A stretch of 62,531 bases of DNA, the filler included. It is 14 parts of 14 records of this genome, joined end to end, with 100 filler letters (N's around TTAATTAATTAA, not from the genome) between each part and the next. Parts side by side here need not be neighbours in the genome. Positions count along the whole stretch, not along the records: positions 1 to 4,100 come from SRR7504441_72159; positions 4,201 to 10,387 come from SRR7504441_72210; positions 10,488 to 14,890 come from SRR7504441_73822; positions 14,991 to 18,615 come from SRR7504441_73858; positions 18,716 to 21,843 come from SRR7504441_73862; positions 21,944 to 25,455 come from SRR7504441_74562; positions 25,556 to 29,900 come from SRR7504441_74600; positions 30,001 to 36,208 come from SRR7504441_74626; 6 more parts are not named here. One strand, written 5' to 3'. Below, piece after piece: positions 1 through 62,531 of the stretch. Positions within the stretch are counted from its first letter, which is position 1. The number at the start of each line of letters is the position of its first letter. Position numbers and translations under genes: made by a program. The notes beneath the pieces are model-generated. The model did not search any database and had not been told where the DNA came from. It saw only the letters and a program-made list of their open reading frames with translations.

Positions 1-1269
1 AGGGACACGAGGAGGTGGCTGAGGATGCTGGGCTGTGCTGTGGGTGGATGGCAGAGCATCGAACTGGCGCGTTCCTGGAGGAAGTTTCAGGAGGTCTCTC
101 AAACCATCGAGAAAGCACCTGCGGAGGAGGCGGCGGTGAGCCCTGTCGAAGCACAGGAAGTTTCTGCAACCCCCCAGGAGGCACCTGTCGAAGTGGCAGA
201 GCTCCCTGTAGCAAATCAAGAAGCTGAAGCACCAGTGCGAGTGGCAGATTCTGACAAGGAAATGGAAAGGTTGAAGGGAGAGCTTCGTGCCGCGCAGCTT
301 AAGGTAACCACCGTGGAGGAAGCTGCTAGCAGAGCAGTTGGTGCAGCTGTCCAGGATGCAGAGGCTGCCCAGGCCGGATTGCTACAGGCACGAGCAGAAG
401 CGCAGGCAGCGTTAACGAGGGCTGCCGATGAGGAAATGGCAAGGCAATCACTCGAGGAGCAGCTGCGAGTCACGATAGGTACAGCACATGATGACATCGG
501 CATGGCAATGCACAGAGCTGCAGAAGAGGCTGCAGCGAGAGAAGCGTGTGCCGTGGCAGTGGAAGCCTCCCAGCAGGAGTGCCAGCTATTAAAAGACTCG
601 CAGAATGCTGTTCTGCGACGAAACAATACCACTCTTCTTAAACTATCTTCGACGGTGGACGATCTACTCCAGCGAAACAGCGCCCTTTGGTGTGCCTGCT
701 GCGTTCTGCGGTGGAGCCAGCATGTCGCGGCCACTCAGCTGCTCTCTGTATTCCAGCGTTCGAATATTGAGGCCGGGCTGCTGATACTCAGCTCGGTGGT
801 TGTGAAATGGCTCGTATTGAAGATCTCCAGGCTGCTGGTGCAGTGGTCGCAGAATGCGTTGCACGAGACGGAGCTGCTTCACATCTGCGCAGTGCAAGAA
901 CAGCTAGTTGGAGAGCTTACCCATGCTGTCCAAGAGCTCGCGCTGCGGAGTGCTAAGAATCAGCAGAGATGGCAGGCTCTGGACAGCCAGAGTCGAGCAC
1001 TGACCGAGCAGGTCCATGCTTCAGCAGGCGGAGTGTTAGCCACCTCGACGGAGCAGTCTGGTCCGCAGGCGATCGACGCTGAAACTGCGACCCACGCAGG
1101 CCTTGCGCTCGGCTTTGCATTTAAGTATGCATTCCAATTGTCTGTTGGACAGTGCATAAACATCTGGCAGAGGCAGGCCCAGCGAGGCATCACTGAGCTG
1201 GAGACGTTGATGCTGCTCTCTGAATCTGGGGCGCTACGAGAATATGTGTCACCGGGACGCCGCACGTAG
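1..1269 (+). CDS. Coiled-coil protein with spaced Trp-containing helical segments; probably 5'-partial
   Basis: 414-aa ORF rich in Ala/Glu/Gln heptads, followed by AT-rich intergenic DNA. Confidence 0.6.
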   Translation, partial: RDTRRWLRMLGCAVGGWQSIELARSWRKFQEVSQTIEKAPAEEAAVSPVEAQEVSATPQEAPVEVAELPVANQEAEAPVRVADSDKEMERLKGELRAAQLKVTTVEEAASRAVGAAVQDAEAAQAGLLQARAEAQAALTRAADEEMARQSLEEQLRVTIGTAHDDIGMAMHRAAEEAAAREACAVAVEASQQECQLLKDSQNAVLRRNNTTLLKLSSTVDDLLQRNSALWCACCVLRWSQHVAATQLLSVFQRSNIEAGLLILSSVVVKWLVLKISRLLVQWSQNALHETELLHICAVQEQLVGELTHAVQELALRSAKNQQRWQALDSQSRALTEQVHASAGGVLATSTEQSGPQAIDAETATHAGLALGFAFKYAFQLSVGQCINIWQRQAQRGITELETLMLLSESGALREYVSPGRRT

Positions 1270-1900
1270 TTGCGCCTTAGGTGCAACTTTAATAAGCGCC
1301 TTAGAACTCGTAGGTGCAGCCAGCTAGCTGCCTAGGGTTAATCAATTGATAGATTTTTAAATTGATTGATAAATTTATGATAAATTGATGAACTGTTTCC
1401 GATATCGATTGAAAGTTCGCTCGTCAAGAGTGCTGATAGGGTAGTTCAAAGTGCTCTAATACTAACCTTTCCACCACAAGCGCTCGGCGCGCTCACTCAC
1501 CTCACTGCTCGGGCCTCGAAGTCGTGAAGTCTTTCAGTACAATGTACACGTCAGTCAGTCCGGCAGTACAGTACCGGCACTGTCAGCTGACTCGTACGGT
1601 GACATCAGAAGCTCAATCTGAATTTCCTCTCCGGATCGACACCCCGGGCACAGTCGCCCAGTCATCAGAGCCCCGTGCCCGGAAACCGGGAGCATAGCAC
1701 CAGGTAACCCCACCCCCCCCAGGCACCCTAGTATCACCCCGGATCTGTGTACGTGCTCGCTAACCCGCTCGGCCGATCACGCCCCGAAGGGCAGCACTGC
1801 GGCCTGCACGTCTCGCCGCCTGCATAGCGCACTAAAATCCCAGCGTGCCTAGGCGCAGCCTCGCCGGGCTCTGGCCTCACTGGTTCTGGGCAGGGCAAGC

Positions 1901-3708
1901 ATGGCGAAGATAATGAAGCGCAAGTTCGGAGGGCTAGAGGCCCAGAAGTTTCAGTTCGACATTGTGGTCGGGTCGATGCACGGCGGCTCGTCTCTGGAGG
2001 GCCAGGTGGCCCGCGCTATCGTGCCGGCCGCTGAGTGCCTGACGGTGCAGGAGCTGAACGTTTGCTGGACGCGGGGCGCCAAGATTGCGTCGACAGCACA
2101 TGTGAGTGCTGGGACCGCCGGCTGGGGCTGCGCCTGCTTTCTAATAGCCGCATAGACTGCTGCGGGGCCGTGTCGATGGCCCGTGTGGATAGGCTGCCCA
2201 CGCACCGGCCGTCTGTAAAGTAGTGTCCACTGGCAGGTAGTCTGCGAGGCCGGTGGGTCCGCTTCTTGGAACGAGAGCCTGTCACTGATCTGTACCATGT
2301 ACCGGTACCTGCGGCCGCCAAGCCAGCGCGTGACAGCTTTGCCAGGTCGTCCAATGGTAAATACCAGGAGAAGAGCGCTAAGCTGGCGGTGCGCGAGAAG
2401 AAGAAGAAGAAGACTGTGGGCAAGGTCAGCCAGCCAAGCGGGTCGCGGCGCGAGATCCGAGTTGCAGGTTCATTTTGACTTGGCAGAGTATTGTGTGATG
2501 GACGGATCCAAGCAGGTGCCCCTGGACTGAGCCGCCGATGTAGTGTGGTGGGCACGTGGCTCACCCTGGCCAGGTCACCATGGCTCTTGAAGTCTCAACG
2601 GGCATCTTTAGCGACAACGAGGCCTCTGGTGAGCTGTTGACGGCGGGCGGCCACTGAGGCTCGCCTGTTGATAGGCACTCTCAGCATGACAATTGCGTGC
2701 CGTTTCATCCCGCCGGGCGACGGTGGAGACTACAGTGAGATGACAGCGATGGATGCCTCGGAGATGTCAAATGCGTCTGACCTGTGCGAGGAGGACGAAG
2801 CGGAGGACCCAGTTCCAGTGGACGCTCCAAAGGTGGGTACCGGCTCACATGCGAGGCCTGACGGTTGGGCTTAGGCCATGGACCCCAAGACATTGGCCGC
2901 AGTGAAGAACAGAAGCATCGGCTCTTCGCTGGCAGCGGAGCCGGCGGCCAGCTCCAGCCACTTGGTTGAGAAGAACAGGAGTCTGCAGCAAGAGGTGCGC
3001 GCGGCGGCTGGCAGGCCTGACTGGGTGGCCAGCTGGAGCAGCTCAAGAAGGACTACAAGAGGATTGCAGAGGATGCGCAGGATTCTGCGGCCGAGGTCAG
3101 TCGATTCAGACATTCCTGTGCTGATTGAGTGCCGTTTGCAGGTGAAGCGGCTGCAGAAGAACAACTACGAGCTCCAGGACACGCTGGCTCGCCAGCAAGG
3201 CAAGTGGCGGTGTCGGCGGCGTCTGATGAGCTTGCTGTGCAGGTGAGGGCGACAAGGCGCTGTGCGAGCGAATTGCCGTGCTGGAGAAGGAGCTGGAGGA
3301 GGACAGGGCGGTCAAATCTACAATGAAGAAGGAACTGTCTAGAACGAAAGAGGAGCTTGAGACGGTCAAGTCTGACTCCGAGAGTGCTGGGCCTGTGCCA
3401 GACGATGAGCAGACCGCCCAGCTGATCACGTCGTTGGTTGAGGCCAAGATTGCCTATGCGAATTCGGAGGAAGAAAAGGTGCCGACAGCCGAGCGCCGGG
3501 CGATCTGAATGGAGTGCAGGGGAACATGGGCCTGAAACTGGTCCAGCTGCGCCGGGCGCTGGCCAAGGAGCGCGAGCTCAACCAGCAAGTGTCTCAGCGG
3601 ATGACGCGGCTCGAGGTGAAGGCAGAGAAGCTCAAGGCGCACGGCGCCTCGACCACCCCCAGCTCCACGCCCACCTCCAAGGGTAACAATACCCCGAGCC
3701 TCGAGTGA
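1901..3708 (+). CDS. NT-type C2 domain (EEIG1/EHBP1-like) plus C-terminal coiled coil; about 10 short introns
   Basis: Spliced product reads KFQFDIVV..LNVCWTRGAKIAST..ASWNESLSLICTMYR..YQEKSAKLAVRE..TVGKVHFDLAEY, typical of NT-C2; GT/GC-AG introns restore the frame. Confidence 0.8.
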
Positions 3709-4100
3709 AAGAGCCGCGACCAGCCAACAGTGGAGGGTGATCCTGTGAACGGCCTTGGCACGCGGCACTCGAGGAGGGCATTGGTAGGGCATTGGACTGA
3801 TACGTAACTGATACGCTGATAGTACTCGACTAGTAGCGTGTGTACAGTAGGTGGTCCAAGTTAGCGTGTGCCGGCGTAGCTAGGGTTAGTTTCTCGACGT
3901 ATTGATTCGTATCTTTGAATAGACCTCAAAGACTTCCTCGTAACAGGAGCGAGCTTATACACTCGATGGTGCATCTTGAGCATTTCTATAATTTCTATAG
4001 ATGCATACTCGTATCTCCGCTTGCTTAGCCTCAAACAATGATTTCTCAGGACTATTGTACTCGTACATCATGTGCCAGGTGCAGTGCTCATGTGAACTCA

Positions 4101-4200
4101 NNNNNNNNNNNNNNNNNNNNNNNNNNNNNNNNNNNNNNNNNNNNTTAATTAATTAANNNNNNNNNNNNNNNNNNNNNNNNNNNNNNNNNNNNNNNNNNNN
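4101..4200. other. Artificial contig linker N44-TTAATTAATTAA-N44. Also at 10388-10487, 14891-14990, 18616-18715, 21844-21943, 25456-25555, 29901-30000, 36209-36308, 40319-40418, 44269-44368, 49153-49252, 53187-53286, 58185-58284
   Basis: Identical 100-nt spacer with stops in all six frames, present 13 times; genes are cut at these points. Confidence 0.99.
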
Positions 4201-7200
4201 ACTGCCAGACGGAATCCAAGCCCTCAGCTCACTTCTGGATCTGAGCGTGGCCATCACTTTTATAAGTGGCACGTTACCGCAACATTTAGAAGAACTAACA
4301 TCGATCAGAGGTATCAACGCAAGTGTCACTCGAATGAGCGGTGAGTGCTTGCCTCGAATCGTTCATTAACAGTTGACAATGGCAGGAACTCTCCCAAATC
4401 TGGCTAGATCGACCAGCCTGGTTGACTTTTTCATGAGAGATTGTCTATTATCAGGCACCATCTTCACAGCGTTCGGCAATGCACTGGAGAATCTTGAGCT
4501 CTCTCGCAACGCAAAGCTATCTGGCACGATAGCTTCATCCCTGGCGGAGAACATGAAGACCCTGCATTTGTCAACGACCAGCCTCAGTGGCTCTATTCCT
4601 CCTATATTGCCGACCCTGAAGGCCCTTGGAGTGTCAAGCAACTACGTGCTAGCAATTCTGTAAGCTTTCTATTGATCATCCTGCAGGTGAGCGGAACTGT
4701 CCCTGGGTTAGCAGCGCGGCGCTCTGGAGCCTGCTCTCTACAGTACCTGAACCTCGGGTGTTTTCAACTGACTTTGCATCTGATCTGAGCAATACCGCTG
4801 ACAGGAGTAATTATATGTCTGGCACTCTTCCCGCAAGTTGGGCAAATTGCCGGGACGTGATTTACATCAATGTGGTGTGGGCAGACTAATACTTAGCTTG
4901 TTGAGCTGGTGCGGGCAGCCTCGTAACTTCATCACTGGGACGGTTAACTCTTGTCTAGGCTATTCTAGCCCCCAGCGCTAGCATTAGCATTACCAAGAGA
5001 CTGTGATTGGTCATTTCCACCAGGTGCCTCAATCGTGGAATGCCCTCTCCTCTCTTCAGGGACTCGTTCTGACCCTTAATCGAATTGGCGGCCCTATTCC
5101 AACATTCAGCAATGCTCAGGTAGAGCAACCCATTGGGCATTGTGATCATGCTGATAACCATGCCTGGCCAGTTTGGATGGAACAATAGTTTAGACCTCAA
5201 TCGATATTGGGTCAATTATCAATATTTGGGGGTTGAAGAGAGCAACACACAACTGCTACCGTTGGTGCCTTGTGCCCTGATATACTGAAACTGTCTCAAT
5301 CGCGCCTTTAGACCTGGGTGCAGTTGCAGGCGGGTAATAATGGCTTATACGAATCCTGTTCCACCTTTTCAGCACTGCTTGGGTACGACACAACCGTGTC
5401 TAAGGCAGTCAAATATGACCCAATGGTAACAGTTCGTTGTGGTTGCCTGTTAGCATGTGTCCGGGCTGCAGGGCGTACAAACCTTTTATTTCTCGTATCC
5501 TGTCTACATAACCCTGCTCACAGCGGTGCATGCCTTCAAGGTACTAGTCTTCTCACCACCGTCAGGTCATTATCCTGGTCATCATATATACCATCGTATC
5601 TCTGGTTTATTTCATTTATCCTCAACACAAAGGCAAACTCCCTCCGCTGCGCTTTTGCAGGGCATTCTATTATACAACTCCGCTTTGTCTTGACTGGCAA
5701 GATCTTGGCTTCAAACGGCTGAGCGAGCTCTCTTGTGTTGATCGTCTGCTGCAGCATCAAGTACCAGCCCAAATTTTCTTCGCTATTCTCTGTACCATAC
5801 TCTTGCCTTTATTTTACTTAGCTGCCGAAGAGTTCTGCACTGCATGGTATTTGTTTGAAGGCGGATACCAGGGTGGGTGTGCCGGGCATTAGAGTGTAGC
5901 CTTCGCTGCTCCTTCTAGACCCTTGCTGGTGGTGTGGATGAGCAGTGTGTTGCAGGTAGGTGGACCTTTGGCAACGCAGCTATCCCCCTCATCACGCAGC
6001 TAGACGTCGACCAGGAGGTTGCACACACAGACTGTTTCGCCGGTGCAAGACTCGAATTGTCTGAACTGTTCGTATCTGGTCAGCTGTTCAATTTCACCAT
6101 GGCGGGTACAATTCTTGCTATAGCAGCAACTCTTTGGTTCGCAGTTTGTGCTGTGATTGTTATACGCATAGTTCAGGACCCCATGCTGCTTGAAATCGAA
6201 AGGGAGAGAGCGGTACGAATGCCCCTGTTCATCCGCACCACTCAACCTAAGCCCAGACTAAACAACCCCAACTGACGATATGTTGCTTCTCCAGCTCGCC
6301 AAACTTATTGCGCACGCGAGCAATTTGGAATTCCGCTCAGATGGGAGAGCTGTTGCCGGCGGATGCGGTCATCAGATTCATGAACTGTTGTTTTTCTGGA
6401 AGAGGAGCGCCAAAGAAGCTCGACCGCTTTCTAAGAGGCACTCTTATGCTAAGAAGTGTGTAAACCTCACTTTCCTGCTACTCATCATCGTCGGCACACT
6501 CCTTCCTGATTTCTTGTTTGTGCTTGGCTCCCAAGTCGAATACGTGATTCAATGCTTATGCACAATGCTGACCTTACCCGTGCCCCCCAGGTGCCAGACA
6601 CGCTCAATTCATGGTGGCAGTGGCTACTGACGCACGTATTTGGTGTGGCTATTACACGCTCCGTCCTAGTATCCATTCGCGACATTTTCGTGTATGGCTG
6701 GGCCAAAGCGATTCTTTCGAGAGTCACAAAAGATCCAGAGCGGCTCCGATACTGGATATGCTCGGCTCTAGTAACGATGGAGTTGGGATCCATTCTTGTT
6801 GTTATCTCATTTATGATCTATATCAACGCATCTTGCTTCCAGGGGTGAGATGCCCCCCGGCACCTTGATCACTACATTGTGCACAGATATCTCTTGTTTT
6901 CACCAACGATGGAAAAAGAACTGGGAACGGACGGCGGGGACCCAGACGAATTTCGCGCATACTTTTGCTCGCGTTCGATTATGGTATCCTATCAGTTTGC
7001 TTGGGCCTATACGCTGCTGTTTGACGCTTTCCTTATGCCGTGGACTTACACCGCCTTTGTTGCTCGGTTTACGGACGACATACTCAGTTTTATAACTCGT
7101 ACGGGCGGAAACACCGGTTCGAGGAACGAACCAAGCAGCTCTGACACTAAGTGCACGTGGTTCTCATGCCTAGGCTGCAAGAAGACTGAAGAGCGAAATG

Positions 7201-8573
7201 ATGACCTCGATTCAGACATTCTCGAGCGCAAGGAAAGCAACTTGCGCCTCAAGCTTGCACGCATGCAAGAATGTCTAGCTCACGCCAACACCGACACCAT
7301 GTCATGTCCGTCCATAAGGGCTGAAAACATAGAACTTGCCCACAGAGGAGTGAACGAGCTTGAAACGGAGATTCGAGATGTGAAGCAGCGCATCCGCGAA
7401 AGGAATCATGGACGCGCAGATCGTGACTTCGATAAGTACCTTCAGAAAGCGAAGGAATTGGAAGAGCTCAGTACCATGGAAATGGTAAATGCGGCATGCT
7501 AGTGTTTCGCTTGCTTCGTAATTGCAGCTGAGTGGAACCGTAGGTGGTGGTCCACAAGATATTGATCTATTCAATGCTCATGGGGTTCTTTATGCCATTC
7601 ATCGGTCTGATTGTACCGAATTGGTCTGACGGCGTTCAGGTCTGACGGCGTTTGTTTGCATGGCAATACTACTGGTGCAGCGCAAGCATTGCTACGGCTA
7701 TGTATTACAACTTCTTCATCAAGCCCAGGAATCCTTTGATCAGCCAGATCAGCAGTACGATATCACGCTCCTAAGCTACATCAAACCCTGTCGTTGGGCT
7801 ATAAAGGCAACTCTCCTTATTTTATACTTTGCCTTGGTTGTTGTCTGGATCGACATGAGGGTGAGTGCCATTCTCAGACTGCTGCTGTGTGATCATGTTT
7901 ACTGGTACAGATCCCGAGCCTTCTGATCGTCATCGCAGCCCCACCTGTCATAGTAGCTGTGTTCCTAATTCTCCAACGCTTTCTACTGTCGAGAATAGCG
8001 CCTCAGAATTTGAAGTTGAGGAGATCAAGTACTGAAGAGCACCTGAGTTATAGAAGATCTCAGGATCATGCCAATGCCTCCGACGTGCTGACGCTCATCG
8101 AGCAGAGGGCTCAGGAGCTGTGGCAGAGGAACCAGGCATCCGAAGCGGATGATGAGCGTGCTGCAGATCCAGCCTTGGACACGTCCGATCGCGAGCAACA
8201 GTCTAGCATGGACGTGCGCACTTCATTCGTTTCCCGCGTCTTCGACCTAGTAGTCGTGCCTCGCATGCGCAAAGAAGCGGCGGAACTGAGAGAAGAACCG
8301 ATTGGCTGTGATGTGTGCAATCGAGGCTACAGCAGCCCTGAAACAGTCGTCGAAGGAGTACCTGGGGAAGAAGAAGACCATTCAGTCGTGAATGTATCGG
8401 CACCGATGGCAGTCATGGCACATGCCGCAGAGAAAGAGCCTCGAGGATTAGATCGCTTCACGACGACTGATCCTACGGTTGGTAGCTATAGCGATGTAAG
8501 TGAAGACCCCTCAGATCCGTTTGCTATGGAGACGAGCATTGCGAGCACTAGGGCGACACGACGGCGATTTTAA
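4201..8573 (+). CDS. Plant-type LRR ectodomain followed by a multi-pass membrane region; 5'-partial, multi-exon
   Basis: Repeats of the LxxLxLxxNxLSGxIP type (LENLELSRNAKLSGTI, LQYLNLGSNYMSGTLP, LQGLVLTLNRIGGPIP), then many hydrophobic exons and an acidic tail. Exon joins at 5500-6600 are approximate. Confidence 0.7.
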
Positions 8574-8729
8574 ATAACAATCATAATTATGATTGTCAAT
8601 CGATTTTGTGTGCGTTTAGATATCATAATTATTACGAGTGGATCTACTCGTGTTTGCCCTTTGAAATGAACGGTTATGCTGATCCAAGTACCACGGCTGT
8701 TCCAACGATTCACCCTACTATTGTCTAAG

Positions 8730-9673
8730 TTATGTCTGACTATTGTCCTTTTGGAACGCTCCGAAATCATCGGGCTTTGCTAGAGCTTTGCAATGTTCGA
8801 TTGATACTCCGGCAGGAAGATCTCGAGAACAAAGTTCGATTGCGGCGTCCCCCAAAGCATGGTGCACGTGCCTCGACCTTGCATGACACAGGCAGCGGCA
8901 AGCGTATCGAAACCAGGTCCTCCATGCCTCAAATCCCATGAACATCTGCTCTTGAACTAATTGGGCCAAACTCTTTTCGAGCTCAACTTGCTCTGTTGGG
9001 CTGACCGCCACCCCGCCTGGCAAAAATCTCGACCAAGCCCAGGCGGACAGCTTCTGGAGCTGCTCTAGGTTGAGCACTCCCACGCTGCCGCCCCACATGA
9101 TCAGCGCCTAGTCACCGGGCCGTGTGGCCACCTGCTTCCCGCCAATTGTTGGAACTTGAGCCTGGCTTTGGCCTCCAGTCGCTCGACCGCCGAGAGCAGC
9201 CGGCCGGGCTGGTGCACAACCTCGGCCGGACTGGCCCGCTCGGGCGGCTGGAGCATGTCTATCTCGCGCTCTCTGATCAGTCGCACGGCTCGACTGCCAG
9301 TCAGCTGCTCCGCCAGCTCTGCCTCTACCCGCGACTCGATTGCTGCGGAGAGCCGCGCTCGCAGAGCGTCGGCAGAGGCTGCACCCCCGGCTGAGCCCCA
9401 GAGGGCGGCTGCTCGACGACCTTGGTGCTGGCGGGCCATCTGGGGCTCGGACCTCGGGGCGGCCCGCAGCTTGCCCAGCAGCTGGCGCACCCGCTGGATT
9501 GTCCTCACCCGCCCCCCGTGATCCCCGCTGCGGAGCACTGCAGGCAGGCCTCAGCACCGGCCAGGCGGTGCCGGACCGAGCTCCAGTCCTCGACCAGCTG
9601 CATCCGGGGCGTCCGGGAAGAGCCGTGCCAGCAGCTGCGGGGTGCACTGCTCCTGGTCCTGGCCGCCATGCAT
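8730..9673 (-). CDS. Hypothetical protein, spliced
   Basis: ATG at 9673 (MHGGQDQ..); GT-AG introns link the ORFs 9101-9538 and 8730-9098. Confidence 0.5.
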
Positions 9674-9780
9674 GTCTGACACCAGATGCATCAACGGTTT
9701 TATGATATTTTACGATATGATTTGATGCATGGAATCGCACTTATCGCAGTGATGCTAGCTCGGGGACAGCAGTAGCGGGG

Positions 9781-10387
9781 ATGGAGCGGCTGAGCCTGGA
9801 CACCCGGGAGCGGATCAAGGCTAGCCTGCTCCGGGTCCAGCTCGATGGGCAGGTCAGTGAGGCGGCCAAGGGCACTATCCGGGCCGCGCTTGAGCAGGGG
9901 CTGGCGGAGGCCCTGGCCGAGCTCTCCCAGCAGGGCAGCTCACGCGAGCAGAGCGACGCCCGATCGTACGCGCTGGCGCAGGAGCTGGAGACCTTGGCCA
10001 AGCAGCTGCGCAAGGCCCAGAAGGCGCTGGGCGGGTGCGAGCAGCGGCTGGCGGAGCAGCTCGAGCTCACCGCTTCCCAGCGGGCCGAGCTGGAGATGCA
10101 ATCGGGGAACACTGGAGAGCTGCAGGCGCAGACAGCGGCGCTGGAGCGGTGCAGGGCCGAGCTGGAGGCCTGCCAGCGGGAGCGGGACGATACGGCCCAG
10201 CAGAAGAGAGCGCTGGAGCAGCGGTTGGAGGAGGCGGCCAGGGATCAGCCCGAGCTGGGGGAGGTACGGCGGCGGCTGGAGGAGTGCGAGCAGGAGCGGG
10301 ATGCGCTCAAGCTGCAGTGCTGGACCCATGCGCAGGGCAGGGACGGGCCCGAGAAGGCGCTCAAGCGGTGCCAGGCAGAGCTGGCCG
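9781..10387 (+). CDS. Coiled-coil protein, 3'-partial
   Basis: Open frame to the contig end with repeated LExCxxE heptads. Confidence 0.7.
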
Positions 10388-10487
10388 NNNNNNNNNNNNN
10401 NNNNNNNNNNNNNNNNNNNNNNNNNNNNNNNTTAATTAATTAANNNNNNNNNNNNNNNNNNNNNNNNNNNNNNNNNNNNNNNNNNNN

Positions 10488-11419
10488 GCCGCTACTGCAA
10501 CTCTGCTCTCCTCCGCCGCCTGCTTTGCTGCCTGCAACTCGGCGCCCAAAGTATCGGCCCTGGTGTTCGCATCGTCGGCTTCAGCCCTAGTTGCACTAGC
10601 CTGCTCTGCTGTTGCCTGCAACTCGGCAGTGAGAGCATCCATCTTGTCCCTTGCAGCAGCGACTTCCTCCCTACTCGCTTGCACATCCGCCTTTGCTGTC
10701 CGCAGCTCAGCATGCAGAGCGTGTGTGGCTTGGCCTTCGGGACTATGCTCACGACAAAGTGACTCCTTCGCTTCTGTTTGGGCTGCAGACAGCTGCTGTT
10801 GGAGCTGCTCAATCTGCATGTGACACTGCTCCAGCTGTGCCCGCAGCTCAGCAGCTTCAGCCGAGCCCTCTGCGCGGCGCACACTCGACGCTGGTAGTTC
10901 CCACTCGCCGTCGCCTGAAGCTGCGGTCGCATCTCGGCAGTCGGATGTATCACTGTCTGGGTTTGCCTTGTTGCTGTCACGCGCTTCGGCCAGTTGTTGC
11001 TCCAGTTCCTGGCAGCTCGCACTGAGATCATCATTTTCTTCCCTGAGCCTCTCACTCTCCGCCTGCGCGGTCAGCTTGCTCTCCATCAAACTCGACATGG
11101 CGCTACTTGCCGCCTGCGGGCCTAAGCCGCATATCCGCCCGATCCGCAGCACCGAGTCTATCACCGTCAGGCAGAGCTCGGCCGGCTCCGGCGGCGCTTG
11201 CTCCGCCAGCCGCCACGCTCCGCTGGACTGGCCGAGCCCGCAGCCCTCGAGAAGGGTGTGCCCCGCCGGCGGGAGCGGCTCGGGCTGGACCACCAGGCGG
11301 CCAGGGGTGGCGCAGGCACGTCGGAGCAGCCCAGCGAGTGCCTCGAACGTGTGGAAAACAGCCTCGCGCGGTAGCTGCTCCGCCACCGCCGCGAGATGCT
11401 CCGCCGTCGGTAGCCCCAT
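10488..11419 (-). CDS. Coiled-coil protein with a possible degenerate PUB-like N-terminal domain; 3'-partial
   Basis: TFEALAGLLRRACATP..GHTLLEGCGL loosely fits PUB helices; long coiled coil follows. Confidence 0.55.
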
Positions 11420-11760
11420 GCTCCCTGGGCCCTTTGGATGAGTTCGCTTTCTCGTTGCCGTTATCAACGTAAGCTGCCTGCGGGATCTAAATAAATCGTA
11501 AATAAAGGAGCCGTCGGCATAATGTTAGTCGCCGGGAACGGTGCGTGACAATCTCGTAACTCATTGTATGTTGCAACTCTAGCCATGAGTTCGATAGGCC
11601 TAGAACCACTCCGCGCGTCCGGCACCATTGCGCCACCATCGCTCCAGGAACAGCTGATTGTGCAGCAAGCTTGATTAAAAGTTTAAAGTTTTGGGTGTAA
11701 CTGAGGTTAACGTAGATCTCGAGAGCAGGCTTAACCAAGCTTCACACACCAGCACGCGAA

Positions 11761-13030
11761 ATGGCGCTCACCTCTGCCCGGCTGCTCATCGCGCTCGCCC
11801 TGGTGGCCCTGGCGGCCCGCGCACTGCCGGCCAGGCCTGCCGACTGCCAGCCTCGCCCCGCCGGCCCGGTGGACAAAGCCATCGCCGGCACCCGCAAGCA
11901 TTCGGGCCGCATCTCCGGCCGTACCGCGTCCGAGATCGCGGCTGCCATCAACCGGCATCTGCAAGCCGACGGCGTGGCCGGTTCGCCCTGCAGCGAATTT
12001 TCGATCGAGGAACTACAGGCGCTGGCCTCCAGCCTGATGTGCCACCGTAGCCCCGAGCTGGGCCGCGTCTACAACAACGCCCAAGACCCGCGCGCACTCA
12101 CCGGATCAATCGCTGACATGGCCGCAGACCCGACCGCGCACGCGTTGGTGAGGGACGCCCACTGCGCCGGGGTACTGCAGCTGTGGGCGCATCACGTCCC
12201 CGCCGAGGCCAAGGCCGAGCTCAAGCAGGTGCTCCGGCTGCCCAGCCTTCCCGAATTTGACGGAAAGCATGCGAGCCATCCGACGCTCGGGGCTGCATAC
12301 ACTCAGTCGTTCAACTGCGTCTCCGGACACAACATGACCAGCACGGATCAGAGCGACCATGCGCTCCCTCACTGGCCTGAAGAAGTGCACTACACTGGCA
12401 CAGGCCACGGCGCTTATCCGTTCTGGCTGGGTGGCGGCGGCGGCGGCGGCTCGCCGGCTGCGATCGAGGTGTGGTGGAGCGAGAAACGATCGGCCGAGAA
12501 GTTCTATCACAGCGCCTGTGCGATGACTGAGGCGGGCTATTCTTCAGACGCGCCGTGTGTACATTTGATGCTCGGCACACAGCCCTCGCCCACGGCGTAT
12601 TTGTACACACACAGCGAGGACTTTTGCTGCGTTTCTTCGCCGAGTGGAGGGTATGCAGAGAAGCTGACACCGGTGCCATCCAACTTTATGGACAAGATGA
12701 CGCTCAATGTCAACTACGGCAACATCAGCGGCACCTACTACAACGGACCCGTCAAGCAGTACTTGATGACTGAACCCTCGTCTGAACCGGTGACCTACTT
12801 CTGGTACCTCACCACGATGGACGACAAGCCCGTGCAGCAAGGCGAGGGCGGTTTCGGCGGCAAAGGTGGCCCAGCTACCTACGCGTGCGCTGATCTGGCC
12901 TGCAGGTATTTTGATCTACCACGAGTACAATACCAGCTCGTGGGGTCAGCCCGCAACACCCTTCGACGATTCCACATTCGCCGTACCGGAAGTTTGCAAG
13001 AACACCAAGAACAACTGTCAATTTCCGTAG
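11761..13030 (+). CDS. Secreted Cys-containing protein; C-terminal half resembles ependymin-related/LolA-fold proteins; one intron near 12867-12905
   Basis: Signal peptide MALTSARLLIALALVALAARA; after splicing it ends ..FDDSTFAVPEVCKNTKNNCQFP* (FxxPxxC-type terminus). Confidence 0.65.
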
Positions 13031-13407
13031 GCCAAAGCTCATCATCGCCGTCTTTGAGAACATTTTTTCTTCGACAAGCTATCGACAAGCATCGAAATCG
13101 TGCGAAATGACCAGTCGGCACCTAATGCTGACCCAGTCTAGACTAGACCCAATCGTGCCAGAATCAATAGATTACAAGTATATTCGACGGTTTCCCTCGA
13201 ACTAATAGCCATCTCGGTTTGGTTATACACTTGTATACACACTGTACAATCGGTACAATGTCATGTAGTCTTGACTTCTCATTCGTAATTCATGATTTAT
13301 TATGTAGTCGCAAATATTAATTAAATGGGCAAATCTGATTGGTTTTGATTCTTCGTGCCGGCCCGGTGCAGGTGGCGGAGCTATATGAACTACGGACTGA
13401 TCAGTGC

Positions 13408-14890
13408 TCAAGAGCAATCAGCAGCAGAAGCCGAGCCACTGGATTGTGTTGTTGTGTCCTTCAGCCATTTCGGACACGGCTTGCACATCGGTTGCCCCTC
13501 ATGATCTTGATATTTGCCGAGCGGGCACTCATCACAGCCATCGGTCTGGCCTGCGTCGACCTGAAACTTGCCAGGGGCACATGGAGAGCACCCAGATGCC
13601 GCGAAAACTGACGAGAAAGTGCCTGCCTCACAAAGCTTGCAATCCAGTTCTCCTTCCACATCTTGATACTTGCCAGGGGTACATGTGCCACAAGAGCTCT
13701 TGCCTTCTTCAGCTTGGTATTTGCCCAAGCCACAATTCACGCACGCTCTTTTGTGCTCCAACGATCGCTTTCCCACTGCACAAACGCGGCATTCGGCCTG
13801 CCCCTCGAGGTTCTGATGCCTTCCCGGCTCACATTCGTCGCAGTGGCTTTTACCTTCCACCGCTTGGTACTTTCCTGCGACGCATTGTGCGCAGCTCTGC
13901 CGGTGACCTAGAGACATTTTCCCCGCCTCACAAGCTTTACACGTGGACTTGCTTTCTTGGTCTTGATATCGACCAGCCTCGCACGTAATGCATGATGTTT
14001 GTCCCTCTTCGTCTTGGTAGCGACCTGTGGAGCAGCTGTGACAAGCTGTCACGCCGCTGAGGGACCGCTTTCCAACCTCGCACACCTTACAGCCAGGCTG
14101 TCCCTCCTCGTCTTGATACCTACCTGGAGGGCAGGTGCCACAGACGCTTTTCGACTCCTCGACTTGAAATCGTCCCGGCTCGCACCGTGCACAGTATTTT
14201 TTGTTTCCGACTGACCTTTTGCCTGCTTGGCAGGCCTTGCACTTTGGTTGGCCTTTCCGGTCTTGGAATTCGCCGGACTTGCAAGCAATACAGGCACCTT
14301 CACCTTCCGTGGCTTGATATCTCCCTGCCCCGCACTGATCGCAGACTGTTGCGTGGTAGATGGAGGCCAATGATCCAGCCTCACAAGGCTTGCAGGTAGC
14401 TTGTCCCGTCTGGTCCTGGTACCTACCTGGAGTACAGGGTTCACAAGACTGTTGCCCCCCGTGGTTCTGGTGTCGCCCACGAGCGCACTCGATGCAAGAT
14501 TCTGCGGAATGCGATGATGTGAACGAGCCTGCAGGGCAAGAATCGCATCCGGACTGGCCTTCACGATTTTGGAACCTCCCAGGCTCGCAGTGCTTGCAGA
14601 ATGCTTTACCCTCATGGGCTTGGTATCGACCGGGCGAACAGTTATTACAGCTAGTTGCCACAACAGAGGGCAATTTCGCCCCTCGGTCCAGAGTGCGATG
14701 GTGTCCCTCAAGCCAGTGAGTGAGCGCCCCGACCGCATGCCCGTGGGAGTAGAGCAAAGAGTACCTGCCTGACTCACAAGGTAGACAACCCATTTTGCCC
14801 TCTTGGTCCTGATATTTGCCTGGATCGCAAGCTGAGCATACAGTCACACCCAGCTCACTAGCGTACTCCCCAACTGCACACGCGCTGCAA
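13408..14890 (-). CDS. Cys-rich repeat protein (GCC2_GCC3/ephrin-receptor-like CxxCxxGxYQ repeats); 5'-partial
   Basis: More than 20 tandem CxxCxPGxY/FQxxxGxxxC units of about 17 aa. Confidence 0.85.
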
Positions 14891-14990
14891 NNNNNNNNNN
14901 NNNNNNNNNNNNNNNNNNNNNNNNNNNNNNNNNNTTAATTAATTAANNNNNNNNNNNNNNNNNNNNNNNNNNNNNNNNNNNNNNNNNNNN

Positions 14991-17403
14991 CCAGCAGTTC
15001 CTGGAGAACTACCAGACCCCCGCGGGTGGCTACAAGTACATGCAGCAGCTGGTGCCCCCCCCCCCGCCTCGGCGGCGTCCTGACACGGTCCGGGCACAGC
15101 AACAGGTAGCTAACCGCGAGAGGAAGCGAGTGGATGTCCTTCTCTCCGACGTTGCCGAGGTGGCCCGCCCGGGGGATCGGCCGCCGACCTGGCCGCAGTT
15201 CTTCAACGATCAAGAAATCGCGGATAAAGTGATTCGGAACACAGTGAGATATCGGACGCTCGTCAAGCAGGCGATCGACGCGGTCATGCCCTCGTCCACC
15301 CATGAGCTGGACCACGATGACGTCACCGACATCCTCTACGCCCAGCGCATCGCCCAGCTAGAGGAACAACGGGAGAATCAAGGCGGCGAAGCGGTGCCAG
15401 CATCCGCCCGGGCCGGGGCCTGACTGGCCGGTCAACAGGACGCGTCGGAGCCGGTGGAGCATTCGCTGCCGGACGATTTGCGCCGTCGATAGTGAGTCGG
15501 CCCTCGTGAGGTCTAGGCTAATGCCCTGGGTTTGCAGTGAGGTCAACTTCGACCTGCCGGATGACGTCAAGCCCACCCCGATCCGGCTGGTGCGCGCCGA
15601 GCACGTGGGCTCGCTGGTACGCGTCAAAGGTCGGCCGCTTGTCGCTCGTGGCATCTCTGAGCCCGGGGCAGGGGTAGTGACCCGCGCTTCAAATGTGAAG
15701 CCAACTGTCACGACCGCCACTTACACCTGCGACAAATGCGGCTGTGAGGCTTACCAGGCACGGCTGCCCTGCCGGGCCGGCGGCGAGCCGGGCCTCAGGA
15801 AATCAAATCACGTTCATTCATGCCGCTGTTTGAATGTCCGAGCAGCGAGTGCAAGCAGAACAACGCGAAGGGCCGGCTCATGATGCAGACCCGCGGGTCC
15901 AAATTCGAAAAGTTCCAGGAGCTGCGGCTGCAGGAGACCTCGGAGGAGGTCCCTGTCGGCCACACCCCCCGGCAGCTGTCAGTTCAACTGTCTGGAGAGA
16001 ACACTCGCCAGTGCTCGCCAGGAGATCAGGTGACCATCACTGGCATATTCCTGCCGGTGCCGGAGTCCGGGTTCCGGCGGATGAAGATGGGCCTGACTGC
16101 CGAGACCTACCTCGAGGGCCAGGCTGTAACTCAGCTCAAGGCATCTGCGAGCGAGGACGAGAGCTGTGCAGAATTGCAGAGGCAGGTGCGGGAATGTGAC
16201 AAGGCAGATATGTACCGCAAGCTGTCCCAGTCGATCGCGCCGGAGATCTTCGGGCATGCGGACATCAAATCGGCGCTGCTGCTGGTGCTGGTGGGCGGGG
16301 TGACTAGGGAGATGGCAGACGGCATGAAGATCAGGGGAGACTTGAATGCGTGCTTGATGGGAGACCCCGGCGTGGCCAAGTCGCAGTTGCTCAAGCACAT
16401 CGCCACAGTGGCGCCACGGGGGATCTACACCACGGGCAAAGGTTCTTCAGGGGTCGGTCTGACGGCGGCTGTGATGAGGGACCAGTCAACCAATGAGATG
16501 GTTTTGGAGGGCGGGGCGCTGGTGCTTGCCGACACTGGGATTTGCTGCATCGACGAGTTCGATAAGATGGACGACGCCGATCGGACGGCCATCCACGAGG
16601 TGATGGAACAGCAGACTATATCCATTGCCAAGGCTGGGATCACGACCACGCTCAACGCACGCACATCGATCGTAGCAGCTGCCAACCCTCTGCAGGGCCG
16701 GTACAACATCAAGCGGTCGCCAGAGGAAAACATCAACTTGCCCACCGCGCTGCTCTCTCGGTTTGACCTGCTCTTCCTGTTGCTGGACTTGCCCGACCCC
16801 GAGAGAGACGCCAACCTGGCCAACCACGTGCTTTTCGTGCACCAGCACTGCAGGCACCCTGACCTCGGGTTTGTGCCGTTCGATCCAAAGTTCATGCGGT
16901 CCTACATAGAGGAGTGCCAGAAGATCACGCCGTACGTGCCGGACGAGGAGATGGATTTCTTGGTCGAACAGTACGTCTCAATGAGGAACAATGAGGACGA
17001 CAGCACCTCAAAGTACACTCACCCGTCGGCGCGTACGCTGCTGTCGATTCTACGCCAGTCACAGGCACTGGCTAGGATCCGGTTCAGTGACAAGGTGGAG
17101 CATCAGGATGTGCAGGAGGCAATCCGATTGATGCAGGCCTCACATGCCTCAGTCGAGCAGGAGATGGCCAGGACAAGCCGCCGGTACAGGGATCCAAAGA
17201 CTGACATCTACGAGATGATTGTATCACTAGCTCGACGCAACCCTAACATGTGTTGCAAGAGGCAGCATGTGTTGACCCAGGTGCTGGCCAAGTCCTTCAA
17301 AGAGGAGGATTTGGATGACTGCATCAGTGACTATGCAGCTTTGAACGTGCTCATGTATACACCTGAGGATGGATTGATTCGGCTGACGCTGAATAGCGAC
17401 TGA
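14991..17403 (+). CDS. MCM7: DNA replication licensing factor MCM7; 5'-partial, six short introns in the 5' part
   Basis: MGDPGVAKSQLLK, IYTTGKGSSGVGLTAAV, CIDEFDKM, AIHEVMEQQTISIAKAGITTTLNAR, LLSRFDL; MCM7-type TRGSKFEKFQE and VPVGHTPR. Confidence 0.95.
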
Positions 17404-17877
17404 CGTGATCCAAGCCCCAGGTTCCTCCCATACAACAAGCCCAGCCTCACATTAGTTTGATTGTTAGAGGTACCGTACCTTGTCGTAGCACCTCTGTCAG
17501 AGCACGAGGTGAAACTATCAAGCAAGTGTGAATAAAGTGTAAATCACTTTGATCTATAGCGCGCAAGCAATCTATGTACGTATCTATTTGTCACGTGATC
17601 CAATGGCATCAACAATTATCATTGATTGATGAATTCTTGCGCTTCAATGCTCATCATGACGAGTTAAATTTAATACGGTACAGCTTGACTGCCGATTGCG
17701 ACTAGATTGCGAGTGAATTTGCTCAATCTCGGATTAGTATTTACCTGATACTTAAGATACAAGGTTACGCTAAAGTTACGCAGTCATTCGGCACTACATG
17801 TAGTTACATGTATGTAGTATTTTACCGTCTTCCATCTTGATGCTCTCAACAAGGATTTGGAATCAATTACATGATCC

Positions 17878-18615
17878 TTACTTGGTGGCCTCGTTGATGA
17901 CGCTAGTGGGGAAGCCCCAGGTCTTGGGCCGGGCGGCCAAGTACTCCTTGACACCATCCAGTGCGGCGAACCGCTCGTAGAACGCCACCAGCTTGGCATC
18001 GAGTGTCGGGGAGCCCTCCTTGTTCTTGTACAGCATCTGGATGTTGTCCAGGTTGTGCCAGATGTAGGCCTCACCGTAGCCAGGCTTGTCACCGGCAAAG
18101 AACGGCTTGTCGCCCAGCATCTCGACCAACTCCTTGAGCACCGGCTCGCACTCCGCATTCCACTTTTCGTAAGTCATCTCCGCAGGAAACCCAAAATCAG
18201 CCTCCCCGCCGGCCGGAGCGTTGCACTGAGGGTCGGCTTGCCAGAGCGGGGGCGAGTTGCCCATGTGCGCGAGCTTGGCCTGCGTCTCGTCAACGACCAT
18301 CTTCCCGCCCAGCTCGGCCATCAACTTGAGCAGGTCCTCGGTCTCGCCCTGCGGGGTGCCTGCAGCCGCGTCAAGGCCGGCGCAGCCCAGGCGTGGCACC
18401 GTCAGGCTTGACCAGAAAGGGCATGGTGTTCATCTTGTATGGCTCCGCCCCCTTGGTGGCGCCCCATTCTTCCACGCTGAGCAGCTTCCACTCGAGCTTA
18501 ACGCCCGAGTAGCCGCAGACCAGCTGGATCGGCTCGGCCCGGGAGCGAGCCCCGGCAAAGTAGTACATGGTCCCAGCGGAGACGCCCGCCGGCGCGTCGT
18601 CAGTGGTGGTGGAGT
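17878..18615 (-). CDS. Glutathione S-transferase (Tyr-type, sigma-like); one intron; N-terminus possibly cut
   Basis: YYFAGARSRAEPIQL, MPFL..DG, FFAGDKPGYGE, ALDGVKEYLAARP. Confidence 0.85.
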
Positions 18616-18715
18616 NNNNNNNNNNNNNNNNNNNNNNNNNNNNNNNNNNNNNNNNNNNNTTAATTAATTAANNNNNNNNNNNNNNNNNNNNNNNNNNNNN
18701 NNNNNNNNNNNNNNN

Positions 18716-19194
18716 TGATCCGGGCCTGACTGTACTGAGCCTGTGGCCAGGCGCGCTGGGGGCTGCAGCGGAGTCGGGCGCGGTCTCTCGAGTGCATGTC
18801 GCCCAACATGCGACTCGAGCGGGCAAATAGCGATCTGCAGGACGGGATCGAGGACCTTGAGGACAGTATGTTTGGGATGGTGAACATCCAGGAACACATC
18901 GAGTTCCAGCACTGGGAACACAAGCTGATGCGTCGCGATCGATGGTCGCGCTCAGCTGCTGGCTGGCAGGAGATGCTGCCGCCCAAGGGGTTCGCCTGGA
19001 GCGGTGAATGGTATGTGGACATTGGGCACACCGCGGTGGACAACGAGGGCTGGAGCTATGGCATCTCTGAAGCGGAAATCTCTGAGCGAGCCAAGATGCA
19101 GGTATCCAACGACGCCAAGGGCGAGCAAGACATCGTCAGAGCCCGACGCTGGATCAGACGCTACGAGGCACCACTCCCCAAGCCGCCTGCCTGA
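18716..19194 (+). CDS. DysF (dysferlin/Pex24p-type) domain at the C-terminus; 5'-partial
   Basis: LPPKGFAWSGEWYVD..VDNEGWSYG..DIVRARRWIRR. Confidence 0.8.
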
Positions 19195-19670
19195 ACCTCG
19201 GCGTGCCTACACATGCCGGCTCATTGATAATTCGGTACGAATACAGTTTACCGGCTGCAGTACCAAAGGCATAGAATTCGGTTGCACACCCACAATTCAG
19301 CTCTTTCTTGCAAGAGTTGTCTTCTTTAATTAAGCTATTGTCTATTGATCATGAGCTGAGAGAGAGAGATACATTTATTAAAGCCGAGGATATCAACTAT
19401 CCCACATAGCCCACTTTAAGAAGCCCCTAGTTACCCCGCTACTTAGGGGGGTTCTGAATAAGTTAGAATCCAATCAATGATGCGAGCACGTACGAGTAAT
19501 TCAACGAATTCAATCATGTAATTCAACGAATTCAGATTGGCCGATCATGGGCTCCGACGAGGGCTCCGTGACCAATCGGTTTCTCCCCACAGCCCCCCCG
19601 CGGGCGACGGCCGGCCTCCCGAGGTATTGATACCGATTTTATTATACACCCCACCCCTACTGCGGGTTTA

Positions 19671-20201
19671 CTAGAGCTGCTCGCGCCGGTATCGCCTGCC
19701 GGTCACCGGCACCGCCGTCTTTCTCGTGCCGAGCAGCCGCTTTGCCCCAGGGTAGGCCGCCCCGAGGTGGGTCATGATCTGGCTGGCCTCTAGCGCCTGC
19801 ACCTCCTGCCGGTCGCGCCGCAGCTGCTTGAATGTCCCCAGGCTGCTGGTCGGCTGTGCCAGCCTATGATGAAAGACCGTGGTGGTGGCCGCCGGGCTAG
19901 ACGACGGCGCAGTGGGGGCCGCGGCCCCAAAGCTGCGCTGCGGGGTGATCGCCGGCGCGGGCGACGTCGGCGGGCTGTCCTCGGCTTCCAGCCAGTTGGT
20001 GAACGCCAGTTGGGCCGGCGAGGCGGGTTGGTGCGCACGGCCGGCCGCCGCGAGCTGCCGTCCGTGCTCCTCGAGCAGCCGTTGGAACCCCAGCCGCTCG
20101 GCGGCGCAGCCAGCGGTCGCGTACTGGAACTTGAGATTGGCCAGCGCCTCCGCCCGGGCCTCCGCCCGCGGGCTGTGCGGCAGCTCGAGCGGACACTGCA
20201 T
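19671..20201 (-). CDS. Hypothetical protein (176 aa)
   Basis: ATG-to-TAG ORF divergent from the FN3-C2 gene, with AT-rich DNA downstream. Confidence 0.5.
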   Translation of the reverse strand: MQCPLELPHSPRAEARAEALANLKFQYATAGCAAERLGFQRLLEEHGRQLAAAGRAHQPASPAQLAFTNWLEAEDSPPTSPAPAITPQRSFGAAAPTAPSSSPAATTTVFHHRLAQPTSSLGTFKQLRRDRQEVQALEASQIMTHLGAAYPGAKRLLGTRKTAVPVTGRRYRREQL

Positions 20202-20235
20202 GGCACCCGCTCACTGGCAGTTGAGTCAGTTGGAG
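20202..20235. promoter_or_regulatory. Putative minimal bidirectional promoter (34 bp between divergent ATGs)
   Basis: CAT at 20199-20201 and ATG at 20236. Confidence 0.4.
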
Positions 20236-21504
20236 ATGGCGGATTCACCTGGCGGCAAGCAGCCTCCAGTGTTTGGGTACTACAACACGGACACTGCCGG
20301 CCCGCACCCAGCGGTCTCAGACTATTACAACTCGCCTGCTGGGCTCCGGCGCCAGGCGCAGACCCGGGCTCCCTGGGGTCGGCGGGACGATGTGGTCCGG
20401 CTGCCGCACCGAGGGGACATGCGGGACACCAGGGTGAGCTGGGCCCGGGAGGACCTCAACCCAGCCCGGGACCCACTCGGCCGGCTCGGATACAAAGGCT
20501 CAGCCTCACCCTCCCGCAGCCCCGCCTCGCCGTCTGCCGAGCGCGAAGGGAGCCTGTTGAGCCCGCGGTGGACCAGAGGACGCAGCTCCCGGGTACCCCC
20601 GCCGGAGGGTTTGCGGATCGAGCAGCTGGACAACTCGAGGCTGAAGATGGTCTGGGGACTGGTGCCCGGGGCCACGGAGTACCTGTTGACCAATCAGACC
20701 ACCGGTCAGCAATTCCGACGGAGGGTAAGCTCCCCGGAGCCGCGCTCAGCCGGGTGCACACCGGTCTGGCGCCCGTGCGCTGGCCGGGCTGAGACTTCTG
20801 CGATTGTGGGCGGGGTGCGCGGAGGCCAGTTTTACGAGTTTTCTGTCTGCAGCGTCGACCAGTGAGCGGCTTGCCCCGTCTGTGGCTGACGGTCGGCTGA
20901 CAGGCATGGGTTGGGCCCACCGAGTGAGACGGTAGAGATCACCCTGGTCGAATGGTACAAGCGCCCCGAGATCGCTCTGGCGCCCGTAGAGCCTGAAGAG
21001 CCTGAAGAGCCAACTATGCCGAGCAAACCAGTCAGCTCTATCCAGCCAACACTCAAGGCAGCGCCAGAGCCGTCGGTGATGGAGGAGGACGAGGAAGAGA
21101 ACCCGGAGGAGGGCAAGTTGTGGGTGAAGATCGTGCGGGCGACCGGACTGCCGGAGCGGGACATCGATGGGCAAGCAGATCCGTATGCCAAGTTTCGTTG
21201 GCGGGGCAAGAAAGTCAAGACCAAGATTATCCGGGACAGCTGCTCCCCAGAGTGGAACGAGACGTTTGCGATCGGCGTACGGCGCGAGGAGTATCAGAAC
21301 TGCATCGAGCTTAAGGTCTGGGACGCTAACATGCTCACGTCCAACAACGCACTGGGTGAAGTGAACCTACGCCTCGACAACCTGCGGCGAGGCGTGCCGG
21401 TCAGTGCCGTGCATCAGCTCACTGGGGAGGGGGCTAGTGGCACGATCGAAGTCGAGCTGATTGCTGTTGACTTTTCGACTTGCCCACGCACAAACCGGCA
21501 TTGA
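20236..21504 (+). CDS. Fibronectin type III plus C2 domain protein, spliced
   Basis: PPPEGLRIEQLDNSRLKMVWGLVPGATEY..YEFSVCSVDQHGLGPPSE (FN3); LWVKIVRATGLPERDIDGQADPYAK..PEWNETF..LKVWD (C2). Confidence 0.85.
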
Positions 21505-21656
21505 GCTGACACTCGTAGCAGCATGATGATGCACTCGTGAGAACAATGCAAGTCAATGATATAGGATTATAATGAGATTGTACAATAAAGCTATAAAAGA
21601 GTTATAAATAATCTATAGTGTAATTGTTGCCTTGCAGCTGGTTGATCATGGGACTG

Positions 21657-21843
21657 CTACTGGTGGCACTCCGCGTCCGGCGGCGGCGCGTCACACCCGT
21701 GCTTGGTCAGTAGCTCCTGCATCTCCGGCTGGTGCTCCAGCGGGCAGAACCCCGGGCAGTGCGCGCCCTTGTCGGTTGCCAGGTGGATCGGGGCCTGCTC
21801 AGAGCCCCAACAGACCATGTATGGCGTATAGCCGTATTGCTGC
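21657..21843 (-). CDS. 3' end of a possible ankyrin-repeat protein
   Basis: YGYTP..APIHLATDKG..EMQELLTKHGCD. Confidence 0.35.
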
Positions 21844-21943
21844 NNNNNNNNNNNNNNNNNNNNNNNNNNNNNNNNNNNNNNNNNNNNTTAATTAATTAAN
21901 NNNNNNNNNNNNNNNNNNNNNNNNNNNNNNNNNNNNNNNNNNN

Positions 21944-24900
21944 TCCGGGCTCAACAAAACGAGGACGACATAAGAGCTGGAATTGAAAAGATGAAACCTG
22001 GGAGGAAACAGCGAAATGCTGAGAAGAAACTGCGAAATGCTGAGAAGAAACGAGCCAAGGCTGAACGCCGTCTACAGCAGGAAAAGCAGAAAATGCTGGA
22101 TAAGATAGAAAGGCAGGTGGATGCTGACACCCAGAGCAAACGATCTCGGCAGGAGGAAGTGCTGGAAGAATCCGGTAAGTCTTCTCCGCAAAGGCTTGAA
22201 GAGATCAACCGATGGAAGCGAGGACGTGCTGAGGCACGCAAGCAGCTGCGGAAACAGGTGGACCCTGAGAACCGGCATCGCACCAAGGAAAAGTGGTCTG
22301 ATTTTGGCTCCACCAAGCGGCAAAAGCGGGCAAGACTCGAATATCTCACCAAATTGTTGTTTGGGGACTCTGATGCTCAACCCCGCCTCGCAAAGGCAGG
22401 ACTGGCTGATCCAGAAGCTGTAGCGCAACATGTCCTGGACTCAGCAGCGCCAGCTGCTATGCGCCGGCTCTTACAATCAGCCTCAGCAGGAGGAAGTCAC
22501 AGTCAGAGCCAACAAAACACCAACGAACACGAGAGCTCAAACGAGAACGAGAGTGAAAACAGTGTGTTCAAAGTATGACACTTCAGCAAATCGCAACGCG
22601 CTGAATTTGGTGGCAGGTTTATGGCTGCGAGCCTCAGAGAGATCCGATGGGCTGGGTAACGTGTAGCCACCGGGCTGGGTGCTAAGAATCCGAATGGCAG
22701 TGCCAATCATGTGCCGAAAACCCTGTGGCGATCGAGTACAATCTTGTGCCAATTTCTGTGCTGATCACACAGGTTGCCTAACGACTGCGGGGGTGCTTTG
22801 ACCAATTTGCAGGTGCTGAACTATACTGAGCTGGGTGCGCGAGTGGAGCAGTTTGTGAATGACGAGTGCTGCCCAACACCATAGTAGTCAAACTAATCGT
22901 TGATTGTCCACAGATACCATGCGATCTGTCTGTCGGGCTACACATGGAACAAGATGACGGGCCAGTGTGAAAGAAGCGGCACTTGTTCACCCGGTATCAT
23001 CCTAAGACGGCTAGCCTAGTGCCTTGTGCACACAAAGTTCTGCACACAAAGTTGCACTAGAATACTGACAGAAGAACGCATGCAGGAACTTACGTGCTTC
23101 CGCACAACACCGAGGACAGCAGTACTTATACAACTCTCGTCCAGCCGGTTTTACTGCCATAGATAGATCCACTGAGCCACCGGTCAGGGTCAAGACTCGA
23201 GCGGCAAGTGCATCTGTGACTGCTATGGCAATACTAATCCTACCAAGCCATATACGTTCATTGTTAATGCTGGCACATCAAATTCATGTGATGCGAACCT
23301 CGCCAATGTCAACGACTGTAAGAATGGTCGGATTGCCAATTGTAGAGTGGGCACAGCGAATGACACTGCTTCCAAATCAATCGAGATCAAATCAGAGAAA
23401 TGCGTAGCACTAATCGGCGGGATCAAGCAGGAGACTGAGTACAACTGTGCTGATCCGGCCTGCAGTATCCAGCGGGAGTGCAAGGCAGCCTCCGTGTCTG
23501 ATGGCAAGGGCATTAATTCCAAATGCGGCTGCCCTGTATCATACGCATACGATTGGTGCAATGAAGACAACACCTGGAACTCATGTGGAAACCCTCTCTG
23601 TACGCAAACTAGGCAGAACGGGAAATGCTCTAGCCTGAAGAGTAATCAGTGTTGGTGAGCGCCACCTGAAATTGTGGTATCGTCCCAATCTACTCGACAG
23701 GTGTGGACCGGATTCTAGGCACTGGCAGCGCTGTGACAGTGACGGCTCATGGTACAACGGTACTTCCACGAGCTTGATTGGTGTTGATTTCACGCGACAG
23801 TGAGCTCGAGCTGCACCCAGTTGCGGATGTGCAAGTCTAATAACCAGGTGTGCCTGGCAGAAACAGGGGGGGAACTTACTCTTACGGTTGCAGCTGCTTG
23901 ATGGCGCCTGCCCTGTGCAAGGCAATTGCCCCTGCACGGCTCAAGTCTGTGACTGTGTGGACTGCAGGCTTTTCATGCTCCCACTCGAGCAGCGGTGCTA
24001 CGGTGGAGGAATGGAAACCTGGAGAGAATGCTGCTCCATCAAGTATGGATGCCTGGGACGGTCCCAAGACTCTCCTGCCCAGTAGTCTGCTCCAAGACGA
24101 TTCGGTGAACACCCGCCTTGCTGCTTACAATACTGTAAACTAAAATGGCTGACAGCAGATCAACTCTGCAGACATGGCCCAACACAAGGTAACAACGCAG
24201 CCAAGGCTGAGACCTAATCAATGACCGCCGTGTTGTAGGGGATCCAGATGTGCTTTCAGGCAGAGGCTAGCACCCACAGGCAGAGCTGCCAAGCATGCCC
24301 TGCCGGCAAGTACTCCGACAGCTCAAATTCTGCAACATGCAAGGACTGCCCTGCTGGTGACTCTCATACTTTGGACTGAAGGGCCTCACGGGCCGAACAG
24401 GCAAATCCTCTTTGGTCGGCGCACAGGAGTGCTCAAGCTGCCCTGATGGCACCACCGGTGCGAAATGCGAAACCAAAGTGAGCCAGTCAGTGCAGACTTA
24501 AGATCTAACGCTCACTATTGCAGATTGTCCCGTTCAACGCTGAAATTTACCTCACATCGGGCAGCAAGGGGCAAGGCGGGGTGAGTGAGACGGCACGCCC
24601 GTGTCAGTCCGGTTACAAAGGTAAGTCTGTGCGTGCTGCCGCGGTGTCTCACCGCATGGCCTGAAGGCTGCTACAACGTCAACACAGACAAGAATCCGAT
24701 TGGCGCGAACAAGCTCAAGTTTGGTTCAAGTTGTGATTTGTGGGCGGTGCGTGGATGCCGCGGCAGTGCACGGGTGCTCATGGTGTGTTTACTGATAGGT
24801 GAAGCTTGTGGAAGGCGTTGAAATCGAGATGTATTCCTTGACTGGTAATTGGGGCCAAACAGGCGAGCAGGGAGACCAAGAATGCCCCGGCTCGGATGCA

Positions 24901-25047
24901 GATGGGAATCCGAGGCGATTGGACACATTCACGGGCGTCGCCGGTCAAGATCCAAAAGACAAAGGCACTAGGGTACAGGAGACGAGCGAGGCTTCTTGCA
25001 TGTACAACATCAAGATTATGCCTGGCTATGAATGTGCCAGCAGCTAG
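21944..25047 (+). CDS. Large multi-exon Cys-rich, probably extracellular protein with EGF/GCC2-like units and a charged N-terminal region; 5'-partial
   Basis: Short GT-AG introns link Cys-rich exons (GKCICDC, CPAGKYS..CKDCPAG, CPDGTTGAKCE); last exon 24799-25047. Exon structure approximate. Confidence 0.55.
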
Positions 25048-25555
25048 GATACTACAACCATGTAATTAAGGAGCGTCTCTTATTATGAACAATTAATTGG
25101 ATATATTTAATTGGTCACATTGGCCGGGACTCACCTCTCACTGGTCACCTCTAAAAAGCCATAAAGTTTACAATCATACGACCGGTGACGCGGACAAGGT
25201 GCGAGCCGACGCGCAAGCGCTCACCATCAAGACCCCGACGAAGACGCAGCACTCGACTACGTTGACGACATTGCGACGACTAAGTAACACCCCCGGCAGG
25301 CACGAGCATTTCTTTCTTCGACCGGTGCGGATGCGCCCTTCCCCCGAGAAGCCGGGGCGGGTGCATGTGGCTCGAGGGGCGGTCCTGCCAGGTACCTGCG
25401 AGGCATGGCCGCATGGCAACCCCCGTCAACAGCCCCCTAGCCTCCCCTCCACCGCNNNNNNNNNNNNNNNNNNNNNNNNNNNNNNNNNNNNNNNNNNNNT
25501 TAATTAATTAANNNNNNNNNNNNNNNNNNNNNNNNNNNNNNNNNNNNNNNNNNNN

Positions 25556-28441
25556 TGTACAGCAGCCTCGTCGTCCAGTGTGCCAACCCAATCGGACCCA
25601 GCACCAGCAGCGGAACCCGGCCCCTTCTCGCGGACAGCGGACGAAGACCACGGTAGCACTGGGCGAGATGGCCAGGTCGATAAGCTTGTCGAGGAGCTGC
25701 GGCAGCTGCTCGGCAAAGAGCAGAGCCTAGTTGCAGACGAAAGCTTGTTTGATCACGGCTATGTCAGCAGCGACGCGACCAGGCTCGCACAACTGGTGAC
25801 GGCGCGATATGGTATCGAGGCTGGATCGGCAACAGTGTTCGAACACTCCAGTCTGCTCGCACTGGCCACTTGGCTCAGTGGACAGTTCAACAATAAGGAG
25901 CTGCAGGAGGAAGAGTATAGCAGGCTTCATCCAAACGACTACAGGCTGGTATCCGAACCCTCCTCTCACTATCTCGCACTCAGCACCGGGCTTGCGCTTT
26001 GTCTGCAACTGCTTGGACTGGCGAGCCTGCCGGCAGTCTCGGCCATCGCAGTGTTGCCCTGCTGGCTGCTATTTGGGCTGATAGCTGAGTATGAGAGTGA
26101 GGAAATAGCTCTGTACTTAATTCCCTTGCTGGGAGTACCGCTGCTGGTGTCTCACGCGGTGGTTGTGCTGCTGCTGCGACGTCTGGTGGGATCTGTGCCT
26201 CCAGGATCCTACGAGGTGTGGAGCTGGCCGTTTCTCAAGTGGTGGTACGGCCAGCTGCTTCTCCGATGCTATCACGCTGCAGCTGGCCCGCTGTTTCAAG
26301 ATAGTGTGTTCATGGTGTTCTGGCTACGGTTGCTGGGTGCCGACCTTGGTTCGGGAGTGAGAGCGTTTATTAGCGATGCGAGCTGCTTGGAGCTCCTCAG
26401 CGTGGGCAACAAGGCGAGTATTGGAAGCAGCGTGTACTGCCACGATGTGTGGAATGGAATGCTGCACATCCGGCCAGTGATCATTGGCTCAGGCTGCAGC
26501 AACAGTGGTGTGGTTCTGCCTAGCACAGTGATGGAGGCAGGGGCGCACTTGATGCCGAACTCGTCGGTCTGCTGCGCCACACTGGGAGTCGGCAAGTGGA
26601 TCGGCACGCCGGCAAGCCCACAAGTGCTCGCCACGGGAGTGCACTCAGCGGACAACAAAGGGGGTGCTAAGTGCAAGTGCATCGAGCTGGACACCATCGG
26701 CGTGTCACCCGAGCAGCCTGAGCCAACTCAGCCCGCCCACGATGACCACTGTGGCAGACTGGTGTGGCTCTCGAGGCAGCTACTGCAAGGCCTTGGGATC
26801 GTTGCGCTCGGCTGCTACCAGGCGGCAACCGCGCTGCCGTCCATTTACATCTTGCTGTACATGCCATCATCGACCATTAACTCGCACTTCGGGCTCCTCA
26901 TATTCGGGTTTACAGGGATCATGCTGTGGGTTGTGGTGCAAACACTCTTACTAGTCCTGCTGAAATGGGCGCTCATCGGCCGGCTGCGTGATGGGCAGGA
27001 GTGTCACGTAGACTCGCCCTTGGTGGTCCGGATGTGGTTTGTGGACCTTATGGGGGAAGTTTTGTTCTTCTTGATCGGATTCCAAGGTGTGAACCACGAT
27101 TTCCTGGAAATCAAATACTATTACCACCAGCTGTTTGGCTGCCGAATATCGTCAACATGCTTCAGATTATCAAAAATATCGGCCGCCATCAGCAACCTCG
27201 ACCTGATCCACATCGAGCCTGGCGCGTTTGTGAGTGGTGCGACCTTGAGTACAAGCTCGACCGACGGCAATCTTAAGCGACTCCATAGAGTGTCAATTGG
27301 CCGGCATTGTGACATTGCGCTGAGGGCATGCGTATGTGGGAGCGTGAGCGACTTTAGCATGGTGGGGTCTCTGACCTACCTCCCCAGAGGTGAGGTGGTA
27401 CTGTCGAAACACACTGCATTTGGCACGCCATTCAGCACGTACAAGATCGGATTTGGCGACATGCGAGCGAAGCCCAACTTGCCTCGTAAGCCGTGGCGAG
27501 CCAGCTTGACAATCTGCCTCTGGACGTTCTGTTGCATACCGATACTGAGCTGTGTAGCCTGCATCCCAACTTACCTGCTGCTCTGGGAGTACGACAGTGA
27601 GGCCCTAGGCTTCATCATCGGCGGCTGCAACGACGAATCTTATACATACCTGGCTGAGAGTGCTGATCTGCCCATTGCGAGCTGCGTCGAATTGGTGGCC
27701 GATGTGTTCTGGTCGGTGGTGGGGCTGTCGGACGTGCGAAAGACCCTTGAGCGCCTTGTCGTGTATTACTATGCGTTTGAGCTGCGCATTCTGGTCTATG
27801 TGGTTCTCAACATTCTCGTCAAGTGGTGTGTCGTGGGGAAGTACAGGCCCAGCAGCAACAGCGCGCACGACACTGACAGGCACTCAGCACTGATGTTGAA
27901 GAACATGTGCTATATGGAATTCCACTACTGGACCATACTCTCACTTGTAAATCGAATGCGGGGTACTGTGGGCTGGGTGGCAATGCTGCGAAGCCTGGGA
28001 TCGCAGATTGGACAGCAAACCTATTGCGATACTGGATGGAGCCAGCTGGACTACGATCTGGTCTCCATTGGGGAGCATTGCTGCGTGAATGCCGACGCTC
28101 ACGTCATCGGGCATGTATTTCAGTATGGGACGCTGCAGTTTGACAGCGTCAGCATCGGCGACAACTGCAACATCGGCAGTGGGGCTCAGGTGGTGCCAGG
28201 TCACTGTCTAGTAGACACGACTGTGACGGAACCGGTGTGAATCCAGGTGTGAATCTAGAGGACAATGCCAGCCTCTGCGCAGTGTCACGGGCCCTCAACG
28301 GACAGGTCCCCCCGAGCGTTGTTGTTTGTCTGATCGATTCCACTGCAGGTGATCGAGTCAAAGAACACATACGCTGGGGTGCCAGCACGCAAGATCTTTG
28401 GGACAAGACACCATTATAACACGAACAATGACCACGGGTAG
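25556..28441 (+). CDS. Pls/PosA-type NRPS C-terminal part: carrier (PP-binding) domain plus three TM/left-handed beta-helix repeats; 5'-partial; introns 28200-28246 and 28306-28348
   Basis: Carrier motif DESLFDHGYVSS..YGI..VFEHSSLLALA; PGSYEVWSWPFLKWW, WLRLLGADLG, LLKWALIGR, LVKWCVVGKY, LRSLGSQIG, DLVSIGEHC, VSIGDNCNIG, YAGVPAR. Confidence 0.8.
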
Positions 28442-28466
28442 AGGTTCAAAATTAATGAATTTAAAT

Positions 28467-29900
28467 TCAAATGAAAACATCGTTTATGCGGCTTGCGCGC
28501 ACGTATACAAGACTTAGTGCACTTGCCGCGCAAAATACGAGTGTAAGCTTAGCGCAGCCCATTGCTACCCATTGCAGCATGTGAAGCTCTAAAGACATTT
28601 CGCTTCTGTTACGCCGCCTCCGGCAATCGGCAGTGCAAATGTGCTCCTTCAAGGCTCCTTCATAAAGTACCATGGTAGTCTCCACGCCTCGGTGCCATGC
28701 CACAAAGTACTCTATAGCAAAGTCTATCAAAGGAAGCGGAAGACTCAAGTGCACGTTTTCATGAGGGTGCGTACCAAAAACATAATCATAGAAAGGCATG
28801 CAGTTCCCCATGCTGTAATGGGTGTTGCGTAGGTGTGCATCAAAGAAGGCGCGTGCATAGGCTGTCCCATACCAAGGAAGAAGATGCTTGTACGTTTGCA
28901 TCAAAGCTCCATACAATATTGCGTACAATAACGTTTGCTGGTAAGAAGGGCCACTGCACAAAGGAGCAACGAGGACAGCATCAGCAAATCCAAACGCGAA
29001 TGATTCCAGAACATGCATGATCAGCGGATATTTGTAACCGTGCTCAGTGGACGTCCCCATGATGTCGTGAGCGCGAAGGTGTTCGGCGTGTACCGATCCT
29101 TGGAACCCAGTTATTGAATGGCAGTGGGCGAACCGGCCCCACCAATACTCTATGAGCTGTCTCCGGAGGAAGTATGTGTAGATGCCGCCGTGATTCAGGT
29201 TCGCCCACATAAAGGCGAGGCCGGCGGCACACACTAGGCGAGTGAGAAGCCGAACTGAACACTCAGCGGCGGCCGCAGGCAGACAGATCCGATCTGTATG
29301 CCCCTGAGCTGCCTGCACCAGCACGGTCTTGCGAACCCCATCCTGTACGTCTAGCCCCGCTACCACCTCTGCAGGGGTGATGCTAACATACAGCAAGCAC
29401 AGCAACACGAGGCCGGCAAAGATGGCAATGAATACGACCTCATATGGCCGCAGTTCAGCACTCACACCCGAGCCGCAGGTATTGCAGGTCGACCCGGCCA
29501 CATCGCAGCCCCTGAAGTAGCCCAGCTGCCCGTTGCCGCTGCCCAGTAGCACCACCAACTGTCCGACCTCCGAGTTGGTCTCGGGTGAGAATCCGATGAG
29601 CCCGGTCGTGGCTATCAACCTACTTTCTACGGGCTCGAGTGCCGCAAACTGGCCAGAGATATCGGAGGCTGGCAGCGGAGAGTCCAACACAGCGTACTGG
29701 CCGTAGCCCGTGATCTCGGCCACCTCCGTCCACGTCGCGGCACTGGCTGGTCTGAAGGCCGCCGTGACCGGCCCGTCCCAGCGCAGGTTCTCCAGGATGA
29801 ATCGCTGCTTGTTGGACGCGATCGCGCTGCCGTTGCCCAGCCACTGCAGAGTGTACAGGTCGGAGCCAGCGGCGGCCGGCGCCAGCGCAAACAGGTTGGT
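28467..29900 (-). CDS. Membrane protein with a degenerate fatty-acid-hydroxylase/sterol-desaturase-like domain; 5'-partial
   Basis: EYWWGRFAH, HAEHL, YKH, FDAHL and MPFYDYVFGTH follow the His-box order and the DxxFGT terminus of that superfamily. Confidence 0.5.
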   Translation of the reverse strand, partial: TNLFALAPAAAGSDLYTLQWLGNGSAIASNKQRFILENLRWDGPVTAAFRPASAATWTEVAEITGYGQYAVLDSPLPASDISGQFAALEPVESRLIATTGLIGFSPETNSEVGQLVVLLGSGNGQLGYFRGCDVAGSTCNTCGSGVSAELRPYEVVFIAIFAGLVLLCLLYVSITPAEVVAGLDVQDGVRKTVLVQAAQGHTDRICLPAAAAECSVRLLTRLVCAAGLAFMWANLNHGGIYTYFLRRQLIEYWWGRFAHCHSITGFQGSVHAEHLRAHDIMGTSTEHGYKYPLIMHVLESFAFGFADAVLVAPLCSGPSYQQTLLYAILYGALMQTYKHLLPWYGTAYARAFFDAHLRNTHYSMGNCMPFYDYVFGTHPHENVHLSLPLPLIDFAIEYFVAWHRGVETTMVLYEGALKEHICTADCRRRRNRSEMSLELHMLQWVAMGCAKLTLVFCAASALSLVYVRASRINDVFI

Positions 29901-30000
29901 NNNNNNNNNNNNNNNNNNNNNNNNNNNNNNNNNNNNNNNNNNNNTTAATTAATTAANNNNNNNNNNNNNNNNNNNNNNNNNNNNNNNNNNNNNNNNNNNN

Positions 30001-30033
30001 CATCCAACGGACATCCAACGGACATCCAACGGA
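30001..30033 (+). repeat. Tandem repeat (CATCCAACGGA)x3 at a contig start
   Basis: Read directly. Confidence 0.9.
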
Positions 30034-30556
30034 AAGTCTGTTACCACAACGGACACATTATTTAACGGAAAAGGAAGAAACCGCAGCCTAGAATCTCAGG
30101 CTCCTCTCTAACCTCCTGACACTCGCTGCAATGACAGGTGCAAACCTGCCGACAATGCTGACAACACGTATGACCCTCTATGATGTCTTGTACTGACAGC
30201 TCTACTCGACATTGTAGTGGAGCTCCAGTCGGCAACGATATCAAATGGCTGTTACATTCACAACCAGAGAGGAGATCCTACCCATCAGCACTACTAGTAA
30301 CTACATGTAGCCCCATTCTTTGAGCCCACTGAGGGCCCTCAGTACAGCTGCACAGCTGTACTAGTACTACATGTAGCACACAGTACACATACAGCTGCAC
30401 GTGTACACATCATAAGTCATAAGCTTACCGTACATACATGTACGTTACATGTACGTACGTGTACTGTATAGATTCCTAGAGCGACGAATGCGCACCAAAT
30501 AAAATAACCTATACGCAACTAGTATATTGAAGACAGCACAGACGGTCGAATCGAAT

Positions 30557-31411
30557 TTATTTATTCTCAGCACACAACTGGCGCAGCTTGGACGACGACA
30601 GCTTGGCAGCATCCGGCTCCTGTGATTCAGCGCCCACAAGGTCCACCAACACCAGCGCGAGCGGAGCCTCTACCCCGCACTGCTCCCTGCGCATGGTCCG
30701 CACCCGCTCTCCCCCGGCCCGCGTCTCCCTAGAGATGACCAGCGCTGTAATCTCCGCCATGCTTGCTGCCTTCGGTGGCGCCTTCGGGTCACGGAGCGTC
30801 GACACCTCCACTTGCAGCCCCGGCTTGACTGCCCGCACGTAGGCTACCGCCGCGGCCGCCCGCCGCTCTAGCGGCTCGAGCAGCTCAGCGTTCTTCTTGC
30901 CCTTCAGCAGCAGGTCACCAGTCACGCCGATGTATAGTCTGTCGGTGCAACACAGGGCGGCGCAGGCCAGCAGCAGCCGGTGCCCCGAGTGCAGCCGGTC
31001 AAACGTGCCCCCGACCGCCACCCCAGGGTATTGCAGCGTCCCCGGTGGGTTGCCCACCGCCGGCCGGGCCAGCGGGCGGTCGGGCCCACTACAGACGATC
31101 TGACGGCCCCGCGGGGCGTGTGGGTGGCCGCCGGGCCAGACCGGGACCAAATCGTACTGGGGCGACGGCAGGCAGTCGAAGAGCAGCCCCAGCCCGGCGA
31201 CCGCCTCGGCGCTAAACGGGCGGTTGGCCCAGCCGTTCTCTAGCCGAAGGTGCACCCGGCCCCGGAACCGGGGCAGCGCCGAGGCAACCGCCGAGAGCCA
31301 GCCCGGGCCGAGGGAGAGCCGCAGCCAGGTCGCGCTGCTGGTCGCCCGGAGGCGCTGGAGGAGACCGGCCAAACCGGCGGCCACACAGCACCAGGCTGCC
31401 GGGTGCGGCAT
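30557..31411 (-). CDS. Phosphopantetheine adenylyltransferase, eukaryotic type (PPAT/CAB4-like); intronless
   Basis: VGGTFDRLHSGHRLLL (HxGH), IGVTGDLLLKGK, LVISRET, KLSSSKLR. Confidence 0.9.
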   Translation of the reverse strand: MPHPAAWCCVAAGLAGLLQRLRATSSATWLRLSLGPGWLSAVASALPRFRGRVHLRLENGWANRPFSAEAVAGLGLLFDCLPSPQYDLVPVWPGGHPHAPRGRQIVCSGPDRPLARPAVGNPPGTLQYPGVAVGGTFDRLHSGHRLLLACAALCCTDRLYIGVTGDLLLKGKKNAELLEPLERRAAAAVAYVRAVKPGLQVEVSTLRDPKAPPKAASMAEITALVISRETRAGGERVRTMRREQCGVEAPLALVLVDLVGAESQEPDAAKLSSSKLRQLCAENK

Positions 31412-31459
31412 GCGGTCTTCTGATGATGAAAGATCTCCCGGCCGTCCGTCCGCATCAAA
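31412..31459. promoter_or_regulatory. Putative bidirectional promoter (48 bp between divergent ATGs)
   Basis: PPAT ATG at 31411 (-) and membrane-protein ATG at 31460 (+). Confidence 0.45.
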
Positions 31460-32374
31460 ATGCAGTGGGAGACGGCCGGCTGGGTGTGGTGGGGGACACT
31501 GCAGGCAGTCAGCCTGCTCAACTTGGCGCTGCTGACCCGGCTGCTCGCCACACGCCCGGCACGGCCCACCCCGTCGCCCAGCTGCCTGGACACAGATACC
31601 GCCCCTACCATGGCCCAGCCGGTCCCGCCGGCCCGGAGCCCGGCGGCCCTCCGGTGGTGCGCGGCGGTCTTCACGCTGGTATGCGCCTACAGGGCCGCGC
31701 TGCCCCGGGTAGACGTGCCCCGTCAGTGCTGGTTAGACACCCCGGCCAACTGGCCGGTCCTGGGCAGGAGTGCGGCCACAGTTGCCGAGCTGGCCTGGGC
31801 GGTTCAGATGGGCCTGATCGTGCAGCTGCTGGGAACCGGGCTGCACGGGGCCGGCTGGGTGTCGGCTCGGGCGGCGGGGGCGGCCTGGTGGGCGGGGCTG
31901 GCGGTGGTGGGGCTGGCGGTGGTGGCCGAGGGCTGCAGCTGGACCAATCTGATCACCGAGTCCAACTTGTTTGCCGTGTTCGAGCAGGCGCTATGGGCCG
32001 GACTGCTCGGGCTGTGCGCCGGTGGGATTGGCCTGCTGGTCCGTCGCTGGCCAGGCCGACCGGTGGGGTTTATTGTGTTTGGGGTGCTGGCGGCCGGAAT
32101 GGCGGCCGAGCAATCGTACGAGGCCTTCGGGCTTTACCTGGTGAGGTATATGGCCGATCAGCGGGATGGGGTGCGGTATTACGGGTTTTCGGAGGGGCTC
32201 GAGCGGCTGGCGCACTGCGCGGTGACGACGCAGGATCTGAGGGACTGGAAGGAGGATGCGCCGTGGATGACGGGGTACTTCTCAGCTGCTGTGTGGAGCT
32301 CGATCTGGCTAGGCCAGGCAGCCGAGGCGATCCCAGCGCATGATAGAGAGCAGGAATGCCGGCTGCTGATATAG
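31460..32374 (+). CDS. Multi-pass membrane protein of unknown function; intronless
   Basis: 304-aa ORF with about 7 hydrophobic segments and motifs CAYRAALPRVD, GRSAATVAEL, AEGCSW, WMTGYFSAAVWSS. Confidence 0.8.
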   Translation: MQWETAGWVWWGTLQAVSLLNLALLTRLLATRPARPTPSPSCLDTDTAPTMAQPVPPARSPAALRWCAAVFTLVCAYRAALPRVDVPRQCWLDTPANWPVLGRSAATVAELAWAVQMGLIVQLLGTGLHGAGWVSARAAGAAWWAGLAVVGLAVVAEGCSWTNLITESNLFAVFEQALWAGLLGLCAGGIGLLVRRWPGRPVGFIVFGVLAAGMAAEQSYEAFGLYLVRYMADQRDGVRYYGFSEGLERLAHCAVTTQDLRDWKEDAPWMTGYFSAAVWSSIWLGQAAEAIPAHDREQECRLLI

Positions 32375-32494
32375 ACTGATGCGATCCTCATGATACGGAT
32401 CATTATTCACATATATACCGGTTATCTTGAAAGTAATGATCGTTACTACTTGATAGTAGATTACTATTACTCGTACGTAGATGTTATTCAAAAT

Positions 32495-34711
32495 TCATTT
32501 GGCCACCACATTGATTTCAATCTCGCCAATCCCGTCGAGCACAGATATCGTGTACTTGCCAACCGCAATCTTGAAGCTCTTTGACGTGGCATCCCATCGC
32601 GAGACTGACGCCGCGCTGAGCTCGATGTCAACCGATGTGCTCTTGCTTGCGTCTGCTGTTGCCACATTCAGCCCAAACACCCACCGTTTCGCCCAATCGT
32701 CGCCACCTTCGGTTCGCTGCATCATTGCGAGCACCGACCGTCTTCCCGTCATCGCGCCACCGTTGGTCGCGTCGACCTTGAACCCCAGCGTCTTCCCGCT
32801 CTGAAGATCGGACAAGGAGATCGTTGCTGAAGATCCGTTCAACTTGAGCATCCACGAATTATACGAAAGTCCAAACCCAAAGGGATACTGCTCGAGCGAT
32901 TGATCCTTCAAGTAGCGGTACCCGCGGCCGGTGCCGTGGCGCATCCCCATGTCGGTCATGCTGGAGATTGATGTCCAATTCTTGTGGTAGATGGTCGTCG
33001 GCAGCCGCCCTGAGAAGTCCACATCCCCATGTAGCAAGGCCGCGAGCGCAAGCCCGGCCTGTTCTCCGCCAGTGAACGAGTCTACGATGGCCACCACGCC
33101 GCTGCCTGGCATAACCGCCCACTCTGGAATGGTAGTAGCGCCACCAGTTACAAGCACGAGGACCACAGGCTTACCCGTGACCACGATGTCTTGCAAGAGC
33201 GCCTCGTCCATCCCTGTCAGCCCGATGTCGTACAAACGGTCGAAATCCTCCGACTCTTTGGCTGGTTGGACCGCGACCACCGCAATGTCGACGCTAAGGG
33301 CTGCGTCGCGAATCTCAGGCTCCGCAAGCGTCGTAAAATCGTGAACTGTTCCGTTTGCGCGCTCCTGGAGACCCTCGAGAATTGTCCAGATCTTGGCGGG
33401 CCTGCCAGTGTACCGATTGATCTGCTTGAACGTATCGGTCGCCGTGGCCCCGAAGACACCGATGTTCAGGTTGGGCTTCAACGGCAGCGAGCCGTTCTCA
33501 TTCTTGAGCAGGACGAAAGACTTCTCTGCAATCTCGCGAGCCAAAGCGATGTGCTCTGGCCCATTTATTACCGATAGTGGGATCCTACTCCATGGTGAAG
33601 ACAGCGCTGGCGGATCGAACTGGCCTGTGGCGAACCGAGCGTAGAGAGACCGCGCCATTGCCCCTCGAACTGCATCAACCGTAGTCATCCGCTCCGCAAC
33701 CGCTTGACTAAGATACCCGAATGAGCTGCCCATCTCGACGTCCATGCCAGCATTGATCGCCAGGGCGGCTGCTTGCGTATAATTTGCAGCGTAGTGATGT
33801 GAATCGTAGATTCCAGATCCGGCACCAGAGTCAGACACTACGTAGCCCTTAGCACCGTACGATCGAAGATAATCGAGCATCTCCTTGTTCGCGCACGCGG
33901 GCACCCCGTTGACTGCATTTAAGGAGCACATCGCGCCAGTTAGCCCAGCCCTCCCTGCGGCGCGCCACCCCGCAAGGTACGTCTCATGGAGGTCTGTGGC
34001 ATCGACTGTTGCGTTGAACCTCTCACGCATCACAGCACAGTCATACTGGCCGCTAGGGTGGCACGCGACTCCTTTCGGGCACCAGCATTCCAGCGAGTAC
34101 GCTCCCAGGTGCTTACCAATCGCGCCGAACTTGATGTAATGCGAGCTTGCATCTTCCGGCAGCCCCTTGGTCATTCCACGGACGTACTCAGCGGCCATCA
34201 CACCCACAGTGAACGGGTCCTCTCCGATGGACTCGTAAGATCGTCCCCAGCGTGGATCGCGCGCAATGTTCATTGAGGGCGCGAGGCATGTGGATGGGGC
34301 GTTGGCATGTGTGTTCATCCAGGCCCTCGCCTCGCTGCCGATCGCGCTGCCCATACGACGCGCGAGACTTGGATCGAACGTAGCTCCCATGTTAATCATG
34401 TGCGGGAATGCGGTCGAATTGGATGCGGCGGGGGGGTTCCAGCCCGCGAGACACTCCTTTCCGTAGCTGATCGGAGGCAACACATCGCCGTCCGTCGTGA
34501 TCGCTCCAGGGGCGTTCTGGTTGAGGTTTTTGACCATGTCTTCGAAGCTGAGGCGCGAGGCCAGATCTGCGGCGCGCTTTTCGAATGGCTGGGACGCGTC
34601 CTTCCACATTGGCTCCGTGTAGCCCTTGACCTCCCAGGACAACCCCGCAGAGGCGATGACTGCCCATGCAATGGCAGCACTTCGCATCCACTTGGGCAGC
34701 CGGCTGGCCAT
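32495..34711 (-). CDS. Secreted glycoside hydrolase family 3 (beta-xylosidase/glucosidase-like) with C-terminal Fn3-like domain; intronless
   Basis: NIARDPRWGRSYESIGEDP, KH motif, MCSLNAVNGVPACAN, nucleophile VVSDSG, FVLLKNENGSLPL, SGRLPTT, YPFGFGLSY; signal peptide. Confidence 0.93.
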   Translation of the reverse strand: MASRLPKWMRSAAIAWAVIASAGLSWEVKGYTEPMWKDASQPFEKRAADLASRLSFEDMVKNLNQNAPGAITTDGDVLPPISYGKECLAGWNPPAASNSTAFPHMINMGATFDPSLARRMGSAIGSEARAWMNTHANAPSTCLAPSMNIARDPRWGRSYESIGEDPFTVGVMAAEYVRGMTKGLPEDASSHYIKFGAIGKHLGAYSLECWCPKGVACHPSGQYDCAVMRERFNATVDATDLHETYLAGWRAAGRAGLTGAMCSLNAVNGVPACANKEMLDYLRSYGAKGYVVSDSGAGSGIYDSHHYAANYTQAAALAINAGMDVEMGSSFGYLSQAVAERMTTVDAVRGAMARSLYARFATGQFDPPALSSPWSRIPLSVINGPEHIALAREIAEKSFVLLKNENGSLPLKPNLNIGVFGATATDTFKQINRYTGRPAKIWTILEGLQERANGTVHDFTTLAEPEIRDAALSVDIAVVAVQPAKESEDFDRLYDIGLTGMDEALLQDIVVTGKPVVLVLVTGGATTIPEWAVMPGSGVVAIVDSFTGGEQAGLALAALLHGDVDFSGRLPTTIYHKNWTSISSMTDMGMRHGTGRGYRYLKDQSLEQYPFGFGLSYNSWMLKLNGSSATISLSDLQSGKTLGFKVDATNGGAMTGRRSVLAMMQRTEGGDDWAKRWVFGLNVATADASKSTSVDIELSAASVSRWDATSKSFKIAVGKYTISVLDGIGEIEINVVAK

Positions 34712-34916
34712 CGAGCTCGAGGTAACGGATGTCGTTAGGATCCGACTTGGGCACTTGGTGGCTGGCGGCTTGCTGTATTCACGCAAATGAGATGTATCAT
34801 TAATGTAACATTACATCGTGTACATACCATGGTACATACTCGCACGATAGTACGTTTTAGGCTAAGACGACGTTCGTGACTTCAACTGATTGCATTGTTA
34901 AATTAAAGCTAGACAC

Positions 34917-36119
34917 TCATACGAACAAGCAGTAGTTCATCGCCTTGAGGATCTCCTTCTCAGCCTCACAGTACTGCTCCGCATCAAACTCTTCGTCCCA
35001 GCTCTCTTGCAGCAGCTCCTCCGCCTCCTCCAGCTCGAGCATCTCGCTGTCGTACATCTTCATCCCAAGCAGCGCACACGCGGCCGCCGCACAGCCGCTG
35101 GCCGCCTGATACAGCTCAGCGGCTCGTACCGCTTGATCGCTCTGCACCTCGAGCAGACGGCACACATCCTTCACTTCAGATCCGGCCTGCTTGCCCCCTC
35201 GCTTCCGCTTCTTGCCCCCCTTGGCAGCCGCCGCACGCTCGGTCGCTTCCCTCACGGCCGTGGGCGCCCGGGCCGCCATCGCGTCCCCGATCACCAGCCT
35301 AGGAGAGTCGGCGGTCAGTCCATTCTTGGCCCACAGAGGGCTCGCCAGCGCCTGCTCGGCCGAGCAACGCTTGTCAGGCGCCTCGTCCAGCATCTGCCGG
35401 AGCAAATCGGGCATCGGCTTGGCCGGTGGCAGCCCGTCGCGCCGCTTCTGGACAAGCTGGAACGCTGCCTTGTCTCGAGCCACAGTCTCAGGCAACCGGC
35501 CAGTGACCATCTCCATCATCACCACCCCCGTCGAGTACACGTCTGCCAGGAAGCTGTACGGCTTCTGGTAGTATACCTCAGGGGCTATGTAGCAGGCGGT
35601 CCCCACATTGCCGGTGTGAGTGGCTCCCACCGCGAGGGCGCCCTCGGGCAGCTGTTTGCTCAGCGAGAAATCAATCAGCTGGGCGGTACCCTGATCATCG
35701 AGCATCACATTATCCGGCTTGATGTCCCGGTGGATCAGTCCGTTGTGGTGCATGAACCGCACCCCGCATAGCAGCCCGTGCGCCGCCTTCAGCCGGGCCG
35801 GCTTGTCGGCCAGCATGTCGCACTTGAGCGCCTTGGCCAGCGAGAGTGGCCGCTTGGGGAGCACCAGGCAGAGCATCTCGTCCATCTCTGTCAGATCTGC
35901 CAGCGGGAGCACGTTCTCGTGCCCGTAGTTGCCCTGGAGCAGCCGGAGCAGGCTCACCTCCCGGAACGCGCCCACGTTCAGGCTGCCGTCCTCGTCCGGC
36001 TCGAGCATTTTGGCCGCGAACACTTCACCATCGTCGTCGTACACCAGCCGCACGCTCCCGAACCCACCCGCCCCGAGCAGCTCCGCCCGGTGGTAGGCCG
36101 TCTCTCGGCACAGCGACAT
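34917..36119 (-). CDS. CDK-like Ser/Thr kinase fused to a C-terminal cyclin-box-like domain; intronless
   Basis: GAGGFG, AAK, NVGAFREVSLL (PSTAIRE position), HRDIKPDN, DFS, APE; C-terminus ACALLGMKMYD..AEKEILKAMNYCL. Confidence 0.85.
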   Translation of the reverse strand: MSLCRETAYHRAELLGAGGFGSVRLVYDDDGEVFAAKMLEPDEDGSLNVGAFREVSLLRLLQGNYGHENVLPLADLTEMDEMLCLVLPKRPLSLAKALKCDMLADKPARLKAAHGLLCGVRFMHHNGLIHRDIKPDNVMLDDQGTAQLIDFSLSKQLPEGALAVGATHTGNVGTACYIAPEVYYQKPYSFLADVYSTGVVMMEMVTGRLPETVARDKAAFQLVQKRRDGLPPAKPMPDLLRQMLDEAPDKRCSAEQALASPLWAKNGLTADSPRLVIGDAMAARAPTAVREATERAAAAKGGKKRKRGGKQAGSEVKDVCRLLEVQSDQAVRAAELYQAASGCAAAACALLGMKMYDSEMLELEEAEELLQESWDEEFDAEQYCEAEKEILKAMNYCLFV

Positions 36120-36308
36120 TTTGATTCGTATTTCGCACGGCACGCCGGCGGCAGAGCCGTAGAAATATTGTTTATTACATACCTAAGATTACAGTAGGCA
36201 CCCTCTACNNNNNNNNNNNNNNNNNNNNNNNNNNNNNNNNNNNNNNNNNNNNTTAATTAATTAANNNNNNNNNNNNNNNNNNNNNNNNNNNNNNNNNNNN
36301 NNNNNNNN

Positions 36309-36550
36309 ACCCTAACCCTGCAGCCCCGGCTAGCCACCGGCCGGGCTGCCCTGCGCACCTCGGTGGCGTCCTTGCCTTCATAGTCTGTGAACACCTCGGT
36401 GCCGCCCGGGTGCCCAAGCCGGAAGCTGCCGATGTTGAACACCTTGGCGTCGATGATGATCCAGTCCTTGTTCTTGGCCACCTCTTCGCGCGTGAAGGTC
36501 TTGACCGCTTTGCCGCCGGCAGAAGCTGTCACCGCCTGTGCTGCCGACAT
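36309..36550 (-). CDS. N-terminal cytochrome b5-like heme domain; 3'-partial
   Basis: [29 protein letters not shown], then a GT donor. Confidence 0.85.
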
Positions 36551-36637
36551 GAGCTTTCGACCGGCCGGTCGGCCGGGTGCCGTTGTTGGGCCGCGGGAAG
36601 TCCCAGCTCACTGAGCTGCAGTGTCTGCGAGGGTCGG

Positions 36638-36680
36638 CGAGGCCAAGGTGGGAGCTCCGAGGCCAAGGTGGGAGCTCCGA
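36638..36680 (+). repeat. Perfect 20-bp tandem duplication CGAGGCCAAGGTGGGAGCTC between two divergent ATGs
   Basis: Read directly. Confidence 0.9.
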
Positions 36681-36693
36681 GTGGCTACACGCC

Positions 36694-39600
36694 ATGCGGC
36701 ACGAAGGCGGGTGGCGGCTGGAGGAGTGCGAGCTGGGCTGGCTGCTGCGCATGGTGCGGGCTGGCCGGCTGGGCTGCCCGCAGTGCGGCGCCAGCATGAG
36801 CGCGCGGGACGGCCGGTTTGGCACCTTCTTCAGCTGCCCCGGCTGCCCCGGCAAGCGCTCGCTCAAGGCCGGCTGGGCAGCGCTGGCAGTCAGCCCGCTC
36901 CCACCCCTGGTTCAGTGCGAGCTGCTCACGGATGGGTCTGTGCGGATCGTGTCGCAGGCCCCGGCGGTGCTAGAAGCGCTGGCGGCCGGGTGTGCACTGG
37001 GGAGGCTGGACCAGAACGGGGCTATTAAGCTTGCGCTGGCCGAGTACGAGCGGGTCGTCGGGCGCTGCCAGGAGTGGTGCGGCAGTATGTCCTCAGAGTT
37101 CCTGCCGCTGTTCGGGCCGACAGTGCGGTACTTTCGAGGAGCGGCCGGGTGTCAGCTGGCGGGGGAGCACGGGGCACGGCTGTGGGCCCGACTGCAGAGC
37201 CAGGCGTGGGCCGGGGCCGATGATCTGCGTTGGCTGGAGCTTCGGTGCGGTCGGTCGGTCAGGGCTTTGTCTGAGTGGGAGCTGCTTGCTGTGCTGGCGG
37301 CTGGGACGGGCACTGGCAGCGGGCGGCACAGCCAAGGCTGGCAGGTGGAGGTCGACCGGCAGATCTATGAGGCCCCGCCGATCGCACCGACGCAGGATAC
37401 GGTCTGCGTCCCGGAGGCCATGGCAGACGAGCTGCTGGAAGCGGCGCTGCGGAGGGCTCCTCGATTGGCCCAGATGCAGCCATTCCAACGTGATGGAGTG
37501 AGATTTGCACTAAGCCGTGGAGGCAGGGCGCTGCTGGCTGATGAGATGGGCTGCGGGAAGACGCTGCAGGCGTTCGGCGTCCTGGCGGCGTTCAATGTGT
37601 GGCCTGTGCTGATCGTGTGCCCGGCCTCGCTCCGGTTGATGTGGATAGAGGAAATCGAGAGCTGGCTGCCGGGGCTGGTGAGACCGAGGGACATTCACAT
37701 GATAAGCGACTCAAACCACATGCTGGGCCAAGCCGGGCCGGCGCCAAAGCTCGTGGTGGTGAGCTTTACGATGTGCCGGATGCTGCACAAAGCAGGCAAT
37801 CTCAAGAACCGTGGCTGGAAGCTTGCGATTGTGGACGAGTCGCATAGGTTGCGCTGCAACAGCCGGGGCGAGGCCTCTCTCGAGACACGTCAGCTGCTCG
37901 AACTGCTCTCGCCAGTGCCTCGAGTGTTGCTCTGCACAGGGACGCCTTGCCAATCCAAGTGGATCGACATTTGGCTCCAAGCCGAACTAATCCAGCCCAT
38001 GCTTCTAGGAGGATGCTGGGATGCGTTCTATGAGCATTACGGCACACCCACGCTCAGTTGCACCTCGCATGGCAGCTATGTGGTGGCCGGGGCTTGCGCA
38101 AAGCCGGATGAGCTCAACTTGCTTCTCAGGTCAGCGATCATGTGCAGGCGGCTCAAGAGTGAGGTGCTGGCCGAGCTTCCTAAAAAGAGTCGGCACTTGG
38201 TGTCTTGATTGTCGTTCATGATCTGACGGGCCATTGCAGGTACGGCTGGAAGTGACTGCGCCTGAGGCTGAGTCGATTGGGGAGACTAAGACAGACTATC
38301 AAGCAGCAGGTCTTTACAAGGCCAGCACTTGCGCTGCTTGGCTGAAGCACAGCATCTGGGCCGATGGCCTTGGGCGCCGACCGGTGGTTTTCTTCGCACA
38401 CCACATTCAAGTATTAGATAGAATGCAGAAGCATCTGATGGAGCTCGGAGTCAAACTCCACCGCATTGATGGGAGTATGAATCCAGCAGCTCGTGAGCTT
38501 CGACTCGGCGAATTCAGAGAGGGCCGGGTGGGTGGCGCCCGCTTGCTGCTCGAGACTGAGCCCCGCGCTTTTCCAGGTCGAGGCACTGCTGATCGGGGTG
38601 ACTGCAGCCGGCATTGGACTTGATCTCTCGTGTGCTTCGGTAGCTGTTTTTGTGGAGCTTCCGCCAAACGCATCATGGGTACTCCAGGCCCAGGATAGGC
38701 TGCATCGGCGGAACCAGCAACAGCCTGTCGAGATATTCTTCCTCTTGTGTTGGTGCCCGCCAGCCCTCTCCGATCCTCCCAGTTGGGCTGCTTACGACTT
38801 TGATCGATGGAACTTGCTAGACCAACGGCTGCAATATGCTGAGAAAATGCATGGACCTCAGCATCTGCCCCAGGCCACCAACCAGAAGTGCTCGACATTG
38901 GACACAGATTGCTCGGGCGCTCTTAAAGAGGCCTCAAAGTTTGAGGTCTCCCCATATACAGGGCGAGTGCACCTCTTTGATCAAGCAGGGCAGCCGCTCA
39001 GGGTCTCGTTGACAAGGGGCGAGATTGCGAGGTCTGGTCCTGCCGCAACCTTCATGGCTGCATGGCAACGTTTGACGCCCTATCAGCGAAGAGGCTGCAG
39101 AGCGCAGCTTCAGACTGTCGATATGCTGCAGGAGCTAGTACCCCCAATCACGCACGCCAGGGCTAAGCAGCGCTACCTGCCGAAGCATCGGCCAGCAGTT
39201 GCTTTGCAGGAAGACTTGTGGGTCGCAGTGAGCGTGACTTACGCATCGGGCACACAGGCCGAATATGTCCAACGTCTTGATCCAGTTTCTGGGAAGCTTG
39301 GCTGCATCGATTGCGGCGAGGCGCTGCAAATCGACGCAGATCTGACGGAGATCACGCCTCGCGCAGCTGAATGTGACCCAGAGCTTCTTTGTCGATTCGA
39401 AACCACTTCAACCGAGCTTGGCCTTTTTTGCAAGGGTGAATGTAGGGCCAATTTTCTGCTACGGCGGGACCGGTCATCGTTGAGACAGCAACTGCTAGAG
39501 CTGGAGCATGCCATATGTCGTCAGTGTGGCCTTGATTGTCAACGGCTTTCCGCGACACTGCAGGGCACGCTCGCCGGTGAAGCTAGAATGGATGTGCTAA

Positions 39601-39926
39601 GCAAGTCAGGCCTCGCCGCAAGGCTCTCAGAGGCGCAGCTCGTCCGGCTCGTGACAGCTGAACAGATCTCTGATGGTGTGCTCTGGGAAGCGGACCATAT
39701 TTTGCCTGTCTGGGATGGAGGAGGTCAATGTGGCATTGATAATTTGCAGACTCTGTGTCTGGCTTGCCATGCAGAAAAAACTGCGCTTGAGACTGGCCGT
39801 CGGGCAAAGTCGAAGCGCATGGCCCCTAAGCGCCTCTCCGAGGCAGCAAACGACGGTGACGCCGCAAAGCAGGTGGGCACCTTGAGCAAGTACTTTTGTG
39901 CCACAAAGCGCAGTCGTTACTTTTAA
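36694..39926 (+). CDS. ZRANB3: ZRANB3-like SNF2 helicase with C-terminal HNH endonuclease and N-terminal Zn ribbon; two introns
   Basis: PFQRDGV, LLADEMGCGKT, IVDESH, TGTP, RRLKSEVL, FFAHH, RIDGS, QAQDRLHR; HNH WEADHILPVWDGGGQCGIDNLQTLCLACH. Confidence 0.85.
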
Positions 39927-40289
39927 TTTAAACGATCAGAATTCTATGTGAGCTGTAGCCATCATGTCATGTTATACGTATACATGTACCAGGGGCGCTT
40001 TGCCGTTGCGTTCTCATGCAGGATCCTCAGCATGTCGGAGGCTTGCTATCCTCCCTCACCACCTACCCGGTAACAATTGCAAGCGATTGCAATTGGTCGA
40101 CCGGCACCCCCTCGCCTCCCCCCCCGGAACTTGCCCTACCTCCCACGATCTGAACATTTGAAAAAATATTGCAATCTGCGAGGCATTTAATTGATAGATT
40201 GCGTACGTATACATTAATTTTATATTATATGAATTCTCTTAATTCAATTACACGAGTTACAATTCAGTTGATATACTTGAGCGCTTGAG

Positions 40290-40318
40290 AGTTTCATCTT
40301 GAGTTTCATCTTGAGTTT
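40290..40318 (+). repeat. 12-bp tandem repeat (GAGTTTCATCTT) at a contig end
   Basis: Read directly. Confidence 0.8.
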
Positions 40319-40657
40319 NNNNNNNNNNNNNNNNNNNNNNNNNNNNNNNNNNNNNNNNNNNNTTAATTAATTAANNNNNNNNNNNNNNNNNNNNNNNNNN
40401 NNNNNNNNNNNNNNNNNNGCTCGCACTTTCCACCAAATTGGTTAAGATTTTATTCCACATCGCTCTGAGCGTGAGATCGAGCGGGTCCGCGTGAGCAGAG
40501 CGACCAACGAATGACATAGCTACATGCCTGCATGCGCTCCTGTACCTCACATCTGCGTCACGGTCGACGTCTGATCGCTGATCGCTGATCAATTCGCGGC
40601 CGTTGGCTTCCGAGCTCAGGCGCCACCTGCGGCGTTTGTCGCGGTGGGGCCGGCCCG

Positions 40658-43503
40658 ATGGACCAGGACAGCTTGAACCAATGCTCGACCTCCCTCGGTC
40701 TGCCATCGGAGGTTGGGACCTGCAGCTGCGGCGGGCAAATGGACCCGCACCTGTGGGGAATTACCCGGCGCTTCGACCTGAACCTTGCCGGCTACGAACT
40801 CAAGCGGATGCTGCTGCCTGAGTTCGTCGACGCATTGCTGGCCTTCACCTGGCTGCTGTTGCTCCGCGGATACGCCCACAAGTGCTCCAGTAGCACCAAG
40901 GTCCGCTCCCCAGACCGGGCGGCTGCCGAGCACGGTGGCAGGCGCTGAACAACGAGCGTCAGCGCGTGCTGTGGTCGCTGCACATGTGGCTGCTATCGGT
41001 CATGTTCACTGGAATGATACCGGGCGTGCCCGGCGCCGACAACCTGGCACCGGCCATCATGTGGGTGATGCTGGACAACCTGACCAGTTTCAGCGTACTG
41101 TACATCTGCAACCCCTTCCCATCCAAAACGGTGTCCCGCCCAGCCTGCGACCCGATTTGGGCCGATAGCCATAGCATAGCATAGTATAGCGTCAGGCCTG
41201 CCAGAAGCGTTTGCTGGCCTCTCGGGTTTCCGTGCTGGCGGATCCTGCGGGTGCAGGCAATTGCGTCTGTCCGGTGTTGGACTCACGTGTTCACTGCGGT
41301 GCTTGGGGTGTTCTCTTTTATGAGCGAGGTGATCGAGCAATCTGAAGTCTCGGTCGAGATGGTTGACTCTGGGTGAGACCGGTGCTCAGGCCGGGGACTA
41401 AGCTAGGCGGGCAGGGGCCAGTCTCAGTGCGTAATGGTGTGGACTCAAAGCGACTGGCCTTTCGTGCTGATCCTTTGCCATGGCGTGGGGATGTTCTGCC
41501 TGATACTCTTTGCTGCACGGCCCTTTCTGCAGCATAAGCGGAAGCTCTCAATGCCCATGCCTCTAACGCTGATATTTAGCCGACGGGCGTCCTTTCGGTC
41601 ATCTCAATCCACACAAGTCAAACTAGAGGCGGGCAACCCAGGACTGATGCTCTTGGTATATTTTTCACTCAAGGCGTCTGTCCAATTCCTCGCCGGTACT
41701 TGTTTAATGCCTAGTCCCCCGCCTGTGCTCACACCTCTCCAGGTGCTCTGAGCCTCGCGCCATCGATCCAACACGATCCGTACTGCTTCTGGGAGGGCTG
41801 TGTTATGATATGGATGACCCACGTGGACGTGCTACTGGTTCCCGTGCTCGTGTCCCTTGAAGTCTACCACCATGCACACCTATGGGGATCGATCTCCGCA
41901 GATTCAACGGTCCAGGCCTTTGCCGATCTCGACTGGAGAAGGTCTCCGCCGCGCTGGTTAAAATCTGACTGCGGTTGTGCTGTAGATACCTGGTTGAGCC
42001 GAGTGAATGGAGCGAAATCGATCTTCTGTCTGTGGTGTGGATTTGAGCGCGTTGCACTGGATTGAAATCCGGCAGGGTGCACAAGGCTCTATTGCACTGG
42101 TAGAACTACGAAATGCACGGTTCAGCTGTCCATTGATAGACCTAGACTATGTGGAACCGCTGGTGACACGTGCTATTAGATAGCCACGATTTGATTATGG
42201 CCTCAGGTTGTTGCCAAAACGCCTCACATTGATGGGCCCGAGGCTCTTCGGCAGACGCTTGAGGAAGCCGCAATCCTTTTGAGGATCAGTCAGCATGAAA
42301 TGATAGTAGAATCCGACCGCGAGCACTTATTGAGTTTAAGAGGACTGTGTGTGATGCTGCCAACGGTAGCCGTCTTACTGGAGTACTGCGATGGAGGCGA
42401 CTTGGCTCATAAGCTTCAAGCACTCCGCAAGGACTCAGAGGCCTTCTCGCGTCGAGGCTGGGAACCGGAGCAGAGTACGCTCGGTCCGAGGCTACGCTGG
42501 GCTCTGCAGGTTGTTAGCCATTGCTGAGCCACGTTGATTGAGGATCAGGTGGCCAAGGGAATGCGTGGACTCCATTCACTGGGGATATCACACCGAGACC
42601 TGAAGACAGACAATATTCTGCTCAAGGTGCCGCAGCCAGGCACGATCATTGTTTTGAGGCTGGGTGGGCAGCGCTCGTGTGATGACCCAGAAACGCTGGT
42701 GGCTGTGATTGCAGACTTTGGCTGTGCGTTGTACACAGAAGAGCGGAACTCGTCTTCGCCTCGCCCTGTCGAGGAGTATCTTGTGCCCAACCAAGGCACG
42801 AATCATAAGGCGCGAGCCATCTTGATGTTGTGCAGGGACGCTTTTTTGTATGGCGCCCGAGTGCATTGTTCAAGATCAAGGTCTGTTTGAATCAACGTCA
42901 GCGGACGCTGTCCACCTGTGTTACGACCCTCAGAGGGCAGACGTCTTTGCATGGGGCTTTATTTTATACGAATGTCTGACCTTTAAGCGCGACCCGTTAT
43001 GTCGACAAGGCGATCTTGATATGATTGCTTTGAGGAATACAATTCATCTCACAGAGGACGACTTCAGCGGTACATTGGCTGGCTGCTAAATCGTTGCCAC
43101 TGTGCTGAGCCATTTATTGCCAGATTGTGAGGTCAATAGGGATGACCCCACCTCTCAACTTGTTGCGCAGTGCTGGGGCGGCGATCCGACAACGCGACCT
43201 ACATTTGCTTCTATTTGCGAATCGATGCCGAATTTACCTCTCTGTACAGTACACCAGCTGCGTCGAGCTAGTCAGATGCCAACTGAAGACCCAGGCTCCC
43301 GGGCTAGCGGGGCCTCAAATGCTAGTTGGTGGGACAACTTCACGCGGAGTATCTCTTACGTTAGTAATGACTTTAGGATGGGAAGCAGCCCGCAAGTACC
43401 AAGCGGCTCCGCCATGGACATGGCAGCCTCGCCAGGTGACATGGGCAGACCTTTGTTAGAACGACACACTTCGTGGCATGAGCATAGGAGGCCAACGCTT
43501 TAA
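40658..43503 (+). CDS. Seven-TM domain fused to a TKL-type protein kinase (GPCR-TKL-like); multi-exon
   Basis: About 7 hydrophobic segments, then VVAK, LRGLCVMLPTVAVLLEYCDGGDL, HRDLKTDN, IADFG, MAPE, ADVFAWG, CW..DPTTRPTF. Confidence 0.8.
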
Positions 43504-43744
43504 TGTAAGAAAGCACACAAAGGCTGTTCCATGCACATGTCATGAAGTGTGTCCTTCGGTGAATGCTTGCATGTAAACACCCAATTGTACGATTTGTCTT
43601 GGGTTTGCACTCTTTAATTAATGAAGCGCGAAAGTAGTCATTAGTTCACTACGGGTTTATCTGAAATTATACCTATCTACCTACACAAACAAATTTAGCT
43701 TATTATCGTGACCAGTCCGGGAACCTTCATGGTTTACTCGGGGT

Positions 43745-44268
43745 TTACTCATTGCTAGGTTGCTCTCCGCTCTCTTGGTAAAGCTTTGTCACTATTGGAT
43801 GCAAAATTTCCTCGAGCTCCTTTTGCTTGATCTCGCAGTCATTCACTTCTGGCAGTGCTTCCTGCTTCTCCAGCCAGTCTAGCGTGACTTTAACAGCACT
43901 GTCAACCTTCTCCTTGTCTTCTGTTGACACCTATGGCACAAACACACTCGGCCCAATGCTGGCAGACTGCAGTATGCACACCTTGTCACGCAAGCCCTCC
44001 TGGTTGAGCGTGTTTCTTGCACTATAGCACTGCTGCTCTAAGTCGTTCCGTGCTGCCACCTTGGCATGATTGTCCTCATCTTGAGCCCTGTCGCTCAAAT
44101 GCTCAGCTATCGCGTTGGGAGCTTGTCACCGGAACTGTTCAGCCTCTTTGACCATCTTACTGATATCGTTCTTGGACAGTCGACCCTTCTCGTTAGTAAT
44201 TGTGATCTTGTTTGATTTGCCAGTAGATTGATCCTTTACCCCAACAAATGAAGGGCCATTCACCGGGC
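43745..44268 (-). CDS. HSP70: Hsp70, C-terminal part only; two introns
   Basis: [52 protein letters not shown]. Confidence 0.9.
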
Positions 44269-44553
44269 NNNNNNNNNNNNNNNNNNNNNNNNNNNNNNNN
44301 NNNNNNNNNNNNTTAATTAATTAANNNNNNNNNNNNNNNNNNNNNNNNNNNNNNNNNNNNNNNNNNNNTTAATAAACCTATAAGGTTTCTAGCTACCATC
44401 ATTCCTCATCTAGTCGATACTTATAAATCAATCCTCATCGTCTGCACTGGGCACGTGGGTAGAACTGAATACGACGCCATCGTCTGCACAAGTTTTACGG
44501 TCCCTTGACCTTCGTCGTTCGGTGCCGGACAGTCCGAGTGAGGCCCAGCTCTG

Positions 44554-46768
44554 ATGCGATCGCGCAGCCGTGACCGCAGCCCAGCGAGGCGACGCAGTCG
44601 AAGCCGGGATCGGCGGGTACGGAGCAGGTCGAGGCGAGATAGGTCGAGGGGCAGACGGCGATCCCGGAGCGGCAGCCGGCGCCGCAGCCGGAGCAGGGAC
44701 AGGCGGCGGAGCAGGGGGCGCTCGAGCAGCAGGCGCCGGGACAGTAGAAGGCGACAGCCGAGCAGGAGCGCACGGCGAGGCAGCAGTAGAGACAGCAGTA
44801 GCAGCAGTAGCAGCAGCGACAGCGCCGAGCGGTCGAACCAAGCCGCAGAGCCGGTGGAGGAGCCGGCAGCTGAGCAAGAGGGGTCTGAGATCTCCGGAGA
44901 GGCGGTGCAGGCGACTGGGTTGCTCAGGCGAGCTCCGAGGCTGTCTGGCGGGCTGAGCCTGTGTGCAGCTCGCCTGCGGTCGACCGGCAGCGCGAGGTTT
45001 ACAACCAGAGCTGCAGCAACCTCAAACAGATGGACGTGACCGGAGTGGATCAGACGGCGCTGGTGGTGGCCGATAAGGTGGCCGGCCGGTATGGCGGCAG
45101 TGTGAGCGAGGCACGCAGGTGAACGCATTCCTGCAGTGCTTTGAAGAGGACGTGGCCGCTTTGGACCTCAACAGTGGCAAGCCCGTGCTCAAGGACAAGA
45201 AAGCGTTCGCTAGCCGGTGAGCAAGCCCGGTCTGGCGCCTATTGGACTTGGTGCAGATATCGCACTGTGTTCACTGAGTCCGGGCCTAAGCTCACTGCCA
45301 TCCTCACCAAGCGGGTCCGAGTGCACTCCAGCTGCCGGCTCAGCCTGCGCAGGTGACCTTTCGGCCCAAGGCGCGCAAGAACGCCCAACCGGTGTTCACG
45401 ATCGACTTTGAAACACACAGCCAGATTGTGTCCCCTGTGGGTGGGCTGCTTGATGGCTCAACAGGGCTGTCACCGCCCCGCAAACAGGTGAGCTGCAGCC
45501 TGGCATGCCGAGTCAGCTCTGGCCCCAGGCGTTGATTGTGCTCTACCTGACGCTGGTCAATAAAGTGGAGCGGATGTGGCTGGCGCCCGACAAGGCCCAG
45601 CTCGGGCTGTCGGATCTGAGCAGCTTTGAGCAGCTGCAAGCCAATCCTCAGATCAAAATGATGTGCGACAAGGTGCTCGACGCGTTTGGCAGCCTGGATG
45701 CCCTCGCTGTGGATGTGTGTGACATGCGGCTTTGCACCGCCGGTGGCGATTCCATCACTGGCCGGCGACCAACCCAGGAGGATGCTACGTGCTTGTGTCG
45801 CTGGCAGGGCAGTGAGATAGTTGATCCGGCCAGCCCGGCGCTGTTGGACCAAAATAACTTCATTGCGGTGTACGACGGGCACGGTGGCGACCAGGCGGCC
45901 AAGTTTGCGAGCGAACGGCTGCAGCACAAGCTGCTCGAGTGAGCTGGTGCCCTGCTCTGGACTGAGTGGGTGCGGGCAGAGGGCTTGCGGCCGGGCATGC
46001 GGCTCCGGATGCGCTCCACCAGGCATTTGTGCAGACAAGCGAAGAGTTTATTACTAGCACGGAGGATATGAGCGGTGCCCTACCCGCTGGCTCTGGTCGA
46101 GCTAGGTGCAGGCACCTGTGCGATAGTGGTGCTGGTGTGCGGTAGTATGCTGCATGTGGCGAATGCGGGCGACTGCCGGGCCGTCCTGTGCACTGGCGAA
46201 GAGGCCACTGCACACCGGCTCACTTCCGACCACAAGCCCGACCGGCCTGACGAAAAAGAGCGGATTGAAGCCGCCGGTGTGCAACAGGGCTTGCCGGTGT
46301 GTCTGAGTGGAAGGTTGCAGGTGGCTCAGTCCAGTTCTTCAAGTGCTGGCGGGTGACAGCGCCGCAGCACGGGATGATGCTCGCCACATCGCGCTCGCTG
46401 GGTGATTGCCGGTTCAAGGTGCCCCAGGCTGCCATTAGTAGGCTCAGACTGCTGGCTCGCAGATTGTGGAGAGCCGCACACCCCACCACATCGTGAGTGC
46501 CGAGCCGGAGCTGATGTCCCGCGAGTTGACCCGTGAGGACAAGTTTGTGATCTTGGCGTGCGATGGTGTGTGGGACGTGCTCTCAGACCAGCAGGCTTGC
46601 ACTGTGGTGAATGAGCACATACAGGCCAACCCGGCTCACACACCGCAGTCAGCTGCTAGCGCGCTGGTGAATGCGGCATTCGAAGCGGGCTCGCCTGACA
46701 ACATTTCTGTGGCAATTGGGATTTTTCACGCGTGGGCCACAGGCAGGAATTATGTGGGAGTCCACTAA
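44554..46768 (+). CDS. PP2C/PPM protein phosphatase with an N-terminal RS-dipeptide-rich domain; about 9 introns
   Basis: RSRSRDRSP..; GRRPTQEDA, VYDGHGG, ANAGDCRAVL, TSDHKP, SRSLGD, LACDGVWD, SPDNIS. Confidence 0.88.
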
Positions 46769-47205
46769 TTACACCGCAGTCTTCAACATGAGTTGGCCAT
46801 GCCAAGTGATGCACGGCAGCTAGCCCCGGCGGCTTGTATGGCCGCAGACTGCTCCGGAGAGATCTCTAGATACCGGAAATCAGCTCAATAGTTATCCCTT
46901 CGAGCTAATCTGGCCTAGTCCTTCAAGCCAGCAGAGATTATTTGATCCTCTGTACATGTACACCTCGTATAATTATTGATTTCCACACTTCTAGTTTGTG
47001 GCACTGGAGGCTAGGGCATCGCATTTATATGGTATCTAATGAATCTACGTGACTCAGGGTAGACTCAGGGAGTCCCCGGTTAGTCCTCGGAGGACATTTC
47101 ATGATTGTACGTATACGTACCGTAGTTGAAGATTAAATTGCTAAAGCTATAGATGTGCTCGGGGCAAATGATCCGCGCCGGGCCATTCACATTGCCGCCT
47201 TGGGC

Positions 47206-48993
47206 TCAAAAGTTGAGCCCATTCATCGCCGTGCTCACAGTGTTGTACACGCCATCCCAGAGAGCGAACGCCTCGTCGATCTGCCGCGGGTCAGCCGCCG
47301 CTCGCAGCCCGGGCACACCTTCTTTTGCAGGAGCGGCTGCAGGTTGTGCACTGCATACACCGCCTGCCCTCCCCGTCGGCGCCAGCCCAGCCCCGACCGC
47401 ACCGGCAGCGTGTTGGCCTTCCCGCGCACCTGCTCGGTCTCCCGCCTGGCAGTCTGCAGCCCAGCTCAGCTTGGAGACCGTGGCGGGTTTGCCTGGATTG
47501 CACTCCGGATGGACTCTGTTGACTCCTTCCACGCGGCCACCTTGATCGTCATCTCCGCCAGCCGGTCGGCAAGCTCCTTAATCTAGCCCACAGGCTCGCC
47601 CCCAGCAGCCGGCGGCGCTCACCCTCAGCTCGGCAGCGCTGCCTGCGACGCTCATCTCCTCTACTTTGCTGTTGAGTTCGGCCACCAGAGTGGACAGCGT
47701 ACCGTTCTCATCTCGGAGCACCGCCGCCTCGGCCTCGTACTTGTGGGTCAGCTCGCCGATCGTGTCCTGCAGCTGCCGCACTTTGTCGTCGTGCTGTCCA
47801 AGCCTAAGCCCGCCCGGCTGACCAGCCGACCTTCCTCTCGGCCGCCTCAGTCGCCGCTTGATGCTCGCTCTTGAGCTCCACTATCGTCTGCTCGAGCGCC
47901 GCCACCTGCTGCTCGGTCTTCTTGATCTTCCGATCAGCCTGGTCTATCTCCTCGTAAAGCCGCTGACTCTTCTCGGTGAGCTTGGTGACCTCTGCCCGAT
48001 GCTCCCTGTCGATCTGATCGAGCTCCTTGCTGTGCTCGGATCGGATCAGCTCGATGCACCCGTTGGCCTCGTCCACCGCCTGCTGCATGCTCGTCTTCAT
48101 CTCGTCGAATTGCGCCTCCGCCTCTGCCAGCTGCCCCGCCGTCAGCACCCACTCGGCAGCCTGCCCGCACCGCAGTCGCCTGCCCCAGCTTCAGTGCGCT
48201 CATCTGCTCCTCAAACTCCTCCTTCACCCGCGCGGCCTCCGCCCGGGCCTCCGCCAGCTCCGCCTTCAGGCCCTCTACCTGCCGCCCTGCTCGCTCGGCC
48301 CGACCCCGCCCACACCTCCTTGTTGAGCCGCGCAGCCTCTGCAGCCGCCTCGCTCCTGACCTCGGCCAGCTCGGCCTGCAGCCCCTCCAGCTCCGCATCC
48401 TTGCCCTCCACTGCCGCCGCGCCCGCCGCCACAGCCTCGGCCAGCTCGACCTTCAGCCCGGCGATCTCCTTGTCTCGAGCCTCGATGGTCGCCTCCTTCG
48501 CCGCCAGCCGCGCCTCCAGCTCAGCCTGCCCGTCGGCTCGACCGGGGCGCCGGCCGGACGGGCACCTTGTTGGCGGCCCACTCGGCGCGCTCGGCTGCGA
48601 TCTGGGCCGTCTGCTCCTGCTGGGCCACGGCCGCCGCCTCGGCTTGCTCGAGGGCGGCCTTCTTCACGGCCTTGGTGTCCTCCTCGGCCCCCATCAACTG
48701 CTGCTTGGTCGAATCGCGCTGCTGCCGGAGCACGCGCCCGTCCATCAGGCTCTCGTACAGCTCGCCGCGCAGCGAGGTCTCCAGGTGCCACCCAAACTCT
48801 GCCCCGCCCTCGCACCAGCCGCCCCCAGTCACCCACCGCCGTTCCCAGGGCGCAGGTCCGAAGCGTGCGACAGCTCGTGCTGCAGAGCCGTCAGCGCACC
48901 GCTGGGGGGGCGGGACACCTTGTTCTCGAAGCTCTGGCGCACCATCCCGGAGCCCGGGCGCGCCGAGTTGAGCACCGCGCTGCTGTACGGCAT
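47206..48993 (-). CDS. Multi-exon coiled-coil protein
   Basis: ATG at 48993; Glu/Ala/Lys heptad exons joined by introns of about 40 nt; stop at 47206. Confidence 0.65.
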
Positions 48994-49683
48994 CTCCTAC
49001 TGCTCTCAACGGTATTTTCGGTAGTTTTTCATTTTTCAGAGGCGTAGGAGGCGGTTCATGTTAGCCGGCGCCGCTCGGTTTCCGGCGGCCGAACTCCTCG
49101 CGAGCCTAGCTTGTATTAGTAGCGGTTTAATAAACCAACCCACTAATCAAGCNNNNNNNNNNNNNNNNNNNNNNNNNNNNNNNNNNNNNNNNNNNNTTAA
49201 TTAATTAANNNNNNNNNNNNNNNNNNNNNNNNNNNNNNNNNNNNNNNNNNNNCGGGGGCGACTTGAGTTGGGCTCCTTCGGGAGTAGCATGTGAAGTGGG
49301 AAGGCTAGTGGTGCCAGACTCGAATGATGTTGTTCCTGAAAGCAGTTCACCTGTACACAGCGGTGCTCCAGCCAGTCAGCCTGAGCAGAGTGAAACGGAA
49401 GCTGCGAGGCACTATTGCACGTCCACAGAAGTTGTAGTACGGAGCACTCTTTTCTCTCACAATGGTTTAATACCCACCCACCCGCACCTATGGGTCAGGG
49501 CCTTAATAGGCATGTCCTGGCCAGCGGAGTGGACCGGACCAAATTCAAAGAAACAAATTTCAACTTTATTAATTATTATTTATTGTGAGGTACCGAGAGT
49601 TTAGAGTTGCCGTTACTGAGGGGCTCGCAACCGAACTGCACCCACCCATTGCCGTTACTGGCCGGCCGTGTCATCGCTGAGAT

Positions 49684-50808
49684 ATGGACACCGACAGAAT
49701 GGACTTGGCGCTGGTGGGCTGCGGTGTGATCTTTAGGCACCACCTGGATGCGATCGCGGCGAGCCCCTCTCCGCGCCGGATCCGGGTCACCGCGCTGGTC
49801 GAGCCTGATGCCTCCCGCCGGGCCAGCGCGGTGGCAGCGGTGCACCAGAAACTCGGGGAGCGCCCCCAGCCGTTTGCGTCGCTCGCCGAAGCGCTGGCGG
49901 CCGATCCCGGGCTGTTCTGTGCGGTGGACATTATGGTGCCCTCGCTGGGGACGTTGCACGAGCAACTGACAGTCGAGGCCCTCCGAGGAGGAAAGCACGT
50001 GCTGCTCGAGAAGCCAATCGCGCTCAGCATCGGCAGCGCCGAGCGCATCCTAGCCGAAGCGGCCCGCTGGCCGGATCTGCGGCTGCTGGTGGCCGAGAAC
50101 TCGCAGTACTGGCACGAGGTGGTGGCGGTCCAGACTCTGATCGCGCAGGGGGCCATTGGGGATGTCCTGTGCGCACGGGCTAAGTTCTGGGAGAGCGGCC
50201 ATCCTCTGCTGAACGAGTGGGCGGCCGACGGGAGCTACGACCCGGGCAGCTTCACGTGCGAAGGGCCCGAGGGGTTCGTGTTCGACGGCGGGCTGCACTG
50301 GCTCAGGCCGCTCATGATGTGGCTCGGGCCTGTTGAGCGGGTGTCGGCCTTGGCTGGGAAGACCATCGCGCACATGAAGGGCCCCGGGCTGACCCAGGCG
50401 CTGCTCCAGTTCGAGTCCGGGGTGTCCGCCGTGTTTGAGGCTGTGCTGGCCCCTGGGGCCATCAGCAACCAGCCTTTCTTTGTGGTGCAGGGCAGCAAGG
50501 GCGAGATAGTGGTTGACGGGTTTGAGGGCGGCGCCCGGCTGTACACCCTGGGCCAGTCAGGGCTGGAGGAGGCCGACCTGAACAGCGGGTGCGAGCAGTT
50601 CGGCTGGGACACCGGGTACCGGGGCGAGTTGGACGACTTTGCGAGTGTGGTGCTGGACGGGGGCCAGCCCAAGGCCGGGCCGGAGGCCGCGTTGCGAGAC
50701 TTGAGCGTGATGCTGGCCATAATGCTCGCCGCCAAGTCGAAGGAGTGGCAGGCCGTCGCGGACGTGCCCAAGGATCTGGAGATGCAGACTCTCGGTCTCA
50801 CGCTCTAG
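49684..50808 (+). CDS. Gfo/Idh/MocA-family NAD(P)-dependent oxidoreductase; intronless
   Basis: LALVGCGVI, GKHVLLEKPIA, VAEN, GAIGDV, DGGLH, GSKG. Confidence 0.9.
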   Translation: MDTDRMDLALVGCGVIFRHHLDAIAASPSPRRIRVTALVEPDASRRASAVAAVHQKLGERPQPFASLAEALAADPGLFCAVDIMVPSLGTLHEQLTVEALRGGKHVLLEKPIALSIGSAERILAEAARWPDLRLLVAENSQYWHEVVAVQTLIAQGAIGDVLCARAKFWESGHPLLNEWAADGSYDPGSFTCEGPEGFVFDGGLHWLRPLMMWLGPVERVSALAGKTIAHMKGPGLTQALLQFESGVSAVFEAVLAPGAISNQPFFVVQGSKGEIVVDGFEGGARLYTLGQSGLEEADLNSGCEQFGWDTGYRGELDDFASVVLDGGQPKAGPEAALRDLSVMLAIMLAAKSKEWQAVADVPKDLEMQTLGLTL

Positions 50809-51040
50809 TACATGTCTAGTTTAGGTGTCATCTACCGTGGCTCTAGGTGCACAGCGACATGTAATTGATACTCATGAATGCACAATGCTGTCATGATCTT
50901 GAGCGACCAGCGTGCACTAGTACAATAATGTTACGAGCATGTGCGAGCACAGGTATACGATAACGATGCGTCGATGCTGCGGTGCGAGCTTCGGAGTGCC
51001 GTTAAACTGGCCGCACCGAGCACCGAGCGGCGGTCGGACG

Positions 51041-52370
51041 ATGGAGCAGCAATGGCCGGCGTCGTCGTACCGGCTGAGTTCGATCGAGGCGGGGCTGGGC
51101 TGGCTGGAGCGGACCGCCCGGCCTCTGGCCTCGGTCGAGTGCGTGGGGACCGGGCTCAAGGGCGACGACAAGTGGCTCGGGGGCGAGCTCGGGCCGGACG
51201 GGGCTGTGTACGGGATCCCTGGCACCGCCAAGACCGTGCTCCGGTGCCCGACCGACGGCCCGCCCAGCCAGCTAAGGTTCGACCACTCCCGCCCGATCAG
51301 CTCGCTCAAGCGCGGCGCGTTCAAGTGGCTGCGCGGCATCCTGGCCGCCGACCGGTGCGTGTATGGCATCCCGAGCAACGCAGACTTCGTGCTTCAAATC
51401 CGGCCGGACGAGCAGGCCGTGGCGCTGCTGGGCGAGCGGATGCCCGGCAGCTGGAAGTGGCACGGCGGTGTGCTGGCCGCCAACGGAGCGATCTACGGGA
51501 TTCCTGCCAACGCGCGGCGGGTGCTCAAGCTGGACCCTGCGAGCGGCTCGATCGAGATGGTGGGGCCGGAGTGGCCCGGGAGCAACAAGTGGTACGGCGG
51601 GCTGCTCGGGCGGGATGGCAAGATCTACGGGATTCCGTACAACGCCGACGCCGTGCTGGTGATAGATCCAGCAGACGACAGTGTGAGCACCATCGGCCAG
51701 CTAGCCGCCGGTGGGTTCAAGTGGCACGGCGGGGCGATCTCCAGCGACGGTATCATCGTCGGGATCCCGTCACACGCCGACGCCGTGCTCAAGGTCGTGC
51801 CAGAGACGGGAGAAGTTAGCCTGATCGGTGAGGGTGCGATCCCCGGCTCTTCCAACCCCCGGCGGCCGCACACTAAGTATAAGTACGGGGGGGGCGCGGC
51901 CACGGAGGACGGGCTGGTGTACGCCTTCCCCAGCGACAGTGATCGGGTGCTCAAGGTGGCGCCGGCGGCCAACAAGGTGCACTGTGCCAGCCGCCCGGGC
52001 TGAGATGGAGGGGTGCAGGTGTCGCCGATCGGGCCTGTGTTCGACTCGCACAGCAACAAGTGGCAGAACGGGTTCCGTTGCCGGGACGGAGCCATCTACG
52101 CCATCCCGGTCCGCACACGGCCGGAGGCTGCGGCTGAGTGTGAGGCGCAGTGTGATGCGGAGCGCGTGCTGAGGATTGATCCGGCAACCGACCAGGTACC
52201 GGCACCCGGCGGGCGGGGCGGAGCGAGGGCAGGTGAGCCTGGTGGGGCCGCGGTTCGAGGGCCGGGAGAAGTGGGAGGGCGGGGTGCTCGCTGGGGACGG
52301 GGTAGTGTACTGCATGCCGCAGCAGGCGCAGACGCTGCTCAAGATCATACCAGGCCCCAGCCGCGAGTAG
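51041..52370 (+). CDS. Beta-propeller-type repeat protein (KWxGGxxxxDGxIYGIP repeats); three introns
   Basis: Eight repeats of about 45 aa, KW.GG.L..DG.IYGIP..A..VL.IDP. Confidence 0.85.
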
Positions 52371-52554
52371 CGCCTAGTCATCATACGGGGCTGGTGCCGC
52401 CAAATAGCTGACTGCAATCATGATTGCTTTAAACAATCTATAAACAATCGGTGACGAGTCTTCATATAATTATATTAAGCTCCGAGGGGCTACCGAGGGG
52501 TCGCCTCATAGCCAGAACACAAGATTCATTTCAATTCATTCCACACACCACACA

Positions 52555-53186
52555 CTAGGCCGGTCTGCCACCCGCGCCCTCCTCCTGCGCCCTCCGCCGG
52601 CGCCAGCTCGCCTGCTCGGCCGCCGCCTCCTCCTCCAATGCTTGCACCCGGCGCACCGCCGCCCCGTACCGCGCGGTGACCCGTCGCACCGCTGCCGCCG
52701 CCAGCTCGGCCGTCGGGTCTACCAACGGACTGGCCGCCTGCCCCGCCTCAGCCCTGCGCGGAGCGGCGGCCACACCCGGGCGGTCACGGGTGGCGGCAGG
52801 GCCGGCCGGGGCCGCACAGCGGGCGGTGGCGGGCGGCGGGGCGGGACGGGCGGCCTGGCGGTGGGAGGGGGCGGCGGAGTGGGCGGCTTGCACGGCCGGA
52901 GCCTGGCGTTGTAGATCCAATGGCCCTCCGGCCCCACCACTCCGCTGCTCATTCAGTGTCGCAAGGAAGCCTTCCAAACATCCGTTGTACAGGACCGTTG
53001 GAGTTGTTAATCTCCGCGATCGCACACTGCCCCGCCGTCACTCGCTCGGGCAGGCGACATCTGTCGCTCTGGCAGGGGACACCGCAGATGTCAACATACA
53101 TGTTCTGTGCCTGGACGGCATGGTCCGCGGGGACGAGGAGGGGGCGGTCCCAGGACCGGCCGCGGAGGCGCCGGCAGAGGGGCTCG
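52555..53186 (-). CDS. 3' part of a hypothetical protein
   Basis: ORF 52555-53025 with a Pro/Ala-rich linker and short coiled coil; AT-rich DNA downstream. Confidence 0.35.
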
Positions 53187-53286
53187 NNNNNNNNNNNNNN
53201 NNNNNNNNNNNNNNNNNNNNNNNNNNNNNNTTAATTAATTAANNNNNNNNNNNNNNNNNNNNNNNNNNNNNNNNNNNNNNNNNNNN

Positions 53287-56200
53287 CCTGCTCCACCCAA
53301 CTTTCATCAGCCTCCGAGTCCCCAACATACAAGCACGCGATAGCGAAGCGCCTCCGACCATAGCATGTTGCCATGAACTCAGAATAGTCACTCAGGGTGA
53401 GACTGATCGCCGCATTTCCAGCAGTTGCTTCTGGGAATCCGTGCTCAAGCGTCCGTTTGAGGTAGTTTGCCGACTTTACAGGCACCAACACGACAGCTGG
53501 AGCCAGACCCGCATCTTGGGTGGCCGCTTGCGATAAGCGATGGCCCAGAAAGCCATCTAACATACTCCGGCTGTGAGCCACCTCCATGATGCAGTGCTGG
53601 CCGTTCATCGCGCCCTTGGTGCGGGCACCGCTTAACTTTACAACTGTGTTGCTCTTGAGCGCAAAGGGATCGCCGCTGGCGCAGCCATTGCACACGTCGT
53701 GCTCCAGACGTGCATTCAAACAGTGAAGAAGCTCGGAAATGATGGTCTCTCTGGCTGATGCGTTCTCTAGCATCAAGCAGTCCGGTGGTAGCGTGGAGCT
53801 CTGAAGACAGTGCGCCATTGTTACACTAAAGTTCTGACAGCAATTATCGCAACAGCGTCTTGATTCGTTCAAATGATCCCAAAAGCTCTGCTGATTAGCA
53901 CATGTAGTCACTACTGGACATTGGCAGACAGGGTGCGAGAAGGTACACGGCGTATCGCACGGAGTGCAAAACCGCATAAAATCATCCTTGTCGGCACATG
54001 CTATCTGGCCTAAATGCCCGCAAGGCCTCACAGCTTCTACCAGCTTTGTACACCTGAATGTATCCGCGTTCTGTCCGCATCTGAGCTTCTCAACGTGGCC
54101 ACATTTGAGATTGACATCAAATGAGTGCGTGCACTTGAAGTTGGACGGGTTCTCTGCTGAGCACGGTGCCTTGATCATATGTCCACAAGCTAGCACGACC
54201 TCGGTGGTCTGCGTACACTGGGCCCTCCCTGCTGTGAGGTCACTGCACTTGACTTTGGCAGCGTGCCCGCAGCACGGCGGGCAGAATTCGACCATGGCTG
54301 TGCACACAGGGGTTTCTCCTTCTTTCAGTTTCGAGCAGTCATTATATGACACATGCCCACATGGCAGCTCAGCTTTGACCGCAGAGGAACAAGGCGGTGC
54401 CGTTTGATCTGGGCTGTTGACTTCGCAACATACACCAAACCACAAATGCCCCCTCGTGCAAGTTGGATGGGGCACACTGGTCCGAGCTTGGCAAACAGAG
54501 GGCGGGCTGCTAGATTGATGGCAAGCTACTTTGATCATCTGAGATGGGGTAGGATGTCCAAATAGGCACGGTGGTGCGGGCACGGTCACTGGTGTGGTAC
54601 ATAGAGGAGCCTCGTTGCTACACTTGATCTGTACAAAATGGCCACAATTTGGATACTGCAGTGTGAAGTCCTGGGTACAGGGTGGACAGGCTTCGCCTGA
54701 ATGGCACTTGGCTTGGCAAATATGCTTTTTTCGAGCACACCATCGACCGCAAGTGGCTGTACAAGGCCGCAGCGGAAGCACAGTCGATATCTCGAGAGCA
54801 GCCTCTTGCACAGTCGGCTGATGGTTCTTGATGATCGCTTTCTTGAACTGCTCACATGCGAGCTGACAAGAAACTGGCGTGGGGTGGCCGCAGCCTGGTC
54901 GAGCTACATAAACACGCGAGACGCAAGGCAGAAGTGGGACCTGCTCCACAACCAGGTCTGTTTGCGTGAGATCAACGTTCTTGAATGCGCCATCTTTTAC
55001 CCCCAAGCTGCGCACTGCCCGGCATTCCACAATTGCACGATGCGAGCATTGTGACCTTTTGACGGAGACCGGTGTGCAGCACTCGGGAAGCGGGACAGAT
55101 TCTAAGGCCGGCGTATCCTGTGGCACTTGGTCGTCAACGTCTGCATACCTCAGTGATTTTGCCACGTGACACTCGACGATCGTCTGATGGCCGCATCCCG
55201 CTCGAAGTATGCTGACATGATGCTTGCACTGCGCGCTGGCCACCTCAGTCCCGCATCGTACCTTCACAATATGAGAGCAGTATGGATGAATTCGATCGAC
55301 AATCTCCACGCATTCGGCTTCATCGGGGTTGACATGGCAGGGATATAGACCCGAGTGCCCACACGGCAGCCGCTTCTCAACCATTTCCATGCACAGTCCA
55401 TGGTCGTGGCAGCTAGCCTGGCATCCCTGGTGCAGTTTGCAAGTAACACGGCAGGGCTCGCCGCAGTGGAACTCGAGCCTTTGATTGATAGAGTAGTCCC
55501 GACCACCCTTACCGCCCTTACCCTTGCCGTTTCGTCCATTCCTACCCTGTGCCTTGAACAGATCCGTAGCGTACGATTTCAGCGAGCAGTGGATCCGGCT
55601 GTTTTCTGGATGGCGCGGGCAGACCAGTGTCCCAAGGGACGCTGGAGCATGACTGGCCATTGCCATGCAAGCCTCAGTCTCACGATGGGACGTGCTGACA
55701 ATCTCCATCCGTCGGATGACCTTCTGCCAATCCGGGAGCTGCCACAGGAGTGCAGGATTGCCAAATATTGCAAACGCGCACCGAGCCTGCATCCCAAGCA
55801 GAGCGTGAGCCAGGCCAAAGCGGCCGGTCAGCGGAGGCACCCGGGAAACTGCCACACACAGTCGGTTCTGCGTGCGAAGAAATCGAGTCAGCTGCTTTCC
55901 TCGGGTGAGCGAGAGCAAGATCAAGTCATTTTCTTCGCCTGTGGTCACAACACTTGACTCAGCTCAATAGCCCACGAGAGGGGGTTGCCTTGGAACATAT
56001 CCACGGTTTGGCAATCCAGCAATTTGTTGTCTTTGTCTCTCAGATTCATCGCCCTAATCATGGCTCGAAGAATGTGCAGCTGACCTAAATGACAGCATCT
56101 CATCAAAGTGCTGAGCGATTATATCAGCTCACCTTTGTATGGTGTAATAATTGTGATCTTGGCTGGGTCGAGTCCAACCTGCTTAACTTGAAAGTGTGCA

Positions 56201-58184
56201 AATGCACACACGAGCTTGGCCTCCTCCTCGTTTCTAGGTGATAGCCCATCGACGTCCTCGTGGGATACGTGGGCAAAGAATATTTGCCTTGCAGCCATCT
56301 TACCCGACTGCATAACATCGGCACAGCTGCTGTCGCCTACAGCTTTCGCGTCTGGGCTAGCCAGCATTAAGCCCGGCATGCCATCGTATCGGCATCCGCC
56401 CAGTGAGACGAGCTCTCGTGACCCAGGAGCCGAGTCCACAATCTGAATACCTTCGCCCTCGTAGACCCATGAATGCAACCCGGTCAGCTGTGGGTGCATC
56501 CGTCTCTGGTGTGTTAATGTGTGCACGGCTATTCCGTTCGATGCCAATCTCTCAAACAACGAGAGGCCAAAGTGCTTTTCTAGCTCAAGCGCCTCACAAT
56601 TGGTCGTTGGTTGGAGCTGCTTGTGGTCGCCTATCAGCACAATCTGCGGCGACCGTGGATTATTCTCGTCAGAGGATCCGATGAGCAGCCCTCCTAGCAT
56701 GTTGGCCTCGAGCACTTCGGCCGCTTCCTCGACTATCACCAGGTCCGGATTCAGCTTTGACACGATGTCTCGATCCATCGCTGAGCGCTGCAGCCACCTG
56801 GTCAGCTAACCGCACACCAGGCAGGCACCGTTATCGTCAGCGCAGTTATCGTGAAGTTTGAAGCCACCCACGCAATCCGTTCAGCGGCAGCAGCTCTGAG
56901 CTCAGCCTCGGCTCGCTCACACTGGCTTATTAGCTCTTGCAGTTGCAGCACACGCGCTGTTTTCCAGTCCCGAGTAGCAGCCGACGCGAATTTGATCCTC
57001 TGTTCGTACGAAAGTTCCCATAGGCTGGCCGTACTAAGCAGCTGCTCAAGTGCAGCTAAAGAGCTCTGGCCATCCTGAGCCCCCCACAGCGTGATTGATT
57101 GCAGACGGTTCAACCGTTGCAGGAACATGGAAGCAAGTTCGCTGCGGGTCTCCTTCAGTTCGTCGCGCTCGTCGTACTCACTCGGCTCGTCGACCCTCTC
57201 CTCGCCAGCTGCTCCCTCGAGCAGGTCAGCAATTACAGCGTTGATATCGCTGGGCGTGTTTCGGTCATGAAGCTGGTTGCTGCCTCGAGCCTGCAGTGCC
57301 GGCTGGAGCCATTCCTTTTTCAGCACCTCTCGCATGTCGTGACTCCACGCCGACTTGCGCAGCCCATCCTGCTGCTCCTTGGACAACGCCTTGAGCACAG
57401 CCTCGATGCTGATGGACTCAGTCTGTGAATCCGTGCGTGCCAGCGACGAGAGCGCTTCGGCAAGCTCAGCCTGCACTTTGTTAAGCGCGAAGGCCAATCG
57501 GCCAATCGAATTCTCCCTGTAGCCCTGGAAGGCGGAATACAGCTCTCTAGCTTCGTCCTGCGTTGTGAGCCCATCAGAGCGCGCGTTTCGGCCAAGTCTG
57601 ATAGCGTCCAGCCTCCCACTTGGCAGGAAGGGCACGCAGCCACCACAGAGGTGGTCTAGTGACAGATTCTTGTGCGCCATTACCAGCACCCGCAGAGGCC
57701 GCTTGCGTGGGTTGTTGGAGCTCAGGCTGTGCCTCATGACTAGAAATTTGATAATCTGTCGGGCCAGGTGGGTCTTGCCTGTCCCAGGTGGGCCCTGAAT
57801 CAGCGTGATTGGGCTCTGCATCACAGCCCTGAATGCGGCTTCCTGTGACGGGTCAAATGCGTTTTGGGCAATGAAGGCATCAAGCTCCGCTGGCATCACC
57901 GACGCCGTCAGGTGTAATTGAGCACTCATCCTACGGGGCGGCACCTATGACACACTCAGGCTAGCCTCATTTGCAGCGACACCAATGAGACGAGAAGCTC
58001 CTCAAGCTGGCAGCGAAGCGGTGCCGCCACTGCCCTCTTGCCGCCCTTGCCTTTACCTTTCCCCTTGCCTTTCCCCTTGCCCTTGGCCTGGCTCTTTGCT
58101 GGCCCAGGCGCTGGCCCGGCCTGGCCCGTGGTCTGCTCATACAGCTTCTTCATTGTCTCGAGCATCGGCAGCACCGACATGAGA
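53287..58184 (-). CDS. ZNFX1: ZNFX1-like protein: UPF1-like SF1 helicase, tandem NF-X1-type Zn fingers, degenerate PARP-like C-terminal domain; partial at both ends
   Basis: IQGPPGTGKT, VIVEEAAEVLE, LIGDHKQLQP, LSLFERL, QRRMHP, ITPYKGQ, TVDMFQGEENDLILLS, NRLCVAVSRAR; many LPCGH..C repeats. Confidence 0.85.
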
Positions 58185-58451
58185 NNNNNNNNNNNNNNNN
58201 NNNNNNNNNNNNNNNNNNNNNNNNNNNNTTAATTAATTAANNNNNNNNNNNNNNNNNNNNNNNNNNNNNNNNNNNNNNNNNNNNGTCGCTCTTGCTGCAG
58301 CTGATCGCCATTGAGTTTGGCACACTTGCCAACCGTCTGTCGTTGAGAGCTGCACTTTCGCCCGTCTGTCCGCGCCGGAACGAACACGATTCGGCGGGGC
58401 GCCGCGGCGGGGGTCGGGGCTCATCCCTCGCTCACGGCGATCCAGGAGGAG

Positions 58452-59699
58452 GTGGCGCTGCTGATGGACCAGGACGGCTCCGGTCCGATCCGGACGCTCT
58501 GCATGGCGACTTCCGGGCCCGATTGCGACTTTCGGGCGGTGCGACTCGACCGGCGGCCGCTCGGCCGATGCGACGTGCTGATACAAATGAAGTATTGCGG
58601 GGTGTGTCATAGCGACCTGCACAAGGCGGCTGGGCACAACGCCGGGGTGGGGGCCACTGAGTACCCTTGCGTGCCCGGGCACGAGCTGGCTGGGGTGTGT
58701 GTAGACGTGGGGTCTGACGTGTCCAGAGTGCGGTTGGGCGACCACGTGGGGGTCGGATGCCTGGTGGACTCGTGCCAGACGTGCAGCAAGTGCCGGGCCG
58801 GCGAGGAACAGTACTGCCGCGGCAAGGTTTCAACCTACGGTGGATACGATAACGGGAGCGGCCGGGCGGCGACCTACCCGGCGGGCCGGCAGACGCTGGG
58901 CGGTTACACTTCGCTGATGGTGGTGGACGAGAGGTTTGCGATCATCGTGCCGCCGGAGCTGCCGCTCGAGTACGCCGGGCCTGTAATGTGCGCCGGAATA
59001 ACAATGTTCGATCCGCTAAAGAAGTACGAGGTCGGGCCTGGCAGCGCTGTCGGGATCGTGGGGCTCGGCGGGCTCGGGCAGATGGGGATCAAGCTGGCGC
59101 GGGCGCTCGGCTGTGCGGTGACGGTCATATCGCGCACGGCTAGCAAGGAGGGGTATGCGAGGGACTGTGGCGCCGAGAGGTTTGTACTCTCGAGCTGTGC
59201 GAGAAAGGCAGCAGAGGCTGAAGGGACGCTTGATCTCATCCTGAACACGGTGCCGAGTTATCACGACTATTGTCAGTATAACCGACTGCTCAAGCCCGGC
59301 CAGGGGGCTAAGCAAGTCCTGCTAGGGCTTCACAAGGGGATCGGCGCTGCGCTGGTGGTAGATTCGCTCTGCTGTGGCTCCAAGGTGGGGATGAGTGCGA
59401 TTGGGGGGGTGGCGAATACACAGGAGGTGGTGAACCTGTGCGCGGAGCACGGGATTCGGCCCGATATCAAAGTGGTGCCAGTCACAGAGCTGAATCAGGT
59501 ATACTCGCGGCTTGATCGGGGTAATGAGGAGAACCTGCGGTATGTCCTAGACTTGGAGAACACGCTCACGGAAGAGCTGTGCGACCACTACCCGGAGGAT
59601 ATCGCACCGCCGACGCTGGCACCTTTCAGCGGGGGCATATCAGTTTGCGGGGTGCTGGGCGAGTGCTTGTGGTTGCTTTGCTGTTGCAAGATTTGCTGA
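58452..59699 (+). CDS. Zn-dependent NADP alcohol dehydrogenase (CAD/YahK-like); intronless; first ATG at 58464
   Basis: YCGVCHSDLH, PGHE, GVGCLVDSCQTCSKC..EQYC, GPVMCAGITM, GLGGLG, RYVLD. Confidence 0.92.
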   Translation: MALLMDQDGSGPIRTLCMATSGPDCDFRAVRLDRRPLGRCDVLIQMKYCGVCHSDLHKAAGHNAGVGATEYPCVPGHELAGVCVDVGSDVSRVRLGDHVGVGCLVDSCQTCSKCRAGEEQYCRGKVSTYGGYDNGSGRAATYPAGRQTLGGYTSLMVVDERFAIIVPPELPLEYAGPVMCAGITMFDPLKKYEVGPGSAVGIVGLGGLGQMGIKLARALGCAVTVISRTASKEGYARDCGAERFVLSSCARKAAEAEGTLDLILNTVPSYHDYCQYNRLLKPGQGAKQVLLGLHKGIGAALVVDSLCCGSKVGMSAIGGVANTQEVVNLCAEHGIRPDIKVVPVTELNQVYSRLDRGNEENLRYVLDLENTLTEELCDHYPEDIAPPTLAPFSGGISVCGVLGECLWLLCCCKIC

Positions 59700-59878
59700 A
59701 AACGGCTCACAAGTTTTCACATCAATCTGGATGCTATGGTTTAGCCTAAGGGTTCTGACCGAATACTCGCAATAATTATGCTTTGTAGCCGCATTCTCCA
59801 GATAATCACCGTGTGCGTCTCAACGCAACTTTAGTCAGTTTGATTCGGTATGCAACCCGTCTAATCATTCATGATCAT

Positions 59879-60673
59879 TTAATCAAACATCGGACCGTAG
59901 CCCAGGCCCCCACACGCTTCACTTTGGTTCATTGCGCGTGCAAAGGGCGATATGTACACCCCTGTTTCATTGCGCGTGGGACAACGCCGGCCGGCGGATT
60001 GGTACTGGAGACTGGCAGGTGAATGAGCTAGCACGTAGTTGCGGTTCCATTCAGCGAGGCGTGTCACCGCCTTCAGCATCGCATCAGGCGAGCAATGGCA
60101 GCCGAGCGCATCCCACCGCAAGCTGCCGAACACAGCACGCAGCCAATGGTCGACCGCGCCAGAGTATTTCCCTTCGCCCATCCCTGGTGGGCAATGCACC
60201 CGATACTGATCGATCTGGTACCTACGGTCAGGAAGCGCCTCCTGTAATAGCCTGGCATCAATCCGGATCGCCCCCATGAACACATCCGACGGTCCGGTCG
60301 GCTGTATCAGGAGGTGCACCCGGTCCCACCAACAGCCCGGGGCGAGCAGCTGCCGCAGGTTGTATCCTTCCTGTAGAAACACCTCGCGCCGGAGCTCTTG
60401 GGCCTCAAACTGTCCGTTGGCCGGGGAAACCAGCCGCCACCACTCGCAGCAGACCAGCGCCGCTAGGCCGAGCCGCTCCTTTGGCAGCTGCTCCAGCACC
60501 ATGCAGCTGAACCGGGGCTGGGCGATCAGGCTGCTCTGGACGTCCAGCACGCGCGGGGTGGCCAGGGAGGCCCAGCTCGCCGGCGTGGCCGAGCAGACGG
60601 CTGTTGCGGGCCGGGCGGGCGGCGGCGCGCTCTTCGGGGCGATGGGCACCAGGCGGGGCCGCAGGCGTGGCAT
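59879..60673 (-). CDS. F-box-like protein
   Basis: MVLEQLPKERLGLAALVCCEWWRLV fits the F-box consensus (I..L...L.....VCK.W). Confidence 0.6.
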   Translation of the reverse strand: MPRLRPRLVPIAPKSAPPPARPATAVCSATPASWASLATPRVLDVQSSLIAQPRFSCMVLEQLPKERLGLAALVCCEWWRLVSPANGQFEAQELRREVFLQEGYNLRQLLAPGCWWDRVHLLIQPTGPSDVFMGAIRIDARLLQEALPDRRYQIDQYRVHCPPGMGEGKYSGAVDHWLRAVFGSLRWDALGCHCSPDAMLKAVTRLAEWNRNYVLAHSPASLQYQSAGRRCPTRNETGVYISPFARAMNQSEACGGLGYGPMFD

Positions 60674-60737
60674 GATCTCCGCGTGCGGTGCTCCTGAACC
60701 GCGAACCGGCGGCCGTTGCAGCTCATCCACAGCGAGG

Positions 60738-62531
60738 ATGGTGACGGGAGGTCCGCTGCCCAGCCAGCTCGCCGGGGCGGAGCGGAGCGGGCTGCTGGTA
60801 GCCCGCACCACCCGCCTGTTCCCCGAGGGCCAGCCCAGGCGCCCGCCCCCCCTGTGCTGGCGCTCAGGCGCGCCGTCCAGGCACCTCAGACCGTTCGGCG
60901 TGGCGGGGCACAGCCGCCGAAACCAACAGCCTAGCGAGCGCTACAGCACCGAGCCGCACCCGCCACGGGTGCGCCCAGGCGGTCGGGTGGTCGGGCGAGC
61001 CGGGCGGCAGCGCGATTGGTTTTACCTGGCGGAGATGGTCAAAGCGGGAAGCTACGAGGGCCGGAGCTCCACCCAGGCCATCACCGCCCAAGGCGCCCAG
61101 CTCCATGCCAGCGGCCTGACCCGTGGGCAGACGCCGGGCTGGTGGGCGACGATCACGGGATAACGGACTTCCTGGCGGCGCTCGGGCGTAGCCAAACTGT
61201 GGTCTCTCTGGACCTCAGCACCAACTGCCTCGGTGGCGGCCGGCCGCCCGCCGGTCTCACGGGCTTGGCAGGCGCCAACCCGAGCCATCGCGAGTCTGCC
61301 GAGCCGTTTGCCGCCCGTCTGGCCGAGGCCGTGACGGTGCACCGCTAGAATGGGTGCGGGCTGATCAGGGGGGGGGGCTAGCGGAGCGGATCACTCGAGC
61401 GATTGGATTTAAGTGCCAACTTCCTCCGCGATCAGGGGGTGCTATTGCTCACGGACATCCTCACCCAGACCCAGCTCCGGTCGGCCCCGCCGGCTCCATG
61501 GCTGACTGTGTCTCCAGGAGCCTTGCCGTTCAGTCGAATGCGTTCGGACTCCGAGCTGCAGAAGGGCTAGGCAGAGCGCTTAAGGTGTCCTAGGCCGGGC
61601 CAAGCGGGACCGGTTGGGCAGCTGTCCTACGGGCTTACCGCGCTCGATGTCAGCCACAACCCTATCGGGCCGGCTGGCTGTGCGAAGCTCTGTGAGGGCC
61701 TGGCGGTGTGTAAGTCTCTGGCTAAGCTCGACGTGTCGGACTGCGGGATCCGGGACGAGGGCGCGGCCTCTCTCGGCCGGGCGCTGAAGCTGACGCTGGC
61801 ACTGAGTGACGTGGACATGAGTGCGAATGAGGTTGTGGCGGTGAAGGAGATCGCGGAGGCAATCACGACCTCATGTTCTCTCAGACGGTTAGACTTGCGC
61901 CGCAACCCGATCGGAACTTGCGAGCTCAGCTGCGCCCAGCTCGGCGACAGCCTCCGGTGCGGCCGGGCAGTGCGTGGGGTGAGCCGGGAGCAGGCTGAGT
62001 GGGTGCCTGGAGCACTTGGACCTCGGATTTACTATGCTCTCTGTTTGCACTGCAGCGCCGATCGTGGCTGGCCTGGCCCGTAGCAGGTTGTTGATCGATC
62101 TGCCGCAGCTTGACTCACACAGGAGCGCAGGTCTTTGCAGACGGTCAACCTGGAGAGCAACGACCTCGGTCCGACTATTGGGAGGGCCGTAGCGCACTCG
62201 TTCAAGCCAGGCGAGCTCTGCTGCTATCGTGACGGATCTGAGCCACGGAACAGGGCCACTACGCACTCTGTCGCTAGAGGACTGCATGCTGGGTGTGGGT
62301 GCCGTAGAGCTGATTCGATCGCTCGCGCCGCCCGGTGCGCAGGCTGATTACACTGTGGTGTTTGATGGCTGGTTTGTAGGGGTTGAGATCAATTTGCAGT
62401 GCAATCAGAACGAGCTCGACGAAGCAGCGACCGCAGACCTCAGGATGAGCCAGCAGGCTAGGGTCAATACCGAGCAGGCTGAGGCCGCGGAGTCTGGCAA
62501 ATTCTCGCTGCAGTGGTCTGAGCTGTCTGAG
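60738..62531 (+). CDS. RI-like (RNI/NLRC3-type) LRR protein; multi-exon; start uncertain; runs off the window
   Basis: LDLSTNCLG, LDVSHNPIGPAGCAKLCEGL, LDVSDCGIRDEGAASLGRAL, LRRLDLRRNPIG, VNLESNDLG. Confidence 0.75.

Follow-up and report, generated by a model that had tools for sequence, protein, structure and literature searches.

Two short tandem duplications at acceptor junctions in a marine microbial eukaryote with very short introns

Our analyses have identified two introns in which a short head-to-tail duplication coincides with the acceptor junction. They lie in a window (the whole stretch of DNA that was analysed, 62,531 nucleotides with filler included) joined from 14 short contigs; these come from a marine microbial eukaryote rich in introns, in which intron lengths cluster near 42 nt and the branch motif CTGAC sits 10-17 nt 5' of the AG. 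These cases are probably ordinary microduplications that have persisted at two acceptor junctions, with the extra copy spliced out, the other repeat pairs listed in the first-pass annotation being at chance level. As found, they represent two tidy examples of an ordinary class of mutation surviving where splicing hides the copy. The features concerned are the following.

7605-7639, plus strand: intron of 35 nt, the favoured model (splice-signal and codon scores)
7621-7652, plus strand: head-to-tail duplication of 16 nt, units 7621-7636 and 7637-7652, 14/16 identical (unit alignment)
28200-28246, plus strand: intron of 47 nt (gapless homologue alignment, reading frames, signal score 7.88)
28232-28255, plus strand: head-to-tail duplication of 12 nt, units 28232-28243 and 28244-28255, 11/12 identical (unit alignment)

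The intron at 28200-28246 lies where an NRPS-like gene encodes its C-terminal hexapeptide repeats, and both it and the intron at 28306-28348 are confirmed by the spliced C-terminus, which aligns without gaps with six of six homologues (P0001-P0006). Its final 12 nt and the junction G repeat the start of the downstream exon, its acceptor AG occupies 28245-28246, and CCAG/GT (the slash marking the splice site) is found at both of its junctions. The single mismatch between the two units falls on the A of the would-be upstream AG, 28233-28234 reading CG. The tandem statistic of this duplication (-lnP 12.2) is the second highest among 69 introns, and in the homologue alignment it is the start of the exon that is conserved, the intron existing independently of the 12-nt copy.

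The intron at 7605-7639 interrupts a gene for a membrane-like protein without a known family; the region of the open reading frame at 7630-7923 gave no match in Pfam, and a search for longer homologues of this frame found none. The last 16 nt of the intron correspond to the upstream unit of the duplication, within which lies its sole good branch motif (CTGAC, 10 nt from the 3' end), and its acceptor AG is at 7638-7639. The two mismatches between the units are the CA of a would-be upstream CAG, 7622-7623 reading TG, and the tandem statistic (-lnP 14.1) is the highest among the 69 introns. The donor junction reads TCG/GT and the acceptor junction CAG/GT, and the intron starts with the same 6 nt as the downstream exon, an in-register run of 7 if the preceding G is counted. 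The stretch 7605-7680 comprises two adjoining GT...AG units, 35 and 41 nt long, and removing either alone restores the same downstream frame. On the predicted splice model, the intron at 7605-7639 is favoured over the rival at 7640-7680 by both the splice-signal score (6.65 vs 3.23) and the codon score (2.3 vs -0.1); under either model one 16-nt copy is exonic and the other intronic. No reads of three RNA runs mapped to the contig concerned (4201-10387).

These two loci were examined as part of a claim, made in the first-pass annotation, that ten repeat pairs in unrelated genes mark a tendency of short introns to copy their neighbouring exons. A direct sequence check located all ten of the claimed pairs, with the identities given for them:

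7623-36 and 7639-52: identity 14/14
28234-43 and 28246-55: identity 10/10
28331-42 and 28350-61: identity 10/12
2559-70 and 2573-84: identity 10/12
52137-47 and 52149-59: identity 10/11
15506-13 and 15537-44: identity 8/8
45065-72 and 45077-84: identity 8/8
46273-81 and 46293-301: identity 9/9
22649-57 and 22672-80: identity 9/9
4873-84 and 4907-18: identity 11/12

Only the pairs belonging to 7621-7652 and 28232-28255 are clearly above chance. The other six or seven (viz. the 8-9-mers, the 10/12 matches and all of the donor-side pairs) are at chance level among about 100 short GC-rich introns, and caution is called for in reading intron-exon matches of 8-9 nt or 10/12 in such a set, where they are expected by chance. 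The intron assignments behind the pairs at 28234, 28331, 52137, 4873 and 7623 are discussed at their loci; those behind the remaining pairs come from ab initio models or splice signals alone. The weaker pairs are distributed as follows.

52109-52150, plus strand: intron of 42 nt with a 12-nt tandem pair, 52137-52148 and 52149-52160, 10/12 identical (Tandem Repeats Finder, TRF, row 52137-52159)
2516-2573, plus strand: intron of 58 nt; 2557-2570 and 2571-2584 match at 10/14 (-lnP 7.3, sixth of 69)
28306-28348, plus strand: homologue-confirmed intron of 43 nt; pair 28331-42 and 28350-61, 10/12, offset 19
15492-15537, plus strand: MCM7 intron with two copies of an 8-mer at an offset of 31, not beyond chance by decoy comparison
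45065-45118, plus strand: 8-mer pair on the donor side of intron 45078-45118, at the level of decoys
46273-46320, plus strand: 9-mer pair on the donor side of intron 46277-46320, at the level of decoys
22649-22700, plus strand: donor-side 9-mer pair at intron 22656-22700, chance level; the intron is signal-defined and was missed by the gene finder
4873-4918, plus strand: 11/12 repeat; intron 4875-4918 of a leucine-rich-repeat gene, assigned by our own reading of its fit to the leucine-rich-repeat pattern

The intron at 52109-52150 is backed by the internal repeat spacing of the encoded protein, and its tandem pair (52137-52160) is borderline, either an older duplication or chance. The pair at 2557-2584 is within the chance range, its -lnP of 7.3 falling short even of a threshold that about 2 decoys pass; both 52109-52150 and 2516-2573 may carry older junction duplications. 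The 28331/28350 pair (score 7.5) is likewise within the chance range, belonging to a class (score of at least 7) that has 9 observed members vs 4.3 expected, the reversed-exon control likewise giving 9. The two copies of the 4873/4907 pair are both essentially intronic, the 5' end of the intron matching its own 3' end with no exon copy. Alone, the match is not significant; by a rough hand estimate about 0.3 such matches are expected over all introns. This layout is that of a short direct repeat at both intron ends; an origin as inserted sequence with a target duplication on either side was rejected here, because by our own analysis the reading frame would not be regained once the insert is taken out.

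The statistics are based on the intron set of an ab initio, self-trained gene finder in its first version, which contains errors and whose shortest predicted introns are 25 nt; a second self-trained version, in which the number of introns climbed from 185 to 239, was left out of them. Several predictions were discarded, viz. 136-177 and 304-354 (spurious, both within an open frame), 36621-36654 and 36668-36723 (falling in a 20-nt tandem array 5' of a coding region), 44744-44795 (spurious, in a CAG-type repeat) and 52109-52144, where the gene finder had taken another acceptor and which gave way to 52109-52150. The targeted tandem test used 69 frame-required introns with random positions as controls, the exact-repeat test covered donor and acceptor sides with position-shuffled decoys as the null, and the in-register test (period equal to intron length) used 118 introns.

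At acceptors, two strong tandem events were found in 69 introns against 0.15 expected at random positions (P about 0.01). The pooled non-exon rate (5 of 1107 positions) predicts about 0.3 events at 69 acceptors (P about 0.04), and the rate in unannotated gene-internal stretches, 0.0136 per position, predicts about 0.9 at 69 junctions. Weaker thresholds give a roughly 2.5-fold excess at acceptors: 5 observed vs 1.9 expected among the 69 introns at a -lnP of at least 8, and the score class of at least 7 already given. Exact repeats of at least 8 nt number 8 on the acceptor side vs 3.37 in decoys, and those of at least 10 nt number 4 vs 0.55 expected, two of these four being in the spurious introns 136-177 and 44744-44795. 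On the donor side, exact repeats of at least 8 nt show no excess over position-shuffled decoys (3 observed vs 3.57, P=0.71), and none of at least 10 nt was observed where 0.70 were expected. The enrichment over a null that had been anticipated for both sides of the intron is seen for strong acceptor tandems and is missing at donors. It consists of two events (P about 0.01-0.04), and a real preference for acceptor junctions is possible because these two events exceed both the random-position and the pooled non-exon expectation. Strong events at donors were absent, though duplications there should be equally tolerated, and this observation counts against the explanation that we prefer.

Local repeats are abundant across the window as a whole. 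Counting direct repeats whose copies lie within 60 nt, we found 35 with a length of 10 nt or more, vs 6.7 +/- 2.6 in 20 third-order Markov simulations, and 17 with a length of 12 nt or more, vs 0.7 expected. TRF reports 64 rows, mainly two-copy arrays of period 7-21, in every sequence context, and equally strong short tandem repeats are found in exons, intergenic DNA and unannotated stretches; one example is a perfect 20-nt array of 2.2 copies 5' of the zinc-ribbon coding region of an SNF2 gene, which is at no supported intron. Where both copies of a repeat of at least 10 nt lie in predicted exons, the offset is divisible by 3 in 8 of 11 cases. In addition, one DNA contig (depth 2.7) from a related population shows a 6-nt gap at 8483, the site of an imperfect tandem pair of 6-nt units in the window. 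As adjacent head-to-tail copies within this large local-repeat population, 7621-7652 and 28232-28255 fit short tandem duplication.

The most probable explanation is built on this mutational background. Short tandem duplications arise throughout the genome, with replication slippage or short templated insertion as their probable source; within exons only in-frame duplications would survive, and at an acceptor junction a duplication would be tolerated because the extra copy remains intronic and is spliced out, the existing intron growing by 12-16 nt. The repeats themselves, the junction position of the 28234 pair, the excess of local repeats and the missing donor-side excess are shown by the data, whereas the mutational mechanism, the neutrality of these changes and the order of events are what we infer. 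The introns at 7605-7639 and 28200-28246 each carry a recent tandem copy of the first bases of the next exon and have therefore been lengthened by local duplication, so that the idea of local duplication extending introns is supported for these two and unsupported as a lineage-wide statement. In its simple form, extension fails for the intron at 7605-7639, because without the 16-nt copy 19 nt would remain, too short compared with the shortest predicted introns of 25 nt, and this too counts against the preferred explanation. In both strong cases the differences between copies solely remove the upstream AG and leave the original acceptor. This loss could reflect selection after duplication, and it could in part be ascertainment, because a used upstream AG would redefine the exon start.

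A broader reading, in which junction duplication of exon sequence is the main route by which introns of this lineage are gained or go on growing, appears unlikely. The two strong and two weak acceptor tandem pairs among 69-118 introns, above random-position decoys, speak for it, as do the origin of 16 of the 35 nt of 7605-7639 in the exon-start copy, which also supplies the branch motif and the AG context, the opening run of this intron in register with the exon, and the lack of introner-like families. The claim of a window-wide, lineage-typical mechanism nevertheless reduces to an excess of two events among 69-118 introns, marginal against non-exon positions and absent at donors; comparable repeats lie away from any intron, and at 28200-28246 the intron is independent of the copy. 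Intron creation by local duplication, which had also been suggested, finds no support in the 118 introns, none of which repeats its flanking exon at a period equal to its length: mean identity at this period is 0.279 downstream and 0.270 upstream vs nulls of 0.267 and 0.266, and the maximum in-register identity (0.51) is below the 99.9th percentile of the null (0.53). The whole-intron signature is also absent in 37 stringent introns, and in-register junction runs in the 118 introns number 6 vs 2.39 at a length of at least 6, 2 vs 0.80 at 7 or more and 0 vs 0.22 at 8 or more. In two metagenome scans for relatives (queries 6909-7484 and 27458-28198), no related locus was found. The reported overlap of intronic copies with branch motifs is positional only, because the motif lies at its usual distance from the AG regardless. 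A narrower version, in which acceptor-junction duplications of 12-16 nt are a recurrent and preferred growth route of the approximately 42-nt introns, even giving exon sequence a branch-point or acceptor role, as at 7605-7639, is very doubtful; if true, it would mean a stepwise, duplication-driven building or rebuilding of very short introns, distinct from whole-segment AGGT duplication and introners. A true enrichment of junction microduplications would reveal, for a marine protist that has been little studied, the way in which minimal introns alter in length and perhaps originate.

It is also improbable that two random microduplications simply fell on acceptors, without tolerance, selection or meaning: the high local-repeat background (35 repeats of 10 nt or more over some 61 kb) and the approximately 0.9 events expected at the gene-internal rate are in keeping with such a coincidence, whereas the exact register of both duplications with the AG, the restriction of mismatches to the upstream AG and the expectation of 0.15 at random positions argue against it. 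Stutter from metagenomic assembly could be suspected, as the assembly is of the metagenome type, with short contigs, and the patchy cover of contig 4201-10387 by a DNA run leaves out 7513-7719. The copies, however, differ at one or two bases, frame and splice context are consistent, and units of 12-16 nt are well within read length, which makes an artefact extremely unlikely. There is similarly only a slight chance that the duplications serve as functional tandem splice sites, with a choice of acceptors, or of introns (7605-7639 or 7640-7680), yielding regulated isoforms; removal of either the 35- or the 41-nt unit at 7605-7680 restores the same downstream frame, but neither strong case has the upstream AG, and in the second unit both the branch and the signal score (3.23) are weak.

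Ordinary microduplication at acceptor junctions can be compared with several known systems. In NAGNAG and more widely spaced tandem 3' splice sites, duplication of the acceptor junction gives two candidate sites a few bases apart; unlike these, neither of our strong cases has a usable upstream AG, and a single acceptor is left. In the AGGT model, the whole intron is a duplicated exon segment with a period equal to intron length. Our cases resemble it in that a local copy places exon-derived sequence into an intron and in the CAG/GT junction of both, and they differ in that the unit makes up 12-16 nt of introns that are 35-47 nt long, without a whole-length signature, and that the intron at 28200-28246 exists without the copy. 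The first-pass description of such gain as having few documented natural cases is an understatement, 188 events of intron gain by tandem genomic duplication being tabulated in a 2012 review (PMC3443670), and cases are described from Xenopus and potato (PMC3265369, PMC4974935). Introner elements are families of near-identical introns, proposed as a source of introns in marine protists (PMC9860276). Unlike them, the 69 introns form no near-identical family; their dissimilarity, as first noticed, is upheld by 2346 pairs of intron interiors, none of which scores at least 12, and the 16 pairs scoring at least 10 (vs 5 in shuffled interiors) are consistent with shared motifs. The closest likeness is to slippage-type or short-templated-insertion microduplications, in the head-to-tail arrangement without spacer of near-identical 12-16-nt units, and what sets our two cases apart from ordinary members of this class is that both straddle a 3' splice junction, with one copy intronic and the other exonic.

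Our analyses have located all ten of the repeat pairs from which the first-pass annotation described a window-wide pattern of exon copies in short introns, each at its reported position and with its reported identity, and the assignment of copies to intron and exon was right wherever it could be checked. One of the ten, at 4873/4907, joins both ends of a single intron rather than an intron to an exon. The window-wide pattern, however, shrinks to two clean microduplications, each spanning a 3' splice junction, in a window where short tandem repeats are plentiful everywhere, the other pairs being chance matches; one or two further, older junction duplications are doubtful. The two clean cases, and the gene that carries the second, are:

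7621–7652 (+ strand), duplication at the 3' junction of the probable intron 7605–7639, in a gene for a membrane-like protein
28232–28255 (+ strand), duplication at the 3' junction of intron 28200–28246
25508–28440, NRPS-like gene with a PP-binding domain, a membrane-like middle and a hexapeptide-repeat C-terminus

The window originates from an uncultured marine eukaryote, since words of its MCM7 contig turn up in metatranscriptomes and metagenomes of marine and seawater origin (best share 0.29). Its 14 contigs of 3–6 kb are separated by 100-base spacers (4101–4200 and 12 more), each a 12-base linker with stops in all frames, set between stretches of N; as these are joined contigs and not one locus, anything crossing a spacer is artificial. 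The genes recognised by Pfam are ordinary eukaryotic ones (viz. MCM7, glycoside hydrolase 3, SNF2 helicase, PP2C, the NRPS-like protein with its PP-binding domain and cysteine-rich surface proteins). Homologues of the NRPS-like gene carry AMP-binding, PP-binding and hexapeptide domains, and the source of one of them names it 'non-ribosomal peptide synthetase-like protein'. The contig region 4201–8000 has a G+C content of 0.47–0.49, clearly below the rest (mostly 0.53–0.68), and may be a compositionally distinct region or another organism's contig in the same bin; its introns share the length class and branch motif found elsewhere. The gene at 51900–52350 encodes repeats of ~45–50 residues with a recurring DG-x-[VI]-Y...P, four residues and an RVLK-like motif, and in successive repeats an intron falls at the same position or close to it; its Pfam matches are weak, and all lie under the curated cut-off except a match to one motif model, which is very short.

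As the window is without annotation, gene models were obtained with our own dynamic-programming gene finder, which scores codon log-odds, splice-site matrices and intron length and took the window's own sequence for training. It predicted 21 genes with 170 introns, whose lengths peak sharply at 38–46 nt; CTGAC is the most enriched 5-mer near intron 3' ends (6.0-fold), and branch-like motifs are commonest 10–17 nt ahead of the AG. Very short introns occur across the window (e.g., 2995–3032, 48880–48918 and 45488–45528). Their donor is weak (GTG/GTC), their branch motif reads CTGAC or CTGAG and their acceptor CAG, and the interiors are rich in G, the 5-mers GGGCG, CGGGC and GGGTG being enriched 3.5–3.9-fold. 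Manual inspection revealed errors in the predicted set. Predictions 136–177 and 304–354 (both within an unbroken open frame), 36621–36654 and 36668–36723 (both in a tandem array of 20-nt units that precedes the SNF2 coding region) and 44744–44795 (a CAG-type repeat) were rejected, and acceptor 52144 of the intron starting at 52109 was replaced by 52150 on the internal repeat spacing of the protein. A second, more elaborate self-trained model was dropped for over-prediction (239 introns). Because the predictions include errors, tests were run on three nested sets, viz. all 118 introns of 30–70 nt, the 69 with a YAG end that the reading frame requires, and the 37 that additionally have a branch motif.

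When each intron was matched against the exon flanks of other introns, exact acceptor-side matches of at least 10 nt numbered 5 against 0.13 expected among the 118 introns, and acceptor scores of at least 10 numbered 3 against 0.09 among the 69; the corresponding donor-side counts were 2 against 1.49 (at least 8 nt, 118 introns) and 0 against 0.32 (score at least 9, 69 introns). Random re-placement of introns within their own contigs, which keeps the real local-repeat background, gave 8 acceptor matches of at least 8 nt (3.37 expected, P = 0.033) and 4 of at least 10 nt (0.55 expected); for donors the numbers were 3 (3.57 expected) and 0 (0.70 expected). No donor-side excess was found under these two controls. 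Among the four longer acceptor matches, two fall in spurious introns, leaving those at 7623 and 28234. A tandem statistic fitted to the layout of the first-pass annotation (unit 8–24 nt, second copy beginning at the junction) reached –lnP of at least 12 in 2 of 69 introns, against 0.15 expected from random positions and 0.17 from non-acceptor CAG|G sites, and of at least 8 in 5 against 1.9; the 2559 pair (–lnP 7.3) ranks sixth of the 69. Broken down by annotation class, –lnP of at least 12 was reached by a fraction of 0.0048 of random positions in exons, by 0.0136 of those in unannotated stretches within genes and by none in either intergenic DNA or short introns, rates that yield ~0.3 to ~0.9 expected over 69 junctions. 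The acceptor side thus holds two real events, with P roughly 0.01–0.04 by choice of control; the 8–9-mer pairs are at decoy level, and the 10/12 pairs have scores at which there is little difference between observed and expected counts.

Short local repeats are typical of the entire window. Direct repeats that are exact over at least 10 nt and lie no more than 60 nt apart number 35, where simulation with a third-order Markov model gives 6.7 ± 2.6, and those of at least 12 nt number 17 against 0.7; TRF returned 64 rows, mainly two-copy arrays of period 7–21. They are found in exons, intergenic DNA and unannotated stretches, and where both copies lie in predicted exons (n = 11) the offset is divisible by 3 in 8. 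The longest perfect tandem repeat of the window (36638–36681, 20 nt × 2.2) lies upstream of the coding part for the SNF2 helicase zinc ribbon, and each unit holds a donor-like AAG|GTGGGA, which accounts for the two false introns there. A further array is exonic:

21998–22064, 21-nt unit × 2.6–3.2 in a predicted exon, an in-frame 7-residue repeat

In a single low-depth DNA contig from a related population (95–99% alike), 6 nt are missing at 8483–8488, the exonic site of an imperfect 6-nt tandem pair in the window, and 6 extra nt are present at 6939, both variants being in-frame; the 8483 variant is a weak hint that small tandem units may come and go.

Introns 28200–28246 and 28306–28348 of the NRPS-like gene are well placed, the spliced C-terminus aligning with six of six homologues with zero gaps over both junctions. 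At 7623, introns 7605–7639 and 7640–7680 restore the same downstream frame, and either leaves one intronic and one exonic copy; splice signals (6.65 vs. 3.23, where the training median is 7.7 and the 99th percentile of all GT..AG candidates is 7.73) and codon scores (2.3 vs. –0.1) favour 7605–7639 as the probable intron. No homologues of this gene were found with ORF 7630–7923, nor related loci in relatives in metagenome scans with queries 6909–7484 and 27458–28198.

With units rotated to begin at the last three intron bases, 7621–7636 matches 7637–7652 at 14/16 positions, both mismatches being the CA of the would-be upstream CAG, and 28232–28243 matches 28244–28255 at 11/12, the mismatch being the A of the would-be upstream AG. 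Both alignments fit an account in which the duplicated segment would have spanned the junction, taking in three bases of the intron and the first 9 or 13 of the exon, and the upstream acceptor would then have been lost, so that the original exon start would be retained and the intron lengthened. Loss of the upstream AG may reflect selection or, in part, ascertainment, and microhomology-mediated templated insertion may be an alternative to slippage as the source of the copies. For 28200–28246 the junction-duplication account is coherent: the alignment with homologues shows that conservation begins with the exon start in use now, and removal of the copy would leave 35 nt with a branch-like site ~8 nt from the AG. 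For 7605–7639 it is not fully coherent; only 19 nt would be left and the sole good branch motif lies in the intronic copy, so that, judged from sequence, this predicted intron must have been remodelled more deeply or its model must be wrong.

The two clean cases provide no evidence for the proposals that introns are created here by local duplication or that the mechanism is lineage-specific. The AGGT tandem-duplication model, as presented in PMC3443670, predicts an intron that repeats its flanking exon, the period of the repeat matching the length of the intron; no such repeat was seen in the 118 introns or the 37 stringent ones. In-register direct repeats at both intron ends, the signature of double-strand-break repair or target duplication, are in slight excess at 6–7 nt (6 vs. 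2.39), where they look like the common CAG|GT context, and none of at least 8 nt occurs among the 118 introns. Intron-versus-intron comparison of the 69 introns found no sequence families, which excludes introners and bears out the earlier remark that the introns do not resemble one another. Tandem duplication had been described as having few documented natural cases; however, the tabulation in PMC3443670 alone lists 188 events ascribed to tandem genomic duplication, from seven genera. The two clean cases show intron lengthening via junction duplication, an already-known kind of event.
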